64,000 nt of DNA from an uncultured Gemmatimonadaceae bacterium (GCA_963829055.1 CAWHHI010000011.1:416001-480000); one strand, 5' to 3'; shown: positions 1-64,000, numbered from the stretch's first letter. A program made the numbers and translations. The notes: a model not told the origin generated them from the letters alone.

Positions 1-28
1 GCGGGGATGAGCGGTCGGTCAGCGAAGA

Positions 29-312
29 TCAGTTACACGTCTCTTTCACCAGCGCGTCGAGCGATCTTCACTCGGTGCTGTTGGACGCGTGTCGGCCGGT
101 GCGGCATCGAGCTCCGTCTTCGCGACATCGCGCTCGGTGGCGTAGACGCGACAGATCGTCGAACCACCAGAGATGTCCGCGGCTGTCGCAGACGCCTGTG
201 CGGCCATCGGCGCGACGACCGGTGCCGTCGGGCCTACCCCGGGCTTCGCTTGCTCGTCGTCGCACGACGCGACGAAGAGAACTGCAATCAGAAGAGGGAT
301 CGTGCGTTTCAT
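29..312 (-). CDS. small lipoprotein, paralog of 6564..6848 (frameshift near 3' end)
   Basis: Starts MKRTIPLLIAVLFVASC (lipobox) with a GGGAG RBS. Has STICRVYATERDVAK. An alternative frame ends SLDALVKETCN* (TGA at 29-31), the same C-terminus as the paralog. Confidence 0.75.
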
Positions 313-950
313 TGGAGCTCCCACGACAATCAGAGTTGCCGACCGCGCGTCGGCGAACGCCTTTTCGGTAGCTGGGCGGTCTCCTAACGCGGGAGATCCC
401 TGGCTTTGCGGACCGGCCTCGCGACCGGGGTGCCTTTGTCGAATGGAACGGAAGACAACGGCGATGATCGAGCGCGACGTGCGCCGGTCATCGTGACTAC
501 TCGAGCGTGTGTGCCTGACGAGTGGAGCGCTCGGCGACAGCCCGGCGGCGATCTCCGCTAGTCAGAGCGGCACGGAGAGAAGGCAACCCGCGCACCGCCG
601 GCGGACGTGCGTCGTGTCCGTACCGTCAACCGCAGGGAATGCATGCGGTTGTGGGTGATCGCTTGGGGCACTAACCAAATCGGCGGCAGCGGGTGCCGGC
701 GACGGCGCTGTTGCGCCGCCGCGCACGCGTCGTGGGTGCGCTGCCACACGTTCGCGACGCGCGAGGCGTGTCAAACCCCGTTCGGAGGTCCGCGGAGCGC
801 GCGGACGATCTGTCCGAACGTACGCTGCCAACGTGACCGGGCGGCCGCGCGGGCGACGGCGAGTCGCTCGTGGTAACAGCGGTTCGTGGGTGGCGACCGC
901 AGTTGTTAGGCGGCCGGCCGCACGCACGGAACAGGGCGTGGATGCACGAA

Positions 951-1018
951 TCCCCTACGAGGCGCCCCCTTTCGTGCGGCTCTCGTAGGGGATCGTCGCT
1001 GCCGGACCCCGGCAGCGA
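951..1018 (-). terminator. double hairpin downstream of the giant surface protein gene, possible terminator
   Basis: TCCCCTACGAG(951-961)...CTCGTAGGGGA(982-992) and TCGCTGCCGG-ACC-CCGGCAGCGA(996-1018), just past the stop at 1032. No clear U-tract. Confidence 0.4.
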
Positions 1019-1031
1019 TGCCTATCGTGCG

Positions 1032-4000
1032 CTACTTGTCGTGAATCTGAATGCTACCACCACCGAGGAGTGCGTGGTGTGCCAGACGGATCGCGGTCGT
1101 CCGGCGCGCCCATTCGGTTGTCGTAACGGTGGCACCGTCGGTGCCATTGCGTTCTTGATTCCGATTTTCATGCGGAACGTGTCGGGCGCGCCCTTCGACT
1201 CGTCGCCGTCGATGGCGGTGAGCATGAAGCCGTACCTCACCGCCTCCGTTGATCGTGCCGACGCCCTTGTACTGCGCCTTCGTGCCGGCGATCACGAGCC
1301 AGTCGTACGACGTCGAGCTTGAAGTTCAAGTTGCCGGCCTGGAACTGGAACTCCGTGTTGCCCGTCCGGCGCGGTCTGACCCTTCTTGTACTTCGCGACG
1401 AAGCCGAAGTTGGCCTTGCCCACTGCGCCGCCGCACGTCCGGCTAAGCTGACAGGCGCCCGACGGCGAGTTGATCCAGCCGCCGCCGGTCACGAATCCAC
1501 CGGACGGGTCGTACACGACTATGTAAGCGAAGGTCTCGCTCTGACTGGTGCGCGACCCGGTGCCGGCATTGTTATCCCTGACCGTGACCCGCACCGTATA
1601 GACCCCCGCTGCTTGGTACGTGTTGCCCCCTGATACGATGCCTTGCACGCTGGAGGTCGGCTCCGACGCGACCGGTGAAAACGTCGAGGTGAAGCTGCCA
1701 GGCGTTTTCGCATTCGTCGCGAGGTCCCAATCCCAATCGACGCTGAACGTGTGCGTATCCGTCAGCCCCGGGTCAATGAACTTCGCGGTCAGATTGGCCG
1801 CCGACCCAAGTGAGATCGCCGTCGTTGGTAACGTTATCGATGTGACGGTCGGCGCGACGTTATTGACCGTCAGAACCTTCGTTAGGCTCGTCCCGGCGTA
1901 GTTCTGATCGCTCGAGACGAAATCCACGCGAATATCATACGGCCCTGCGCCGAACACCGGCGTTCCAACAGTGACGGTTGTTGATGGAAGCAATGTGTAC
2001 ACAAAAGTGCCAGCGACCGCTGGACCCGCGATTACCGGTTGAGCTATAGCGTTGAGTTGTGCCGCCGTGAGCTGGCTTCCTTGGTCCACGGAAGACGGCA
2101 TGCCGTTCCAAACGATCGCAGGCGTCGCCTTCGTCACTGAGAGTTTTCCGTTGACGTAAGCGATGTTGTAGTTCGCGAGCGCGCCGCCGACCGCTGCCGT
2201 CGGGATGATGTCGTACGGCGAACCCGCTACCGCTGCCGCCGCTGGTGTGCCAGCACTGGTGAGCGTGACGGACGCGACCACGTCGCCATTCACCAGCTGA
2301 CCGCTCCCGGTGGTGAAGCCGGTTGCTCCGTCCAGAACCAGTGCCTGGCCATATGTCTTCGTCGCGTTCTTAGCCGTGATCGTGAGCGCCCGCGCGTTCA
2401 CCGTCAGCTTACCGTCTACGTAGCCGACCGCGTAGTTGGCGAGCCCCGTCCCAGCGGCGGCACTCGGCGCGACTGCGAAGGGCGAGCCAGCGACCAATGC
2501 CGTCGCCGCGGCTCCCGCACTCGTCAACGTTACACCGGTCACCGCGTCTCCATTGACCAACTGCCCGGCTACTGTCGTGAACCCGGCCGCGCCGTCCAGC
2601 GCGGCGACGTCACCGTAGGTCTTGCTGACGTCCTTGGCGGTAATCGTCAGGGTCCGATGATTCACAGTCAGCTTGCCGGGGACATAGCCGATCGCGTAGT
2701 TCGTGAGTCCCGTACCGACGGCTACGCTCGCGACGACGTCGTACGGCGAGCCAGCGACCAGGGCGGTTACAACGGCACCCGGGCTCGCCAGCGTCACGCT
2801 GTTGACGACGTCGTTGTTCACGAGCTGGCCCGCTCCTGTTGTGAATCCCACTGCGCCGTCAAGCGTGGCGGCGTCGCCGTACACCTTACTCGCGTCCTTG
2901 GCGGTAATCGTCAGGGGACGCGGGTCGACCTTCAGATTGCCCTTTACGTAGCTGATCACGTAGTTGGCCAAGGCCGCACCCGACGCGGCGCTGGCTATGA
3001 TGTCGTAGTTCCCCACCGCCGCCGTTCCTAGCGTACCGGCGCTCGTCAACGTCACGCCGTTCACAGCGTCGCCATTCACCAGATCGCCGGTCCCGGTCGT
3101 AAAGCCCGACGCGCCATTGAGAGTGGCGACGTCGCCGTAGATCTTAGCGAGGTCCTTGGCCGTGATCGTTAGGGTCCGCGGCTTCACGGTGAGCTTGCCG
3201 GCTGCGTAGTCGATCGCGTAGTTGTCCAATCCCGTGCCTACCGCCGCACTCGCTGCGATCGCGTATGGTGAGCCTCCCACGAGTGCGGCCCCCGGCGCGC
3301 CGGCGCTCGTCAGCGTCACGCTGTTCACGACGTCTTCGTTCACCAACTGCCCGGACCCGGTCGAGAACTCGTTTCCGGCGAAGGTCACCATTTCGCCATA
3401 GGTCTTGGTCCTGTCGTTGGCGGTAACGGTCAACGGCCGTGGGCTCACGTTCAGCTTGCCCTTCTGGTAAGTGACAGTGTAGTTCAGCAGTCCGGTGCCG
3501 ACTGCCGCGCTTGCGACGATGTCGTAGCTCGGCCACTGTCGCCGTCGCCACCGCGCCTGGGCTGATCAAACGTGACGCTGCTGACCACGTCTCCGTTCAC
3601 CAAGTCGCCTGTGCTAGTTGTGAAGCCGCTCGCCCCGTCGAGTACCGCCGGATCGCCATAGATCTTGTTGGCATCCTTGGCGGTAATGGTGAGCGGACGC
3701 GGCCCGACGGTCAGCTTGCCGTTCACGTAGCCGATTGTGTAGTTGCGCGAGTCCCGTGCCGACGGCATTGCTCGCGACAATGTCGTACGGCGACCCACCG
3801 ACGGACGCCGATGCAGGCGCGCCAGCGCTCGTCAGCGTCACCGAGCTCACTCCGTCGCCGTTGAGCAGTCCCACCGTTGTGAACTCGGTACCGGCGAAGG
3901 TCACCGTTTGACCGTAGACCTTTGTACGCGCGGCGGCGGTAATTGTCAGCGCCTTCGGGTCGACCTTCAGCTTCCCGACGGCATACGTGATCACGTAGTT

Positions 4001-6532
4001 CGTGAGCCCCGTGCCCACGGCATTGCTCGGTGTGATGTCGTACGGTGACCCCGCACACCGCCGCCGTCGCCGCCGCGCCTACGCTCGAGAGGGCAACGGA
4101 GGCTACGGCGTCGCCGCTAACGACGCCGGTCGCCGTAAACTCTGTACCGGCGAAAGTCACTGCTTCGCCGTAGGCCTTTGTTCGGTCGCTGGCGGTGATA
4201 GTCAGTGCCTTCGGATCGACCTTCAAGAGTGCGGTTCCAAACGACCCCGCCAGCGTGGCGTCTGCCGTGAATTCGGCACGCACGCCTGAGCTGGCGCCCG
4301 GGCTATACGTCCCTGCGTTGACTCCCGCGAGACTCACGTTAGGCAATATCGCGACGCCACTCGCATTGGTCGTTGCCGTTCCGGCAGGGGTTCCGTTCAG
4401 TGAAAACGCGACGGCCTTCCCGGAGAGCGGAGTAGTTCCAGTCTTGAGCGTGGCCCTCAGCGTGGCCGTTCCGCCGTAGGCACCCGTTGCCGGATCGACC
4501 GCCAGCGTGGTCGCAATTTGATTGATGACCTGGGCGACCTGTGTACTGGTGCTAGTCACGAAGTTTGTAGCACCGGCGTACGTGGCAGTGACGTTGTGCG
4601 TGCCGACCACCAAGGCTGATGTCGTGAACGTTGCCGTTTGCACGCCACCGATATTCGAGAGCGGCACGGCACCAAGGGTCGTCGCGCCTTCCTTGAAATC
4701 GACATTCCCCGTTGGCGTGCCCGCTCCTGGACTCACGGCCGCGACGGTTGCCGTGAACGTCACCGGCTGACCGAACGTCGACGGGTTGAGGGACGACGCA
4801 AGCGTTGTAGTCGTCTGCGCTTGATTGACGACTTGGCTGAGGGGCGCACTCGTACTCGCGTTGAAACTCCCTGCGACGCCGGTGTAGTCGACGGTGATGG
4901 AATGCGAACCGACAATGAGCGCGCTGGTTGACACAGTCGCCTGTCCATTCGCCAAGTTTACGGTACCTAGCGCCGCTGCTCCGTCCTTGAATGTGACCGA
5001 CCCACTCGGGGTGCCAGCCGAAGCCGTGACGGTCGCAGTAAATGTGACAGACTGGCCAAATACGGATGGGTTGGCCGAGCTTGCCACCGTTGTGGTGGTG
5101 TTGACCGCAGATGGCGCGGCGATCGCCAGCGTGACATTGGCCGATTCCTCGAACTGAGGATTGGGCGGCCCACAGTCGCCAGCACTCCCTGTAGCTCGGA
5201 CCTTGAACGTATGGTTTCCGGTCGCAACTGCGGCGGTCGTATTCACCGTCAGCAGCGAATTCCTAACGTCTTGGTTTGCACCCTGTAAGGTGGACGGAGC
5301 AAACGTGGCCGTCGCGCCACTTGGCAGTCCAACAGCGGTAAGGGTGACCGTACATGTACCACTGCCGTTGAACGCGACTGCAACAGACGTCGCTGCGGTA
5401 GTGCCGTACGTGGCTGATCCACCCGGGCTGAACGAGCTCGGCGTCTGACCACCGAGAACGGTTACAGTCTTGATCGAGGTGTTGTCGGTGAACGTCGTCT
5501 GGGCGCGGCGACCGCTTGCTGACCGACCGCCGTCAGCACGAACCGCACGCCGATGTCGTATTCCTTCGGCGCGAAGTCGGTGTTGGTGATGCTTCCGTTC
5601 CCGTCTGCGATCGCGGTCAACTCGGTATCTGCGTCGCGTAGCGGATCCATGTGCAACGTCAACTTCACTGTCTCACCGGCCTGCCAGCCGGAACCCGTGA
5701 TGACGACTGGAGTCCCAGGCGCATAGTCGTCCTTATCCGTCTTGACCACGGCGCCGGTCGTGTTTCCCGCCTCGACGGTGAGCAGCACCACCTGCCCACC
5801 AACCGACGTCCCCGTCTGCCCCACGGCATCGAGGCTGACTCCGGCCGCCCCGTTAGGCACCTGGAACCCATACGTCGCCATGTTCGCGTAGGCGATCGGC
5901 CCCGTACCCGAGGTCAGAATCGTCGTGCCCCGCGAGTTCAACGCGCGGGCAGCGTCATAGCTCAACAGGTTCGCATCCGCCGTTACCGGCAGCGGCGTGA
6001 TCCCACGCAGCCAGTCATACCGCGCGCTGGACGACGACGAACCATCGAGCAACCCAACGAGCCCCGGCCCCTTCGCCGTCCCGAACGCTCCGGCGGCCCA
6101 CGCCGTGAGGTTCTGGATCAACGCATCCTTCGCCGTCCTGTTGGACGCACCCTGATCCGGCGATCCCGACCACAGTGCGATCCGCCCGATGAGCGCCGCC
6201 TTGAGGTGCTCCACCACCTCCGGGTCGCGCAGCTTCGCGTACGGCTGCGACGTCGCGCCATCGGCCAGCGACGGCACGACGAACACCGAATACGTGAACA
6301 GGTCGACCGTCTTGAGGTCGACCGTCCCGCCGGTGCCGTCGAACCCGCGGTCGACGCCTAACGGGAACGCGCCGCCGCTCAGGGCAGTGACGATCGCGTT
6401 ACACCCGGTCGCGTCGACCGACACCGGGCAGTACACCAGCGCCTTCTGGGCCTGGGTCGTGGACGGCACTACGGCAAGTACGCCGAGCATCACGCTGGCG
6501 AGCAGCGTGACGCGCTGAATCGACAATCTCAT
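1032..6532 (-). CDS. giant secreted/surface protein: 2 bacterial Ig-like (group 3) domains, 8 MBG-type repeats, PKD-like domain and conserved C-terminal beta domain (~1800 aa, several frameshifts)
   Basis: Merged from ORFs 5462-6532, 3723-5246, 3614-4018, 3484-3798, 1292-3448 and 1032-1295. Signal peptide MRLSIQRVTLLASVMLGVLAVVPSTTQAQ. TTTTxASSxNPSxFGQxVTFTATV occurs twice and LT(I/V)TAxxxxKxYG eight times. C-terminal VVYDPSGGFVTGGGWINSP...GKANFGFVAKY...GGGSIQIHDK*. Confidence 0.85.
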
Positions 6533-6563
6533 GTGTCGCGCTCGTTAGGCGAAGGAGGCAGGA

Positions 6564-6848
6564 TCAGTTGCAGGTTTCCTTGACGAGCGCATCCAGCGAC
6601 TTCAGTCGCTGCTGGCCGAGCGTATCGGCCACGGTCGAATCGAGCTGAGCCTTAGCGACGTCACGCTCGACGAGATACACGCGGCAAATGGTCGACGCAC
6701 CACTGGGGACGTCGGTCGCGGATGCGGATGCCGCCGCCGCAGTGGGCGCCACCGCTGGCGCGGTGGGCACGGCGGAAGACTTCGACGGCTCGTCTTCACA
6801 GCCGACGACGAACGAGATCGCGAGAAGAACGGGGATCGCGCGCTTCAT
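6564..6848 (-). CDS. small lipoprotein of unknown function (94 aa)
   Basis: MKRAIPVLLAISFVVGC lipobox, Pro/Ala linker, then STICRVYLVERDVAKAQLD...SLDALVKETCN. Ends 31 bp before the giant surface protein start. Confidence 0.8.
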   Translation of the reverse strand: MKRAIPVLLAISFVVGCEDEPSKSSAVPTAPAVAPTAAAASASATDVPSGASTICRVYLVERDVAKAQLDSTVADTLGQQRLKSLDALVKETCN

Positions 6849-7144
6849 CTTTGCACCAGGAATTGTCGGGGTCGCCGATAGCGATATCGGCAAGGCGAGT
6901 ACACGAGGCGTCTGATGCACGGCGGGACCTGCGACATCGCACCGGACCGCACACGAGCCCGAGCTCAGATCACCCAGCGCCGCGCAAACATCTGATCGCG
7001 CAGCGTAACAGCATCACAGTGACGAAACTGTGACGGCTGAATTACGGTTCGTTCATGGTCGCCGGATGTCGACACGGCGAGTCATGTCCATACCCGCGAT
7101 GCTAAGAAATTCGCGAGATGGTTTTCCTTAGTGTCCCGGCGAAT

Positions 7145-8587
7145 TCAGGCGGGCGCTGGTATCTCTCGACGCCGGAGCCGGCGGTCAGCTTCCTGGCTCA
7201 CGTCCGCGGCGGACAGGATGATGCGAAAAGTCGAGCCCTCGCCGACCTCGCTCTGCACCTCGAGACGATACCCCATGAGGTCGCATAACGATTTCGAGAC
7301 CGCGAGACCCAACCCGGTCCCACCGTACTGCCGCGCCGTGCTGCTGTCGGCTTGCTCGAACGCTCCGAAGATCGCTTGCTGTCTGTCGGCCGGAATACCG
7401 ATCCCGGTATCCACGACCTCAATGCGCTCCGGACGACGCGACGCCGCGTCCGCGAGGACCCGTACCACGACGCGACCGTGCTCGGTGAACTTGATCGCGT
7501 TCCCAATCAGGTTCGTGAGCACCTGCAACAGCTTCGCCGGGTCACTCATGATCGGCGTCAGGTGGTCGGGGATCTCCGCATCCAACACGATCGGGCGGTC
7601 GCGCAACTGCCCCTCGAACGACGCGATCGTGTCCTCGACCAACTCGCCAACGGCAACCGGAGCCCGCTCGAGCCGCATCCGCCCTGCCTCGATCTTCGAC
7701 AGATCCAGTACTTCGTCGATGAGCGAGAGCAGATGCCCGCCGCCGGCCTTGATGCGCTGCAGGTACACGAGATCCCGCTCCAGCAGGTTGCCCGCGCGGT
7801 TGCGCAGCAGCACGTTCGAGAAACCGATCACCGAGTTGAGTGGAGTCCGGAGCTCGTGACTCATCATGGCGAGGAACTCGCTCTTCGCGCGACTCGCCGC
7901 CTCCGCAAACTCCTTGGCGCGGCGCGCCTCCTCCTCGGCCCGAAGCCGTCGGTCAATGTCCCGGGTCACCACCAGCGCTGCTGCGAGGCCGAGCATCACC
8001 GCGACGAAGAAGCTCCCGGCGATGAGCGTCGTCGCGCGACTCATGCTGTGGCGCTCCTGCTCGGACCGGTCGCGAAGGCGCGCGGATTCGTCGGCAGCCA
8101 TGGCCGCCACTACACCACGAATCGAATCCATCACCACGCGTCCTCGGCCGGACCGAGCAGACGTGGCGGCGCTATTGAAGCCTCCGTTCGCCCGCAGGCG
8201 GATGGCGTCGTCGAGAATCGCAAACCGCTGCGCCACGAGCGGCGTCAGCCGCTCGAGTCGCTCCCGCTGCGCCGAGTCGCCCTCGGCAAGACGCTCGAGT
8301 GCTCGAAGCCGAGTGACAGCGTCGGCCTCCGCGGTCCGATACGGTTCGAGGTACTGTGCGTCACCCGTGATGACGAAACCACGCGAGCCTGTCTCGGCTC
8401 CAGTAACGAGAGAAAGGACATCCTGGAGCGTGCGCAGGATGACGTTCGTGCGTTCCGCGCGCGCGGTCGTTTCGCCGAGCCGCTCGACGCTCTGGTATGC
8501 GATCGCCCCGATCACGGCGAGATAGAGGACCCCCACCATGAACGCCCCCGCGACCTTCTCGGACAGCGTTAGGCGACGCAACTTCAT
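7145..8587 (-). CDS. CHASE3-domain sensor histidine kinase
   Basis: Two TM helices flank CHASE3-like AETGSRGFVITGDAQYLEPY. H-box MSHELRTPLNSVIGF, N-box NLIGNAIKFT, and G-boxes DTGIGI and GGTGLGL. Confidence 0.92.
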   Translation of the reverse strand: MKLRRLTLSEKVAGAFMVGVLYLAVIGAIAYQSVERLGETTARAERTNVILRTLQDVLSLVTGAETGSRGFVITGDAQYLEPYRTAEADAVTRLRALERLAEGDSAQRERLERLTPLVAQRFAILDDAIRLRANGGFNSAATSARSGRGRVVMDSIRGVVAAMAADESARLRDRSEQERHSMSRATTLIAGSFFVAVMLGLAAALVVTRDIDRRLRAEEEARRAKEFAEAASRAKSEFLAMMSHELRTPLNSVIGFSNVLLRNRAGNLLERDLVYLQRIKAGGGHLLSLIDEVLDLSKIEAGRMRLERAPVAVGELVEDTIASFEGQLRDRPIVLDAEIPDHLTPIMSDPAKLLQVLTNLIGNAIKFTEHGRVVVRVLADAASRRPERIEVVDTGIGIPADRQQAIFGAFEQADSSTARQYGGTGLGLAVSKSLCDLMGYRLEVQSEVGEGSTFRIILSAADVSQEADRRLRRREIPAPA

Positions 8588-9428
8588 GACGGATGGCGCC
8601 CGTTGTCAGGAATCCCGGTCGACGAACCCGGGCTACGACGGGCGAGCAACCGTTCGATGGCGTGGACGAGCAGATCTGCTCGTCCACGATGGGCTTCGCC
8701 ACATAGTCGTCGAACCCGGCGGTGAGGTAACGCTCCCGATCACCCGCCATCGCATGCGCCGTGACCGCGATGACCGGCACCGTCCGTAACGTCCGATCCT
8801 GGCGCATGCGTGCAAGTACCTCTATGCCGTCCATGCCGGGGAGCGACACATCGAGAAGCACGAGATCCGGCCGGCGGCTGACCATCGCCTCGAGCGCGTC
8901 GGCACCAGTCGGATATTCGTCGAGGACGAATCGGTCGCCGAGAATCGCCTCGACAAGCAGCCGATTATCCGCGTTGTCCTCGATCACGGCGATGACGGGC
9001 CCTGCGGACGAGATCGCGCGAGTGGACGGACGTGCACCAGCTCCGGTGCGCGCGATGAGCCACTCGCTGAACGCGGCATAGTGTCCCTCTGCCTCCACGA
9101 GAAGCGTCTCTCCGGCGGCAAGATCTTCTCGCTCCGCCGCGCCTTCCGCCGCGTCACAGACCTTTGCGAGCGCGTCGGCGCCGAGCTGCGCTGCGCTCGA
9201 CTTCATCGCATGGGCGAAACGCGCGAGAGACGAAGCGTCCCGCGACGTCAATGCGGCGCGAGCACCCTCGAACCGCTCCGGCATGTCCTGGAGAAAGATC
9301 GCGGCAAGGCTACGCACGAAATCTTCACCCCCGAGTCGCATCAGCCGCTCGAGCGTCGCGGTCTCGCGATCGCGAGACACGAGTTCAGCGCCGCCTGTGG
9401 CGCGATCGGAATCAGCGGGGCCGTGCAC
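8584..9428 (-). CDS. Hpt domain + receiver domain response regulator (frameshift near 3' end)
   Basis: Hpt AHAMKSSAAQLGA; REC IEDNADN...LLDVSLPGMDG...AVTAHA...YVAKP. The shifted frame continues LLVHAIERLLARR...HPS* with an ATGA overlap onto the kinase start. Confidence 0.85.
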
Positions 9429-9433
9429 GTCGG

Positions 9434-10127
9434 TCAGGCCGTTTCTTTCCCCATCGCGTCGTGGGACAGCATGAAGCCTATGCCCCGCACGGTCTCCAGC
9501 TGTACGCTGGCGTTCGCCGATCGGAGCTTTGCCCGGAGGCGCGCGACGTGCACGTCAACGACGTTGGAACCGGGGTCGAAATGAAAGTCCCACACCTTCT
9601 CCAGAAGCTCGGTTCGCGGCACGACTTCGTCGGCCCTCACCATTAGATACTCGAGAAGCGCGAACTCCTTGGGCGTCATGTGAAGCGCCTGGCCCTCCAC
9701 CGTCGCGGTGCGCTTCCGGCTGTCGAGTCGAATGCCACCCAGGGCCAATGGCTCAGCGGCGCCGCGCGCCTCCACGACGCACCAGGGCACGAACGCGCGC
9801 TTTCAGCTCGTCGAGATCGAACGGCTTGATCAGATAGTCATCGGCGCCAGCGTCGAGCCCGCGCACGACGTCCTGCGTTTCTCGCCGGCCCGTGAGGATG
9901 AGCGTAGGCGTCAGTCGGCCCTCGCGCCGCATCTCCTGGAGCAACTGCAGCCCCGACTTCAGCGGAAGCAGCAGGTCCAGCACGATGGCGTCGTACTCGT
10001 TCACGAACGCAAGCGCCCCGGCCTGCTCGCCATCGGACGCGACATCCACGGCGAATCCATCTTCCGTGAGCGCGCGGCGAATCAGCGCCGAAAGCATCCG
10101 ATCATCTTCAACGACCAGTAGCTTCAT
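9434..10127 (-). CDS. OmpR/PhoB-family DNA-binding response regulator (frameshift ~9770)
   Basis: REC MKLLVVEDD...LDLLLP...GADDYLIKPF; winged helix TPKEFALLEYL...NVVDVHVARLRAKL...ETVRGIGF. Confidence 0.9.
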
Positions 10128-10406
10128 AAGAGGTCAGTCACGAGACCGCGCAGACTGGGGGAATCTCGGCTCCGCGTCGTCGTTATAACCGCCGGAGCCA
10201 GCCTGGGCCAAGGCGTTCCCAAGCAATCAACAGACCGTTCCGGGGCGCCGATAGACCCCAATCGGCGTCGGGTTAGCTGGCGGTTGGGCGGCCAACCGTG
10301 CCCGGTAAGTACCCAGTAACACGGCCGGGACGACGGTCAAACGGCCGATGACCGCGCTGGGCGGCCACCGGCTCGAACGATGGGACGACGGAGCCTCAGC
10401 TCCTCT

Positions 10407-13095
10407 TCAGCTCTGCAGGGCCTTCGTCGGCTCGACGCGGGTCGCACGCCGCGCCGGCACCACGCTCGCGGCGAGCGCCACCAGCCCGAGCACTATCGGC
10501 ACGAGCACGAAGGTCAGCGGGATCCCGCGTGCCGATTCCGAAGACGAGGCTCGCGAGCAGCCGGCTCGCCACGACCGCCAGCGTGACGCCCACCACGATG
10601 CCGAGCACCACGGGACGCATCCCCTGCCCGACCACCAGCCGCAGCACGCGTCCGGGTGTCGCGCCGAGCGCCATTCGGAGGCCGATCTCGCCGGTCCGTT
10701 GCGTCACGAAATACGCCACGACACCATAGATCCCGACCGCCGCGAGCAGCGAGCCCGATCGACACCGAGCGTCGTGAGCAGCAGCGTGTTGAAGCGGCCC
10801 GGTGGCGAGCGACGCCGACATGCGCTCGTCCATCGAACGGATGTCGAACATCGGAAGCGTCGGCGTCCACCCTGGCGACCGCCGCCTGCAGCTGCTTGGT
10901 CATCGCCCGCGGATCCCCGTCGGTGCGCGCGACGATGAACGTCGACCGCTGCATCGCGAACCAGAACGCCGCCGGCGCCTGGGCGGCCGCGAAGTAGATC
11001 TGCGGTCGCACGGCTTCACGCAGCCCGTCGTCGTGTGCGTCGCCGACGACGCCGACGACTCTGCACATGGTGCGCGTGCCCGGCGGAGTCGCGCGGTCCG
11101 GGAATTCGCTTGCCGATCGCCGATTCGTTAGGCCACGCCTGCTTCGCGCGCGGCCTCGTTGACGATCAGCGCGCACGGCGCGCTCGCCACGTCGCGGTCG
11201 TCGAAGTCACGCCCCTGCTTGATCGGGATACCGAACGTTCGGAACACGCCCGGCGTCGCGAGCCGGAAGTTGAACGAGATGGAGTTGCTCGGGTCGTCGG
11301 CGCGACCCTCCGGCATGAAGACGCCGCGCAGAGAGGCCCGTCATCGGCAATGACCGTGATGGCTGCCGCGGACTGCACGCCCGGCACTGCGCGCACCTCG
11401 GTCAGGATGCGGTCGTACGCCGTCGCGACACTCTCGACGCTCTCGTACTGTGCCGGCGGGAGCGCAACCCACGCCGAGAATACGCGCGCGTCACGAACCC
11501 GGGCTCGACGCGCTGCAGCATGATGCCGCTTCGGATCAGCAGCCCTGCGCCCACGAGCAGCATGAGCGAGAGCGACGACCTCGGCCGCCACGAGCAGCTG
11601 TCGCACGCGGTCGCGCGCCGAGCCGCCGGAGCCGCGTCCGCCTTCACGCAGCGCCCCCTGCAGATCCGGACGCGCGGTCCGCAGCGCCGGCACGATCCCG
11701 AACACGATGCTGCTCAGCGAGCGTCGCGCCTAACGCGAATGCCACGGTCGTCAGGTCCAGCCCGGCCTGGTCGAGTCGCGGCACCTCGCTCGGCGCCGTC
11801 GCCTTGAGGAGACGCACGCCCCAGAACGCGAGCCCGAGCCCGATCACTCCGCCGATGCCGGCAAGCACGAGGCTCTCGGTGAACAGTTGCCGGAGCACGC
11901 GCCCGCGACCCGCACCGAGCGCGGCGCGGATCGCGATCTCCTTGCCGCGCGCCGCTCCGCGCGCGAGCAGCAGGTTCGCGACGTTCACGCACGCGATGAG
12001 CAGCACGAACGCCACGGCGCCGAGCAGGATGAACAAGCCGCGACCGATACGAGCCGACGTAGATGTCGGTGAGCGACGCGATCCGCACGCCGTTCTCGCG
12101 ATTCTCCTCGAGCTCCGTCTCGAGTCGCTTCGCGATCTGACGACATCTCCTGTCTGCGCCTGCGCCTGCGATACGCCGGGCGCGAGGCGCGCGAACACGT
12201 CGAGGTATCCCTTCCGGGAATCGGCCCGCTCCTCGGCGGTAAATGCCATCGGGACCCAGACGTTCGCGTCCTCGAGCAACGCATCGGCAGACGCCGACGC
12301 CACGCCGATGATCACGTGATCGACGGCGTTGAGCCGGATCGCTACGACCGATCATGCTCGAGTCGCCGTTGAACCGCGACTGCCAGAATCGCTCGTTCAG
12401 AACGACGACGTTCGACCGACCGACCTGATCTTCGTCCTTGGTGAACGGCCGGCCCAGCACGCATCCCGACGCGCAGCGCGGGGAAGAAATCCGCGGAGAC
12501 ACGCTCGCCGGTCACCTGTTCCGCTGGGCGATCGCCGGTGATGAGCGTGAAGTTCCGGTACTCGACCGGAACGAGCTGCGAGAAGGAGTGCGCGCGCTCG
12601 CGCCAGGCGACGAAGTTGGCGGCACTCGTGCTCGCGTCGTCACCGCGACGGTTGGAGTAGATGCGAACCAGCCGATCGGGCTCCGGAAATGGCAGCGGGC
12701 GCAGCACGACGGCGTGCACGACGCTGAAGATGGCGGTCGTCGCGCCGATCCCGATGGCGAGCGTCAGCGCAGCGACCGTGGTGAATCCGGGCATGCGCGC
12801 GAGCTGGCGCAGCGCATAGCGACGCGTCCTGCACGACCTCGTGTATCCATTCGGCACGGCGCATATCCCGCTCCCTTCCCTCGCCAATGCGGCGACAGGT
12901 GTTGTTGACTCGTTGGATGTCGCCGAAGCGACCGACGGCTTTCGCGCGCGCGAGCTCGGGATCGAGCCCGCGCGCGATGTACTCGCGCGTGCGCATCTCG
13001 ACGTGGAACGCGAGCTCGGCGTCGACCTCGTCGGCGACGCTCGCCTTCCACATGAGCGAGCGCAGCTGGCGACCGAACGTGCCCTGACGCGGCAT
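10407..13095 (-). CDS. ABC transporter permease, duplicated MacB/FtsX type (ADOP-like), multiple frameshifts
   Basis: N-term DEVDAELAFHVEMR; PGFTTVAALTLAIGIGATTAIFSVVHAVVLRPLPF; LLIACVNVANLLLARG...EIAIRAALGAGR; GIYGVVAYFVTQRTGEIGLRMALGA; C-term ARRATRVEPTKALQS*. Confidence 0.88.
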
Positions 13096-13123
13096 GACTC
13101 GCGATGCGCGACGCGGATGGCCG

Positions 13124-13455
13124 TTAGGCGGGCAGCAGGATGCGCGACACGGCACCGGCGAACCGCGCCCACTCCTCGGTCTCGGCGCGCAGCTGCTTGC
13201 GTCCCGACGGCGGTGAGCCGATAGAGCTTCGCCTTGCGGCCGAGCTCCGACTCGCCCCACTCGGCTTCGATCCACCCTTTGCGTTCCATGCGGTAGAGCG
13301 ACGGATAGAGCGAGCCCTCTTCGATGACGAGCTCGTCGCCGCTCGTGTCCTCGAGCCACCGCGCGATGGCGTACCCGTGGCGCGGGCCCCAGCTCAGCGT
13401 CTTGAGCACGAGGGCATCGAGCGTCCCGTGCAGGTCCTTTGGCGGCGACAGCCAT
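13124..13455 (-). CDS. PadR-family transcriptional regulator (type paired with ADOP permeases), frameshifted
   Basis: LKTLSWGPRHGYAIARWL...EEGSLYPSLYRMERKGWIEAEWGESELGRKAKLYRLT, directly upstream of the permease. Confidence 0.9.
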
Positions 13456-13465
13456 GGAACCGATT

Positions 13466-13514
13466 ACCTAGTTAGACTAGGTTCAGGATAAGGGCGGTAC
13501 CTAGACAGTCAAGG
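13466..13514. promoter_or_regulatory. two palindromic boxes (CCTAG-N5-C(T/A)AGG), candidate PadR operator sites
   Basis: ACCTAGT-TAG-ACTAGGT (13466-13482) and CCTAGACAGTCAAGG (13500-13514), 11-59 bp upstream of the padR start. Confidence 0.6.
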
Positions 13515-13531
13515 CATCCAGACAACGGCAC

Positions 13532-13664
13532 GCTGGTAGCTGGGTGCTCGTGCTGGTGGCTGGGTGACGCTGGATGTGGGCTGCGATGCAAATGGGGTCA
13601 GAGTCAACAGACTCCGACCCCAAGCACGTCACCCAGCGACAAGCACGCGCACCCAGCTACCAGC
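13532..13664. repeat. intergenic palindromic repeat element with inner GGGGTC(A/G)GAGTC hairpin
   Basis: GCTGGTAGCTGGGTGCTCGTGCTGGTGGCTGGGTGACG pairs with CGTCACCCAGCGACAAGCACGCGCACCCAGCTACCAGC. Inner hairpin TGGGGTCAGAGTC-AACA-GACTCCGACCCCA. Confidence 0.75.
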
Positions 13665-13673
13665 TCCTCGCCG

Positions 13674-16600
13674 TTAGCTGGTCACGATTGGCTTCTGATC
13701 TTTCTTCAACTCAGTGGTGCTTGGAACGATCGGCTCGAGTCCCGCCGCCTTCAGCACCGCGTTGATCTTCGGCAGCAGCTCGTCGAGCGATGACTTCACG
13801 CCCGTCAGGCGTACGCGAAGGTCCTTCGTCAGCGAATCGAACGCCGCGTACGTCTGCTTCGTCGGTCGATACTCTCCGCTCGCCACACCGGCCAGCGCCG
13901 CGATCTTGTTGTTCAACTTGATCGGGTAGTTGAGCGGGTCCTGGCTGCTCTGGTTCTGGACCTGGTAGATGTCCTTCTCCGCCGAGCCGAGTTTGTCCAT
14001 GAGCTGACCGGAGAGCTGCTTGAACTCCGCCGCCTGCGGCTTGCCCGCGATCTTCTCGCGGTCCGGTCGTCGACCTGGAAGCGGACGTTGCGAACCGTGC
14101 GCACCGCGTTGTTCGCCGCGCTCACCGTGTCGCGCACCTTCGATGAGGAAGCGGAACTGCTCCTGGTAGTCCGCGAGCGTCGACGTCGAGCGCGGGTCCT
14201 TCTTCACCACGAACGACTGCGTCTGCGTCTCGCCTCCGACGCGCAGCCGGACCTGGTACGTGCCCGGCGGCGCGATGGGGCCGGTCGTGCTCGCGGCCCA
14301 CATGATCAGGTTCTCGAACCGGACGGCGTCCGGATACCGCAGGTTCCAGGTGAACGCGTTCAGCCCGCCTTGTTAGGCACGCGCGGCGGACGCGGGCCGG
14401 TGCGGGCGAGCACTTCGAAGTCCGGCAGACGCGCCACCCTCGGTCGCCGGCGACGCGAGGATCTTCTGGATGCTGTCGGCGGAAAGGCCGGCGCGCGTCA
14501 GGCTGTCGCGTCGCGCTGCCTTGCGCTGTCGTCGCCGCGGAGGCTGTCGCCAGCGTGAGCCGAGTCGGGGTTGCTCGTGAACGAGCGGATGAGCGCGCCC
14601 TGCGCGTCGAGGAAGTCCATCGTGACGAGCTGGTTCGCCTTGTCGAGCGTGTAGTACACCGTCGCGCCCGACGGCGGATTCGCGCCGGTCGGCGTTCCAG
14701 AGCTGCCGCCGCCACCGCCGAAGCCTCCACCCCAATCGATGCGGTAGGCGTCACGCGGCTTGAACAGGTGAGCGCTCTTCGCGACGATCGCCGGCGTGAG
14801 CTGACGAAGCGGCCGAGAGGTCATCCATGACGTAGAAGCCGCGCGCGTGCGTGGCGGCGATCAGATCGCCTTCCTTGATCGTCATGTCGTGCACCGGCGC
14901 GGGCGGCAGGTTGCGCTGCAGCGACTGCCACCGCCCGCCGTCGTCGAACGACACCCACACGCCGCGCTCCGTGCCGGCGAACAGCAGACCGCGCCTCACG
15001 GGATCCTCGCGGATGACGCGCGTGAACTCCGTCTCCGGAATGCCGTTCACGATCTTCGTCCAGCTCTTCCCGCAGTCCGTCGTCTTGTACAGGATCGGGC
15101 GCTTGTCGCCGAGCTGATAGCGGTTCGCCGCGACGTACGCGCCGCACGACGACGAAGTGCGACGGCTCGATGATCGACATGCGCGTGAAGTCGCCAATGT
15201 CCTTCGGCGTGACGTTCGTCCAGTTCGCGCCGTTGTCGCGCGACACCCAGATGTAACCGTCGTCCGTACCCGCCCAGAGCAGCCCGGCCGTGAGCGGCGA
15301 CTCGTCGAACGCGAAGATGAGCGCGTACGTCTCGACGCCCGTCTGGTCCTTCGTGATCGGGCCGCCGGACGCGCCCATCGTCTTCGGGTCGTGGCGTGAC
15401 AGGTCCGGCGAGACACGCGTCCAGCTCTCGCCCTCGTTGGTCGACCGGTACAGGTAGTTCCCGGCGGCGTACACGACGTTAGGCGTGTGGCGCGAGAACA
15501 CGATCGGGTACGTCCACTGGAAGCGGACCTTGATGTCTTCCGACGAGTAGCCCATCGGGTTGTCGGGCCACACGGTGATGTTCCGCTCGTAGTTCGTGTT
15601 CAGGTCCTTGCGCGTCATGAGCCCGCCGTAGCTGCCGGCGAAGATGACGTCGGGCTTCGTCGGATGCGGCGTGACGTAGCCCGACTCGCCGCCACCCGGC
15701 ATCGACCCAGTCCGACGGTGGCAATCCCACCCGCCTTGCGGCTCGGGCCGCACAACGTCGAGTTGTCCTGCTGCGCGCCGCAGATCTTGTACGGGAACTC
15801 GTTCGTCGTCGCGACGTGGTAGAACTGCGCGGTCGCGAAGTCCTGCTCGCTCCACGCTCGGCCAGCGTTGAACGACACGTTCGCGCCGCCGTCGTTCGCC
15901 TCGATCATCCGGTTCGGATCGTTAGGCGCGATCCACAGGTCGTGGTTGTCGCCGTGCGGCGGGTTGATGCGACTGCGGGAACGTCTTGCCGCCGTCGCGC
16001 GAGCGGATAGAAGCCGATGTTCAGCGCGTACACCATGTTGGAGTCGCGCGGGTCGGCATAGATGTGCGTGTAGTACCACGCGCGCTGGCGGAGCTTGCGC
16101 TCGCCGTTCACGAACTGCCACGTCGCGCCGCCGTCGTCGGAGCGGTACACGCCGCCCGAGTCGTGCTCCACGAGCGCCCACACGCGATTCGGCTTCGCCG
16201 GCGAGACGGCGACGCCGATCTTACCGTAGATGCCAGCCGGCAATCCCTTCGCCGTCTTCGTGAGATTCGTCCACGTGCGGCCGGCGTCGGTGCTCTTGTA
16301 CAAGCGCGCTCCCCGCGCCACCGCTCGACATCGACCACGGCGTGCGGCCCGACTGCCAGAACGCGACGTAGATGCACGTCCGGGTTCGACGGATCGAACT
16401 GGAAGTCGATCGCGCCGGTGGAGTCGTTCGCGAACAGGATCTTGTTCCACGTCTTTCCCGCGTCCGTCGACTTGAACAGTCCGCGATGCTCGTTCGCGCG
16501 AATGCGTCGGGCCGAGCGCGGAGACGTAGATGACGTCGGAGTTGCGCGGGTCGATGTTCACGGCCGCGATCTGCTCCGTCTCCTTGAGCCCCATGTAGCT

Positions 16601-17044
16601 CCACGTCTTGCCGGCGTCCTTCGTCATCCACACGCCATCGCCGTGCGAGACGTTGCCGCGGATGCACGTCTCACCGCCGCCAACCCAGACGACGTCCGGG
16701 ATTCTTCGGGTCGACCGCGATCGCGCCGATGGTTCCGCTGAAGTACTTGTCGGTCATCGGCTGCCAGGTGATGCCGCCGTCGGTCGTCTTGAACACGCCG
16801 CCGCCGCGTCGTGCCCATCCAGTACTCGAGCGGCCGCTGCGCCGAGCCGATGGCGGCGACCGAGCGACCGCCGCGATACGGACCGACCTCGCGCCACTTG
16901 AGCGCGGCGAAGGCAGTGGTGTCGTACGGGGCCTGGGCACGTACGCGCCGCGGGCCCGAAGGCGACCGCGAGTGTGAGGGCGACCGAGACGCCGCCAAGT
17001 CGAAGACAGTGCATTCCGCTACTCCGGAGGGGTGGTGTTTTCAT
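13674..17044 (-). CDS. BNR/VPS10-repeat beta-propeller glycosyl hydrolase-like secreted protein (~1050 aa, many frameshifts; start uncertain)
   Basis: LKWREVGPYRGGRS; repeated Asp-box motifs (KTTDGGITW, STDAGRTW, SDDGGATW, STNEGESW, SRDNGANW, SFDDGGRW); LIAATHARGFY; C-terminal helical tail QDPLNYPIKLNNKIAAL. Confidence 0.85.
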
Positions 17045-17208
17045 ATGACCTTCGATGTAGCCGCGGCTCTCGAGAGCGGCAAGTGCGTAATGACCGGTGT
17101 TCGCGCGGGATGCGTGTGGGACCCGGCGCTGCCCTCGCTCAATTGACAGCTCGAATATCGTTCAGGCCTCACCAGTCGATCCTTCAGCACGAGGAACCAC
17201 GAGGAACC

Positions 17209-18215
17209 ATGCGCATGCAGTGTTCGATCCTCCCGCGTTCGACGGGCGCTCCTGCGCCTCCAGCAGCTCATTCATCGTCTTCGCCGCGTGCTCGTCCGGC
17301 GAGAAAGCGAGCACCGACACCGCCATCGGCGAAGGCAGCCGACACGACAGCGGCCGCTGCGGCGACTCCAGCGATGTTCGCGAGCGCCGGCGCGACCGAC
17401 AGCATGAAGACGCCGGAGTCGGTGCGCTACGACGCAGATCTCGATGCGTACTTCGTCTCGAACATCAACGGCAATCCGTCGCAGAAGGATGGCAACGGAT
17501 TCATCGCCCGCGTCGACGCCGGGAACACGTCGCCGATGACGATTGCTCGTGCAGGGCGGAAAGAACGGCGCGACGCTCAACGCGCCGAAGGGGCTCGCGA
17601 TCGTCGGCGACACACTCTGGGTCGCGGACATCGACGCCGCACGCGCGTTCAACAAGCGAACCGGTGCGCCGATCGCGAACGATCGATCTCCGACCGATGA
17701 AGGCCACGTTCCTCAACGACGTCGTCGCCGGACCGGACGGCGCCATCTACATCACCGACTACCGGCGATCATGTTCGACGCGAAAGGCGGGATGACGCAT
17801 CCCGGCCACGACCAGATCTTCAAGATCGTCGGTCGCAAGGCGACGGTGGCGATCAAGAGCGACTCGACGCTCAAGAGCCCGAACGGCATTGCGTGGGATG
17901 GCGCGAATGCGCGGTTCGTTCTCGCGCCGTTCGCCGACAAGGTCGTCAGCGCGTGGAAGGACGGCGACTCTACCGTCACGCCGATCGGGACGGGTCCCGG
18001 CGGCTACGACGGCGTCGAAGTGCTCGCGCGACGGCCGCATGCTCGTCACGAGCTGGGCGGATTCATCGGTGCACGTGATCTCGAACGGCACGTTCCGGAA
18101 GGTGATCGGCAACGTCGAGGGGCCGGCCGACATCGGCGTCGATACGAAGCGGAACGTTGTCGCGGTGCCGCGGTTCAACGCCGGTCGCGTCGAGTACTTC
18201 ACGATCGCTCGCTGA
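17209..18215 (+). CDS. SMP-30/gluconolactonase-like beta-propeller lipoprotein (frameshifted)
   Basis: FIVFAACSSG lipobox in one frame; TPESVRYDADLDAYFVSNING...DGNGFI; NAPKGLAIVGDTLWVADI; FLNDVVAGPDGAIYITD; SPNGIAWD; GPADIGVD. Confidence 0.75.
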
Positions 18216-18364
18216 TGATCATACCGGCCGCGCGAGCAGGCGTTCGTGCGTCGCGACGTCGAGGATGGCGATCCGTACCAACCCAGTGGCCTAACGCGCC
18301 CGAGTCGCTATATTCCGCGCTGCGCGACGACTGCGCGAACCTTCACGAACAGGAGAAGAACCCC

Positions 18365-18974
18365 ATGCACCGATTTCTCGGCCGTTTCGTCATCGGCGCC
18401 GGCGCGTTGCTGATCGCAGCAACGGCGCACGCGCAGGGGACAGCCGGCTCGTCTGGACGACCATTCAAACTTGGCGGTGCACTCGGCGCGACGGTTCCTC
18501 TCGGGGATTTCAGCGATGACGCGGACCTCGGGTTTCACCTGGGTGGGCTCGTCGAGTACAAACCTGCCGTCGGTGCCGGTCAACCTGCGCGGCGAGCTCA
18601 CGTACCATCGAAACGGTCTGAGGTGCGGATTGCTTTCCAGCGAGGGAGCCGACATCGGAACGTCGACGGCCAGTTTCAGCATGTTCAGCTTCATCGCGAA
18701 TGCTTTCTTTCCGTTCGGAGATGCGGCCTCGACAGCGCGGCCATACGCGATCGGCGGGACTTGGTCTCTACCATGTCTGAAGGCGTCGGTGACATTCCGG
18801 GACGGACGACACACAGAGCGACTCGCAGCACAAAGTTCGGTATCAACGTCGGTGGCGGTTTCACTTTCAACCTGAGCGGCTTCGAGACTTTCGTCGAAGC
18901 GCGCTTCCACTCCGTCTTCACCGAACGACAGCAACACGAACTTCATGCCGATCTCGTTCGGCTTCAAGTTCTAA
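18365..18974 (+). CDS. outer membrane beta-barrel protein (frameshifted)
   Basis: Signal peptide ending AHA-Q; amphipathic strands KFGINVGGGFTF and FVEARFHSVF; C-terminal MPISFGFKF* with terminal Phe; GGAG RBS. Confidence 0.8.
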
Positions 18975-19141
18975 CACCGTTCCCCGCAGGTATCAGCCGC
19001 GGACCGACAATACGAACACGACGGCCAGCGCTCACTCCGGTGACGATGGCCGTCGTTTTCCATCGTGGGGTAGCTCACCGTCGCGCGGCGAACATATGCC
19101 TGCGGAACAGCGGCACACATGCTGCTTTCCTTGGGCTAACA

Positions 19142-20157
19142 ATGCTCTCGCTCGCCTACGAACTCGCGCGTTGCCCCGTGTGCAACAGTGCCGACTCCCG
19201 CGAAATCGCGGGGGCGGATGACGTGCGAGAAGAAGTCGAAGCGCTGTGGGGATTCCACACGCGCCGGTTGCGCGCAGACACGCCGGTCGAGCGGCTGACG
19301 GATCGCGTCGCGTTCTCACAGGCGCCGCCGCTGCGCCTCGTTCAGTGCGTACGCTGCGAGACGGTGTTCCGAAATCCGCGAGAGCGCGCGTTCGAAGTCA
19401 CCGACACATACGCCGACGAGACGCCGACCATCGAGACGCTGCAATCGCTGCACGACACACAGCGGTCCACGTTCGAGGGCCAACTCTCACGCCTGATGGA
19501 CGTCGCCGGCCGTGTGGGACGCGGACTCGAGGTCGGCAGCTATGCCGGCGGATTTCTCGAGGCAGCGCGCGACGGCGGGCTGGCACTTCGAGGGGCTCGA
19601 CGTCAATGAGTCTGCGAACGAGTTCACGCGCTCGCTCGGCTTCACGGTGACAGCCGGCGACCTCACGTCCTATCGCACGACGCAGCCGTTCGACGCGGTC
19701 GCGATCTGGAACTGCTTCGATCAGCTGCCCGATCCTCGCGTCGGCCGCGCGCGCCGCGCGTGCGTTGCTCAAGCCGAATGGCGTCCTGGCGATCCGCGTC
19801 CCTAACGGAGCGTTCTACGCGACCGTGCGCCAGCGTCTCGATGGGCTCACCGGCCCGATCGCGCGCGCATTGCTCGCGCACAACAACCTGCTCGCGTTCC
19901 CGTATCGCCACGGCTTCACGGTACAGTCACTGACACTGCTGCTCGAGGATACCGGCTTCGACGTCGTCCGCACGTACGGCGATGCTCTGGTACCGATCGC
20001 CGACGAGTGGACACGCGGCTGGGCGGCGGCGGAAGAGCGAATGATCAAGACGACGATCAAGGCGCTCGCCGCGCTCGACACCGAGGGCGCGCCGTGGTTC
20101 GAGATCTACGCGAGAGCGAGCGGTACGCCGATCAGCCGCCCCGTGCCTAACGTCTAG
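19142..20157 (+). CDS. class I SAM-dependent methyltransferase with N-terminal Cys motifs (frameshifted)
   Basis: CPVC and CVRC motifs; motif I GLEVGSYAGGFL; FDAVAIWNCFDQLPDP; LKPNGVLAIRVPN. Confidence 0.8.
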
Positions 20158-20313
20158 TGGACGCGCGTGAGATGTTGAGAGCAGGCGATACTGGCCCCTA
20201 GCCAGAATCGGCAAATGCGTTACGCCTCTCGCCTGTCACGGAAGGGCTGCCCTTTGCCAATTCTGGCTATAGGGCCTACCTCGCCTACTCTCAACATCCA
20301 GCACGCAGTCCAC
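20157..20313. repeat. ~157 bp imperfect inverted repeat between convergent genes
   Basis: GTGGAC..GATGTTGAGAG.AGGCGA...TAGCCAGAAT.GGCAAA pairs with TTTGCC.ATTCTGGCTA...TCGCCT.CTCTCAACATC...GTCCAC. Confidence 0.75.
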
Positions 20314-20318
20314 CGGCG

Positions 20319-21095
20319 CTACCGCGCAGGGACCGGTGTCTGCAACGTCGTCGCAAGCCACCTGGCGGCTGATCGCACGGCCTCATCGGGCAGATAGTGC
20401 CCAGCCTCGAACCACTGGATTTCCTTCGGCTCCCCCGCCGCCGCGAACAGACGCTCGGCCAGCGCCGGAGGAATGGTGCGGTCGCGCTTACCGTGCACCA
20501 TCAGCAGCGGCCGTCCGGCGAGCGCGCGCACTCCGGCGAGCGGATTCGCCACCGCGCGAATGAGCGCCGAGAATGGAAAGTCCGGCAGGTCTCCTCCGGC
20601 CGCTAGCACCACTGCACGCGGTGCACGATCTCGTTCCGCGACGGCGAGCGACAGGTAGGACCCGAGCGAGTATCCGACAAGCGCGAGGCGGTCGCGATCG
20701 ATCTCCGCGCGCGCCGATAGAAAACGGAGCGCGAGTTGCGCCTCGTCTATCGCCGTCCGCCAGCGAGAGGCGATATCGAACGGATTGCGCATCGACCGAA
20801 GCTCGAACGGGTCCGCTCGCTCGCCGTGCAACGGGAGATCGATCGACAGGCTGGCAATGCCGAGCGGCAGCAGGGCGTCGCCCACGTAGTCCGCCATGTC
20901 TTCCTTGCGCGATGCGTAGCCGTGCAGGAGAAGCGCGGCGGGAACTCGGTCGGTCGCCGCCAGGCAATCGCAGCACAGCGGGAACCGGCGCATCCGCACT
21001 CGGTCCGTCGTCGGCGCGGAACGTCAGCGAGATCGCGCGCCACCGTTGGGGATCGCGCGCTCGCTCAGCGTCTGTTGCGTGATGCGTTTCTTCAC
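20319..21095 (-). CDS. alpha/beta fold hydrolase (N-terminus frameshifted, start approximate)
   Basis: LLLHGYAS oxyanion region; nucleophile GYSLG; HGKRDRTIPP; C-terminal EAGH. Confidence 0.85.
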
Positions 21096-21110
21096 TCCCC
21101 GTGCCGACAC

Positions 21111-22096
21111 CTAACGCGGCTTGAGCTCCACGTTGCCCTTGAAGCTGCGGACGACGACACGCGTGTCGCCGGTGCCTGACGAGAACCCGAGCTCCATGCC
21201 TCGGCCTTCCCGTCCTGCGATGGGCCGGCTCGAGGTGACGGCATTCTCGATGGTGCCGGTGACCGTCACCGCGTCGAGCTCGACGTTCGGCCTGGGCGGG
21301 AGGCGGAGCTCGACTCGCGCCGCTGTGCGTGGTGAGGTCGACCGAACCCTTGTATCCGACCTCGCCACCGTAGACGACGTCCCCGGTCACCGTCTCGAAC
21401 TTGCCGCGCTCGTAGCGACCATCGGTGACGCGAACCGTGCCGCTGACCGATCGACAGGCCGGCGTCCTCGCTCCCGCCGCGCACATCGATGTCACCCGTT
21501 GCGGTCTTCACGCGCAGCCAGGCGGCACCCGCGAGCACGCGAACGCTACCATCCATGGATTCGATGTTGAGCTCACGCGGTGCGCTCTGAGACGGTGACT
21601 GAACCACCGACAATGTTGAGATCGAGCCCGCCGGTCACGCCCGACACCTCGATGTCGGCGCTGCCACTCTTCGCCCACACGCGCGCTCGCAGAGGAACAT
21701 GGATCTCGAGCACGGCGCCGCTCGTGTAGCCCTCGGACTGTGGCTTCCACGAAGAACTTGGCGCCGCGCGGCAATCCCGCAGGTGCAGAAGCCAAGCCAC
21801 CGTCGAAGACGCCAGCCCTTCGGCATGGTCCCGCTCACTACGAGCGAGTCCCGATCCCAGCCGATGATGCGGAGCGTCGAGAACGCTCCGAACAACCGAA
21901 TCGACGCGTCCGAAGCGACGGCCCCGCGCCTCTCGATCGCCACGCGCGGCGTCGCCCCTTTGGCGGGATCGCCACCCTTCTGGGCGCGGGCGTCCGCACC
22001 GGCCGCTGCGAGTGCGGCGGCGACCACCACCGCCCACCCGACGGGAAGGGACCCGCCGTGCCGGCGAGCCGAGTATCGACTGGAGATCATGGACAT
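21111..22096 (-). CDS. DUF4097/adhesin-like beta-strand repeat protein (frameshifted)
   Basis: Signal-like N-terminus; repeats LEIHVP..KSGSADIEVSGV, ESMDGSVRV, KTATGDIDV, ETVTGDV; ends VVRSFKGNVELKPR*. Typical third gene after an ECF sigma/anti-sigma pair. Confidence 0.7.
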
Positions 22097-22131
22097 CCGT
22101 TCGTCATGCGTAGCGTCGTCCCTTTCATGAG

Positions 22132-22878
22132 TCAGATCCTGGAGCTCAGCTCCGACGTTCGTCGCAGCAGATCGAGCTTTCTCTGGTAGCTCGCCGACAG
22201 GAGATCGACGAGGGTGGCGTTGTTCGGGTCTGCGACGAGGGCATTCCGCGCTTCGGCAATGGCAGAGTCGATGACGGCGAGGCTGCGGTCGACCGTTCGA
22301 ATGGTCTCGGGACTGAGCCGACTGCGCTGAGCGTCGACCGCCTGGAGCAGCTCGCCGATCGCGCGACTGTATTCTCCCTCCGCCATCGTGAAGCCGACCG
22401 GGAGAACGGACGGTGGCACCGGGGCACTGCCAGGAGCACGCACGGAGGGGTACTGGTTGGCGAGCCGCTGAGCGTTGTTGCCGCGGAGCATAAGCGCGGT
22501 GATCCCCGACGAGACGATAACCAGGATGACGGCAGCAACCGCCAGAAATGCCGGGGATTGCCACCGTTTTCGGGTAGTACCTGGACTGCGCTGATCAGCC
22601 TTGCTCACGATGTGGCCGGTGCCGATGACCGGGAGCACCACCTCCTTGCGCCGGTCCAATGATTCTTTGAGGTCGGCCCAGATATCGTCCGGTGGCGCGA
22701 GAGTACGCGGGAGCTGAGCCGCGGACTGTACGACGGACCGCAGCACGGAATACTGGCCAGCGCACACGGAGCATGATTCTATGTGCTTACTTACGATAGA
22801 CATAGATCGCTCGTCGAGTACGCCGTCGGCGTAGTCGTTCAGTGTGTCGAACGCTATGTGCTCCCGTTCGCCCTTCAT
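22132..22878 (-). CDS. zf-HC2 anti-sigma factor
   Basis: LNDYADG...HIESCSVC zinc motif; single TM helix; C-terminal LAVIDSAIAEARNALVADPNN; overlaps the sigma factor stop. Confidence 0.85.
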   Translation of the reverse strand: MKGEREHIAFDTLNDYADGVLDERSMSIVSKHIESCSVCAGQYSVLRSVVQSAAQLPRTLAPPDDIWADLKESLDRRKEVVLPVIGTGHIVSKADQRSPGTTRKRWQSPAFLAVAAVILVIVSSGITALMLRGNNAQRLANQYPSVRAPGSAPVPPSVLPVGFTMAEGEYSRAIGELLQAVDAQRSRLSPETIRTVDRSLAVIDSAIAEARNALVADPNNATLVDLLSASYQRKLDLLRRTSELSSRI

Positions 22879-23483
22879 CGTGAAAGTGCCTCCATCAGTA
22901 GCTTCCGTGCACGGTGCAACTGCGCCCGCAACGTTCCCTCGGCCGATCCTGTCATGCGCGAGATCTCTTCGTGCCGATAGCCTTCGATGTCGTGGAGCAC
23001 GAACACGGTCCGTGCTCCCAGTGGCAGCGCCGCTATCGCGCGATCGAGGTCCATGCGCGTTTCAATGTCTTCCGGTAACGTGATCCCGGACATCTCTGGA
23101 GCATCTTCTCGTGCTCCGGCGTCGTCATTCCCTGCGTCTTCGGTCGTCCGGTCCTCCGCGAGCACTACCCGGGCTCGTCGGCGCCGGTCGGTGCGTGCCT
23201 CCGTAAGTACCTCGTTCACGGCAATTCGGTGCAGCCAGGACGATAGCTGCGAATCCCCGCGGAACGACCCAAGGCGATCCCACGCCCGCACGAACACGCT
23301 CTGGGTCAGTTCCCGAGCCCGGGCGGCGTCCGCGGTCATGCGTAGGCAGAGCGCGTACACACGACCCACCTCGCGGCGGTAGACGTGCTCGAACGCTGCG
23401 ACATCGCCGGTGCGGGCACGCTCGACCAACTGCGCGTCGTCATCGCGGTCCGGAAAGTCGTTCGCGGGTGGAACCGCGGTCAT
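22875..23483 (-). CDS. ECF RNA polymerase sigma factor
   Basis: Region 2 GDVAAFEHVYRRE...FRGDSQLSSWLHRIAVN; region 4 LPLGARTVFVLHDIEGYRHEEI...GTLRAQLHRARKLL. Confidence 0.92.
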   Translation of the reverse strand: MTAVPPANDFPDRDDDAQLVERARTGDVAAFEHVYRREVGRVYALCLRMTADAARARELTQSVFVRAWDRLGSFRGDSQLSSWLHRIAVNEVLTEARTDRRRRARVVLAEDRTTEDAGNDDAGAREDAPEMSGITLPEDIETRMDLDRAIAALPLGARTVFVLHDIEGYRHEEISRMTGSAEGTLRAQLHRARKLLMEALSR

Positions 23484-23574
23484 TGAGTCAATCGTGTGCT
23501 TCCGGGCGGCGATCGGTGGCATCCCGGTTCATAGGATGCCAGCCAACGGAACAATGCTTGAATCTGTGGCATCC

Positions 23575-23745
23575 AGCTGCCCGCTGCACGCAGCTGCACG
23601 CTGGGCACATCAGCCGACGGCTGCATGCTGCGGCCGCACGCTGCGCGCTGCTGCCAATACCGCCCGGTCACCCACGCGCGCTCGCCGCAGCGACCAGCAC
23701 GAGCGTACCCAGCGACCAGCTCGCAGTTCCCAGCTCCAGCTCGAG
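23575..23745. repeat. GCTGCNC heptamer-based dispersed repeat (shared with 42512-42620), followed by a degenerate copy of the 13532-type repeat
   Basis: GCTGCACGCTGGGCACATCAGCCGACGGCTGCATGCTGCGGCCGCACGCTGCGCGCTGCTGC closely matches the 42512 region; then CAGCGACCAGCACGAGCGTACCCAGCGACCAGC. Confidence 0.65.
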
Positions 23746-23830
23746 TCCCCAGTCCCCGTTCTTCTCCGCTGGCGCCGGCCTGCGAAGTTGCTGAGTTTGA
23801 CGGCCAGACTTCTACCACGATTCCGGATTC

Positions 23831-26322
23831 ATGAACGCTCGGTCGGTCCGCACGTCCGTCCTGCTGCTCTTCGCCATCTTCATGGCTGCCTGTCAGCAGG
23901 CCGCGAACACCAGCGCCGACGCCACGAACGAGCTGGCGAGCCGGCCGCGGCTGCCGACCGGGGCGTATCTCGATCCGGTCGTCCCCGCGTCTGCCGTCGG
24001 GTCGATGCCATTGGCCATGGTGCTCGCGCCGGGCGGCGGACAGATCGTCGTGCTGCTGAACGGGTGGCGGGAGCAGGGGATCCAGATCGTCGATCGGCAG
24101 ACGGGCCAGGTGGCGCAGACGCTTCTCCAGCCCGCGGCGTTTCTCGGGATCACGTTTTCGCCCGACGGGCGGACGCTGTACACCTCCGGCGGGAATCAGG
24201 ACGTCATTTACCGTTACGACTGGGCCGCCGGACGCGCGACGCTCGCCGACAGCATTCCGCTCGCGGTGAAAGAGCCGGATCGCTCCGGGCGATCGTACCC
24301 CGCCGGCATTGCCGTCTCTCGCGACGGGTCCCGGCTGTACGTGGCGGAGAATCTCTTCGACTCCGTCGCGGTGTGGATGTCGCTTCGAAGCGCGTCGTGC
24401 AGCGATTCGCGACCGAGCGCTACCCGTACGGTGTTGCCGTCGCGCCTGACGGACGCGTCTTCGTGTCGGCCTGGGGCGGCAACACCGTCGCACTGTTCCG
24501 GCCTAACGCGGACGGCAACCTGCAGGCCGACGGACAGCTCCGCGTCGCGCGCCACCCCTCCGCGCTCGCGCTGTCGAGCGACGGGTCACGCCTGTTCGTC
24601 GCATCGGGCAGCACCGACCGCATCGCGGTGGTGGACACGCGCGCGAAGCGCGTCATCGCCGAGCTCAGCGACGCACCGCCCGCCGGACCGCGTGAAGGCA
24701 GCACGCCTAACGCGCTGGCGCTCGATGCCACCGGTACCCGACTCTACGTGGCCGAAGCGGACAACAACGCCATCGGCATCTTCGATCTGTCGCCAGCAAC
24801 GTCCGGCGTGGCGACCGCCACCGGCCGCGACAGCCTCGCCGGCCGAGTGCCGGTCGAGTGGTACCCGACGGCGGTAATCGCCGCCGGCGACACGCTGCTC
24901 GTTGCCAACGGAAAGGGCCGCGGCACCGCGCCTAATCGCGACTACCCGCACCCTGGCACTGGCGTACACACCACTCGACCCCAGACGTACACGCTCGGCC
25001 AGCTGAACGGGTCCGTTCTGGCGGCGCCGGTCGCGCGCGCGTCCGGGCCGGATCTCGAGAGCCTAACGCGACGGGTGGAGCGCGCGAACGGCTGGCGCGA
25101 GGTCACGCGCGACGCGACGTACCCGCCATTCGAGCACGTGATCTACATCATCAAGGAGAACCGCACGTACGATCAGGTGTTCGGCGACATGACGCAGGGC
25201 GACGGCGACACGTCGCTCGTGTTCTTCCCGCGCGCGAACTCACCGAACCATCACGCGCTCGCCGATCGCTTCGGACTGTTCGATCGCTTCTTCGTGAACG
25301 CCGAGGTCAGCCCGGACGGGCACAACTGGTCGATGGCCGCGTACGCGACGGATTATCTGGAGAAGACAGTGCCCGTCGAATTATTCCGGGCGCGGGCGGA
25401 CGTACGACTGCGAGGGGACGAACCGCGACCGCGTCCCATCCGACGAGGGCGCCGAGGACGCCTCCGAGCCGGCGAACGGCTACTTGTGGGACCTCGTGCA
25501 GCGAAAGGGACTGACGTTCCGGAACTACGGCGAGTTCGTGATCCCGGAACGGGACGAACCCTAACGCGACGATGCCCTCGGGATACCGCGGCGTCAAGCC
25601 ATTCCTGGCGGCGAACACGAACCGCGATTTCCCGCCGTTCGACATGAACATCACCGACCAGCGTCGAGCGGACATCTGGCTGGCCGAGTTTCAGCAATAC
25701 GTGCAGCGCGGCACCATGCCGTCGCTGATGATCGTGCGTCTGCCTAACGATCACACCGCGGGCGCGCGTGCCGGCGCTCCGACGCCGCACGCCTACATGG
25801 CCGACAACGACCTCGCGCTCGGCCGCGTCGTCGAGGCCGTCTCGAAATCTCCCTTCTGGAAGAACACGCTCATCGTCGTGCTCGAGGATGACGCGCAGAA
25901 CGGGCCGGATCACGTCGATTCGCATCGCTCCGTCCTGCTCACCATCTCCGCGTACTCGCGCGCCGGGACCGTGCATCGGTTCACCAATACCACGGATGTA
26001 CTCGCAACGATCGAGGACGTGCTGGGCCTCGACGCGCTGTCGCAGTTCGATCACTACGGCCGGCCGTTGCGCGAGATCTGGACGACGGAACCCGACCTCA
26101 CGCCCGTACACGGCGCTCGTGCCGTCAGTGTCGCTCGACGCCAGGAATCCGGCGTGGCGGCCGCGACGCGCGCGAGTCTGCGACAGCTGGACTTCGACTT
26201 CGAGGACGTCGCCGAGGAGCGTGCATTCAACCGGGTGCTGTGGCGCGACGATCAAGGGAGAGACGGTCCCCTATCCCGGCATCAACCGAATGTCGGCGCT
26301 CGAATGGAAGCGCGGTTGGTAA
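23831..26322 (+). CDS. YncE/YVTN beta-propeller + phosphoesterase (alkaline phosphatase superfamily) lipoprotein (frameshifted)
   Basis: Lipobox FMAAC; YVTN-like blades; FEHVIYIIKENRTYDQVFGD; EVSPDGHNWS; LPNDHTAG; DNDLALGRVVEAVSKSPFWKNTLIVVLEDDAQNGPDHVDSHRS. Confidence 0.88.
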
Positions 26323-26396
26323 CGCGATTGGCAGCGCTGCTGGTAACGAGCCGACTCCATTGACGCGACGTCGCGTCGTCCCTCGATGACTCCTCG

Positions 26397-27405
26397 ATGA
26401 CCACGAAGCGGTGGGTACTCACCGCGCTCTCGTTCCTGCTCGCCATCGGCGCGTCGGTGTACATCATCCGCTCGAGCTGGTCGGCGGAAGGGGCACGCGT
26501 GGGACTGCCGCTGTGGGGTCACCTGGCATGCCTCACGGCCGCGTCGCTCGAGGTACTGACACGGTCCATCAAGATCCGGCTGAGCGGCGCGCGCTGTCCG
26601 AATTCCACTGACGCTGCGGACGGCATTTCGCGTGTCGTTAGGCGGAGACTTCGCCGGGTCCATCACGCCCTCGCGATCGGGCGGCGAGCCCGCGCGATTC
26701 CTCATTCTTCGCGAAGCCGCGTTGCCGGTAGCGGACGCGCTCGTGATCCTCTTTCTCGAGCTGTCGCTCGAGGTGCTGTCGCTCGCCTCGCTCGCCGTGA
26801 TCGTCTACGCCGTGCTCGGCGGATCGTCGAACGCGGTACGTGGACTGGTCGGGATGGTCGGCGTGTACTCGACGTTGGTGATTGCTGCCGGCGTCGTCGG
26901 CTTGACGGCGTCGCGGCGGTGGGCCGACGGCCCGCCGCCAGCCTGGCTTCATCGCCTGGATGTGAGCGACCATCGCTGGCACAACATGCAGCGCGCGCTT
27001 CACCATCTGCGCGACAACGTGGGGAAGCTGCGCCAGGCGCGGTGGTGGGTGCTCGTGAGCGCGCTGCTCTTCTCGATCATGCACGTCGCGATGCGCCTGT
27101 CGGTGCTGCCCATCGTCGTCTATGCGCTCGGTGTTCGTGCGCCGATTGGCCCGCTGATCCTCTGGCCGCTGGCGATCATGTACGGCGGGAACGCCGCGCC
27201 GGCACCGGCTGGCGGCGGGCTCATCGAGGTCGCGTTCCGCGGCGCGCTCGACGAGTACATCCCCGTGCAGATCTTCGGCGCCGCGCTCCTCTGGTGGCGC
27301 GTGTATACGTTCTACATCCTGCTCATTGCCGGCGCGCTCGTGACGGGCGCGACGGTGATGCGCGCGCTACGGCGCAACGGAGACGCAGCACTGGAGGACG
27401 AGTGA
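26397..27405 (+). CDS. lysylphosphatidylglycerol synthase TM domain / flippase-like membrane protein (frameshift ~26600)
   Basis: Multiple TM helices; ITPSRSGGEPAR and PAPAGGGLIE motifs; LLWWRVYTFY. Confidence 0.8.
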
Positions 27406-27417
27406 TCCGGGTGGCCC

Positions 27418-27744
27418 ATGGCGTTTGATGCGGGGCTCGTGGAACGCGTGGCCGATGTACTTCTGCAGATCGGCGAGCGCGGCGTCAGGCAGAAGAACGT
27501 CTTTGGCGGGCGGGGGTTTCTCGTCGGCAAGTCGACGTTCGTGATCGTCTGGGGCGAGGGCTTGCTGGTGAAGACCACAGCGGCAGAGTACGACGACCTC
27601 CTGGCGCAACCTGGAATCGAGCGGTTCGCGCCGGGCGGCGAGGGGAGCATGGGCACGTGGCTGGTCGTTCCCGCCGATGCCATCGCGGACGATCCGGAGC
27701 TCACGGAGTGGGTTCGTCGCGGCCTCCGCGGGATCAGGCGTTAG
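27418..27744 (+). CDS. TfoX/Sxy N-terminal domain protein
   Basis: MAFDAGLVERV...KNVFGGRGFLV...GTWLVVPADAIADDPELTEWVRRG. Confidence 0.8.
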   Translation: MAFDAGLVERVADVLLQIGERGVRQKNVFGGRGFLVGKSTFVIVWGEGLLVKTTAAEYDDLLAQPGIERFAPGGEGSMGTWLVVPADAIADDPELTEWVRRGLRGIRR

Positions 27745-27771
27745 GCGTTACTCCAATGTCCTCCCGGTGAT

Positions 27772-28222
27772 GAGCGATTGTCATCCCGAGCGCGATTGTC
27801 ATCCCGAGCGCCAGCGAGGGATCTTCCGTGAAATGATTGTGGCCAGGCTGGCTGCAATGAGCTCAGGCAGGTCGCTGACACACGAAGTCCGCTGAGCCGG
27901 CAACAGCAGTAAACGACACCGGTAAACGACAACAGCAAACAACAGAGACAGGATTGCCAGGATTGGCAGGATTGAAGAGACGTCTCGAGGGGTGATCGCG
28001 ATCCGCCCGCCCGGAATCCTGTCAATCCTGCAATCCTGTCTGCTGTTGCTGTTGTCGTTCGTCATCCCGAGGACCGCCGGAGCCTGCCCTGAGGAGCGCA
28101 GCGACGAAGTGAGGGACCTGCTGTGAGGTCATCGTGGCTGCTCTGGCCACGAGTGCTTCACAGAAGATCCCTCGCTGCGCTTCGCTGCGCTCGGGATGAC
28201 AACGCTGCCGCTCGGGATGACC
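27772..28222. repeat. composite REP/MITE-like region: GTCATCCCGAG elements enclosing CAGGATT/AATCCTG inverted tandem repeats
   Basis: GTCATCCCGAG at 27780, 27798 and 28061; CTCGGGATGAC at ~28190 and ~28211; CAGGATTG x3 (27949-27974) versus AATCCTG x3 (28015-28038). Confidence 0.8.
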
Positions 28223-28229
28223 ACACCGT

Positions 28230-29952
28230 CTAGCCGCCCTCGCACGGGCGCCTGACGGCGACGACTGTTCCGGCCTCACCCATGGCCGTCGCGCGATCGA
28301 TCTCTTCGATACTTCCGCGCATCATCGAGCCCGGCGGACCGGACAGGCGCACGCGATCGGTGCGCGTTCCGTAACTCCACTCGAGCTCGACGGCGTCCGG
28401 CCCCGCCGGTCGCCACAAGCCGTTAGGCAGCGTGCCGACGCGCGCGAGATCGCGCGCCCGATACCACACCCCGTCGGCATTCGCTGGCACGATCTCCGAA
28501 TCCAGCGCAATGCGCCGAGGCACCTGCCGAAATCCAGTGCGTGCCTGCGCGGCGGTGGGCGTGATGCCGAGCTCGTAGCACCCAACGGCGTTCGACTGCG
28601 CGGCGGTGATCGGCGCACCAGGAGGCGCGTCCGAGGTGGCTGCGGCCGTGCGCTTCCGAGCCGCCGCCGTCCCCGTCGTCACCACTTCACTCAGCGCGAC
28701 GCTGCTTGGCGTGAGCACGATATCCGCGTTCGTCGACTGCCCCGCCACGACGGTGACGTCGCGACCGACGGTGTCATAGCCAATGCGGCGAACCGTTAGG
28801 CGGCGGGCACCCGGTGCCAGTCCGCCGAGCGTGAATTCGCCAGCGGCGTTCGTGGATACGCCCGTCTCCGTCCCCGCGACGCGCACCATCGCGCCTTCGA
28901 GCCCGGTGTTGTTCGCATCCGTGATGCGACCACGCACGATTCCGGTCGCAGCCGATACGTTCGCGGCGTCCGCACGAACCGAATTGGCGTTGGCACGCTG
29001 GGACCTGGCGATTGCCGAGCCCGCAGCGAGTGGGCTGACAGCTCTTCGCGCCGCGTATCACGATCGCCGACGAATCGCGCCCGCGGCTTTTCGGTCGCGA
29101 GGACCGACGCCGGCGGCGGTGCCTTCTTGAGCTCATCCCTCGCAACGCTGTCTTGCTTCGCGAGCGATTGTCGGCGCAGCTCGGCCGGCGCGACGAATCC
29201 GTCCTTCGCGCGGTCGTCCACCGATGTCTTCGCCGACGGAGGCGGCGGTGCGCCCGGCGCCGACGCCGCGCGTTGCGGAGCTGGAGCACTCTCGCGCTTC
29301 GCGTCGGCGACTTTCTCGCTCGATTCCAGGCGAGCCGCGTCCCGAAGCGTGCGTGTGTCGGCGGGAGCGGATGCGACCCGCGGCTGGCCAGCCGCAGCCC
29401 CCGCGGCACCTAACGACTGCGGCGCCGGCGCGGCCGGCGAAGGCGCCGCCGAGGGCACTACCGCACGGCCTCCGGACGCAACGGCAGACGACGGCACCGC
29501 CGAATCGGCGATCGGGCCGGACGCCGGGGACGACGCCTCGGTTTCGCTCAGAGCGCGCATGTCTGGCCCGCTCGCTCGCATCAACGCGAATGTTCCGACC
29601 GCCATGACCACAACAGCGGCAGCCGCGAGCGACGGACCTCGGAACCACCGCCGCTGCGCGCGCTGCTGTCGCCTGCGATGACGACCGCGGCGCGACGACA
29701 GGGGCTGCCGGCGTCTCGGCTCCGCGCTCCGCATCCGATCGAGGCGTGGACGGTAACGGAACGACGTCGCGCGGGACGCTGTCGAGCGACATGAGAATGC
29801 GCGACGAAGCCGCGATCAGCCCACGCGCCTCCGCCACCGCGTCGGCACACGGCCGGCACGCGGCGACGTGCTCTTCGACGGCCCGCGCCTCGTCTCGGAG
29901 GCAACTGGTCATCGAGCCACGCGTGGATCGTTCCCTCGTCAAGATGCTGCAT
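28230..29952 (-). CDS. zf-HC2 anti-sigma factor with long Ala/Pro linker and carboxypeptidase-regulatory-like domain (frameshifted)
   Basis: MQHLDEGTIHAWLD...HVAACRPC; TM AAAAVVVMAVGTFAL; RGRITDANNTGLEGAMVRV...RRIGY...LSEVVTTG. Confidence 0.78.
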
Positions 29953-30475
29953 GTCCTCCTCCTGCTGCGCCGCGGCGCCCTTCGGCCTGCATTGCCTCGT
30001 ACGCCTCGGCGAGTCTCCGGCGAGCACGCGCGAGCGTCGTTCCAATGGAGCCTGGTGACAATTCCAGTGCCTCCGCGATCTCGTTGTAGTCGAGCCCTTC
30101 CTCGCGCATGAGCAGCGCCAGTCGGTCGCGCTCCGCGAGTGCTTCCACCGCCTTTCGCGCGAGCGCGGCTTCCTGAGCTCGCTCGAGCGATGAGGGCTCG
30201 GGTTCCTCCATCTCTCTCGCGCGTTCCTCATCTGCGAGGATCGCGAGGTGACGGCGACGCCGTTCATCCTTCCGTGCCTCGTCACGCACGAGGTTCGTGG
30301 CAACGGCGAACAGCCACGACCGCTCGCTCGCGAGCGTGTCCTGCCGGAGGGCGCGCAGGAAGGTTTCCTGCGCGACCTCTTCGGCCCAATCGCGGTCGCC
30401 GAGGCGCCGGGTCAGGTACCGCACGAGAGCGGTGTTGTAGGTGCGGAACAGTCGCTCGACGTCTTCGTCCTTCAC
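29939..30475 (-). CDS. ECF RNA polymerase sigma factor
   Basis: AEEVAQETFLRAL...SWLFAVATNLVRD; region 4 LAERDRLALLMREEGLDYNEIAEAL...GTTLARARRRL. Confidence 0.9.
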   Translation of the reverse strand: MKDEDVERLFRTYNTALVRYLTRRLGDRDWAEEVAQETFLRALRQDTLASERSWLFAVATNLVRDEARKDERRRRHLAILADEERAREMEEPEPSSLERAQEAALARKAVEALAERDRLALLMREEGLDYNEIAEALELSPGSIGTTLARARRRLAEAYEAMQAEGRRGAAGGGHAAS

Positions 30476-30535
30476 GGCCTCACCGGTCTTGCCTCTGGCT
30501 ACGTCCGGCGGCGAGCCGGTCCAGCGAGCATGCGC

Positions 30536-32926
30536 TCACCAGGCCGCCTCGGTCGCCGCGACATCTCGCGCGCTGAGCGTTTCGACACCGTCCTCCACGA
30601 ATGCGACCGCAACGGCGCGTCCCGCCACGACGATACCCGCGTTGCTACCCGGACCGACGAGCGAGAGCGGTGCGCGCAGATCCTCGATTCGCTCGAGCAG
30701 CGCGAAGTACGCGGACGAGTACGGCTTCACTCGAACCGTGCGCATGGTGCTGACGTAGCGTGCATCGGTCCAGGTGCCCGCTGCGAGGGTGAACGTCCGT
30801 GTCCCGATACGACGCGTCGTCGCGCCCGCTGCACCGCTGAAATCTGCGCTGGCGGAGTCGACAGCGGACAGGGTGGTCGCGGCGCGCTGCGCGGCCGCCG
30901 TCTTGGCCATGTCGAACCGCTGTTCGCGGGTCAGCTCTGCAGGCGCGGACGCCGGCATCGGACGGGCCTCGTCGCGCGCCGACCCGGTCCCGGCACGCGT
31001 GTCCTTGCGATCGACCGCGACCGCGGTGCCCGTCACGACAACCTCATTGAGACGTGCAGAGGAGGCGTTGCCAAGCTTGCCTGGATGCTTGCATGCCCGG
31101 CTCGAGCACGAGATACGACGACAGCTCGGTCGGTATCCCGTAACGGGTGCCGAGCGTACGCAGCTCGTCGTCGAGCTCGGGCGACGCGCCATTGCGTCGA
31201 CGCTCGGCCGAGAGCCACCCGGCGCGCTGCGCCGCCCACAGGCGGGCGACAAAGCTGTTGCGGCGCTCGCGATCAGGGAAACGCACCTGCTCCGTCCACG
31301 TCACGGGACCATTCGCGGTGCGACCTTCGACGACGATGCGTCCGTTGCCGTCGCCGGAGTAGCGCGCGAACAGGACGAGGTCCTGACCGGCGAAGATGTC
31401 CGTGGGCAGCGACGGGTGCAGCTTCGTCAGGCGAACGCCTTCCGCCCTAACGCGGACGTCGGTGACGATCGGACTCGTTATGCGCGTGGCGACGAGCGAC
31501 ACCGCGCGCTCGACGGACTCGTCGGGCCGTACGAATTGCGCGGTCCCGCGACCGTCGACGGCAAGTTGCTCGACGAGCGCGGCGTTCACATCGGCGCCGA
31601 CGCCGAACGTGAACACGCGCGCGCGGCCTCGCACCCGGCTCGCCAGCGCGGCGATGCGGTCTGCGTTGCGCTCGCCGACGGTCGGCTCGCCATCGGTGAC
31701 GAAGAAGACGATGGGCATGCGTGCTTCGTCGGTGGGCGTGTCGAGTGCTTCCTCGAGCGCGCCCGAGATGTTCGTGGATCCCTCGGGGCGGAGATCATCG
31801 AGGTAGCGGTTCGCCTCGTCGATGTTCCGGCGCGTGGCGGTGGTGAAGCCGTTGCCGAACGTGCGGACGTCGGTCGAGAAGTCGATGATGCGAAAGCGAT
31901 CCTGCGATCCGAGCGATGCGAGCATCTGCCGGCCGGCGGCGCGCGCCTGCTCCATCTTCTGGCCGCGCATGGAGCCGGACACGTCGACGACGAACGTGAG
32001 GTCGCGCGGCGTCGTCCGCGCGGCGATGGCTGGCGGCGTGACCGTGATCAGCGCGAAGCCTTCCTCGCCACTCGGCGCGTACGGCAGCATCGCGACAGAG
32101 GCAGACGACGTTCGGCGAAGTGGCAGCAGGACGGTGACCTGCGGCGCGTCGCCGACGGCGGTCACCTCGCGACGCGAGCCGCGATCGGTGACGCGCAACT
32201 CGTGCGTCGGCGAGTACGGGCGACCGTACTCCTCGCGGTCCGTGTAGACGAGCGTGAACAGGTTGCCCGACTCGTCCTCGCCGCGCTGCTGCTGGCTGGC
32301 GTTAGGCATCACGTCGGAGCGCATACGATCGATCCCGCGGCATTGGCACGGGCAGCGGCATGGGATGCGGGAACGGGATGCGGCATGGGCTGCGCTCGTG
32401 GCCCGGACCCACGCAGGTAGTCGACGCGGACGCGCGCTGCCTTCGCGCTCGGCGACGGACTGGAAGCGAACGATGACGCGCTTCTCCTCGCCGGGTCGGA
32501 TGGGGAAGATGCGTGTGCGCAGCAGGCCACGGCCCATGTACTCGACGAGCGCGGGGTCCTTGCTCCGCCTAACGATATCCTCGTAGACGCGACGTGCCTG
32601 ATCGGCCGCCATGGTCTCGCCGGAGACCATCTCGCCATCGATCTCGAGCTCGAGGGCCTCGAACGCGGCGCCGGCGGGCATGGGGAAGATGTAGTCCGCT
32701 TCGCCGATGAGCGGACCACGATTCCGGAAGGTCTCCGTGATCTGATAGCGGAGTACCCGATCCGCGAGATCGACGCGGACTTGACTGGACGTCCGCTGGA
32801 TGGCGCCCGCGGTTGGCGGAACGCAGCTCCGGTTCTCGGCGCACGGGCGTGGAATGATCGTTCCCTGCCCCTGGAGGGCGATGGGCGCGGATAAGACGCT
32901 ATGGCGAGCAGTGATCGGACACGCAT
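30536..32926 (-). CDS. VIT + VWA domain secreted protein (frameshifted)
   Basis: VIT: ETFRNRGPLIGEADYIFPMP...YEDIVRRSKDPALVEY. VWA MIDAS DVSGSM, GSTNISGAL, FVTDGEPTVG. Later YGIPTELSSYLVLE. Confidence 0.85.
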
Positions 32927-33316
32927 GACAGGGCCTGGGAAGAGGTTCTGTCATGGAGACGTCCGATCTTCGCGGACTTGCACACGTACAGATCATCCCG
33001 CCGGGGTCGGTGGGAACTACGATTGGGCGGATGACACGGAAAACGGCCGGATCACGGCTTTGCATCGACGCTGGCTCGCTCGCCGGACCCTGAACATAAT
33101 GGGAACGGCCGCTCGGGAGACTCCTGCGTCCCGAGCGGCCGTTCCCAATAGGATTCCGGCCCGTGGCGTGAGGAGCCGTCGATGACGCGATTCGTATCCG
33201 GCTCACTTCCGCGTCATCCGCGAAATCGCCGTTCCCACCGGCCGCGCTGGGTCATGCGATCGAGCCGGCCCGCAGTCCGCGATGTGCCACTGACGCGCGA
33301 TCGATCCGAGATCGGG

Positions 33317-34259
33317 CTACGGGTGCTTCTCCATGCTCGCGGGCGTGTTTCTCCGCTCCATCTCCTCCGGGAGGCGCGGCCACTCGCCTGCCCTCGCCAC
33401 CACGCGCACGGAGATGAGCTCCTGATCCGCGCGATCTACGGTCCTCTCGAAGCGTTCCCCAGAGTTGCGCACCGCCCATCCCAACGAGAACGCCACCGGT
33501 GATCCGCGAGCCGCGGCTCGCTGTAATCGGATCGCGATCTGCTCCGTCCGTGCCGCGTTCTCGCCGGTGAGCACGATGAGGAACTCATCGCCCCCCAATC
33601 GGATCACCGGCTCCTCGGCGCGCACCTGACGCATGAGGAAGCGACTCATCTGCACGAGCACCTTGTCGCCTTTCTTGTGACCGTGCAGGTCGTTGTACGC
33701 CTTGAAGTGATCGATGTCGATGTAGATGCAGCCCCACTGCGACACCCGATCTTCCGCCAGACCGTCGCCCAGGGCGAGCAGGTACCGACGGTTGTAGCAG
33801 CCCGTAAGGGCGTCGCGGATGCTCTGCTCGCGAAGCTGGATCTCCAGCTCCTTGCGACGCGTGATGTCGATGAGGATGCCGTGGTAGTACGTCTCGCCCG
33901 TGTCGGGATCGCGGCAGACATACGTCGTATCGAGCACCGTGCGACGCTGGCCGTCGGGGCGCACGATCGCGAGCTCGAAGTCGCGCACCGCGCCGTCGCG
34001 CTCGAGCAGCGCCATCTCCAGCGACCGTCGACTCGGATCGGCGATGAGATCGCCGGCTCGGAGGCGCGAGAGCTCGCTGATCGACGGACACCCCGAACAT
34101 CCGGAGGAACGCCGGATTGGCATCGAGAATGTCGCCTTCAGCGTTCGTGATGTAGATGCCCTCCTCCAGATTCTGGACGATCAGGAGGAGGGTTTCGGGG
34201 TCGTCGAGACTTCGGAAGCGCCGTCCTTCAGTCACCGGATCGCGCTCGGACTCGCTCAC
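33317..34259 (-). CDS. PAS-GGDEF diguanylate cyclase (frameshift ~34080)
   Basis: PAS EGIYITNAEGDILDANPAFLRMFG; DALTGCYNRR; DIDHFKAYNDLHGHKKGD; intact RLGGDEF. Confidence 0.9.
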
Positions 34260-35461
34260 GCCGCGGCCCGCGACAGGTCAGCGACGGCGAGTCGAGGTTC
34301 CCATTTCGCCATCATCGCGATGAACGCCCTGCTGACATCGGGATCGAACTCGGTGCCGGTGCCGCGCTCGATGTACGTGAGCGTCGCCGCCGGCTCCCAG
34401 GCATCGCGATACGGACGCTTCGTCCGCAGCGCGTCGTACACATCGCACACGTGCACGAGCGCACTGGCTCTGTGGCAGTCACAGCGATAGTGCCGATCGG
34501 GATAGCCGCCACCATTGATCATGATGTGGTGCTCGAAAGCCACGAGCGCCGCCACGTCGAGGTTCTGATCGCTCTGCAGAATCAACCGCGCACCTTCGAC
34601 CGTGTGCGACCGCATGAGCGCCCATTCCTCGGGCGTGAGCTTGCCGGGCTTGGTCAGGATGTCTTTCGGAACGCGCACTTTGCCGAGGTCGTGCAACATA
34701 CCTGCAACCCCGTACGAGCGCACCTCCCTTGGCGACAGCCCCATGAACTCCGCCAGCCCCATCGACAACACCGACACGTTGAGTGCGTGCGTCGTCGTGT
34801 ACTGATCGAACTCCTTCAGCGTGAGCAGCGGCAGGAGCATCGCGCTATCGCCGTGCATCGCCACGGACAGCGAGCGCACGATCGACTCCGCCTCGAGCAG
34901 CGGAATGTTCCTGTCGCCGCTGACCTCGTCGTGAACCCATTGAAGGGCATCGACCTCGACGTTGAGGTCCATCATCGATGCCTCATCGACCGCCGCGACT
35001 TCGGTGACCCGCTGCTCGTTCGAGCCACGCACCCCGATCGCGCCGAAGCGTATCGTCGCCGCAGCGCCCGAGCGGGGGAGCGGCGTGGAGGCGGTAGCAT
35101 TCGCGAGCGCGATCGTCGAGAACGCGGACACCCGCGCCAGCACGTCCTCGAGGAATGCGACGTACGCATCGCGCTCCACGATGTCGGCGAATTCGAGACG
35201 CTGCACGCCGACGTTCGCGAGACGCAGGGCCCACTCCCAATCGGTGAGTGTGCGAATGGCCTGCTGGCCATACACCACGTCGCTGCCGAGGAAGGAGAAG
35301 CTCGGTCGCGGGTCCGCGTCCTGAAGGTCGCGAAGCGTGTCGAACGACGCGACCGCCGCGCGCGCGCGCGCCGGGTGTCCCTCGGCGTAGAGCGACATTG
35401 TCGCCAACGCCTGCGCCATGGACGTGAGGAAGCGAACGGCGAGCGTGGTGCGATCGGTCAT
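34256..35461 (-). CDS. HD-GYP domain protein (cyclic di-GMP phosphodiesterase family)
   Basis: YTTTHALNV; LHDLGK; EHHIMINGGGYP; VCDVYDALRTKRPYR. Confidence 0.88.
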   Translation of the reverse strand: MTDRTTLAVRFLTSMAQALATMSLYAEGHPARARAAVASFDTLRDLQDADPRPSFSFLGSDVVYGQQAIRTLTDWEWALRLANVGVQRLEFADIVERDAYVAFLEDVLARVSAFSTIALANATASTPLPRSGAAATIRFGAIGVRGSNEQRVTEVAAVDEASMMDLNVEVDALQWVHDEVSGDRNIPLLEAESIVRSLSVAMHGDSAMLLPLLTLKEFDQYTTTHALNVSVLSMGLAEFMGLSPREVRSYGVAGMLHDLGKVRVPKDILTKPGKLTPEEWALMRSHTVEGARLILQSDQNLDVAALVAFEHHIMINGGGYPDRHYRCDCHRASALVHVCDVYDALRTKRPYRDAWEPAATLTYIERGTGTEFDPDVSRAFIAMMAKWEPRLAVADLSRAAA

Positions 35462-37527
35462 GCGGCTCCGGTACGAGCGGCGGCGGTGCGGAGGTCGGCG
35501 TCCTTGGATTTCGCGACCAGCGCGAGCACCTCGGCGGCTTCCGGGGCGGAGCTCCAATGGGCGGCCAGGCCAGCGATGGAGGAAATGAGCTGCGGCGACT
35601 TCTCTCGAAGCACGGGCGTACGCAGCAGCCAGTGCTTCTTCACCGTGCGTTGCGCGATCCAGCGCATGGCGTCGAGCGATCCCGAAGCGGCGAGCGCGCG
35701 GATGCCGCGGGCTCGCAGCTCGCCACTCAGCGTGGAGGCGTCGATTCGACGCATGAGGATCGGAACGGCGAGCGCCGGGCATCCCTTGAGCGCCGCGGCG
35801 AGCGCGATGCCGAGCGTGCGTTCGTCGGAGTCGTCGAGCCCGATGACGATAGCGGCGTCACGCGTTGCATCGCGGCGAAGCATCAGCTTCACCGCTTCGC
35901 GGCGGACGCCGGCATCCGCGCTCGTGGCGTACGGCTCGGGCGTGAACTCGCCGGGCCATTCGCCGAGTCGGTCGATGACGTGCAGCATTTGCCGTTGCGC
36001 ATGCACCGGCGCGTCTGCCAACCGATCGACGATCCGCTGTCCCGAGACGTCGGCGAGTCGCACGAGCATGTCCGACGCCCAGCCGTGCAGACGTTCCTCC
36101 TCGTCCTCGAGGAGATCGATGATCGGATCGACGGCAACCTCCCGCAGTCGCAGCGCGAGACGCTCGGCCAGGCGCGCGTTAGGCGGCTCGCTGTGCAGGA
36201 GCGTCGATGAGACGGTCCGGCGTGACGACGCGCGACAGCAGCATATCGCGCGTCTCGCCCTCCGGCGCGTCCTCGAGCAGATCGAGCAATGGCGTGACAT
36301 CAGGACGCGCGAGCAGCTCGCCGAAGATCCGTTCGGTGTTTGGTCCGATGGTCGAGACCTCCAGCGCCAGCTGCAACATCCGTTCGGGATCGGCGCCGCC
36401 GCCTGCATCCACGTCGTGCGTCGCGGTGTGCCGGGCGATGGAGTCGAGCGCGGTGGTGTAGTCGTCGGGGTTCGGATCGGCGAGATCCCAGCTCGAGATC
36501 AGACGCCGCACCTGATCGCGCAACTCGGAGTCCGATCGCATCTGCACCGTGCTACCGGGGGTACGCTCGGCGTGCGCGGCAAGCTTCGAGAGCATGCGCG
36601 CCGAGCGAGCTCGAGATCGTCTGGCCCGACACATCGGCCGCGGCGCGCACGACGTCGACCACCGCGTCGACCGTGAGTCCATGGCTCGCGTTCATGCGCG
36701 AACTGCATGCGCTGCGCGGAATCACCGCCCATCGCGAGCAGGCGCTTGAGCGTGCGCGGCTCCATCTGGCGCACGAGCTTCGAGACGCGGTCGCGCAGCG
36801 GGGCCGCCGCGCGCTGCTCGTCGGTGTTGAGCTCGTCGGCGATCTGCAGCATGTAGCCGACGACGACCTGATCGTACGCCGAGTCGCCCTGGTGCGCGTC
36901 GATGGCGCGGGCAACCGCTGTCGGATCCGTGGACGTCAGCTCCGACGTCGCCTCGCGAGCGAGGGCCGCGCGCGCGAGTCCGATCCAGAGTTGAGCGGCA
37001 CGCGTGCGCGCCTCGCGAGCGTCCTCTCCTTCGACGGCAGCATCGTCGAGACCGTCACTGATCAGCTCGAGCTGATCGAATGTCAGCGCGAACAGACGTG
37101 CGTTGCGCCACCGCTGGAGGACCTCGGGTCCCATGAGTCCGAGCGGTCGCTCGACCCGCCCACCATCGATCGCGATCGTCGCGAGCACCTCGGCCAGCTC
37201 TTCCTTGTCGAGACCGCGGCTCAGACGCAGCGCGCCGATCTGGTGGCGATGGAGGCGCGCGGCGAAGTCACGGAGGATGGGATGATCTTCGTCGGTGGCA
37301 ATGCCTTCGATGATCAGTTGGCGGCGTGCGACGCCTATCGAGAGCGTCGGCGTCTGCTCGAGAAACGCGGCAAGCCGGCGCGCCAGACTATCGACGGCCG
37401 CGACGAGGAGCGGGTGGGTGCCGGGATAGATGGCGTTCTTGTGCACGGCCACCGCCAACTCGATGAGCAAGTCGGCGTGGTCCTGGGGCAGCGCGGCGTC
37501 GGCGGAGCCAGTGACGATCGAGCTCAT
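35458..37527 (-). CDS. helical/HEAT-repeat-like hypothetical protein (frameshifted)
   Basis: Merged from three fragments. N-term ELAVAVHKNAIYPGTHPLL resembles the N-terminus of the adjacent HD-GYP protein (SLYAEGHPAR). C-terminal HEAT-like helices VRREAVKLML. ATGA overlap with the HD-GYP gene. Confidence 0.65.
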
Positions 37528-37711
37528 TGCATGGTGCACCCGCTGCAGGCGGGAGCCGAGTTCTGGCGCGAGAAGTGCTTCCCCAGGAGAGAGATCGCTG
37601 CCAAAAAGACGAGCCGGCGGGACTGAGGTTACGGGTCTTTACCGGGCAAAGCGACGATCGACGTTGAATTGGGATCGCAAACGACGTGAGCGCGCGGCGC
37701 GCGGAGGGAGC

Positions 37712-38173
37712 ATGGCGGATCGGGAGAGTACTGGTGGCGCAGGTGGCACGGACCGCTCGCGACAGCAAGGGAGTGGCCGAGCGGACGAGGGCTTCGGCGA
37801 CGACGCGGGAACGCGTGTAGGGCGCCCGGATTCCGCGGGGACACGTGCTGAGCCAAGCACGGGTACTGGAGTGCCGGTCGGCGAGGAAGGCTCGATTCTC
37901 GAGGGCGAGGAGAGCCGTCGCGGGATGACGGCGAGCGACCGCGCCGGCACGGGTGCCGGGGCAGAGGGCGCCGAGGGCATTCACGGGGCCAAAGGACGTG
38001 ACCCCAAGGAGAAATCCAGCGTCGAGCACGTCGAGCACGCCCACGGCGAGCCCGGACGCGGCGAAGGAGCAGGGCTCTCGGGATCTGAGCCACTCCGGCA
38101 TCGTGAGACTGAGCACCAAAGCGGCTATGGTGGCAAAGGTGCTGAGCCGAAGACCAGCTCGGATGATCGATAA
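37712..38173 (+). CDS. small hydrophilic Gly/Glu/Arg-rich, probably disordered protein
   Basis: Strong RBS GGAGGGAG before the ATG; MADRESTGGAGG...HQSGYGGKGAEPKTSSDDR*. Confidence 0.6.
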   Translation: MADRESTGGAGGTDRSRQQGSGRADEGFGDDAGTRVGRPDSAGTRAEPSTGTGVPVGEEGSILEGEESRRGMTASDRAGTGAGAEGAEGIHGAKGRDPKEKSSVEHVEHAHGEPGRGEGAGLSGSEPLRHRETEHQSGYGGKGAEPKTSSDDR

Positions 38174-38178
38174 CCGCT

Positions 38179-38234
38179 AGCTGGTTGCTGGGTGGTCGTG
38201 CTGGTGGCTGGGTGACGCTGGGTGACCAGCCACC
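38179..38234. repeat. dispersed repeat of the 13532 family
   Basis: GCTGGTTGCTGGGTGGTCGTGCTGGTGGCTGGGTGACGCTG, near-identical to 13532-13572. Confidence 0.7.
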
Positions 38235-38257
38235 GGCGGGCCAGGTAGCTTCTGCCG

Positions 38258-40370
38258 ATGCTTTCTGCCTCGCATCGGGAAGTGCTCGAGGCGGTCGCGC
38301 GGCGGGTCGTGCCGCACGCCTACGACGACGGCGCTCAGACGGCGGATCTCGTCGCGCGCATTGAGGCGCATCTCGCGCTGGCGCCCACCTGAACGCGTGC
38401 GCGACCTCGAGCTTGCGCTCACCGTGCTCGGTAGTCGAGCCGCGGCGCTGCTGCTCTCGGGGATGACGGCGCCCTTCCCTCGCCTGTCGGCCGAACGGCA
38501 GGACCGATGCTCGCGCGGTGGTCGACGTCTCGCGTGGGCGTCGCGCGCAGCGTGTATCAGGGTGTGCGGCGACTCGTGCTCGCGGTGTACTACTCGCAGC
38601 CCGAGTCGTTCGCGGACATTGGCTACCTCGGCCCGCTGCACGAGCGCGCGCTGGCGTTCGCGTGGGAGGGCCCGGCGCCAGCCGCACGCGCGCGCCTAAC
38701 GCCGACGAGCCGGTCGCGCGCGGCGCGAGCGGAAGCGCGCGAGTCACTCGTCGCCGCAGCCGCGCCGCCGGAATCGCGAGTGCCGGTCACTCAGCGTCAC
38801 CCAGCCACCAGCACCGCTCGCTTGACGGCGGACGTCGATCGTCATCGGCAGCGGCGCCGGTGGCGCTGTCGCGGCAGCACGGCTGGCCGAGGCGGGGCGC
38901 GATGTGCTGCTGCTCGAGGAAGGCAACCTCGTCGCCCCCGCCGAGTTGAACGAGCGCGAAGGCGACATGACCGCGCGCCTCTACGCGGAGCGCGGCATGC
39001 GGGCGACTGACGATCTCTCGGTGGTGCTGTTCCAGGGCGCGGCGGTCGGCGGCGGCACGCTCGTGAACTGGATGATCACGTTTCGCGCGCCCGACTTCGT
39101 GCTCGACGAGTGGTCGCGATCGCTTCGGCATTGGTCGGCTTCTCGCCGGCGGACATGGCGTCAACGTTCGAGCGCGTCGAGCGAGAGATTCACGCGACGC
39201 CCTGTCCCCGACGACGCGCACTCGCCCGCGAACCGCATTCTCCTCGACGGCGCCCGCCGGCTCGGCTGGCGCGCGACGACCGGATCGCATCAACGCACGC
39301 GGCTGCATTCGCGCCGGCTTCTGTGGACAGGGCTGTCGCTACGGCGCGAAGCAGAGCGTCGATCGCGTATACGTGCCGCCGGCGCATCGCGCGCGGCGCG
39401 CGGCTGCTCCCCGACGTGCGCGTCGAACGCATCGACGTCGTCGAGCGGGATGGCGCGTCGTCGACGGCCGCACGTGGCGCGCGACGCACGACGGCGCCGC
39501 TCAAGCGCGTGCACGCGACGGTCGTCGACCGCCTAACGCGCAAGCCCGTGGGCACGCTCGTCGCCGAAGCGCCCGTGGTGGTGCTCGCGGCCGGCGCCGT
39601 GGGAACGCCGGTCATCCTGCAACGGTCGGGGCTCGGCGGCGGCGGCGTGGGCCAGTATCTGCGACTCCACCCGACCACGGCGATCGTCGGAGAGCACAGC
39701 GACGACGTCTACGCTGCCGCGGGCATACCGCAGTCCGCCGTGTGCGACGAGTTCATCCGCCGCGACGACCACGGCTACGGCTTCTGGATCGAGTGTGCGC
39801 CGATCCATCCGGCGCTGGCCTCACTCGCAGTCAGCGGCATCGGGACCGAGCATCGCGACCTGATGCGGCGTTTTCGTCGCACGACGAATCTCATCGTGCT
39901 CGTGCGCGACGGCTCTGACCTCGACGCCTCGAACGGCTCCGTCACCGTCTCGCGCCGTGGGCGCCCGCGCATCGCCTATCGCGTGGGGCCGCGCGACCGC
40001 GCGAACCTCGTCGCGGGCGTGCAGGCCTCGGCGAAGATCCTGCTGGCGGCGGGCGTCACGCGGCGTTCGGACGCTGCACACGCTCGGGGGCGAGGTGCGT
40101 GACGACCGCGACGTCGCCGCGCTCAGCGACCGCGCGTGGGGCCCGCACGATCTCACGCTGTTCTCCGCCCACGTGAACGGCACCTGCCGGTTGGGAAGCG
40201 ACCCTCGCACATCGGGCGTCGACGCGACGGGCCAGCGTCACGGCGTGCGCGGACTCTACGTCGCCGACGGCTCGCTCCTCCCTACCGGGCTCGGGGTGAA
40301 TCCGCAGGCGACGATCATGGCGCTCTCCACGATGATCACGGAGCGGATGGTGGCGAGCGATGCTGTGTGA
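38258..40370 (+). CDS. GMC family oxidoreductase (long-chain alcohol oxidase/dehydrogenase-like), frameshifted
   Basis: FAD motif IGSGAGG (in a shifted frame); LLLEEG; GAAVGGGTLVNW; VVLAAGAVGTPVILQRSG; SAHVNGTCRLG; LYVADGSLLPTGLGVNPQATIMA. Confidence 0.85.
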
Positions 40371-40463
40371 GTCGAGGGTCACGCGGCCGAGGCGATAGTC
40401 CCCACTCGCAACCGCCGTGGCTAGATTGCGCGAATAACTCGCCCTTCACCGCCGGAGTACACC

Positions 40464-42507
40464 GTGTCCGAAACTGCCTCTTCCGCCGCCGTCGCGTCGT
40501 CGGCGTCGTCGCTCGATGAGTTGTGCATCAACACCATCCGCACGCTCGCCATGGACGCGGTGCAGAAGGCGGACTCGGGGCATCCGGGGACGCCCATGGC
40601 GCTGGCGCCGCTGGCCTACGTGCTGTTCACGCGGCACATGCATCACAACCCGGCCGATCCCGCGTGGCCGAACCGCGATCGGTTCGTGCTGTCGTGCGGT
40701 CACGCGTCGATGTTGCTGTACAGCGCGCTCTACCTGAGCGGCTACGACCTCTCGCTCGAGGATCTCAAGCAGTTTCGGCAGTGGCAGAGCCGGACGCCCG
40801 GCCACCCCGAATACGGCCACACACCCGGCGTCGAGACGACGACCGGCCCGCTCGGCCAGGGCGTCGCGAACGCCGTCGGATTCGCGATGGCGGAAATGCA
40901 CCTCGCGGCGACGTTCAACCGTGAAGGGCACAAGATCGTCGATCACCACACGTACTTCATCTGCAGCGACGGCGATCTCATGGAGGGCATCTCCCATGAG
41001 GCGTCGTCGTTCGGCGGCCACAACAAGTTCGGGAAGCTGATCGGCTTCTACGACGACAACCACATCACGATCGACGGCTCCGACGGACCTCTCGTACACC
41101 GATGATGCCGGCATGCGGTTCGAGGCGTACGGGTGGCACGTGCTGCACGTCGCGGACATCAACGACCTCGACGCGCTCGACGCCGCGATCGAGGCGGCGA
41201 AGGCCGAGACGGGCAGGCCGACCATGATCGTGTGCCGCACGCACATCGGCTTCGGCAGCCCGCACAAGCAGGACACGGCGAAGGCGCACGGTGAGGCGTT
41301 AGGCGAGGAAGAGATCAAGCTCACGAAGCGCAATCTCGGCTGGCCGAGCGAGGAGTCGTTCTACGTCCCCGAGGAGGCGCTGGCGCACTGGCGGAAGGTT
41401 CGCGAGCGTGGCGCCGCGCTGCACGAGGGATGGCGCCGCCAGCTCATCGCTTACTCGAAGGCGCATCCCGACCTCGCGAAGGAGTTCGGCCGTCGCATGC
41501 AGGGCGATCTGCCGACGGGGTGGGAGAGCGCGATTCCGACGTTCACGAAGGAGAACGGCAACGTCGCGTCGCGTGCGGCATCGGGCGTGGTACTGGGCGC
41601 GCTCGTCGAGAAGGTGCCCGAGCTGCTCGGCGGGTCGGCGGACCTGACGCCGTCGAACAACACGCAGCCAAAGTCGTTCAAGTCGTTCTCGCCCGAGACG
41701 CCGGCCGAGCGCTACGTGCACTACGGCATTCGCGAGCACGGCATGGCGGGCATCATGAACGGGCTCGCACTGCATGGCGGCATCATCCCGTACGCCGGCA
41801 CGTTCCTGATTTTCTCGGACTACATGCGTCCGTCGCAGCGACTCGCGTCGCTGATGCATCAGCGTGTGATCTACGTGTTCACGCACGATTCGATCGGACT
41901 CGGCGAGGATGGCCCGACGCACCAGCCGATCGAGCAACTGACGGCACTCCGCGCGATTCCGGGATTCACGATGATCCGTCCGGCCGATGCGAACGAGACG
42001 GCGGAGGCGTGGCGCGTGGCGATCAAGCACAAGACCGGCCCGGTAGCGCTGGCCCTGACGCGGCAGAAGCTCGGATACATCGACCGCGAGAAGTACGGTG
42101 CGGCGTCCGGACTGGCGAAGGGCGCGTACGTGCTGGCGGACGCGCCTAACGGCAAGCCTGACGTCGTGCTGATGTCCAGTGGGTCGGAGGTCGCGCTCGT
42201 GCTCGAGGCGCAGACGAAGCTCGCCGCGGCAGGGGTGCAGGCCCGCGCGGTCAGCATGCCGAGTCACGAGCTGTTCGCGCAGCAGCCGCTGGAGTATCAG
42301 CGAGAAGTACTGCCAGTGGGATCGAAGCGCATCGCGATCGAGGCGGCGCATCCGATGTCGTGGTATCGCTGGGTTGGAAGCGAAGGCATCGTGATGGGCA
42401 TCGATCATTTCGGGGCATCGGCTCCGTTTGCGGAGATCTATACCGGGCTCGGACTTACAGTAGACAAGCTTGTCGAGGCAGCCCGAGGACTCGTAGCGGC
42501 CAAGTAG
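40464..42507 (+). CDS. tkt: transketolase (frameshift ~41080-41105)
   Basis: [83 protein letters not shown]. Confidence 0.97.
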
Positions 42508-42511
42508 TCAG

Positions 42512-42620
42512 GGCTGCACGCTGGACATTTGCCGACGGCTGCATGCTGCGGCTGCTCGCTGCCCGCTGCTGCTATGAGCGCCCAGCACCCTACATGCTGC
42601 GCGCTGCGCGCAGCTGCTGA
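42512..42620. repeat. GCTGCNC heptamer-based dispersed repeat
   Basis: GCTGCACGCTGGACATTTGCCGACGGCTGCATGCTGCGGCTGCTCGCTGCCCGCTGCTGC, homologous to ~23593-23655. Confidence 0.65.
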
Positions 42621-42631
42621 AGCGGAATGGT

Positions 42632-43919
42632 GTGGGCGATAGCGGCGCGGCGAGTAACGTCTCCACCTCCTCGTCACCAATGAATCAGGTCGCCGAGTCG
42701 TACGTGAAGCTCGTGCTCGCGGTCGGCAAGCACGACGCCGACTACGTCGACGCCTACTACGGGCCGCCTGAATGGAAGGCAGAGGCGGATTCGGCGACCA
42801 TTCCCCTCGGCGACATCGAGCAGCGCGCTGCGGCGCTGATCGCGCAGCTCGGGGCCGATACAGGTAGCACCTCTGGTGCAGGCGCTGATACGGCGGACAT
42901 GGCTCGGCTTCGCCACGCGTACCTGCGCAAGCAGCTCGAGGCGATGGTCGCGCGGGTGAAGATGCTCCAGGGCACGAAGCTGTCCTTCGACGACGAGGCT
43001 CGCGCGCTGTACGACGCTCACGCCGCCGAAGAACACGGAGGAGCATTTCCAGGAAGTCATCGCGCGCCTCGATAAGATGCTCCCCGGCAGCGGCCCGGTG
43101 CCGGCGCGTTATGTGGCCTATCGCAGTCAGTTCGTCATTCCACCGGCCAAGGTCGACACCGTCTTCAAGACGGCGATCGCCGCCTGCAAGGAGCGCACAG
43201 CGCGGCACATCACGCTACCAGCGGGCGAGAGCTTCGTGGTCGAATACGTGAAGGACAAACCGTGGAGTGGTTACAACTGGTACAAGGGCAACTACCACAG
43301 CGTCATCCAGGTCAACACGAGCCTGCCGATCTACATCGACCGTGCTGTGGATCTCGCGTGTCACGAGGGATACCCCGGGCATCACGTCTACAACGCGCTC
43401 CTCGAGAAGAGTCTCGTGCGCGATCGCGGATGGCAGGAGTTCTCGGTGTATCCGCTGTTCAGCCCGCAGTCGCTGATCGCCGAGGGGAGCGCGAACTACG
43501 GGATCGAGATCGCGTTTCCGGGCGCCGAGCGCGCGGCGTTCGAGAGCATGTGCACTCTTTCCGCTCGCGGGCCTGCCGGCGGCGAAGGCTGAGGAGTACT
43601 ACCGCATCCAGAATCTCGTGCACGAGCTGTCGTACGCCGGCAACGAGGCCGCGCGACGGTACCTCGAATGGCGAGATCGGCGGCGCGGCCGCGGCGGACT
43701 GGCTCGAGCGCTATGCACTCATGTCGTCGGCGGCCGCGCGCGCAGCGCGTGAAGTTCTTCGACACGTACCGCAGCTACGTGATCAACTACAACCTCGGCC
43801 AGGACCTCGTGCGGCAGTACGTCGAACGCTCGGCCGGGCCTAACGCGACAGCCGACGATCGATGGCGCGTGTTCGGCGCGCTGCTCGCGTCGCCGAGGCT
43901 GCCCTCGGGGCTGCAGTAG
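42632..43919 (+). CDS. hypothetical protein with DUF885-like HEGYPGHH motif (frameshifted; start uncertain)
   Basis: YVKLVLAVGKHDADYVDAYYGP; KPWSGYNWYKGNY; LACHEGYPGHHV; AEGSANYG; YRSYVINYNLG. Confidence 0.7.
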
Positions 43920-43999
43920 GCGACCGGACGGTTCGTCGCACTCTCGCTGTGGTGGTTGTCCGACCCGCTGCCTAACGACTCACCTTTCGTCCGGAACAC

Positions 44000-44575
44000 A
44001 TGGACTGGCTGACCTTCATCGCCGCGATCGTGAAGGCACTCGCCTGGCCGCTGACGGTGCTGGGCGTGTTCGCCGTGCTCCGCAGGCCGCTATTGGGACT
44101 CATCCCGCTGGTCGCCCGTCTCAAATTCAAGGATCTGGAGCTCGACTTCGGGCGTCGGCTGGCCGAGGTCCGCGCGGAGGCCGAGAGCCTGCCGAGGGTG
44201 CCATCCGCCGCCTCGACGGAGAGTGACGATACCCTGCTCCGCCTCGCAGCCATGGCGCCGCGCGCCGCGATTCTGGAGGCATGGCTGCGCCTCGAGGCGA
44301 CGGCGCTGCGCGCCGCGCGACGCAAGGGCACGAGCGAGCCGGTCACGCAGTTGCGAGCTCCCGTCCGGCTGATCGAAGCACTCGAAGAGCTCGGCGTGAT
44401 CGACGCGCGGCAAGCGGCAGTCTTTCATGAGCTCCGCAGCCTCCGTAACTCGGCCGCGCACGCACTCGGCTTCGAGCCCGATCCGGAGGCCGCGCGCGAC
44501 TACGTTCGACTTGCGGCGCGACTGGAGCAGGCGATCGACGAGCGTGTGGCAGGTCCTGAGAACCCGCAACGGTGA
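44000..44575 (+). CDS. membrane-anchored hypothetical protein with C-terminal HEPN/DUF4145-like RxxxxH motif
   Basis: N-terminal TM ALAWPLTVLGVFAVL; PRAAILEAWLRLE; FHELRSLRNSAAH. Confidence 0.65.
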   Translation: MDWLTFIAAIVKALAWPLTVLGVFAVLRRPLLGLIPLVARLKFKDLELDFGRRLAEVRAEAESLPRVPSAASTESDDTLLRLAAMAPRAAILEAWLRLEATALRAARRKGTSEPVTQLRAPVRLIEALEELGVIDARQAAVFHELRSLRNSAAHALGFEPDPEAARDYVRLAARLEQAIDERVAGPENPQR

Positions 44576-44837
44576 CGCCACGTTTGCACGCAGACCTCGC
44601 CGGTCGCGGGAGCGTTCTGCCGTGACGGGCGAGCAAACCGAGGGGTCTGCTTTCGGCCGGATCGGTGAGAACGCCGCGCGGCCGGGCGCGCCGGATTAGC
44701 TTCTGACGTTACTCGCCGCAGGGGAGGCGAACTGCAAAGTCAGACCGTCTCAGCTTTCGCGCTCTCCTGGCGCTTGGCAGCGGCCCACTTGGCATCGGCC
44801 CGCTGCCTCAGCTCCGTCCTACGGCTCGCCTAACGCG

Positions 44838-45107
44838 ATGAACGACACACGGCACGTCGATCCACTGCACGGGATCACGCTCAAGGCAATGATCGAGCAC
44901 CTCGTTGAGCGCTACGGCTGGGGCGGATTGGGCGAACGCATCGACATCCGGTGCTTCACCCATGATCCGAGCGTCAACTCGTCGCTCAAATTCCTGCGCA
45001 AGACTCCATGGGCGCGAGCCAAGGTCGAGTCACTGTACCTTCACTCGGTCGCGCATCCGCGAAAGGGCGTTGCGCCGGCAGCAGACGATCGGTCTCGCGC
45101 GGATTGA
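44838..45107 (+). CDS. VF530 family (DUF2132) DNA-binding protein
   Basis: [61 protein letters not shown]. Confidence 0.92.
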
Positions 45108-45116
45108 CCGGACCGC

Positions 45117-45671
45117 GTGTCGCACGAACAGTTGCACGACCAGTTACCAATTCAGGAGTCGCTGCCCTGGCTGCGCACGCCGAGGCTTGTGCTCCGGCCG
45201 ATGACGCTCGCCGACGCCGGAGATGTCTTCGCGTACGCCGCTGACCCGGAGGTGCTCCGCTACACGACGGGCACCACGCCAAAACGTCCCGAGGAGACGC
45301 ACGCATGGCTGCAGGCGGTGCTCGCTGATCCGGAAACGCACATGTGGGCCATTCGCCTGGCCGATGATCCATCGGTGATCGGCGCGCTCGAGTTTGGCAT
45401 GCCGACACCAGGAGTCGGGTCGATTCACTACGCGCTCGGCCGATCACACTGGGGCGTCGGTCTCATGACGGAAGCCGTCGACGCGGTTTGCCTCTGGGCC
45501 ACGAACGCGCTTCCGTCGCTCCGCGAGATCACCACGTCCGTCGCAGCGGCGAACGTCAGGTCGGCCCGGGTTCTCGAGAAGTGTGGATTCCGGCGCGTCG
45601 GCTCCGCGTTCGAGGTCTGGGCAAAGGACGCTGCGCCCATCGAGCTTCACGTGTACCGGCGCGAGGCCTAA
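45117..45671 (+). CDS. GNAT N-acetyltransferase, RimJ/RimL type
   Basis: LRTPRLVLRPMTLADA; HWGVGLMTEAV; NVRSARVLEKCGF. Confidence 0.9.
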   Translation: MSHEQLHDQLPIQESLPWLRTPRLVLRPMTLADAGDVFAYAADPEVLRYTTGTTPKRPEETHAWLQAVLADPETHMWAIRLADDPSVIGALEFGMPTPGVGSIHYALGRSHWGVGLMTEAVDAVCLWATNALPSLREITTSVAAANVRSARVLEKCGFRRVGSAFEVWAKDAAPIELHVYRREA

Positions 45672-45677
45672 CGCGAC

Positions 45678-46127
45678 GTGTTCACGTTCTCGGTGCGAGG
45701 CGCCCGGGAGGCCGCGGTCGTGGGACGCATCGACGCGTGGATCCATGCCTATCTCACGACCAGCCCTGGAGCCAACCTGCCCATGGCCGCCGGTCTCCGT
45801 CTCCAACAGCGCTGGTGGCTCGGACCCGTTCTCGTGCCGACGGCCTCGTTGACGAGGATCTGCGGCCCAGAGCCAGAAATGGCGTACCGCACCACCAGCG
45901 AAGCGTGGGAGCAGCGCGTGTCGGCGATCGCCGCGGCGGCCCACGACCCTGAAGCGTTGCCGCCGCTGATAGTCGAGTGGCGAGGCGACGAGCTTGGGTT
46001 ATGCGACGGGAACCACCGCCATGAGGCGCTGCGACGACGCGGCGAGCAACACGTGTGGGCGTTCGTCTGGTGCAACTCCGAAGCTGAATTCCTGAACGCG
46101 CGCGATCAGTTCGCGGCGACTCGATGA
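45678..46127 (+). CDS. ParB/Srx N-terminal-like domain protein
   Basis: LPPLIVEWRGDELGLCDGNHRHEALRRRG motif; no HTH domain; ATGA overlap with the next gene. Confidence 0.7.
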   Translation: MFTFSVRGAREAAVVGRIDAWIHAYLTTSPGANLPMAAGLRLQQRWWLGPVLVPTASLTRICGPEPEMAYRTTSEAWEQRVSAIAAAAHDPEALPPLIVEWRGDELGLCDGNHRHEALRRRGEQHVWAFVWCNSEAEFLNARDQFAATR

Positions 46128-47179
46128 CATTCCTGCTCTATGGCGCGAACGGCTACACCGGCGAGCTGATCGCTCGTCAGGCAGTCACGAACGGACTCCG
46201 ACCGATTCTCGCCGGCCGCAGCGAGCCGCCGCTCGCGCAACTCGCGCGTGAGCTCGGTCTCGAGCATCGCGTCGCCCGCGTTGACGACGCTGCGGCACTC
46301 GACCGGGCGATCGGCGACACGTCACTCGTCCTGAACTGCGCTGGCCCGTTCTCGCAAACGGCACGCGCGGTTGCTAGCGCCTGTATTCAGCGCGGCGCGC
46401 ACTACCTGGACATCACCGGCGAGATCGCCGTGTTCGAGTCACTGGCCGCACGCAGTGGCGAAGCGGAGAAAGCCCGTGTGATGCTCTTGCCCGGTGTTGG
46501 ATTCGACGTGGTGCCAAGCGACTGCCTCGCCGCGCACGTCGCGAAGCGGTTGCCATCGGCCACCCACCTAACGATCGCGATCCAGGGATCCTCCCGGCTG
46601 TCACGCGGCACGGCACTCACGAGTCTCGAAGGATTCGCGGCCGGTCGCGGCGCAGGTGCGGTGCGTCGAGGCGGTCGCATCGAGCGTGTTGCGCCGGCCT
46701 GGAAGACGCGGGCCGTCGACCTTGGCGCCGGTCACGTGCGGGTCACGACGATGCCGTGGGGCGACGTCGCGACGGCGTTTCACAGCACCGGGATTCCCGA
46801 TGTCGAGGTATACATGGCGATCCCCGCTGCCGTTCGCCGCGTTATGCGCTACGGCAGGCCGCTGTTGCCGCTGCTCGCGTCGGCTCCCGTTCGTCGCTGG
46901 ATCGAGGCGCGCGTGCGGCGTGGCACTCCGGGTCCAACGGCGCAGCAACGCGCACGCGGCTGGAGTCGTTTCTGGGCCCAGGCGCGCGATGACGCTGGAC
47001 ACTCGGCCACCGCTCGACTGCTGACGCCGGAAGGGTACGAGCTCACCGTACACACGGCGCTGGAGTGCACGCGGCGCGTGTTACAGGGCGATTGGCGGGC
47101 GGGCTATCAGACGCCATCGACGGCGTACGGTCCGGATCTCGTGCTCGCGATCGACGGTGTGCGTCGGGAGGACGTCTGA
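46124..47179 (+). CDS. saccharopine dehydrogenase-like oxidoreductase
   Basis: LYGANGYTG; LNCAGPF; HYLDITGE; GVGFDVVPSDCLA; PWGDVATAFHSTGIP. Confidence 0.9.
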   Translation: MTFLLYGANGYTGELIARQAVTNGLRPILAGRSEPPLAQLARELGLEHRVARVDDAAALDRAIGDTSLVLNCAGPFSQTARAVASACIQRGAHYLDITGEIAVFESLAARSGEAEKARVMLLPGVGFDVVPSDCLAAHVAKRLPSATHLTIAIQGSSRLSRGTALTSLEGFAAGRGAGAVRRGGRIERVAPAWKTRAVDLGAGHVRVTTMPWGDVATAFHSTGIPDVEVYMAIPAAVRRVMRYGRPLLPLLASAPVRRWIEARVRRGTPGPTAQQRARGWSRFWAQARDDAGHSATARLLTPEGYELTVHTALECTRRVLQGDWRAGYQTPSTAYGPDLVLAIDGVRREDV

Positions 47180-47362
47180 CGGCGAAGTGCGCCGCCCACG
47201 GCTGAGACTCCACACACCACAGTTGAGCCCATAGCATTCGCTCGTGGCATCGATGCTTCACCTGCCACGAGACGCAGAAGAAGGATGGGCTGGTGCTGAG
47301 CAGCTACCGTCAGTGAGCGTGGGGCACGCGCACCCCGGTGGCCGTCCCGTTAGGCGAACGAC

Positions 47363-48778
47363 TCAGGTGAACGGCGAATCCGGGAGGGCAATCGTCGCCC
47401 GACGACCGCGAAGCGCCCCGTCGAGACGGAGCATGGCCAGGCCCACGCCAGCGGCACCCTGCATGAGCCCCGTCTGCGCGAGCACCACGTTCGGGCTGAC
47501 GCGATTCTCCGCCTGAACCCACTTGAGCCCATCGCCCTCGGGCGTTGCGCGGTCGAGCGTGTCGTCAGCGACACGACGCGCGAACGCCAGGTACGACGCC
47601 TCGCTCGTTAGGCCGTACATCGTCGCGAAGAAATCCGACACGCCGCAGTTGCCGCAGCACTGACTGATGTTGTTCCAGAAGCCCGCGCTCCGCTGCGGCA
47701 CGCCGCTGCCGACGACTCCCTGCGCGAGCTTCGGCACGTAGTCGAACCAGGCGCGGTCGCCCGTGACCGTGCTCAGACGATGGAAGAGTCGCGCGGTCCC
47801 CACCGGACCGTGGCACCAGCTGAGATAGAACAGGTCGCGGCCATCCGGGTCATTGTGGAAGATCCGCATGCCTCCGCCGTCGGTTGGCGTCGCCACCGAT
47901 TGGAGATACCGGCCGCCACGAATCGCCGCGTCGGCGAATGCTCGATCCTTCGTCTCGCCAGCAAGCGTCGCGAGGAAGTACGCGACGCCGGCGGTTCCAT
48001 GCGAGAAGTTCGGCATGTTCCGCGTGAAGCTCGGCGACATCATCCAGAGCGACGCATCGCCGCTACGATACTCGCGCTCGAGCAAGCGCCGCCCTGCCCT
48101 GACGGCCAGGCGTCGAGCGGCTGGGTCACCGCTCGCGGTGGATCCGCGCATCAGATACAGGCCGATGCCCGCGGTGCCGCTGATGATGTCGGTCGAGTCG
48201 TTCCACTCCACTCCGTCGCCGACATCGTGCGCCGCCGCAATGACGGCGCCTAACGCCTTGGTCGCGGCGGCCCGATAGCGCTGCTGTCCGCTCGCCAGCG
48301 CTGCCTGCTCGAGCGTATACCCCACGCCCGCGAGTCCGGTGTAGAGACCCGCGCCTTCGTCGCCGGTAGCGGCGTCCGGGAGCGTCGCGGCGAGGTAGTC
48401 TGCACCCGCGGTTGCCAGATCGAGCCAGGCGCGGTCGCCGGTCGCTCGATGTAACTCGATCAGGAACAGCACCACCCCTGGGCTTCCCGAGTACAGATCG
48501 CGCTGGACCGTCTTCGGATCGGGGGGAACCGCGGGCCACGTCGTGCCCTCGGGCGACGTGATCGCCGTCGCTCGCAGCCATCGTGCGGCGCCGAGTGCGG
48601 CGTTGAGATAGCGAAGGTCGGGTTCGGCCGATCGCGTCGAGCGAACGGTGCGACGCAACGGCAGCGGTAGCGCCGCGAACGCCGCGGCTCCCAACCCAAC
48701 ACGGATCACGTCACGCCGGGACTGTTTGCGGTCCGCGTTCGCGCCGTTGCTGACGTCGTTCTGCGTCTCATCGCCCAT
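47363..48778 (-). CDS. lanthionine synthetase LanC-like protein with twin-arginine-like signal
   Basis: SRRDVIRVGLGAAAFAAL; repeated LYSGxxG, LYTGLAG and ISGTAG helices; FSHGTAG, WCHGPVG, QCCGNCG, GLMQGAAG. Confidence 0.85.
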   Translation of the reverse strand: MGDETQNDVSNGANADRKQSRRDVIRVGLGAAAFAALPLPLRRTVRSTRSAEPDLRYLNAALGAARWLRATAITSPEGTTWPAVPPDPKTVQRDLYSGSPGVVLFLIELHRATGDRAWLDLATAGADYLAATLPDAATGDEGAGLYTGLAGVGYTLEQAALASGQQRYRAAATKALGAVIAAAHDVGDGVEWNDSTDIISGTAGIGLYLMRGSTASGDPAARRLAVRAGRRLLEREYRSGDASLWMMSPSFTRNMPNFSHGTAGVAYFLATLAGETKDRAFADAAIRGGRYLQSVATPTDGGGMRIFHNDPDGRDLFYLSWCHGPVGTARLFHRLSTVTGDRAWFDYVPKLAQGVVGSGVPQRSAGFWNNISQCCGNCGVSDFFATMYGLTSEASYLAFARRVADDTLDRATPEGDGLKWVQAENRVSPNVVLAQTGLMQGAAGVGLAMLRLDGALRGRRATIALPDSPFT

Positions 48779-48804
48779 GAGCTTCGCCCTCGGTTCGGTC
48801 CGCG

Positions 48805-49722
48805 TCAGTTCACCTTGAACGACGCGAGCACGCCGCGCTTGTAGTCGCGCTCGCGCTCGCCCACGTGCTTCGTAGTACAGAACACCACGTGCATCCCCGA
48901 CTGCAGTGTCAGCCGCGTCTGGGCAGTAACGAACGCCGACATTGGCGTTAGGCCGCCCACGTACACGAACGGCGCCTCGTCGTTCCGATCCCGGTCCCAG
49001 CGCGCCACGTCAGCCACCGTCTTGCCCGGCTTGAGGCGCCCGATCACCGCATCATGCGGCCTCGCGCCCACGTTGTCGAACTGCAACGTCCGCTGGCCGG
49101 TCTTCAGCACGCCGGTCACGTCGATGCGCGCATCCTTGAGCTTGATCATCGCGTCAGGCACCGCGAATCGCGCGGGGATGAGCACCGAGCCCGCAATGAT
49201 CGTGACGTCGCGCCAGATATAGCGATCCGCGCGTGGACGTCCGGCCGAGTCGACTTCGTACGACACGAGAACGTAGCGGCCGGGACGGAGGTCGACCGTC
49301 GCGTTCGCGTCAGGCGCGGAATCGCGCGGGACCGCGGGTCCGCCGAAGCTCGCCTGCTCGAACCACCGCTCTGGCCTGCCGGCCGCCCCGCGTGCGACCG
49401 TCTCGGGCGGAGTGCCCGCGGGAACGCGGTGCAGCGTGAGATCGCGCCGCGTCTTCCCCGCCAACTGCAAGCGGAGCGTCGTGATTCCCGCTGGCACCGA
49501 TGGGGGCGTCTGGAGCGCGCTATCGGTGGCAATCACCGTCAACGTGCGTTGCGCCTGAGCCGTGGCAAGCGGGATCAGAGTCGAACCAGCGAGTACAGTG
49601 ACCGCGAGACCGACGCGGGCGCAGAGCGCGGCAAGGCGGCGCGTAACGACTCTACTCGTGAGGCAAACCACCAGGGAGGGTTCGGAGGTGATGGGAGTGC
49701 AGTGCGCGACGGACGCGCACAC
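48805..49722 (-). CDS. secreted hypothetical protein with two similar beta-rich (cupredoxin-like?) halves; true start probably downstream of 49722
   Basis: Signal ending AQA-Q; VPAGITTLRL...VDLRPGRYVLV and LKTGQRTLQFDNVG...LTLQSGMHVVFC. Confidence 0.6.
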   Translation of the reverse strand: MCASVAHCTPITSEPSLVVCLTSRVVTRRLAALCARVGLAVTVLAGSTLIPLATAQAQRTLTVIATDSALQTPPSVPAGITTLRLQLAGKTRRDLTLHRVPAGTPPETVARGAAGRPERWFEQASFGGPAVPRDSAPDANATVDLRPGRYVLVSYEVDSAGRPRADRYIWRDVTIIAGSVLIPARFAVPDAMIKLKDARIDVTGVLKTGQRTLQFDNVGARPHDAVIGRLKPGKTVADVARWDRDRNDEAPFVYVGGLTPMSAFVTAQTRLTLQSGMHVVFCTTKHVGERERDYKRGVLASFKVN

Positions 49723-49844
49723 AACGGCAGGGTGATTGGTACCCCGATCAAAGCGAAGTTATCTGCCGGGCCCGATACGCGGGAGCACGGGGCAAGGCAG
49801 TACGGTATCTTGTGCCTTCAACTTCCTACACTGGAGCGCTTTGC

Positions 49845-50201
49845 ATGCCACGCCCGCGAGCAGGAATCGTCTACCTCGGCCTCAAGAGCAGCGTCACTGC
49901 GCTGGATCGGCGCACGGGAATGGAAGTGTGGCGCACACCGCTCAAAGCCGGCGTCGGTCGATCCACCTCGTTCGTGACGCTGCACCGCGACGGCGACATC
50001 CTGTATGCCGGCGTCGGCGGTGAGCTGTTCGCCCTCGACCCGAAGACGGGGAACGTGCTCTGGCACAACCCGCTCAAGGGATACGGCTACGGGATTCCCA
50101 GCATTCTGGGCGACAGCGACGCCGCCACCGGCAACGCACTGCCGGCCGCCGCCGAAGCCAAGCGGGTTGCCGACGCCGCAGCGGCCGCCGCCGCGACCTG
50201 A
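49845..50201 (+). CDS. small PQQ-binding-like beta-propeller repeat protein
   Basis: VTALDRRTGMEVWRT and LFALDPKTGNVLWHN repeats. Confidence 0.8.
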   Translation: MPRPRAGIVYLGLKSSVTALDRRTGMEVWRTPLKAGVGRSTSFVTLHRDGDILYAGVGGELFALDPKTGNVLWHNPLKGYGYGIPSILGDSDAATGNALPAAAEAKRVADAAAAAAAT

Positions 50202-50237
50202 GCCGGGCCGCCGACGTTGCCCGTTAGGCGCCGGACG

Positions 50238-51825
50238 ATGCGAGCCGCCTCGCGAACGCTCGCGGTAGTCGGCGCCGCGATTGCCGTCGCGGCGGCATGT
50301 GACAGGAAGCCCGGGACAGGCGGTACTGTCACATCCCGGGGCAGTGTCGCCGGCAGCGCGTCGGGCGTCGTGATCGACGAGATCATGGCGAACCCGCGCG
50401 CCGTGCCAGACGAGCACGGCGAGTGGATCGAGCTTCACAACGTCCAGTCGACGCCTGTGGACCTCCGCGGGTGGACGGTGGCGTCGCAGAACGATCGCGG
50501 CATCACCATCGATCGAAGCGTGGTCGTTCCGGCTCGTGGCTTCGTCGTGCTGGCGCGCGACGGAAACCGCGTCGACCAACGGCGGCGTCACCGCGAGCTT
50601 CACGTTCACGGACGGGCTGGCGCTCGGGAACGGCGCCGACTGGCTCGCGCTCAGGACGCCCGACGGCCGCACGGCCGACTCCGTCGCATGGACATCGGCC
50701 GTCGCCGGCGCGAGCCGAGCGCTCAGGGATGATGCAGCCGCGCATGCGGACGTGGGCGGGCCGGCGTGGAGCACCGCGACCACCCGCTACGGCGCCGGAG
50801 ACCTGGGCACACCGGGACGCCCGAATGACGGCGGCGCCATCGCGTCCGCGCCAGTTGCCTCGCCGGCTCCATCCTCCGGCGCGATAGCCCCGCCACCTCG
50901 GGTGGAGAGCATCGGCGCCCGCGACTCGACGCTCACGGTTCGCGTGCTCGACGTCGGGCAGGGCGACGCGATTCTCGTCGAGAACGGCGGCAGTCGCGTG
51001 ATCATCGACGGCGGACCCGAGCCGTCGCGCTTCGGGCGATTGCTCGACGAGCTCGGGCTCGACGGAGCGACGATCGATGCGGTGATCCTCACGCATCAGC
51101 ACTTCGATCATTACGCGGGCCTCCGAGAGCTCTTCCGCACTCGGCGCCGGATCACGATCCGCTACGTGTTCGAGAACAAGGACCCGTACGCGAACACGTC
51201 GCTGGCGCAGCTGCGCGACTCCATCATCGCGCGCGCGAATCGACGTGAGCTCATGTATCGCGACACAGATGACCCATGCGGCACGGGCGCGGCGGAGTGC
51301 ACGATCACGATGCGTGGCGGCGCGCGATTGCACGTGCTCCGTCCCGACCCGCGCGGCAGCGGCCCGAACAACCGATCGGTGGCTGTGAAGCTCGTCGCCG
51401 CCGACTCGAGTCGATTCACGATGTGGCTCGCGGGTGACGCGGAGCAGCAGGAGATCGCCTGGTTCGACACGACGGACTACGACCGGACGCCCGGCATGCG
51501 CGCGACGGTCCTCAAGGCCGATCACCACGGCAGCTGCGATGGCATCTCCCCGCGCTATCTCGATCTCGTGCGACCGGATGTCGTCGTATTGTCGCTCGCG
51601 GGAACGAACGACTACGGCTACGTGCACGCGCAGACGCTCGCGCTGCTCCAGGCGAGACGCATTCCGTGGTACCGCACGGATCAGAACGGGACGATCACGA
51701 TCACGGTGCCGCCCGGAAGCGCGCGCTACACGGTGACGACAGAGCGCGGGGCAGCAAATGCAAGAGGGCCGAGTGATCGACCGGCGCGAAACTGTGGAGA
51801 GGACGATTTCCGCGGGCGGCGCTAG
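50238..51825 (+). CDS. lipoprotein with lamin tail domain + ComEC/Rec2-like metallo-beta-lactamase domain (frameshift ~50570)
   Basis: Lipobox VAAAC; LTD VIDEIMANP...EWIELHN...DLRGWTV; MBL VLDVGQGDAIL, LTHQHFDHYAG, NNRSV, LAGDAE, LKADHHGS, YRTDQNGTI. Confidence 0.88.
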
Positions 51826-51882
51826 ATCTTCGGTGACGGCAATAGATGCAATAGAAATCGCGGTCGGTATCACCAGTAACAC

Positions 51883-52016
51883 GTCGTGAGTTGTCAGTCG
51901 TCAGTCATCGGTTTTCAGTCCCGCCTGGCGAACGGCTTCGAGCCGCCAATGGTCGTACTCACGACTCCACTGATGACCTGATGACCGAGAACTCGCGAAC
52001 TGATGCACTCACGACA
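51883..52016. repeat. short-period imperfect inverted repeat between convergent genes
   Basis: GTCGTGAGT...TCAGTCG TCAGTCA TCGGTTT TCAG versus CTGATGA..CTGATGA CCGAGAA...CTGA..ACTCACGAC. Confidence 0.5.
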
Positions 52017-52673
52017 CGCGCGACCGTCCGCGATGCCGGCGATGACTATGCGGCAACTACGCGGGTGAATGTCCCCCGTGTCCGCCGGCGGTGCCCCCCG
52101 CAGTTGCTCGGCCGACCGCTGCAGCGCCAGCCGCGTCGCGTGTCGATCAGCCTCGATCGTGAGTGTCGAGCGCACGCCGGACCGCGTGTGCGTCACACGC
52201 AGGACATCTCCCTGATGCGCATCCGCGGGCAGCAGCCATCGCGGCATCGGGGTGATCTGGCGACCGTCCACCTCCACCGCGGCCGAGTCCTCATCGATGA
52301 CATCGACCACCCACGTGTGGTGCGAGCCGCGCGCCTGGAGCTCGTCGGTGCGACGGGCGTCGTCGGAGCGGGCGTGGCCGCCGCCGAGCCCTTGCTCCGC
52401 CAGCGGCGCGCCGAGCAGCGCGTCTTCGCGTCGCTCCTTCGCCATGCGGGCGAGGTCGACGTCGTCGGCGCGTGTGCCGATGAACTCATCGCGAATGTTC
52501 TCACGGAAGAACTCGTCGGGATTCCGCGAACGCGCGAGCTCGTCGTAGAGGTGCTCGGGGACGTCGGCGTAGTCGTACTCCGCTCCGCTCGTGAACTCGA
52601 CGCGCAGCGTGTGAGTCGCGCGGTCGAACTGGGCAGCGCGCACAGGCGACGCGTCGTCCCGATGCCTGGTCAT
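51915..52673 (-). CDS. KTSC domain - DUF3006 fusion protein (true stop may be ~52057)
   Basis: KTSC-like FDRATHTLRVEFTSGAEYDYADVPEHLYDEL...FFRENIRD; DUF3006-like WVVDVIDEDSAAVEVDG...PRWLLPADAHQGDVLRV. Confidence 0.75.
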   Translation of the reverse strand: MTRHRDDASPVRAAQFDRATHTLRVEFTSGAEYDYADVPEHLYDELARSRNPDEFFRENIRDEFIGTRADDVDLARMAKERREDALLGAPLAEQGLGGGHARSDDARRTDELQARGSHHTWVVDVIDEDSAAVEVDGRQITPMPRWLLPADAHQGDVLRVTHTRSGVRSTLTIEADRHATRLALQRSAEQLRGAPPADTGDIHPRSCRIVIAGIADGRACRECISSRVLGHQVISGVVSTTIGGSKPFARRD

Positions 52674-52735
52674 GTCGACTCCGGTCTGGTCCGTTGGCGG
52701 TGGTCGCAGACGCCGTGCCGCGTGGATCGGTTGCT

Positions 52736-52876
52736 GTCATCCCGAGGAGCGGCAGCAATGTCATCCCGAGGAGCGATAGCGACGAGGGACCTTCTGTGAT
52801 GGCATCGTAGCCGGATTGTCCACCAGTACTTCACAGAAGATCCCTCGCTGACGCTCGCTGACGCTCGGGATGACAA
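52736..52876. repeat. REP/MITE-like palindromic element of the GTCATCCCGAG family
   Basis: TGTCATCCCGAGGAGC x2 ... GAGGGACC.TCTGTGA...TTCACAGAAGATCCCTCGCT...CTCGGGATGACA; homologous to 28061-28200. Confidence 0.8.
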
Positions 52877-52878
52877 GG

Positions 52879-53601
52879 TTAGTCCTTCTCGTTGATGCGG
52901 AACGTGAACGTCTGCTCCACCAGCTGACGCACCTTGTGCCCACGCGCCTCCGCGGGCTCGAAGCGCGCCCGAGTGAGCGCCGTGCGGACCGCCGCCGCGA
53001 ACTGGTCGTGCGACGCATCGAGCACGCGCACGCTGCCCGATTCCACGCGACCGAGCGTGTCGACCACGAACTGTGCGTGCACATCGCCCTCCACGCCAGC
53101 GCTCTGCAGCATCGACGGGTAGCGTGGCGTGGCCGTGCCCGGAAGCGCGACGACCACCTTGTCCACGACACGCTCCGACAGCGGCTCTCCAGGCGCGCCG
53201 TTAGGCGCCCCACCCACCACCACGGAATCGCGGCCACTGATCCGACTCGGCCGCCCAAATGCCTCGTCCACCCGAATCATCGCGCCGGCATCAGGGAGCG
53301 TCATTGGAACATCGCTGGTGATCACTGGCGCGGGGAGCTCGATCGTCGGGATGGCCGGCACCGTCGGCGCGGACGTCGCCGGTAGAGTGCGCCGAACAGG
53401 CGGCGGCATTTTGGGCCGTGCTGGTCCTCGCTCCACGAACACCGGCTGCGGGACGACGTCGACCTTCGGCCGCGGCGCCGCTGTCAGCATCGTCGCCCGA
53501 ACAGCGAGCGCTATCAGCACCACGTGCATCGCCGTACTGACCACGAGCCCACCGGTGCGACGCTGGCGTGGCGCGTTCGATTCGGGAAGTCGACTGAACA
53601 T
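52879..53601 (-). CDS. tonB: energy transducer TonB family protein
   Basis: TM with VSTAMHVVL (S-x3-H); Pro-rich linker; C-terminal PRYPSMLQSAGVEGDVHAQFVVDTLGRVE...FEPA...QTFTF; GGAGG RBS. Confidence 0.9.
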   Translation of the reverse strand: MFSRLPESNAPRQRRTGGLVVSTAMHVVLIALAVRATMLTAAPRPKVDVVPQPVFVERGPARPKMPPPVRRTLPATSAPTVPAIPTIELPAPVITSDVPMTLPDAGAMIRVDEAFGRPSRISGRDSVVVGGAPNGAPGEPLSERVVDKVVVALPGTATPRYPSMLQSAGVEGDVHAQFVVDTLGRVESGSVRVLDASHDQFAAAVRTALTRARFEPAEARGHKVRQLVEQTFTFRINEKD

Positions 53602-53778
53602 GCATCCTCCACGGTCGAGAGTTTGGCCTCGCCGCGCTGAGCGCACGGCGACTCTCGACAGGATGGGATGCGTCGATGAATCCGGGGTGACGGCGTGGTT
53701 AGGCAGCCGTGAATCGACCGTGAGGATTCATCGATCGACGCATTACGAAACCATGAAGCTCGCGGACGCCCGCGGGAA

Positions 53779-54327
53779 TCAGAACGCGACGCCGACGCTC
53801 GCTCGCGCGGTAGGATAGGTCAGATGCACGCTCGACACGTTGTACCGGTCGTAGCGAAGAATGCGCTTGAACCCGCCGCCCAGCGATAGCGCGAGATTAC
53901 GGCGCTTGCCACTGAGCCACGTGTAGCTCGCGTCCGTTCCGACCACGACGCCCGAGCCCTGAGACGCACGGGAGAACAGCCCACCCTCGTCCGCCGAGAG
54001 CCAGATCCGACCCGCGGACGCGCCGACGCTCAAACCCTCGAGCGCACGCTCACCCGGATAGAAGCGAATCTTCCCGTCCACTGACTTGTAGCCGAGCGGC
54101 CCGAGACTGAACGCGCTCCCACCAACCCCGATCGTGGCGTTGGACGTCACACGACGCTCGACCTCCCCTGTATAGAAGCCGAGCAGCGCGAATACCGGAC
54201 TCACGGAGATGACCTGACCGTACGCGTGCGCGCTGTCCGGAGAATTGGACGGCGGGGCAAGCTGTGCCCGCGCGTTGGTGGTACACGCCGCGAGCAGTGC
54301 GGTCACGAGGAACAGTCGTGGGGACAT
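53779..54327 (-). CDS. probable small outer membrane beta-barrel protein
   Basis: Signal ending ARA-Q; alternating strands; C-terminal ASVGVAF*. Confidence 0.65.
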   Translation of the reverse strand: MSPRLFLVTALLAACTTNARAQLAPPSNSPDSAHAYGQVISVSPVFALLGFYTGEVERRVTSNATIGVGGSAFSLGPLGYKSVDGKIRFYPGERALEGLSVGASAGRIWLSADEGGLFSRASQGSGVVVGTDASYTWLSGKRRNLALSLGGGFKRILRYDRYNVSSVHLTYPTARASVGVAF

Positions 54328-54508
54328 CGAGTGAAACACCGGTGTGGAGGGTCGCTCGTTTCTACACCGCACCGCTGCTCGCGTGCCGGCATCGATGCGA
54401 ATCGACCGTGGCGGCCTGAGCTGCCACGGTCGATCGCCCACGACTCACTGTCGAGCAGACGCCCGCCTAACGCACGTCCGAATATCTACGCGCGTCAGGC
54501 GTCCCGGC

Positions 54509-55813
54509 TCAGGCGTCCCGGTTCGCGCACCCGGAGAACGCGGAGTTGTTTTTCTCAGCCTGTGACGGCGGGAGATTCATGTCGCTGCCATACACGCCGC
54601 CCTTGAAGTAGGTGCCGGTCGGCCAGACGGTATTCGGCGCTCGCGAATACTGCCGCACGAGGCGCCGAAGGTCGCCGACGCGATGCGACGTGAAGTACAT
54701 CCAGAACGCGCGCTCCCGGAACAGCAGGTCCACTCTCGCGTTCGCCGATCCGGGATCGGTGAGCGGCGTGAGACCCGACAGCGTCGCGCGCGCCGTGTTC
54801 AACTTGCCGAGCCACCCCGCGGCATCACCGGTGGCCAACAGATTCTCGGCCTCGATGAGCCGCGCCTCGATGCCCGTCGCGAGCGGCACGGGCGAATCGC
54901 CCTTCGGATACATCTGCGTCAACCAGATCGGAGTGCCGTCCTGCCCCGGGCGAGTTTTCGTCGCGTCGACCTTGATGCGCGGGTCCTTCGACGAGACGTA
55001 GTCCAGACCATTGCCGCCTTCCTTGTCCGACGGCCCGAAGTTCGGCGTCGCGAGCATCCAGTCGTAGACGTCGTTGACGATCGTCGTGGCCGAGAACTCG
55101 ACGTTGTAGACGTAGTCCGTCGGCACGGTAGCGACGGCGGTCGCGGCTTCGGCGTATCGCTTGAGATCGACGAGCGCGCGACCCTTTCCAACGAGCGCCG
55201 CGTTGCGGACCTTCGTGTCGGTAGCCGCCGCCGTGGTGAGTGCCGTGTCGAACTTCGCGATCGCCAGCGTGAACAGCTCGGCGTTGCTCATGATCGTCGT
55301 CGTCGGGTTCTGGTCATCCGCGTTTCCAACCGGGATGCCGTTGCAGTACCCTTCGCCGGCGATGACGTACGTGAAGCCCTCGAGCATGTAGAGCTGCGCG
55401 ATCTGCGACGTCGTCGTCGCGCCGGGCGTCGCATACTTGCTGAGCGACTTGATCGCGCGAATGATCTGCGTGTTCGCCTGTCCGAACGTGGTCCACACGG
55501 TCGAGGGGAACACGGCGTCGTTGACGGCGCGGCTGTCGAGGTGCTCTGTCCCACCGCGCGCGCTGAGCATCTCATCGCCGAGGAGCCCCGTGGCGATGTT
55601 CATGCCGACGCCGTTACCGGCGTTGTCGCCGGCAAAGAAGTTCGCGAAGTTGCCTAACGCCGCCGTGCGTAGCGCGGCGGCGCCGGGCGCCGAGTTCGCC
55701 TGCTCCGGCGTGATCTGATCCGGCGTCTCCACCTCCGTCAGCTTGTCGGCGCTGCAGGCCGCGACAAGGGCGGCGACCATGACGCCCGCGAGATATCGAT
55801 GCATCCGTGGCAT
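54509..55813 (-). CDS. RagB/SusD family outer membrane lipoprotein
   Basis: Lipobox LVAAC; GLLGDEM; EGYCNGIP; GIEARLIEAE; LFRERAFWMYFTSHRVGDLRRLVRQY; directly downstream of susC. Confidence 0.88.
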   Translation of the reverse strand: MPRMHRYLAGVMVAALVAACSADKLTEVETPDQITPEQANSAPGAAALRTAALGNFANFFAGDNAGNGVGMNIATGLLGDEMLSARGGTEHLDSRAVNDAVFPSTVWTTFGQANTQIIRAIKSLSKYATPGATTTSQIAQLYMLEGFTYVIAGEGYCNGIPVGNADDQNPTTTIMSNAELFTLAIAKFDTALTTAAATDTKVRNAALVGKGRALVDLKRYAEAATAVATVPTDYVYNVEFSATTIVNDVYDWMLATPNFGPSDKEGGNGLDYVSSKDPRIKVDATKTRPGQDGTPIWLTQMYPKGDSPVPLATGIEARLIEAENLLATGDAAGWLGKLNTARATLSGLTPLTDPGSANARVDLLFRERAFWMYFTSHRVGDLRRLVRQYSRAPNTVWPTGTYFKGGVYGSDMNLPPSQAEKNNSAFSGCANRDA

Positions 55814-55854
55814 GTGTGTGTGTCGTCCGAGTTTCGAGTTGGTCGGGCGCATGA

Positions 55855-58800
55855 TCAGAATCCGAGGTTGAGGCGCACGATCCAGTAGCGGAGCGCGGGC
55901 GGTGAGAAGAAGTCGTTGTTGCCACCGCCGGTGTTCGCGGCATTGCTGTTCGCCTCGGGATCGATGCCCGGATACTTCGTCCATGGCGTGCCGAGATTGC
56001 GCCCGCTCAGGACGAGCGTGGCGGACCGAGCGCGCGCGTTGCGGACGAACCGCTCCGGCACGGTGTACGCGAGCGACATCTCACGGAATCGGACGAAGTC
56101 GTTCCGCACGAACAACCCCCACTGCGTGCGCTTGCTCGGGCTGTTCGCGGCCACCGCCGCTGCCTGATCGGCGAGCGGCGCCGTCGGATCGTTCACCGCT
56201 CGGCAGTTGCCACTCGACACGCAGCGCTGGTTCTGGTAGCCCCACTGGTTGTAGAAGTTGCCGCGATAGTCGAAGAGCGTGGTGAGACGGAGCGTGTTCT
56301 TGAAGAAGCCGAGTGATCCCGAGAGTCCAGCCTGGCGCTCGGGAAGCGTGGGCCCCGGTACAGGGCCGTGTCGCTGACGACGATCTCATTTTCGGTGATG
56401 ATCCCGTCGTTGTTCGCGTCGGCGTAGGAAATCAGCTTGCGATCCCAGAGACCGAACAGCGGAAAGCCTTCGACGTTTCGCGAACCCGGGGCGGTCGGAA
56501 GAGGCGCGCCACCGGCGTCGGTCAGCTTGTTCTTGATGATGGAGCCGTTCAGCCGCAGGTCGAACGTGATGGGATCCGACGCGATAGACGGTCGCATCGA
56601 TGTTCGCCTCGAAGCCGCGGTTCTGGACCTGCGCGAGGTTCTCCCATTTGGTCGCGCCGGCGCCGTACGATGGCGGCAGCGGCCGGTTGAACAGCGCGTC
56701 CTTCGATCCCTTGTTGAAGAACGTGGCTTCCACGTTCACGCGATCATTGAGGAATCCGACATCGAGGCCGGCCTCCATTTCGGTCGTCACTTCGGGTTTG
56801 AGATCGGGGTTACCGATCGACGTTAGGCGCAGCCCTGGCGCCTCACCGCTCTCGGTCGGATAGGTCGCGGCGTTGAGGTACTGGATCGCGGCGACGGTGC
56901 CCGGCTGGACGCCGGCCTTGCCGTACGCACTGCGAAGTCGCAGACGATTCATGCCGGGAACTCTCGGCCACCACGTCCTCCTCCGAGATCACGTACGAGA
57001 GCGAGGCACGCGGATAGACCGTGTTGCCGACATCACGGCCGAACGCGCTGTTCTTGTCGATGCGCGCGCCCGCCGTCGCGAACAGCTTGTCGCGCCATCC
57101 GATCTGTTCCTCGACGAATGCGCCGTAGGTCGCGTTCTCGGTCGTGAACTCGAACGCCCGCACCTGCGATCCGGCGGAGTTGGGCGTCGACGCGCCCGGT
57201 GGCAGGTTGTAGCCCTGCCCCTGAGACTGATACAGCTCGTCCTTGAACCACTGCGCGCCAACCGACGTGCGCGAGGAGATCGTCGGTGTGGCTGCCCACG
57301 TCCCGGTCGCCCCGAGGTCGACCGTGTACTTGCGTGCTGTTGGAGCGGTCGAGGAACTTGCCGCCTTCCTGGCCGTTCGGTCCCCACGCCAGGCCGACGC
57401 GCGTGCCTTCGCCGCGAAGCTGCTCGCGGAAGTTGAACCCATGGTCCTGATCGATGCCGACGACCGCGCGCCCCTGGAGCCACGACTTGGGCGACCAGTT
57501 GAGCGACGTGCTCGCCGTCAGGCGCTGATCCTGGAGCTCCTGCTGAATCGACATCACGTCGCCAGGCAGCTCACGCTGGTAGCCTTCCGTCGTGCCGCGC
57601 ACACCGCGCGCGGTGATCGCCTGGAACGTGAGTCCGGCGAAGAACCCGCCGTCGAACGGCGTGAACAGACGCTGGTCCGTGTACCCGCTCGATACATCCA
57701 GCGTCAGCGTTGGCGTCAACGACAGACCGAAGTTGCCGCGAATGTTGTTCGACTTGAGCTGGTTCGGGTGGATCTGTTTCGGACGCGGGCGCGTTCCCCG
57801 CTCTTCCGTGAGCCGAGTGATCTCGCTCGCCGGCATCTCGTACGGCCCGACTTCCGACTCGTGATCACCGGACATGAAATAGCGCAGCCGTTCGGAGCCT
57901 CCGGAGAACTGCAACCCGACCATCGATCGGGTCTGGTCCTTGAACGGCGTCGTCTGTGAGTTCATGAGCGGATTGAACGTCGTCAGGCTGTCGATCATGC
58001 ACTGCTTCGCGGCGAACGACGTGATCTTGCACTGGATCGGGTTGCCGGTGGGCTGGCCCGACGCGTTCAGGGACCGACCCCAGCTCGTGTAGTTCGGTTC
58101 GAACTGAGCCGGCTGCTGAACGATTCCGCCCTCTCCGAAGACGCTCCAATTCGTTCGTCCGACCTGTCCGCGTTTCGTCTTGATGACGATGACGCCGTTC
58201 GCGGCGGCCGTTCCGTACAGCGCTGCAGCCGATGGACCCTTGATGATGTCCATCGACTCGATGTCCTCGGTGCCGAGCGTGTTGAGGCGATTGATCCGCT
58301 GTGTGCTGACGTTGCCGCTGTTGGGCAGCTGCTGATTGTCGAAGCGCACGCCGTCGATGACGATGAGCGGCTCGTTCGTGAGCGACAGCGAGCTCGTACC
58401 GCGGATGCGGATCGAGGACGATGCACCGGTCTGCCCGGCGCCCTGAATCACCTGCACGCCGGAGGTGCGTCCCTGCAGCATCTCGTTGACGTTCGTGATG
58501 GGCGCTTCCTTCGCGACCGAATCGGCCGAGATGGTCGCGACGACGTTGCCGAATGTGCGTCGCTCCTGATCGCCGGTCGCGGTCGTCACGACTTCCGCGA
58601 GGCGCGTCGCCGCGCGCGTGATCGCGAGGTCCAGTCGCACCTCACCCGACGCGGGAACGGTGACTTGAGTGTCTGTTGGAGCGTATCCGATGCGGACGAC
58701 GTGCACCCTCTGTGGGCCTGACGGGACGCTCAGGATGACGAAGTCGCCATTCGGCTGAGTGACGGCGCCGAGCCGTGTGCCGGTGACCGCCACCTGAGCG

Positions 58801-58973
58801 GCGGCGACAGGAGCGCCGCCATCCGAGTCGGTGATGCGGCCGCGGATGGTTCCGGTTCCCGCTGTTTGCGCTGATAGTCCCGCGGGAAGCGCGAGACTCC
58901 CCACGAGGAGCAGCGGCGTGAGCCTACCTAACGATGATCTCACCAGTAGTGATCTCGCGAACGACAATGACAC
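55855..58973 (-). CDS. SusC/RagA family TonB-linked outer membrane transporter (frameshifted)
   Basis: GTG start with AGGAGG RBS; carboxypeptidase-regulatory-like N-term; IRIRGTSSLSLTNEPLIVIDGVR; DIESMDIIKGPSAAALYGTAAANGVIVIKTKRG; GNPDLKPE; C-terminal RLNLGF*. Confidence 0.92.
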
Positions 58974-59420
58974 GGGGTACCTCCTGCGTGCAGGTGGACT
59001 GACACGGGCATGTGATCCATCCGGCGTGGGCCCCTGGGCTGGCCGATCCGGCGGGCAGGACACGCTCGGACGGCGTGACGCCGGGTGGCGGACGCGCGGT
59101 GGCGGAGGCGTCGTGAGACGCGGGGTGCGGGGCGCGATGGCTCGTCGGACGACTCGATGCCATGGAATGATCGTTAGGCAGTGACGAAACGATCGCCGTG
59201 CATCACGGTTCGTCACAGAATTTTGCGTCCGGACGCCGGGTCCGACGCGCTCGATCTTCCTTTCGGTCGCGCAGCCGCGCAAACCTAGTGCCGGGACGTT
59301 GCGGGCGTGGGTGTATTGAGGGGCCGTGACGAGATGCTTCACGACGGGCGCGACTGTAGGATGCGACGTGATGCACCGCGCGCGGCCTAACGCGGCCGGC
59401 GGGATGTGCTCGAGGCCGGC

Positions 59421-59460
59421 AAAAACAAACACCGGGGTGCTCTCAGAGAGAGCACCCCGG
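59421..59460 (-). terminator. rho-independent terminator after the ATP-grasp/YbdK/C26 cluster
   Basis: CCGGGGTGCTCTC-AGA-GAGAGCACCCCGG hairpin followed on the minus strand by TGTTTGTTTTT. Confidence 0.8.
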
Positions 59461-59497
59461 CGACCTCACGCTCGAGTAAGCGACGTGAGCGCTGCCG

Positions 59498-60247
59498 CTA
59501 CGCGGCCGCCGCCTCCACGAAGTCGCGGAACAATACACCCGTGCTCGGCTCCGAGAGCTCGAATACTTCCGGGTGCCACTGCACGCCGACGATGAAGCGA
59601 TCGGCGTTAGGCGACTCGACCGCTTCGATGAGCCCGTCAGGCGCCGTGGCGGACGCGACCAGCGCCGACGCCAATACTTTGATTCCCTGATGATGCATGC
59701 TGTTCACGGGGACGGACGCACCAGTGAGCGCATGTCTCATTCTCGAGCCGGCCTGTACTGCGACCTCGTGCGCGAGATGATCGCGCGAGAAACCATACGT
59801 CGGGAAATAGTCGTGCTTGATCGCGTTCGGGTACTCGGCGTCGAGATCCTGATACAGCGTCCCACCGAGCGCGACGTTGATCACCTGCAACCCTCGGCAC
59901 AACCCGAGCACCGGTTTCCCGTCCTCGACCGCCCACTTCACGAGCTGGATCTCGACACGATCACGCGCCGGGTCGATACGACCCAATCGCTCGTGGGGAG
60001 TTTCTCCGAATACACCCGGGTCGACGTCGACGCCACCGGGGATCAGGATCCCATCCATGCGCTCGTAGATCGCGCGCAGCGTCTCGACCTCGTCGAGCAG
60101 CGGGATGAGCACGGGCGCCGCACCCGCCATCGCAGCCGCGTGGTAGTAGCGCTGGTTCATGACCACCGAATGCGGCAACCCCTCCGGGATGCCATCGATG
60201 GCCTGCAACGTCTGAGTAGTGATACCGATCAGTGGACTTGCGCGCAT
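59498..60247 (-). CDS. gamma-glutamyl-gamma-aminobutyrate hydrolase family (peptidase C26, PuuD-like)
   Basis: IPGGVDVDP; LGLCRGLQVINVALGGTLYQD; VNSMHHQGI; GVQWHPE. Confidence 0.93.
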   Translation of the reverse strand: MRASPLIGITTQTLQAIDGIPEGLPHSVVMNQRYYHAAAMAGAAPVLIPLLDEVETLRAIYERMDGILIPGGVDVDPGVFGETPHERLGRIDPARDRVEIQLVKWAVEDGKPVLGLCRGLQVINVALGGTLYQDLDAEYPNAIKHDYFPTYGFSRDHLAHEVAVQAGSRMRHALTGASVPVNSMHHQGIKVLASALVASATAPDGLIEAVESPNADRFIVGVQWHPEVFELSEPSTGVLFRDFVEAAAA

Positions 60248-60367
60248 TTACAGAGGATTGGGAGCTGTCATCCCCAGGGACATCCTGGAAAGCGACCACA
60301 CCGAAAGCACGATTGACGCCAGACTGTTCAAACGAAAGCTAGGTCACGACGTAGAGCCTCGGACATG

Positions 60368-61521
60368 TCAGGGAACGCCCGCCCCTTCGCCCTTCGGAAG
60401 CTCAGCGTCCTCCGGTATGACCCCCTCTCGCGTTTCCGCGATGAGGTGGTCGACGACCGCCTTGATGTCGCCCGTCTTCTCATACACGGCGATCTGCCGG
60501 TCGGCGCTCGACCCTCCCTCGAGGATCTTGAAGGCGTACTCGATTTCCTTGCGGCTGCCGAGCTCGTCCACGACGTCGTCGATGAACCACTCGATGCAGC
60601 TCGCGAATGAGCTCGCGCGCCGGCAGTTCGCGCTCCTTCCCGAAATCGATCAGCTTCCCGTCGAGCCCGTAGCGCACCGCGCGCCACTTGTTCTCGTCGA
60701 TGAGCTCCGACGGGTAGACGCGGAACGTGATGTTGTCGCGGCGCATCTTCCACATCTTCGCGACGATCGCCTGCAGGATGGCGGCGACACAGACGGCCTC
60801 GTCCACGCGCGTGAACACGTCGCAGACGCGGAACTCGAGCGTCGGGTACTTCCAGTGCGGGCGGACGTCCCACCAGATCTTCGAGCCGTCGGGAATGCAG
60901 CCCGTCGTGATGAGCGTGTCGAGATAGGTCTGGTAGTCGTTCCACGAGTCGAGAATCGGCGGGACGCCCGAGCGCGGAAAGCGCGGAAGACGACGCTGCG
61001 GTACGACTTGAGGCCGGTGCTGCCGGCCGATCCAGAACGGCGAGCTGGTGGAGAGGCAGAGGATGTGCGGCAGGAAGTAGCGCGCGACGTTCATCGCATC
61101 GATGAGGAAGTCGCGATCCTCGATGCCGATGTGCACGTGCGTGCCGAAGATCAGCAGCTGCTGCGCGAGATCCTGCATCGCGTCCTGCGTCCCGATGTAG
61201 CGCTCGAGCGGCGTGATCTCCTGGTCGACCCAGTGCGAGAACGGGTGCGTGCCGGCCGCGGCGATCGAGAGATTCTTGAGCCCGGCGAGCTCCATCACGC
61301 CTCGGCGCAGTCGCACGAGCTCTTCGCGCACTTCCTGCGGCGTGCGGCAGACCGTCGTTGCCGACCTCGACGATCGACTGGTGCAGCTCCGGCTTCACCT
61401 GCCCGAGAAAGCGGTGGTCGTACTCGAGGATCTGCGTGATGTACGACTGCAGCTCGCGAGTCTGCGGGTCGATGATCTGGTACTCTTCTTCGATGCCGAT
61501 CGTTAGGGAAGGAGGCTTCAT
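60368..61521 (-). CDS. ybdK: carboxylate-amine ligase, YbdK/GCS2 family (frameshifted)
   Basis: [67 protein letters not shown]. Confidence 0.9.
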
Positions 61522-61535
61522 AGTCCTGTCTGATC

Positions 61536-62897
61536 TCACCGTTTTTCGACGAGGAACGTCGGCACCGTCGACCCGCCTCCGGCCGTCACGTTCAGCAGCG
61601 CAGCCGTGGAGAGTCGCGTCAGGCACCCTTCCATGTACTCACCGTAGCTCACGAACGGCGCCGTGTCGAGCATCCGGTCGACCACCTGCACCTTCCCGTC
61701 CACCATGCTCGGGTAGGGCTCGTACGGAATGCGCACGCGCTCCTGCACGATGTACGGCGCGGCGAGCGCGCGCGCAATGGCTTCGCCCCACGCCGCGTCG
61801 TCCACTGTCCAGCCGAGCATGATGCCGGCTCCGCCGTAGTCGTCGTTCGGCTTGAGCACGAGCTGCTCGCGGTGCTCGCGCATGAACGGCACGAGGTCGA
61901 CGTCGCGTCCGTCGAACTGCGTCTTCCGCTCGACGACCGTGCGCGTCCACGGCACGTGCGCGTCGATCGCCGCGCGCTCGTCGTCGTCGAACAGGTGCGC
62001 GTTCCGCTCGTCGCTGAGCACGGCGAGGCTCGCCTTCTTGTGCAGCATCTTGCAGCGGAAGCCGTTCACCATGCACACCGCGCGGTCGCGCACGGCGCGG
62101 ACCATCGGGCTGTCGAGTCCGCACTGCTCGACCAGCTCGTGGATGAGCACGCGCTTGTAGATCAGGTCGACTGGATCACCATCGCCGAACGACAGCCGGC
62201 CGTTGCGGTACTCGGCCGTCGCGCGGGTCGGCGATGACGCACTCGATGCCGCGCGAGTGGAAGTAGTCGCGGAACAGCTCGAACTCGCTCACCGTCGGCA
62301 CGTCCGGCCAGTCGACGATGGCGATGCGCGGCAGCTCGCGGCGGCCGAGCCATTCCTCGTACGTCGCGAGCAGCGACGTGCAGGACGCCGTGTCGCGACG
62401 GGATCGGCGAGATCTCGTACTGCCGCGCGAACGCGCGCATGACGGGCAGGTCGATGAACACGTCGGTCAGCGCGTCGCCGTACGCCGCCCCCGCGGGCGT
62501 CTCGGCGTTGTACTCGGTGAGCTTCATCTCGCGGTCTTCGTCGACGATGAACGCGTCGAGCCGCGACGTCGGGCTGGGGTTGCGGATGCCCGGGTCGTCG
62601 GCGACGAGCGTCTCCTCCCAGTCGGTGAGCAGGAACTGCCGCCGGAACTCGCGGCTGGCGATGCGCGGCGTCGTACGTCTTGGCGAACACGCGCATGAGC
62701 GACGCGGCACGCGACCCTGCAGCCACGCGTGACTGCGTCGTGATTCGTGAGGCGCGGGCGAAGCACGGTGCAGAGCGGGCGGCCGCCGAAGATGAGGCCG
62801 CTGCGCCGCAGCTGAGCTCGTCCAGCATGCCCTGCGAGTCAGCCGCGAGCTGCTCGTCGTCGAGCAGATCATGATACGTCGAGATCGCGTCGCGCAT
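61536..62897 (-). CDS. circularly permuted ATP-grasp / glutathionylspermidine synthase-like protein (frameshifted)
   Basis: SRLDAF...KLTEYNAETPAGAAYGD; VPWTR; LVLKPNDDYGGAGI; YIVQERV; LLNVTAGGG. Confidence 0.8.
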
Positions 62898-62936
62898 GCC
62901 AGTGATCGTCGGACACTCACGTCGAACGCGATCGCG

Positions 62937-63948
62937 TCAGCGGCAGGCTCCGACCTGCCGCGCTGCAGCCAGCGCGGCGAGCTGCGCCGTGAACGCCGTG
63001 CTCCACTTGAGGTCTTTCGCCTGCGGCGCGGCTTCTTCGCGAGCGCGATGACCATGTCGGCCATGTGCTTCACCACCCACTCGAAGTAGTGCGGCGTCAG
63101 CGAGTTGATGTCCATGTCCGGCGCCGGGTTCATGAAGTCGATCGCGTACGGCACGCCATCGCGCACCGCGAACTCGATCGAGTTCATGTCGTAGCCGAGC
63201 GCGCTTGCACGAGCGTGCGCGCGTCCGTCGATCGATGCGCGCTGCCGAGGCCGGCGCGCAGGTGGTCCGTCCTCGACGATGTACTTCCGCTCGCGCGGAT
63301 CGTACTTCATCGGCAGGATCTCTTCCTGGCCGAGGCACATGCAGCGGACGAACTGGTCCCACTCGATGAACTCCTGCACGATCATCGTGAGCAGCCCGGA
63401 GCTGATCGTAGTGCTGGATCAGCTCCTCGAGCGAGCGGCAGACGTACACGTCGCGCCAGCCGCCGCCGTGCGCGTCCTTGAGGATGCACGGCAGGCCGAT
63501 GTGCTCGACGATGCCATCCCAGTCGAGCGGGAACTCGAGGTTGCGCAGGCTCTCGTCGTGCTTGATGCCCGGGCACGTACTCCTTGTTCGGCAGCACGAC
63601 CGTCTTCGGGCTCGCGACGCCGAGCTTCGTCGACCAGCGACGCGCCGAAGAACTTGTCGTCGGCCGTCCACATGAACGGGTTGTTGACGACCGTCGCGCC
63701 CTGCGAGCACCGCGTGCTTGAGGTACGATGCGGTAATACGGGACCTCGTGCGAGATGCGGTCGACGATGACGTCGTACGGCACGGCCGTCATCGTGCGCC
63801 GGCGCGCCGATCTTCACGAACTCGACCGTCGACGCCGGCGTCGCGGCTGCTGCACCTCCTCGATGAACGCGGGCGGGAAGGACCACTCGCGCCCGACCAT
63901 CAGGCCGACGCGGTACGTACGAGCGAGTTTTGCGGGACGCTTTGCCAT
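62937..63948 (-). CDS. RimK/glutathione synthase-like ATP-grasp ligase (frameshifted; 3' end approximate)
   Basis: VGREWSFPPAFIEEV; IVDRISHEVPYYR; VNNPFMWTADDKFF; LKDAHGGGWRDVY; QEFIEW; LGYDMNSIEFAVRDGVPYAIDFMNPAPD. Confidence 0.85.
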
Positions 63949-64000
63949 GGTAAAGCTCTATCCGTGCGAGAGGAATCGAGTGAGGACTGGTGGAGCGAAT

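What the first reader, a model, noticed from the sequence alone, without database searches (positions are those of the whole stretch)
383..61507. Window-wide over-represented non-palindromic motif (G)CCTAACG / CGTTAGG(C), written into genes through rare codons and stop codons
Seen: a hand count gives about 54 copies of CCTAACG or CGTTAGG. About 43 are the 8-mer GCCTAACG/CGTTAGGC, and 3 more sites read (T/G)GTTAGGC. Example sites: 383, 1880, 4337, 5851, 6356, 6543, 8567, 11126, 13122, 15477, 24501, 24705, 25061, 25742, 27739, 41297, 42144, 43838, 44828, 45666, 55652, 56821, 59605. A rough iid expectation at an assumed 68% GC is ~7 for the 7-mer and ~2-3 for the 8-mer. Orientations are balanced (~29 vs ~25 on the + strand), so it is not polarised like Chi or KOPS. 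In CDSs it occurs in several frames, using codons usually rare at this GC: TTA in tkt (GCG TTA GGC, 41297) and susD (55652), CTA in the kinase (8567) and phosphoesterase (25061), and AGG (5262). It also supplies the stop codons of padR (13124), DUF4097 (21111), tfoX (27742) and the GNAT (45669). Inference: a DNA-level signal maintained against codon bias. Candidates are a DNA-uptake-sequence analogue, a HIP1-like iterated motif, a nucleoid/chromosome-organising protein site, or the target of a non-palindromic methyltransferase. I know of no described function for this motif.
Basis: partly seen in the sequence, partly recalled or inferred. Interest (0 to 1): 0.85.

Follow-up and report, generated by a model that had tools for sequence, protein, structure and literature searches.

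The report
Genome-wide self-tag word in Gemmatimonadaceae
This soil bacterium and some of its relatives have written one eight-letter DNA word about 5,000 times through their genes, stop codons and spacers against their own codon habits, much as Neisseria and Haemophilus write their DNA-uptake tags, and the word is also the core of this order's integron recombination sites; what reads it is still unknown.

Summary
The window has 44 copies of GCCTAACG/CGTTAGGC against 1.41 expected. The genome, an uncultured Gemmatimonadaceae assembly, has 5,004, or 0.64 per kb. In coding sequence there are 3,073 copies against about 148 after synonymous-codon shuffling. Fragmented and MEGAHIT-named assemblies of the same genus also carry it.

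The word shows no bias by strand or replication direction. It is spaced more evenly than chance and is about equally dense in genes and spacers. It fills 11-57% of the sites where the protein sequence allows it. It is about three times better conserved than other 8-mers. It is patchy within one order and not enriched in the other six families of the class searched (278 genomes). A related phage carries it at 3.3 per kb.

These are the statistics of DNA-uptake sequences (DUS/USS). That is my best reading (about 0.4), but no reader was found. ComP and Vsr were not found in the 8 motif-rich genomes and RecC in none of 31. ComEC, ComEA-type, TfoX, IntI and AddAB-like genes do not track the word.

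The word equals the R-box core of this order's integron attC sites. This scan has already reported the same word in other Gemmatimonadaceae genomes.

The parts
383..389 (+). 7-mer CCTAACG copy (not the full 8-mer)
1880..1887 (-). 8-mer GCCTAACG copy
3167..3173 (-). 7-mer copy only
4337..4344 (-). 8-mer copy
5262..5268 (+). 7-mer copy only
5851..5858 (-). 8-mer copy
6356..6363 (+). 8-mer copy
6543..6550 (-). 8-mer copy
8567..8574 (-). 8-mer copy in the CHASE3 histidine-kinase ORF, read as nGC CTA ACG (rare Leu codon CTA)
   Evidence: frame worked out from ORF 7145-8584 (-)
11126..11133 (-). 8-mer copy
11728..11735 (+). 8-mer copy
13122..13129 (-). 8-mer copy; the claimed padR stop codon is not confirmed
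15477..15484 (-). 8-mer copy
15920..15927 (-). 8-mer copy
18289..18296 (+). 8-mer copy
19801..19807 (+). 7-mer copy only
20145..20152 (+). 8-mer copy
21110..21116 (+). 7-mer copy; its reverse complement supplies the TAG stop (21111-21113) of a minus-strand ORF
24501..24508 (+). 8-mer copy; kept in G005, GCCGAACG/GCCGAACA in G001/G002
24705..24712 (+). 8-mer copy; kept in G001 and G002
25061..25068 (+). 8-mer copy; kept in G005
25560..25566 (+). 7-mer copy only
25742..25749 (+). 8-mer copy; kept in G001, G002 and G005
26636..26643 (-). 8-mer copy; kept in G001 and G005, CGCTCGGC in G002
27739..27746 (-). 8-mer copy; the + strand reads CGT TAG GC and supplies the TAG stop of the TfoX_N ORF (27418-27741); kept in G001, G002 and G005
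28421..28428 (-). 8-mer copy
28794..28801 (-). 8-mer copy
29409..29415 (+). 7-mer copy only
31446..31452 (+). 7-mer copy only
32300..32307 (-). 8-mer copy; absent at the matching site in all 5 same-genus genomes
32567..32574 (+). 8-mer copy; kept in all 5 same-genus genomes aligned
36177..36184 (-). 8-mer copy; TGTTAGGC in G001, G002 and G005, kept in G004
38694..38701 (+). 8-mer copy; kept in G001, G002 and G005, lost in G003 and G004
39531..39538 (+). 8-mer copy; kept in G001, G002 and G005, lost in G003 and G004
41297..41304 (-). 8-mer copy in transketolase, read as xCG TTA GGC (rare Leu codon TTA); kept in all 5 same-genus genomes and in 3 loci of other genera (L005, L007, L012), while motif-poor relatives read CGCTCGGC and the like for the same Leu-Gly
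42144..42151 (+). 8-mer copy in transketolase, read as CCT AAC (Pro-Asn) where relatives read CCG GGC (Pro-Gly): here the word changed the protein
43838..43845 (+). 8-mer copy
43970..43977 (+). 8-mer copy
44828..44835 (+). 8-mer copy
45666..45673 (+). 8-mer copy; GCC TAA CG supplies the TAA stop of the GNAT ORF (45117-45668)
46567..46573 (+). 7-mer copy only
47348..47355 (-). 8-mer copy
47606..47613 (-). 8-mer copy
48248..48255 (+). 8-mer copy; kept in G001, G002, G005 and G004
48946..48953 (-). 8-mer copy
50222..50229 (-). 8-mer copy
53199..53206 (-). 8-mer copy
54465..54472 (+). 8-mer copy
55652..55659 (+).
56821..56828 (-). 8-mer copy in a TonB-dependent receptor fragment
58927..58933 (+). 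7-mer copy only
59172..59179 (-). 8-mer copy
59385..59392 (+). 8-mer copy
59605..59612 (-). 8-mer copy
61501..61507 (-). 7-mer copy only

Best explanation
GCCTAACG (profile [G>A]C[C>A]TAAC[G>A]) is a lineage-specific self-tag read on double-stranded DNA in either orientation. It is kept at about one copy per 0.9-1.5 kb. Most likely it works like the DNA-uptake sequences of Neisseriaceae and Pasteurellaceae. In that model a surface or periplasmic DNA receptor of the type IV pilus/ComEA/ComEC uptake route prefers fragments that carry the word. Imported fragments replace homologous DNA, so word-creating alleles spread by biased uptake (molecular drive, perhaps helped by selection) until the drive balances codon and protein cost. 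Shown here: the abundance, strand symmetry, even spacing, filling of cheap sites, conservation, lineage restriction and presence in a phage.
For: Density is 0.64/kb in G000 and 1.11/kb in a 332-kb sample of G014. The comparison of this density with DUS and USS is from my recall.

Orientation is balanced: 2,457 forward and 2,547 reverse. There is no link to GC skew (919/976 in skew>0 bins, 1,382/1,387 in skew<0 bins), although gene strand does follow skew.

Density is 0.61/kb in called CDS and 0.72/kb outside.

Spacing is more even than chance. There are 215 gaps under 200 bp against about 611 expected, in all four orientation pairs. G014 shows the same: 30 against about 72. That fits 'one tag per fragment is enough'.

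Synonymously permissive sites are filled according to codon cost: x-P-N-[VADEG] 866 of 1,526, [SPTA]-L-G 1,209 of 5,471, [SCRG]-L-T 568 of 2,881, x-V-R-[LPHQR] 428 of 4,047. The Pro-Asn dipeptide is 1.38 times expectation, and tkt site 42144 changed Gly to Asn.

The word is frequent at gene ends: 189 of 764 TAA stops and 159 of 1,593 TAG stops lie in it. Density is 2-3 times higher in the 40 nt after stops.

Orthologous sites in same-genus genomes at about 78% DNA identity are kept in 27 of 50 cases (G001, G002, G005) against 17-18% for control 8-mers.

Density is lower in compositionally atypical DNA: 0.47 to 0.63/kb across codon-typicality quintiles, and 0.29 to 0.80/kb with local GC.

Phage contigs L141 and L253 carry 3.0-3.3 CCTAACG per kb in both orientations, while 78 related phage loci have 0-0.15/kb. 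Temperate Pasteurellaceae phages likewise accumulate USS (PMC6776037, passages read).

Uptake genes are present: ComEC in 31 of 31 relatives. G000 has DprA, a secretin and PilB/PilT-type ATPases. ComEA-type HHH_3 matches are found in 31 of 31.
Against: No competence or uptake bias is known for this phylum. One paper search (Gemmatimonas + natural transformation) returned 6 papers, all unrelated by title.

The uptake genes are just as present in motif-poor relatives, so they do not explain the patchy distribution.

In G000 itself the only ComEA-type hit is weak (35 bits, an 81-aa ORF).

The only known DUS receptor family, ComP_DUS, was not found in 0 of 8 motif-rich genomes.

DUS and USS are family-wide, whereas here only some genera of one order are rich. 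A motif-poor relative (G008, 400 kb) has no alternative word or 'dialect'.

Close inverted pairs acting as terminators, common for DUS (my recall), are rare here.

The identity with the integron R box is not predicted by this model.

L141 is a fragment of a tailed phage whose lifestyle is unknown. If it is virulent, the parallel with temperate USS-rich phages fails.
Confidence: 0.4

Rival explanations
1. The word is an intracellular self-tag for an unidentified DNA-surveillance, repair or recombination system. It would act like Chi, which protects tagged DNA from degradation or recruits recombination, but without polarity. Such a system could come and go like a defence system, and phages would copy the tag to pass as self.
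For: The distribution is patchy within one order, and the poor relative G008 has no replacement word. A phage carries the word at 3.3/kb, denser than G000 or G014. Even, orientation-independent spacing would protect every segment from both sides.
Against: RecC was found in 0 of 31 genomes. AddAB-like double-nuclease genes were found in 13 of 31, including motif-poor G008, G009, G011 and G016, and were not found in the richest genome, G014. No orientation skew of the kind seen for known Chi sites. No candidate reader was identified. USS-rich temperate phages show that uptake tags also enter phage genomes.
Confidence: 0.17
2. The word is a by-product of a sequence-specific DNA modification plus biased repair. 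This is the idea discussed for HIP1 in cyanobacteria and known for very-short-patch repair at Dcm sites: near-matches are 'corrected' into the word.
For: The word is non-palindromic and 8 bp long, like targets of single-chain methyltransferases (my recall). The same variant hierarchy appears in two genera. Any DNA replicating in the host, phage included, would be converted.
Against: Vsr (PF03852) was found in 0 of 8 motif-rich genomes and in 3 motif-poor ones. A purely mutational drive does not predict the deficit of short gaps. Methylation could not be tested, because every run found was held only as contigs. I did not survey methyltransferase genes.
Confidence: 0.15
3. The word is the binding site of an abundant chromosomal protein. 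This could be a nucleoid-organising factor, or a tyrosine-recombinase relative of IntI/Xer that reads the R-box sequence on duplex DNA. Regular spacing would then serve chromosome architecture, or cassette insertion at genomic sites (attG-like).
For: The word equals the attC R box of this order's integrons: GCCTAACA...hairpin...CGTTAGGC in cassette arrays of G021 and G019, next to IntI in G021 C80. G000 has an IntI at C20:208041-208958 and about 8 attC-like hairpins with GCCTAACGC...ACGTTAGG. IntI can use duplex genomic sites with a GWT core (bioRxiv 10.1101/2022.09.11.507474, passages read). Spacing is even.
Against: IntI over the cut-off occurs in 18 of 31 genomes, rich and poor alike. It is not over the cut-off in rich G002 and G004 and is in pieces in G014. 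About 61% of copies lie inside called coding sequence, where cassette insertion would be harmful. Isolated copies have no conserved flanks or hairpins. No known nucleoid protein site has this density in genes (my recall).
Confidence: 0.1
4. The word is an artefact of sequencing, assembly or binning, or simply follows from amino-acid and codon usage.
For: G000 is a 20-contig assembly with many split genes, and it shows recurrent 1-2 nt indels against independent contigs.
Against: Codon- and protein-preserving shuffles give about 148 copies against 3,073 observed. The 7 genomes of the genus, most in 260-1,170 contigs, have 2,501-5,112 copies. Same-genus locus L002, from a contig named k141_ (MEGAHIT style), has 0.52/kb, and same-genus L001 has 0.56/kb. 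The stop frame is avoided inside genes: frame 0 occurs only at gene ends. None of the 40 listed base differences (of 319) or 12 listed indels (of 31) from four other metagenomes falls in the 9 copies of window 38000-47000.
Confidence: 0.01

Closest known systems
USS of Pasteurellaceae (9-bp core uptake signal sequence)
   Same: A short non-palindromic word at roughly one per kb, in both orientations equally. It sits in genes and spacers, is evenly spaced, shapes codon and peptide usage, is lineage-specific, and also accumulates in phages of the hosts (PMC6776037). Searches give the matching features here; the USS properties other than the phage one are from my recall.
   Different: Different phylum and sequence. 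No AT-rich flanking segments. Patchy among genera rather than family-wide. Competence is untested. The word coincides with the integron R box.
DUS of Neisseriaceae (10-12 bp, read by the minor pilin ComP)
   Same: Hyper-abundant self word, strand-symmetric, frequent at gene ends, with one specificity profile shared between genera.
   Different: No ComP_DUS homologue in 0 of 8 motif-rich genomes. Few close inverted pairs. About 61% of copies lie in called coding sequence, whereas DUS is mostly intergenic (my recall).
HIP1 (GCGATCGC) of cyanobacteria
   Same: An 8-mer over-represented by tens of times, written into genes by selection, function still unknown (PMC5861425, abstract seen in the listing).
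   Different: HIP1 is a palindrome linked to methyltransferases. This word is asymmetric, and methylation here is untested.
Integron attC R boxes (R'' RYYYAAC / R' GTTRRRY) and attG sites
   Same: The 7-mer GCCTAAC/GTTAGGC is exactly the R box of the attC sites found in this order's cassette arrays. The generic consensus is from my recall. G at position 1 is followed by A, as in R.
   Different: attC sites are about 60-130 bp hairpins in arrays next to intI. The 5,004 copies here are isolated, without hairpin or conserved flanks, and IntI presence does not track them. The attG consensus is only GWT.
Chi sites and KOPS/AIMS
   Same: Over-represented 8-mers that mark the host chromosome. Phages can copy Chi (my recall).
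   Different: Those are polarised with replication and this word is not. RecC was not found in any of the 31 genomes.

Membership tests
DNA uptake sequences (DUS/USS type) | Short word hyper-abundant (about 1 per kb) across the whole chromosome of a lineage | tested here: met
   5,004 copies, 0.64/kb, in all 20 contigs at 0.48-0.80/kb. 2,501-5,112 copies in all 7 genomes of the genus and 6,360 in G014.
DNA uptake sequences (DUS/USS type) | Both orientations equally frequent, no replication polarity | tested here: met
   2,457 forward and 2,547 reverse; no link with GC skew.
DNA uptake sequences (DUS/USS type) | Maintained against codon usage and conserved at orthologous sites | tested here: met
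   Shuffle gives about 148 against 3,073 observed. 27 of 50 sites kept against 17-18% of control 8-mers.
DNA uptake sequences (DUS/USS type) | Organism is naturally competent and has the uptake machinery | tested here: inconclusive
   ComEC, DprA, a secretin and PilB/T-type ATPases are present. They are equally present in motif-poor relatives, and G000's own ComEA-type hit is weak. Competence itself cannot be tested here.
DNA uptake sequences (DUS/USS type) | DNA carrying the word is taken up preferentially | not testable with these tools
   Needs uptake competition assays.
DUS of Neisseriaceae | ComP minor pilin receptor (Pfam ComP_DUS) | tested here: not met
   PF16732 found in 0 of 8 motif-rich genomes; one hit over the cut-off, in motif-poor G016.
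HIP1-like / VSP-repair-driven motifs | Cognate methyltransferase with Vsr-type mismatch endonuclease | tested here: not met
   Vsr PF03852 found in 0 of 8 motif-rich genomes and in 3 motif-poor ones. Methyltransferases were not surveyed.
HIP1-like / VSP-repair-driven motifs | The word is methylated | not testable with these tools
   Every run found was held only as contigs.
Chi sites | Orientation bias with replication, and a RecBCD/AddAB reader | tested here: not met
   No skew. RecC in 0 of 31. AddAB-like genes in 13 of 31, unrelated to the word.
Integron attC sites | Paired R''/R' boxes flanking an imperfect hairpin of about 60-130 bp, in arrays near intI | tested here: not met
   Met only for about 8 sites at G000 C20:119251-205101 near the IntI at C20:208041-208958. 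The other roughly 5,000 copies are isolated: close convergent pairs under 200 bp number 46 against about 153 expected, and flanks are not conserved.

The most novel reading that the evidence does not exclude
Cells that read it would then preferentially import or spare the gene cassettes of their order's integrons, since every cassette ends in GCCTAAC...CGTTAGGC. The chromosome-wide spread of the word would be the self-tagging by-product. This would couple natural transformation, or a missing-self filter, to cassette harvesting. It would extend the recent finding that transformation feeds chromosomal integrons in Vibrio (PMC12614218, abstract).
Probability: 0.1. Interest if true: 0.9.

Novelty: new variant of a known kind. 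Interest (0 to 1): 0.8.

Why it matters
If this is an uptake-type self-tag, it would be the first outside Proteobacteria. It would imply sequence-selective gene exchange in a widespread, hardly cultured soil phylum. It would also give a second, independent system for the old question of whether such tags arise by drive or by selection.

The identity with the integron R box suggests a possible link between DNA import and cassette capture.

There are practical uses. The word is a sharp lineage barcode: it flags foreign or chimeric contig ends in this assembly, and it can assign phages to these hosts.

Tried and rejected
- **Maximal-order and order-4 Markov ranking of k-mers** hid the word, because its own sub-words dominate the counts. 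Order 2 and same-composition ranking were used instead.
- **Literature.** A search of the raw 8-mers gave 478 papers; the 20 listed were all unrelated by title. 'DNA uptake sequence' + Gemmatimonad gave 0 papers. Integron + attC + Gemmatimonad gave 6 papers, none on this by title or abstract start. Gemmatimonas + natural transformation gave 6, all unrelated by title.
- **Candidate readers or writers that do not track the word across 31 genomes:** IntI, Vsr, ComEC, TfoX_N, RecC, PDDEXK_1/AddAB-like, ComP_DUS, HHH_3/ComEA-type (89).
- **Prophage test in G000.** No HK97 capsid, portal or TerL_ATPase matches, so depletion in prophages could not be tested.
- **Motif deserts.** The three largest are not islands. 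They are contig ends with housekeeping genes and divergent second copies. Five deserts of 12-16 kb hold ordinary metabolic genes.
- **A different word in a motif-poor relative.** None found in 400 kb of G008.
- **Viral scan with two copies 200-230 bp apart.** Of 120 loci, 97 had only the 2 copies. Several one-orientation hits are repeats or cassette arrays.
- **RpoB tree.** 7 of 23 rows took the wrong long ORF and are unusable, and the careful search did not finish.
- **Read laying.** Contigs only, so it gives no methylation or per-read information.
- **Not attempted:** a genome-wide gene-content comparison of rich against poor genomes. Only G000 can be read whole.
Full report
**1. The observation**

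The window holds 44 copies of GCCTAACG/CGTTAGGC against 1.41 expected from dinucleotide-preserving shuffles; the largest shuffle value was 6. It holds 55 copies of the 7-mer against 2.85 expected, and 3 (T/G)GTTAGGC sites.

The window is G000:C11:416001-480000 of a 7.78-Mb, 20-contig, 66.7% GC assembly. Its closest named relatives are uncultured Gemmatimonadaceae MAGs.

Genome-wide there are 5,004 copies (2,457 forward, 2,547 reverse), or 0.64/kb. Every contig has 0.48-0.80/kb. The word ranks 31st of 65,147 observed 8-mers despite having three A/T letters. It is first among the 1,680 8-mers of its composition; the next has 2,972 and the median 269. Against an order-2 Markov model a 400-kb sample has 180 copies against 4.5 expected.

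Nothing beyond the eight letters is conserved, apart from a weak dislike of G on either side. So the word is not part of a longer repeat.

**2. Neither codon usage nor artefact**

No gene finder was installed, so I called genes with a crude ORF and codon-likelihood model. It gave 6,018 genes covering 71% of the genome, so 'outside genes' includes missed genes.

Of the 5,004 copies, 3,064 lie inside called CDSs, 327 overlap a stop codon, 3 overlap a start and 1,610 lie outside. Inside genes only the four frames without a stop are used:
- xCG TTA GGC: 1,208
- nnC GTT AGG C: 426
- nGC CTA ACG: 569
- nnG CCT AAC G: 861

Shuffling synonymous codons within each gene, which keeps the protein and the gene's codon counts, gives 99.7 + 47.9 copies on average over 10 shuffles. 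The observed counts are 1,436 + 1,637. 44% of all TTA codons and 14% of CTA codons lie in the word. So do 189 of 764 TAA stops and 159 of 1,593 TAG stops.

The 7 genomes of the genus have 2,501-5,112 copies, most of them in 260-1,170 contigs. Two same-genus loci, one from a k141_-named contig, have 0.52-0.56/kb.

Near-identical DNA occurs in 20 runs of 15 soil, rhizosphere and sediment studies. I laid contigs of four of these runs on window 38000-47000. None of the 40 listed base differences (of 319) or 12 listed indels (of 31) falls in the nine copies there; the rest were not shown.

**3. Anatomy of the distribution**

- *Polarity.* Orientation is unrelated to GC skew: 919/976 in skew>0 bins and 1,382/1,387 in skew<0 bins. 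Gene strand does follow skew.
- *Gene strand.* On the coding strand the two orientations are near equal: 1,609 sense and 1,780 antisense, summed.
- *Spacing.* Gaps under 200 bp number 215 against about 611 expected, and gaps of 400-1,600 bp are in excess. The deficit is the same for ++, --, +- and -+ neighbours.
- *Filling of permissive sites.* Sites where the protein allows the word without any amino-acid change are filled at 57% (x-P-N-[VADEG], 866 of 1,526), 22% ([SPTA]-L-G, 1,209 of 5,471), 20% ([SCRG]-L-T, 568 of 2,881) and 11% (x-V-R-[LPHQR], 428 of 4,047). That order runs inversely to codon cost.
- *Effect on proteins.* Pro-Asn dipeptides are 1.38 times expectation. At tkt site 42144 relatives read Pro-Gly.
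- *Gene ends.* There is a sharp peak at stop codons: 350 copies in one 10-nt bin against about 25-30 elsewhere. Density is 2-3 times higher for 40 nt downstream. Short spacers have 1.02/kb (tandem genes), 1.10/kb (convergent) and 0.72/kb (divergent).
- *Composition.* Density rises with codon typicality (0.47 to 0.63/kb) and with local GC (0.29 to 0.80/kb), although the word itself is AT-rich.

**4. Conservation**

I aligned 20 kb of the window to five same-genus genomes at 77-78% DNA identity. The word is kept exactly at 9 of 16 sites in G001, 8 of 17 in G002 and 10 of 17 in G005. In the two half-density genomes it is kept at 2 of 7 (G003) and 4 of 10 (G004). Control 8-mers in the same alignments are kept at 17-18%. 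These genomes are kin, so the counts are not independent.

The tkt site 41297 reads CGTTAGGC in all five, and in loci of three other genera (L005, L007, L012). Loci without the word there read CGCTCGGC, CGCTGGGA or CACTCGGC for the same Leu-Gly.

**5. Who has it**

Among 31 relatives:
- All 7 genomes of genus g1 are rich.
- G014, of another genus, has 6,360 copies in 5.1 Mb.
- G010 (605) and G030 (345) are moderate.
- G018 (194) is not above its control.
- The others have 6-65 copies, below the reversed-word control of about 40-430.

In an even sample of 401 genomes of the class, counts at least twice the control occur only in family f1 (G000, G244 709, G268 452, G342 1,100, G409 815) and in one f2 genus (G360 726). 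All 278 genomes of families f4-f10 are at or below control. Six unpublished genomes (G013, G164, G048, G045, G053, G356) enter these tallies only as motif-poor rows.

A 332-kb sample of G014 shows the same word at 1.11/kb. It has the same variant hierarchy (position 1 G>A>C>T, position 3 C>A>G>T, position 8 G>A>C>T), the same flank preference and the same short-gap deficit. So the two genera share one specificity.

A motif-poor relative (G008, 400 kb) has no other outlier word: its top z is 19.9 with a ratio of 4.9, against z 83 and ratio 40 in G000.

In a quick RpoB tree, 16 rows are usable; 7 others took the wrong ORF and the careful search was unfinished. G014 and g1 sit in one supported subclade together with motif-poor G017, G008 and G012, unresolved. 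This tree includes unpublished G013. The pattern suggests several gains or losses, but only weakly.

**6. The integron coincidence**

This was a lead from earlier notes of this scan, and I tested it here.

In motif-poor G021 and G019, most clustered copies are the 3' R' box of classical attC sites: GCCTAACA, an imperfect hairpin, then CGTTAGGC. They repeat every 500-700 bp in one orientation. In G021 contig C80 the array adjoins integron-integrase matches.

G000 has an IntI at C20:208041-208958 (265.7 bits, just over the cut-off). It also has about 8 scattered attC-like hairpins between C20:119251 and 205101.

IntI over the cut-off occurs in 18 of 31 genomes, rich and poor alike. By my own estimate, a random 8-mer contains a match to GTTRRRY on either strand with a chance of about 0.4%. 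The identity is therefore unlikely to be chance, but no mechanism is shown.

Two papers make a link with transformation plausible:
- IntI can insert cassettes at duplex genomic GWT sites (bioRxiv 10.1101/2022.09.11.507474, passages).
- Natural transformation feeds cassettes to a chromosomal integron in Vibrio (PMC12614218, abstract).

**7. Phage**

A scan of viral contigs for two copies 200-230 bp apart returned 120 loci, most of them noise.

L141 is a 7,780-bp contig with 60% GC. It has 29 CCTAAC against 2.0 expected (14 on +, 15 on -), of which 26 are CCTAACG. Its genes all lie on one strand and include an SU10-type adaptor, virion structural proteins and an endolysin. It is a fragment of a tailed phage.

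Of 80 loci encoding relatives of its 510-aa structural protein, only L141 and the 99%-identical L253 carry the word (3.3 and 3.0/kb). The other 78 have 0-0.15/kb.

Temperate phages of Pasteurellaceae accumulate USS to host-like levels, while large lytic ones do not (PMC6776037, passages). The phage result therefore parallels known uptake tags and does not argue against them. The lifestyle of L141 is unknown.

**8. Search for a reader or writer**

No candidate tracks the word:

| Candidate | Result |
|---|---|
| Vsr | 0 of 8 rich genomes; 3 poor |
| RecC | 0 of 31 |
| AddAB-like double-nuclease genes | 13 of 31, including poor G008, G009, G011 and G016; not found in G014 |
| ComP_DUS | 0 of 8 rich |
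| ComEC | 31 of 31 |
| HHH_3/ComEA-type | 31 of 31; only a weak 35-bit hit in G000 itself |
| TfoX_N | 20 of 31, unrelated to the word |

G000 has DprA, a secretin and PilB/PilT-type ATPases. A genome-wide gene-content comparison was not possible with these tools.

**9. Reading**

The word has every statistical hallmark of a DNA-uptake sequence. The even spacing, independent of orientation, points to an advantage per fragment rather than a plain mutational bias.

I therefore rank the readings as follows:
- an uptake-type self-tag, about 0.4
- an intracellular missing-self tag, about 0.17
- a modification/repair by-product, about 0.15
- a protein-binding or IntI-related site, about 0.1
- the remainder is unknown

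Against membership in DUS: there is no ComP, few inverted pairs, and a patchy distribution. 'Works like' is supported; 'is a member' is not. No paper describing the word was found in the searches. The same word was already reported by this scan in other Gemmatimonadaceae genomes.

**10. Limits**

- The gene calls are my own approximation.
- Minus-strand ORF references were trimmed at the wrong end (start lost, stop kept). This does not affect the Pfam hits.
- Relatives are kin, not independent samples.
- Absence in incomplete MAGs (G000 is 85.9% complete) means 'not found'.
- Methylation, competence and binding could not be tested.

Noticed in passing
G000 C6:5440-55037, C6:591808-623330, C11:1-46789 (outside the window): These are the only long motif-free stretches (31-50 kb). 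They sit at contig ends and two have higher GC (0.70, 0.73). They hold housekeeping genes (aro/trp genes, FtsK, GreA, GlnA). The FtsK, DAHP synthase and leucyl aminopeptidase copies on the C6:5440-55037 stretch have second copies only 47-54% identical on motif-rich contig C16. They look like foreign DNA joined in by assembly or binning.
   Followed up: partly
window 9434-10124, 40464-42504, 56386-59429: Many genes are split: the response regulator, transketolase at 41102/41113, and the TonB-dependent receptor. Independent metagenome contigs show recurrent 1-2 nt indels against the window, for example at 40445 and 42510 in three runs each. This points to indel errors in this assembly rather than real pseudogenes.
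   Followed up: partly
G000 genome-wide; none in the window: A second repeat family has a conserved core of about 21 nt, GGTTGTCATTCCGAGCGGAGG, in 669 copies. It looks like a REP- or MITE-type element.
   Followed up: partly
G000 C20:119251-208958: An integron integrase gene (just over the model cut-off) lies with about 8 attC-like hairpins spread over 90 kb rather than in a tight array. Motif-poor relatives G021 and G019 have dense cassette arrays instead.
   Followed up: partly
G000 C19:47991-52509: rpoB lies on the lowest-GC contig (C19, 64.9% GC) and is broken into two frames near 51343-51350. C19 is therefore chromosomal, not a plasmid.
   Followed up: no
L129, L113, L116, L158 (IMG/VR contigs): Several 'viral' contigs carry the word many times in one orientation with identical flanks, or as paired R''/R' boxes. 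They look like integron cassette arrays or tandem repeats rather than motif-saturated phages.
   Followed up: no
G003 and G004 (same genus): These two genomes have about half the word density of their congeners (2,501 and 2,861 copies against 3,749-5,112) and keep fewer of the window's sites (6 of 17). G004 is sister to the rich G005 in the RpoB tree.
   Followed up: partly
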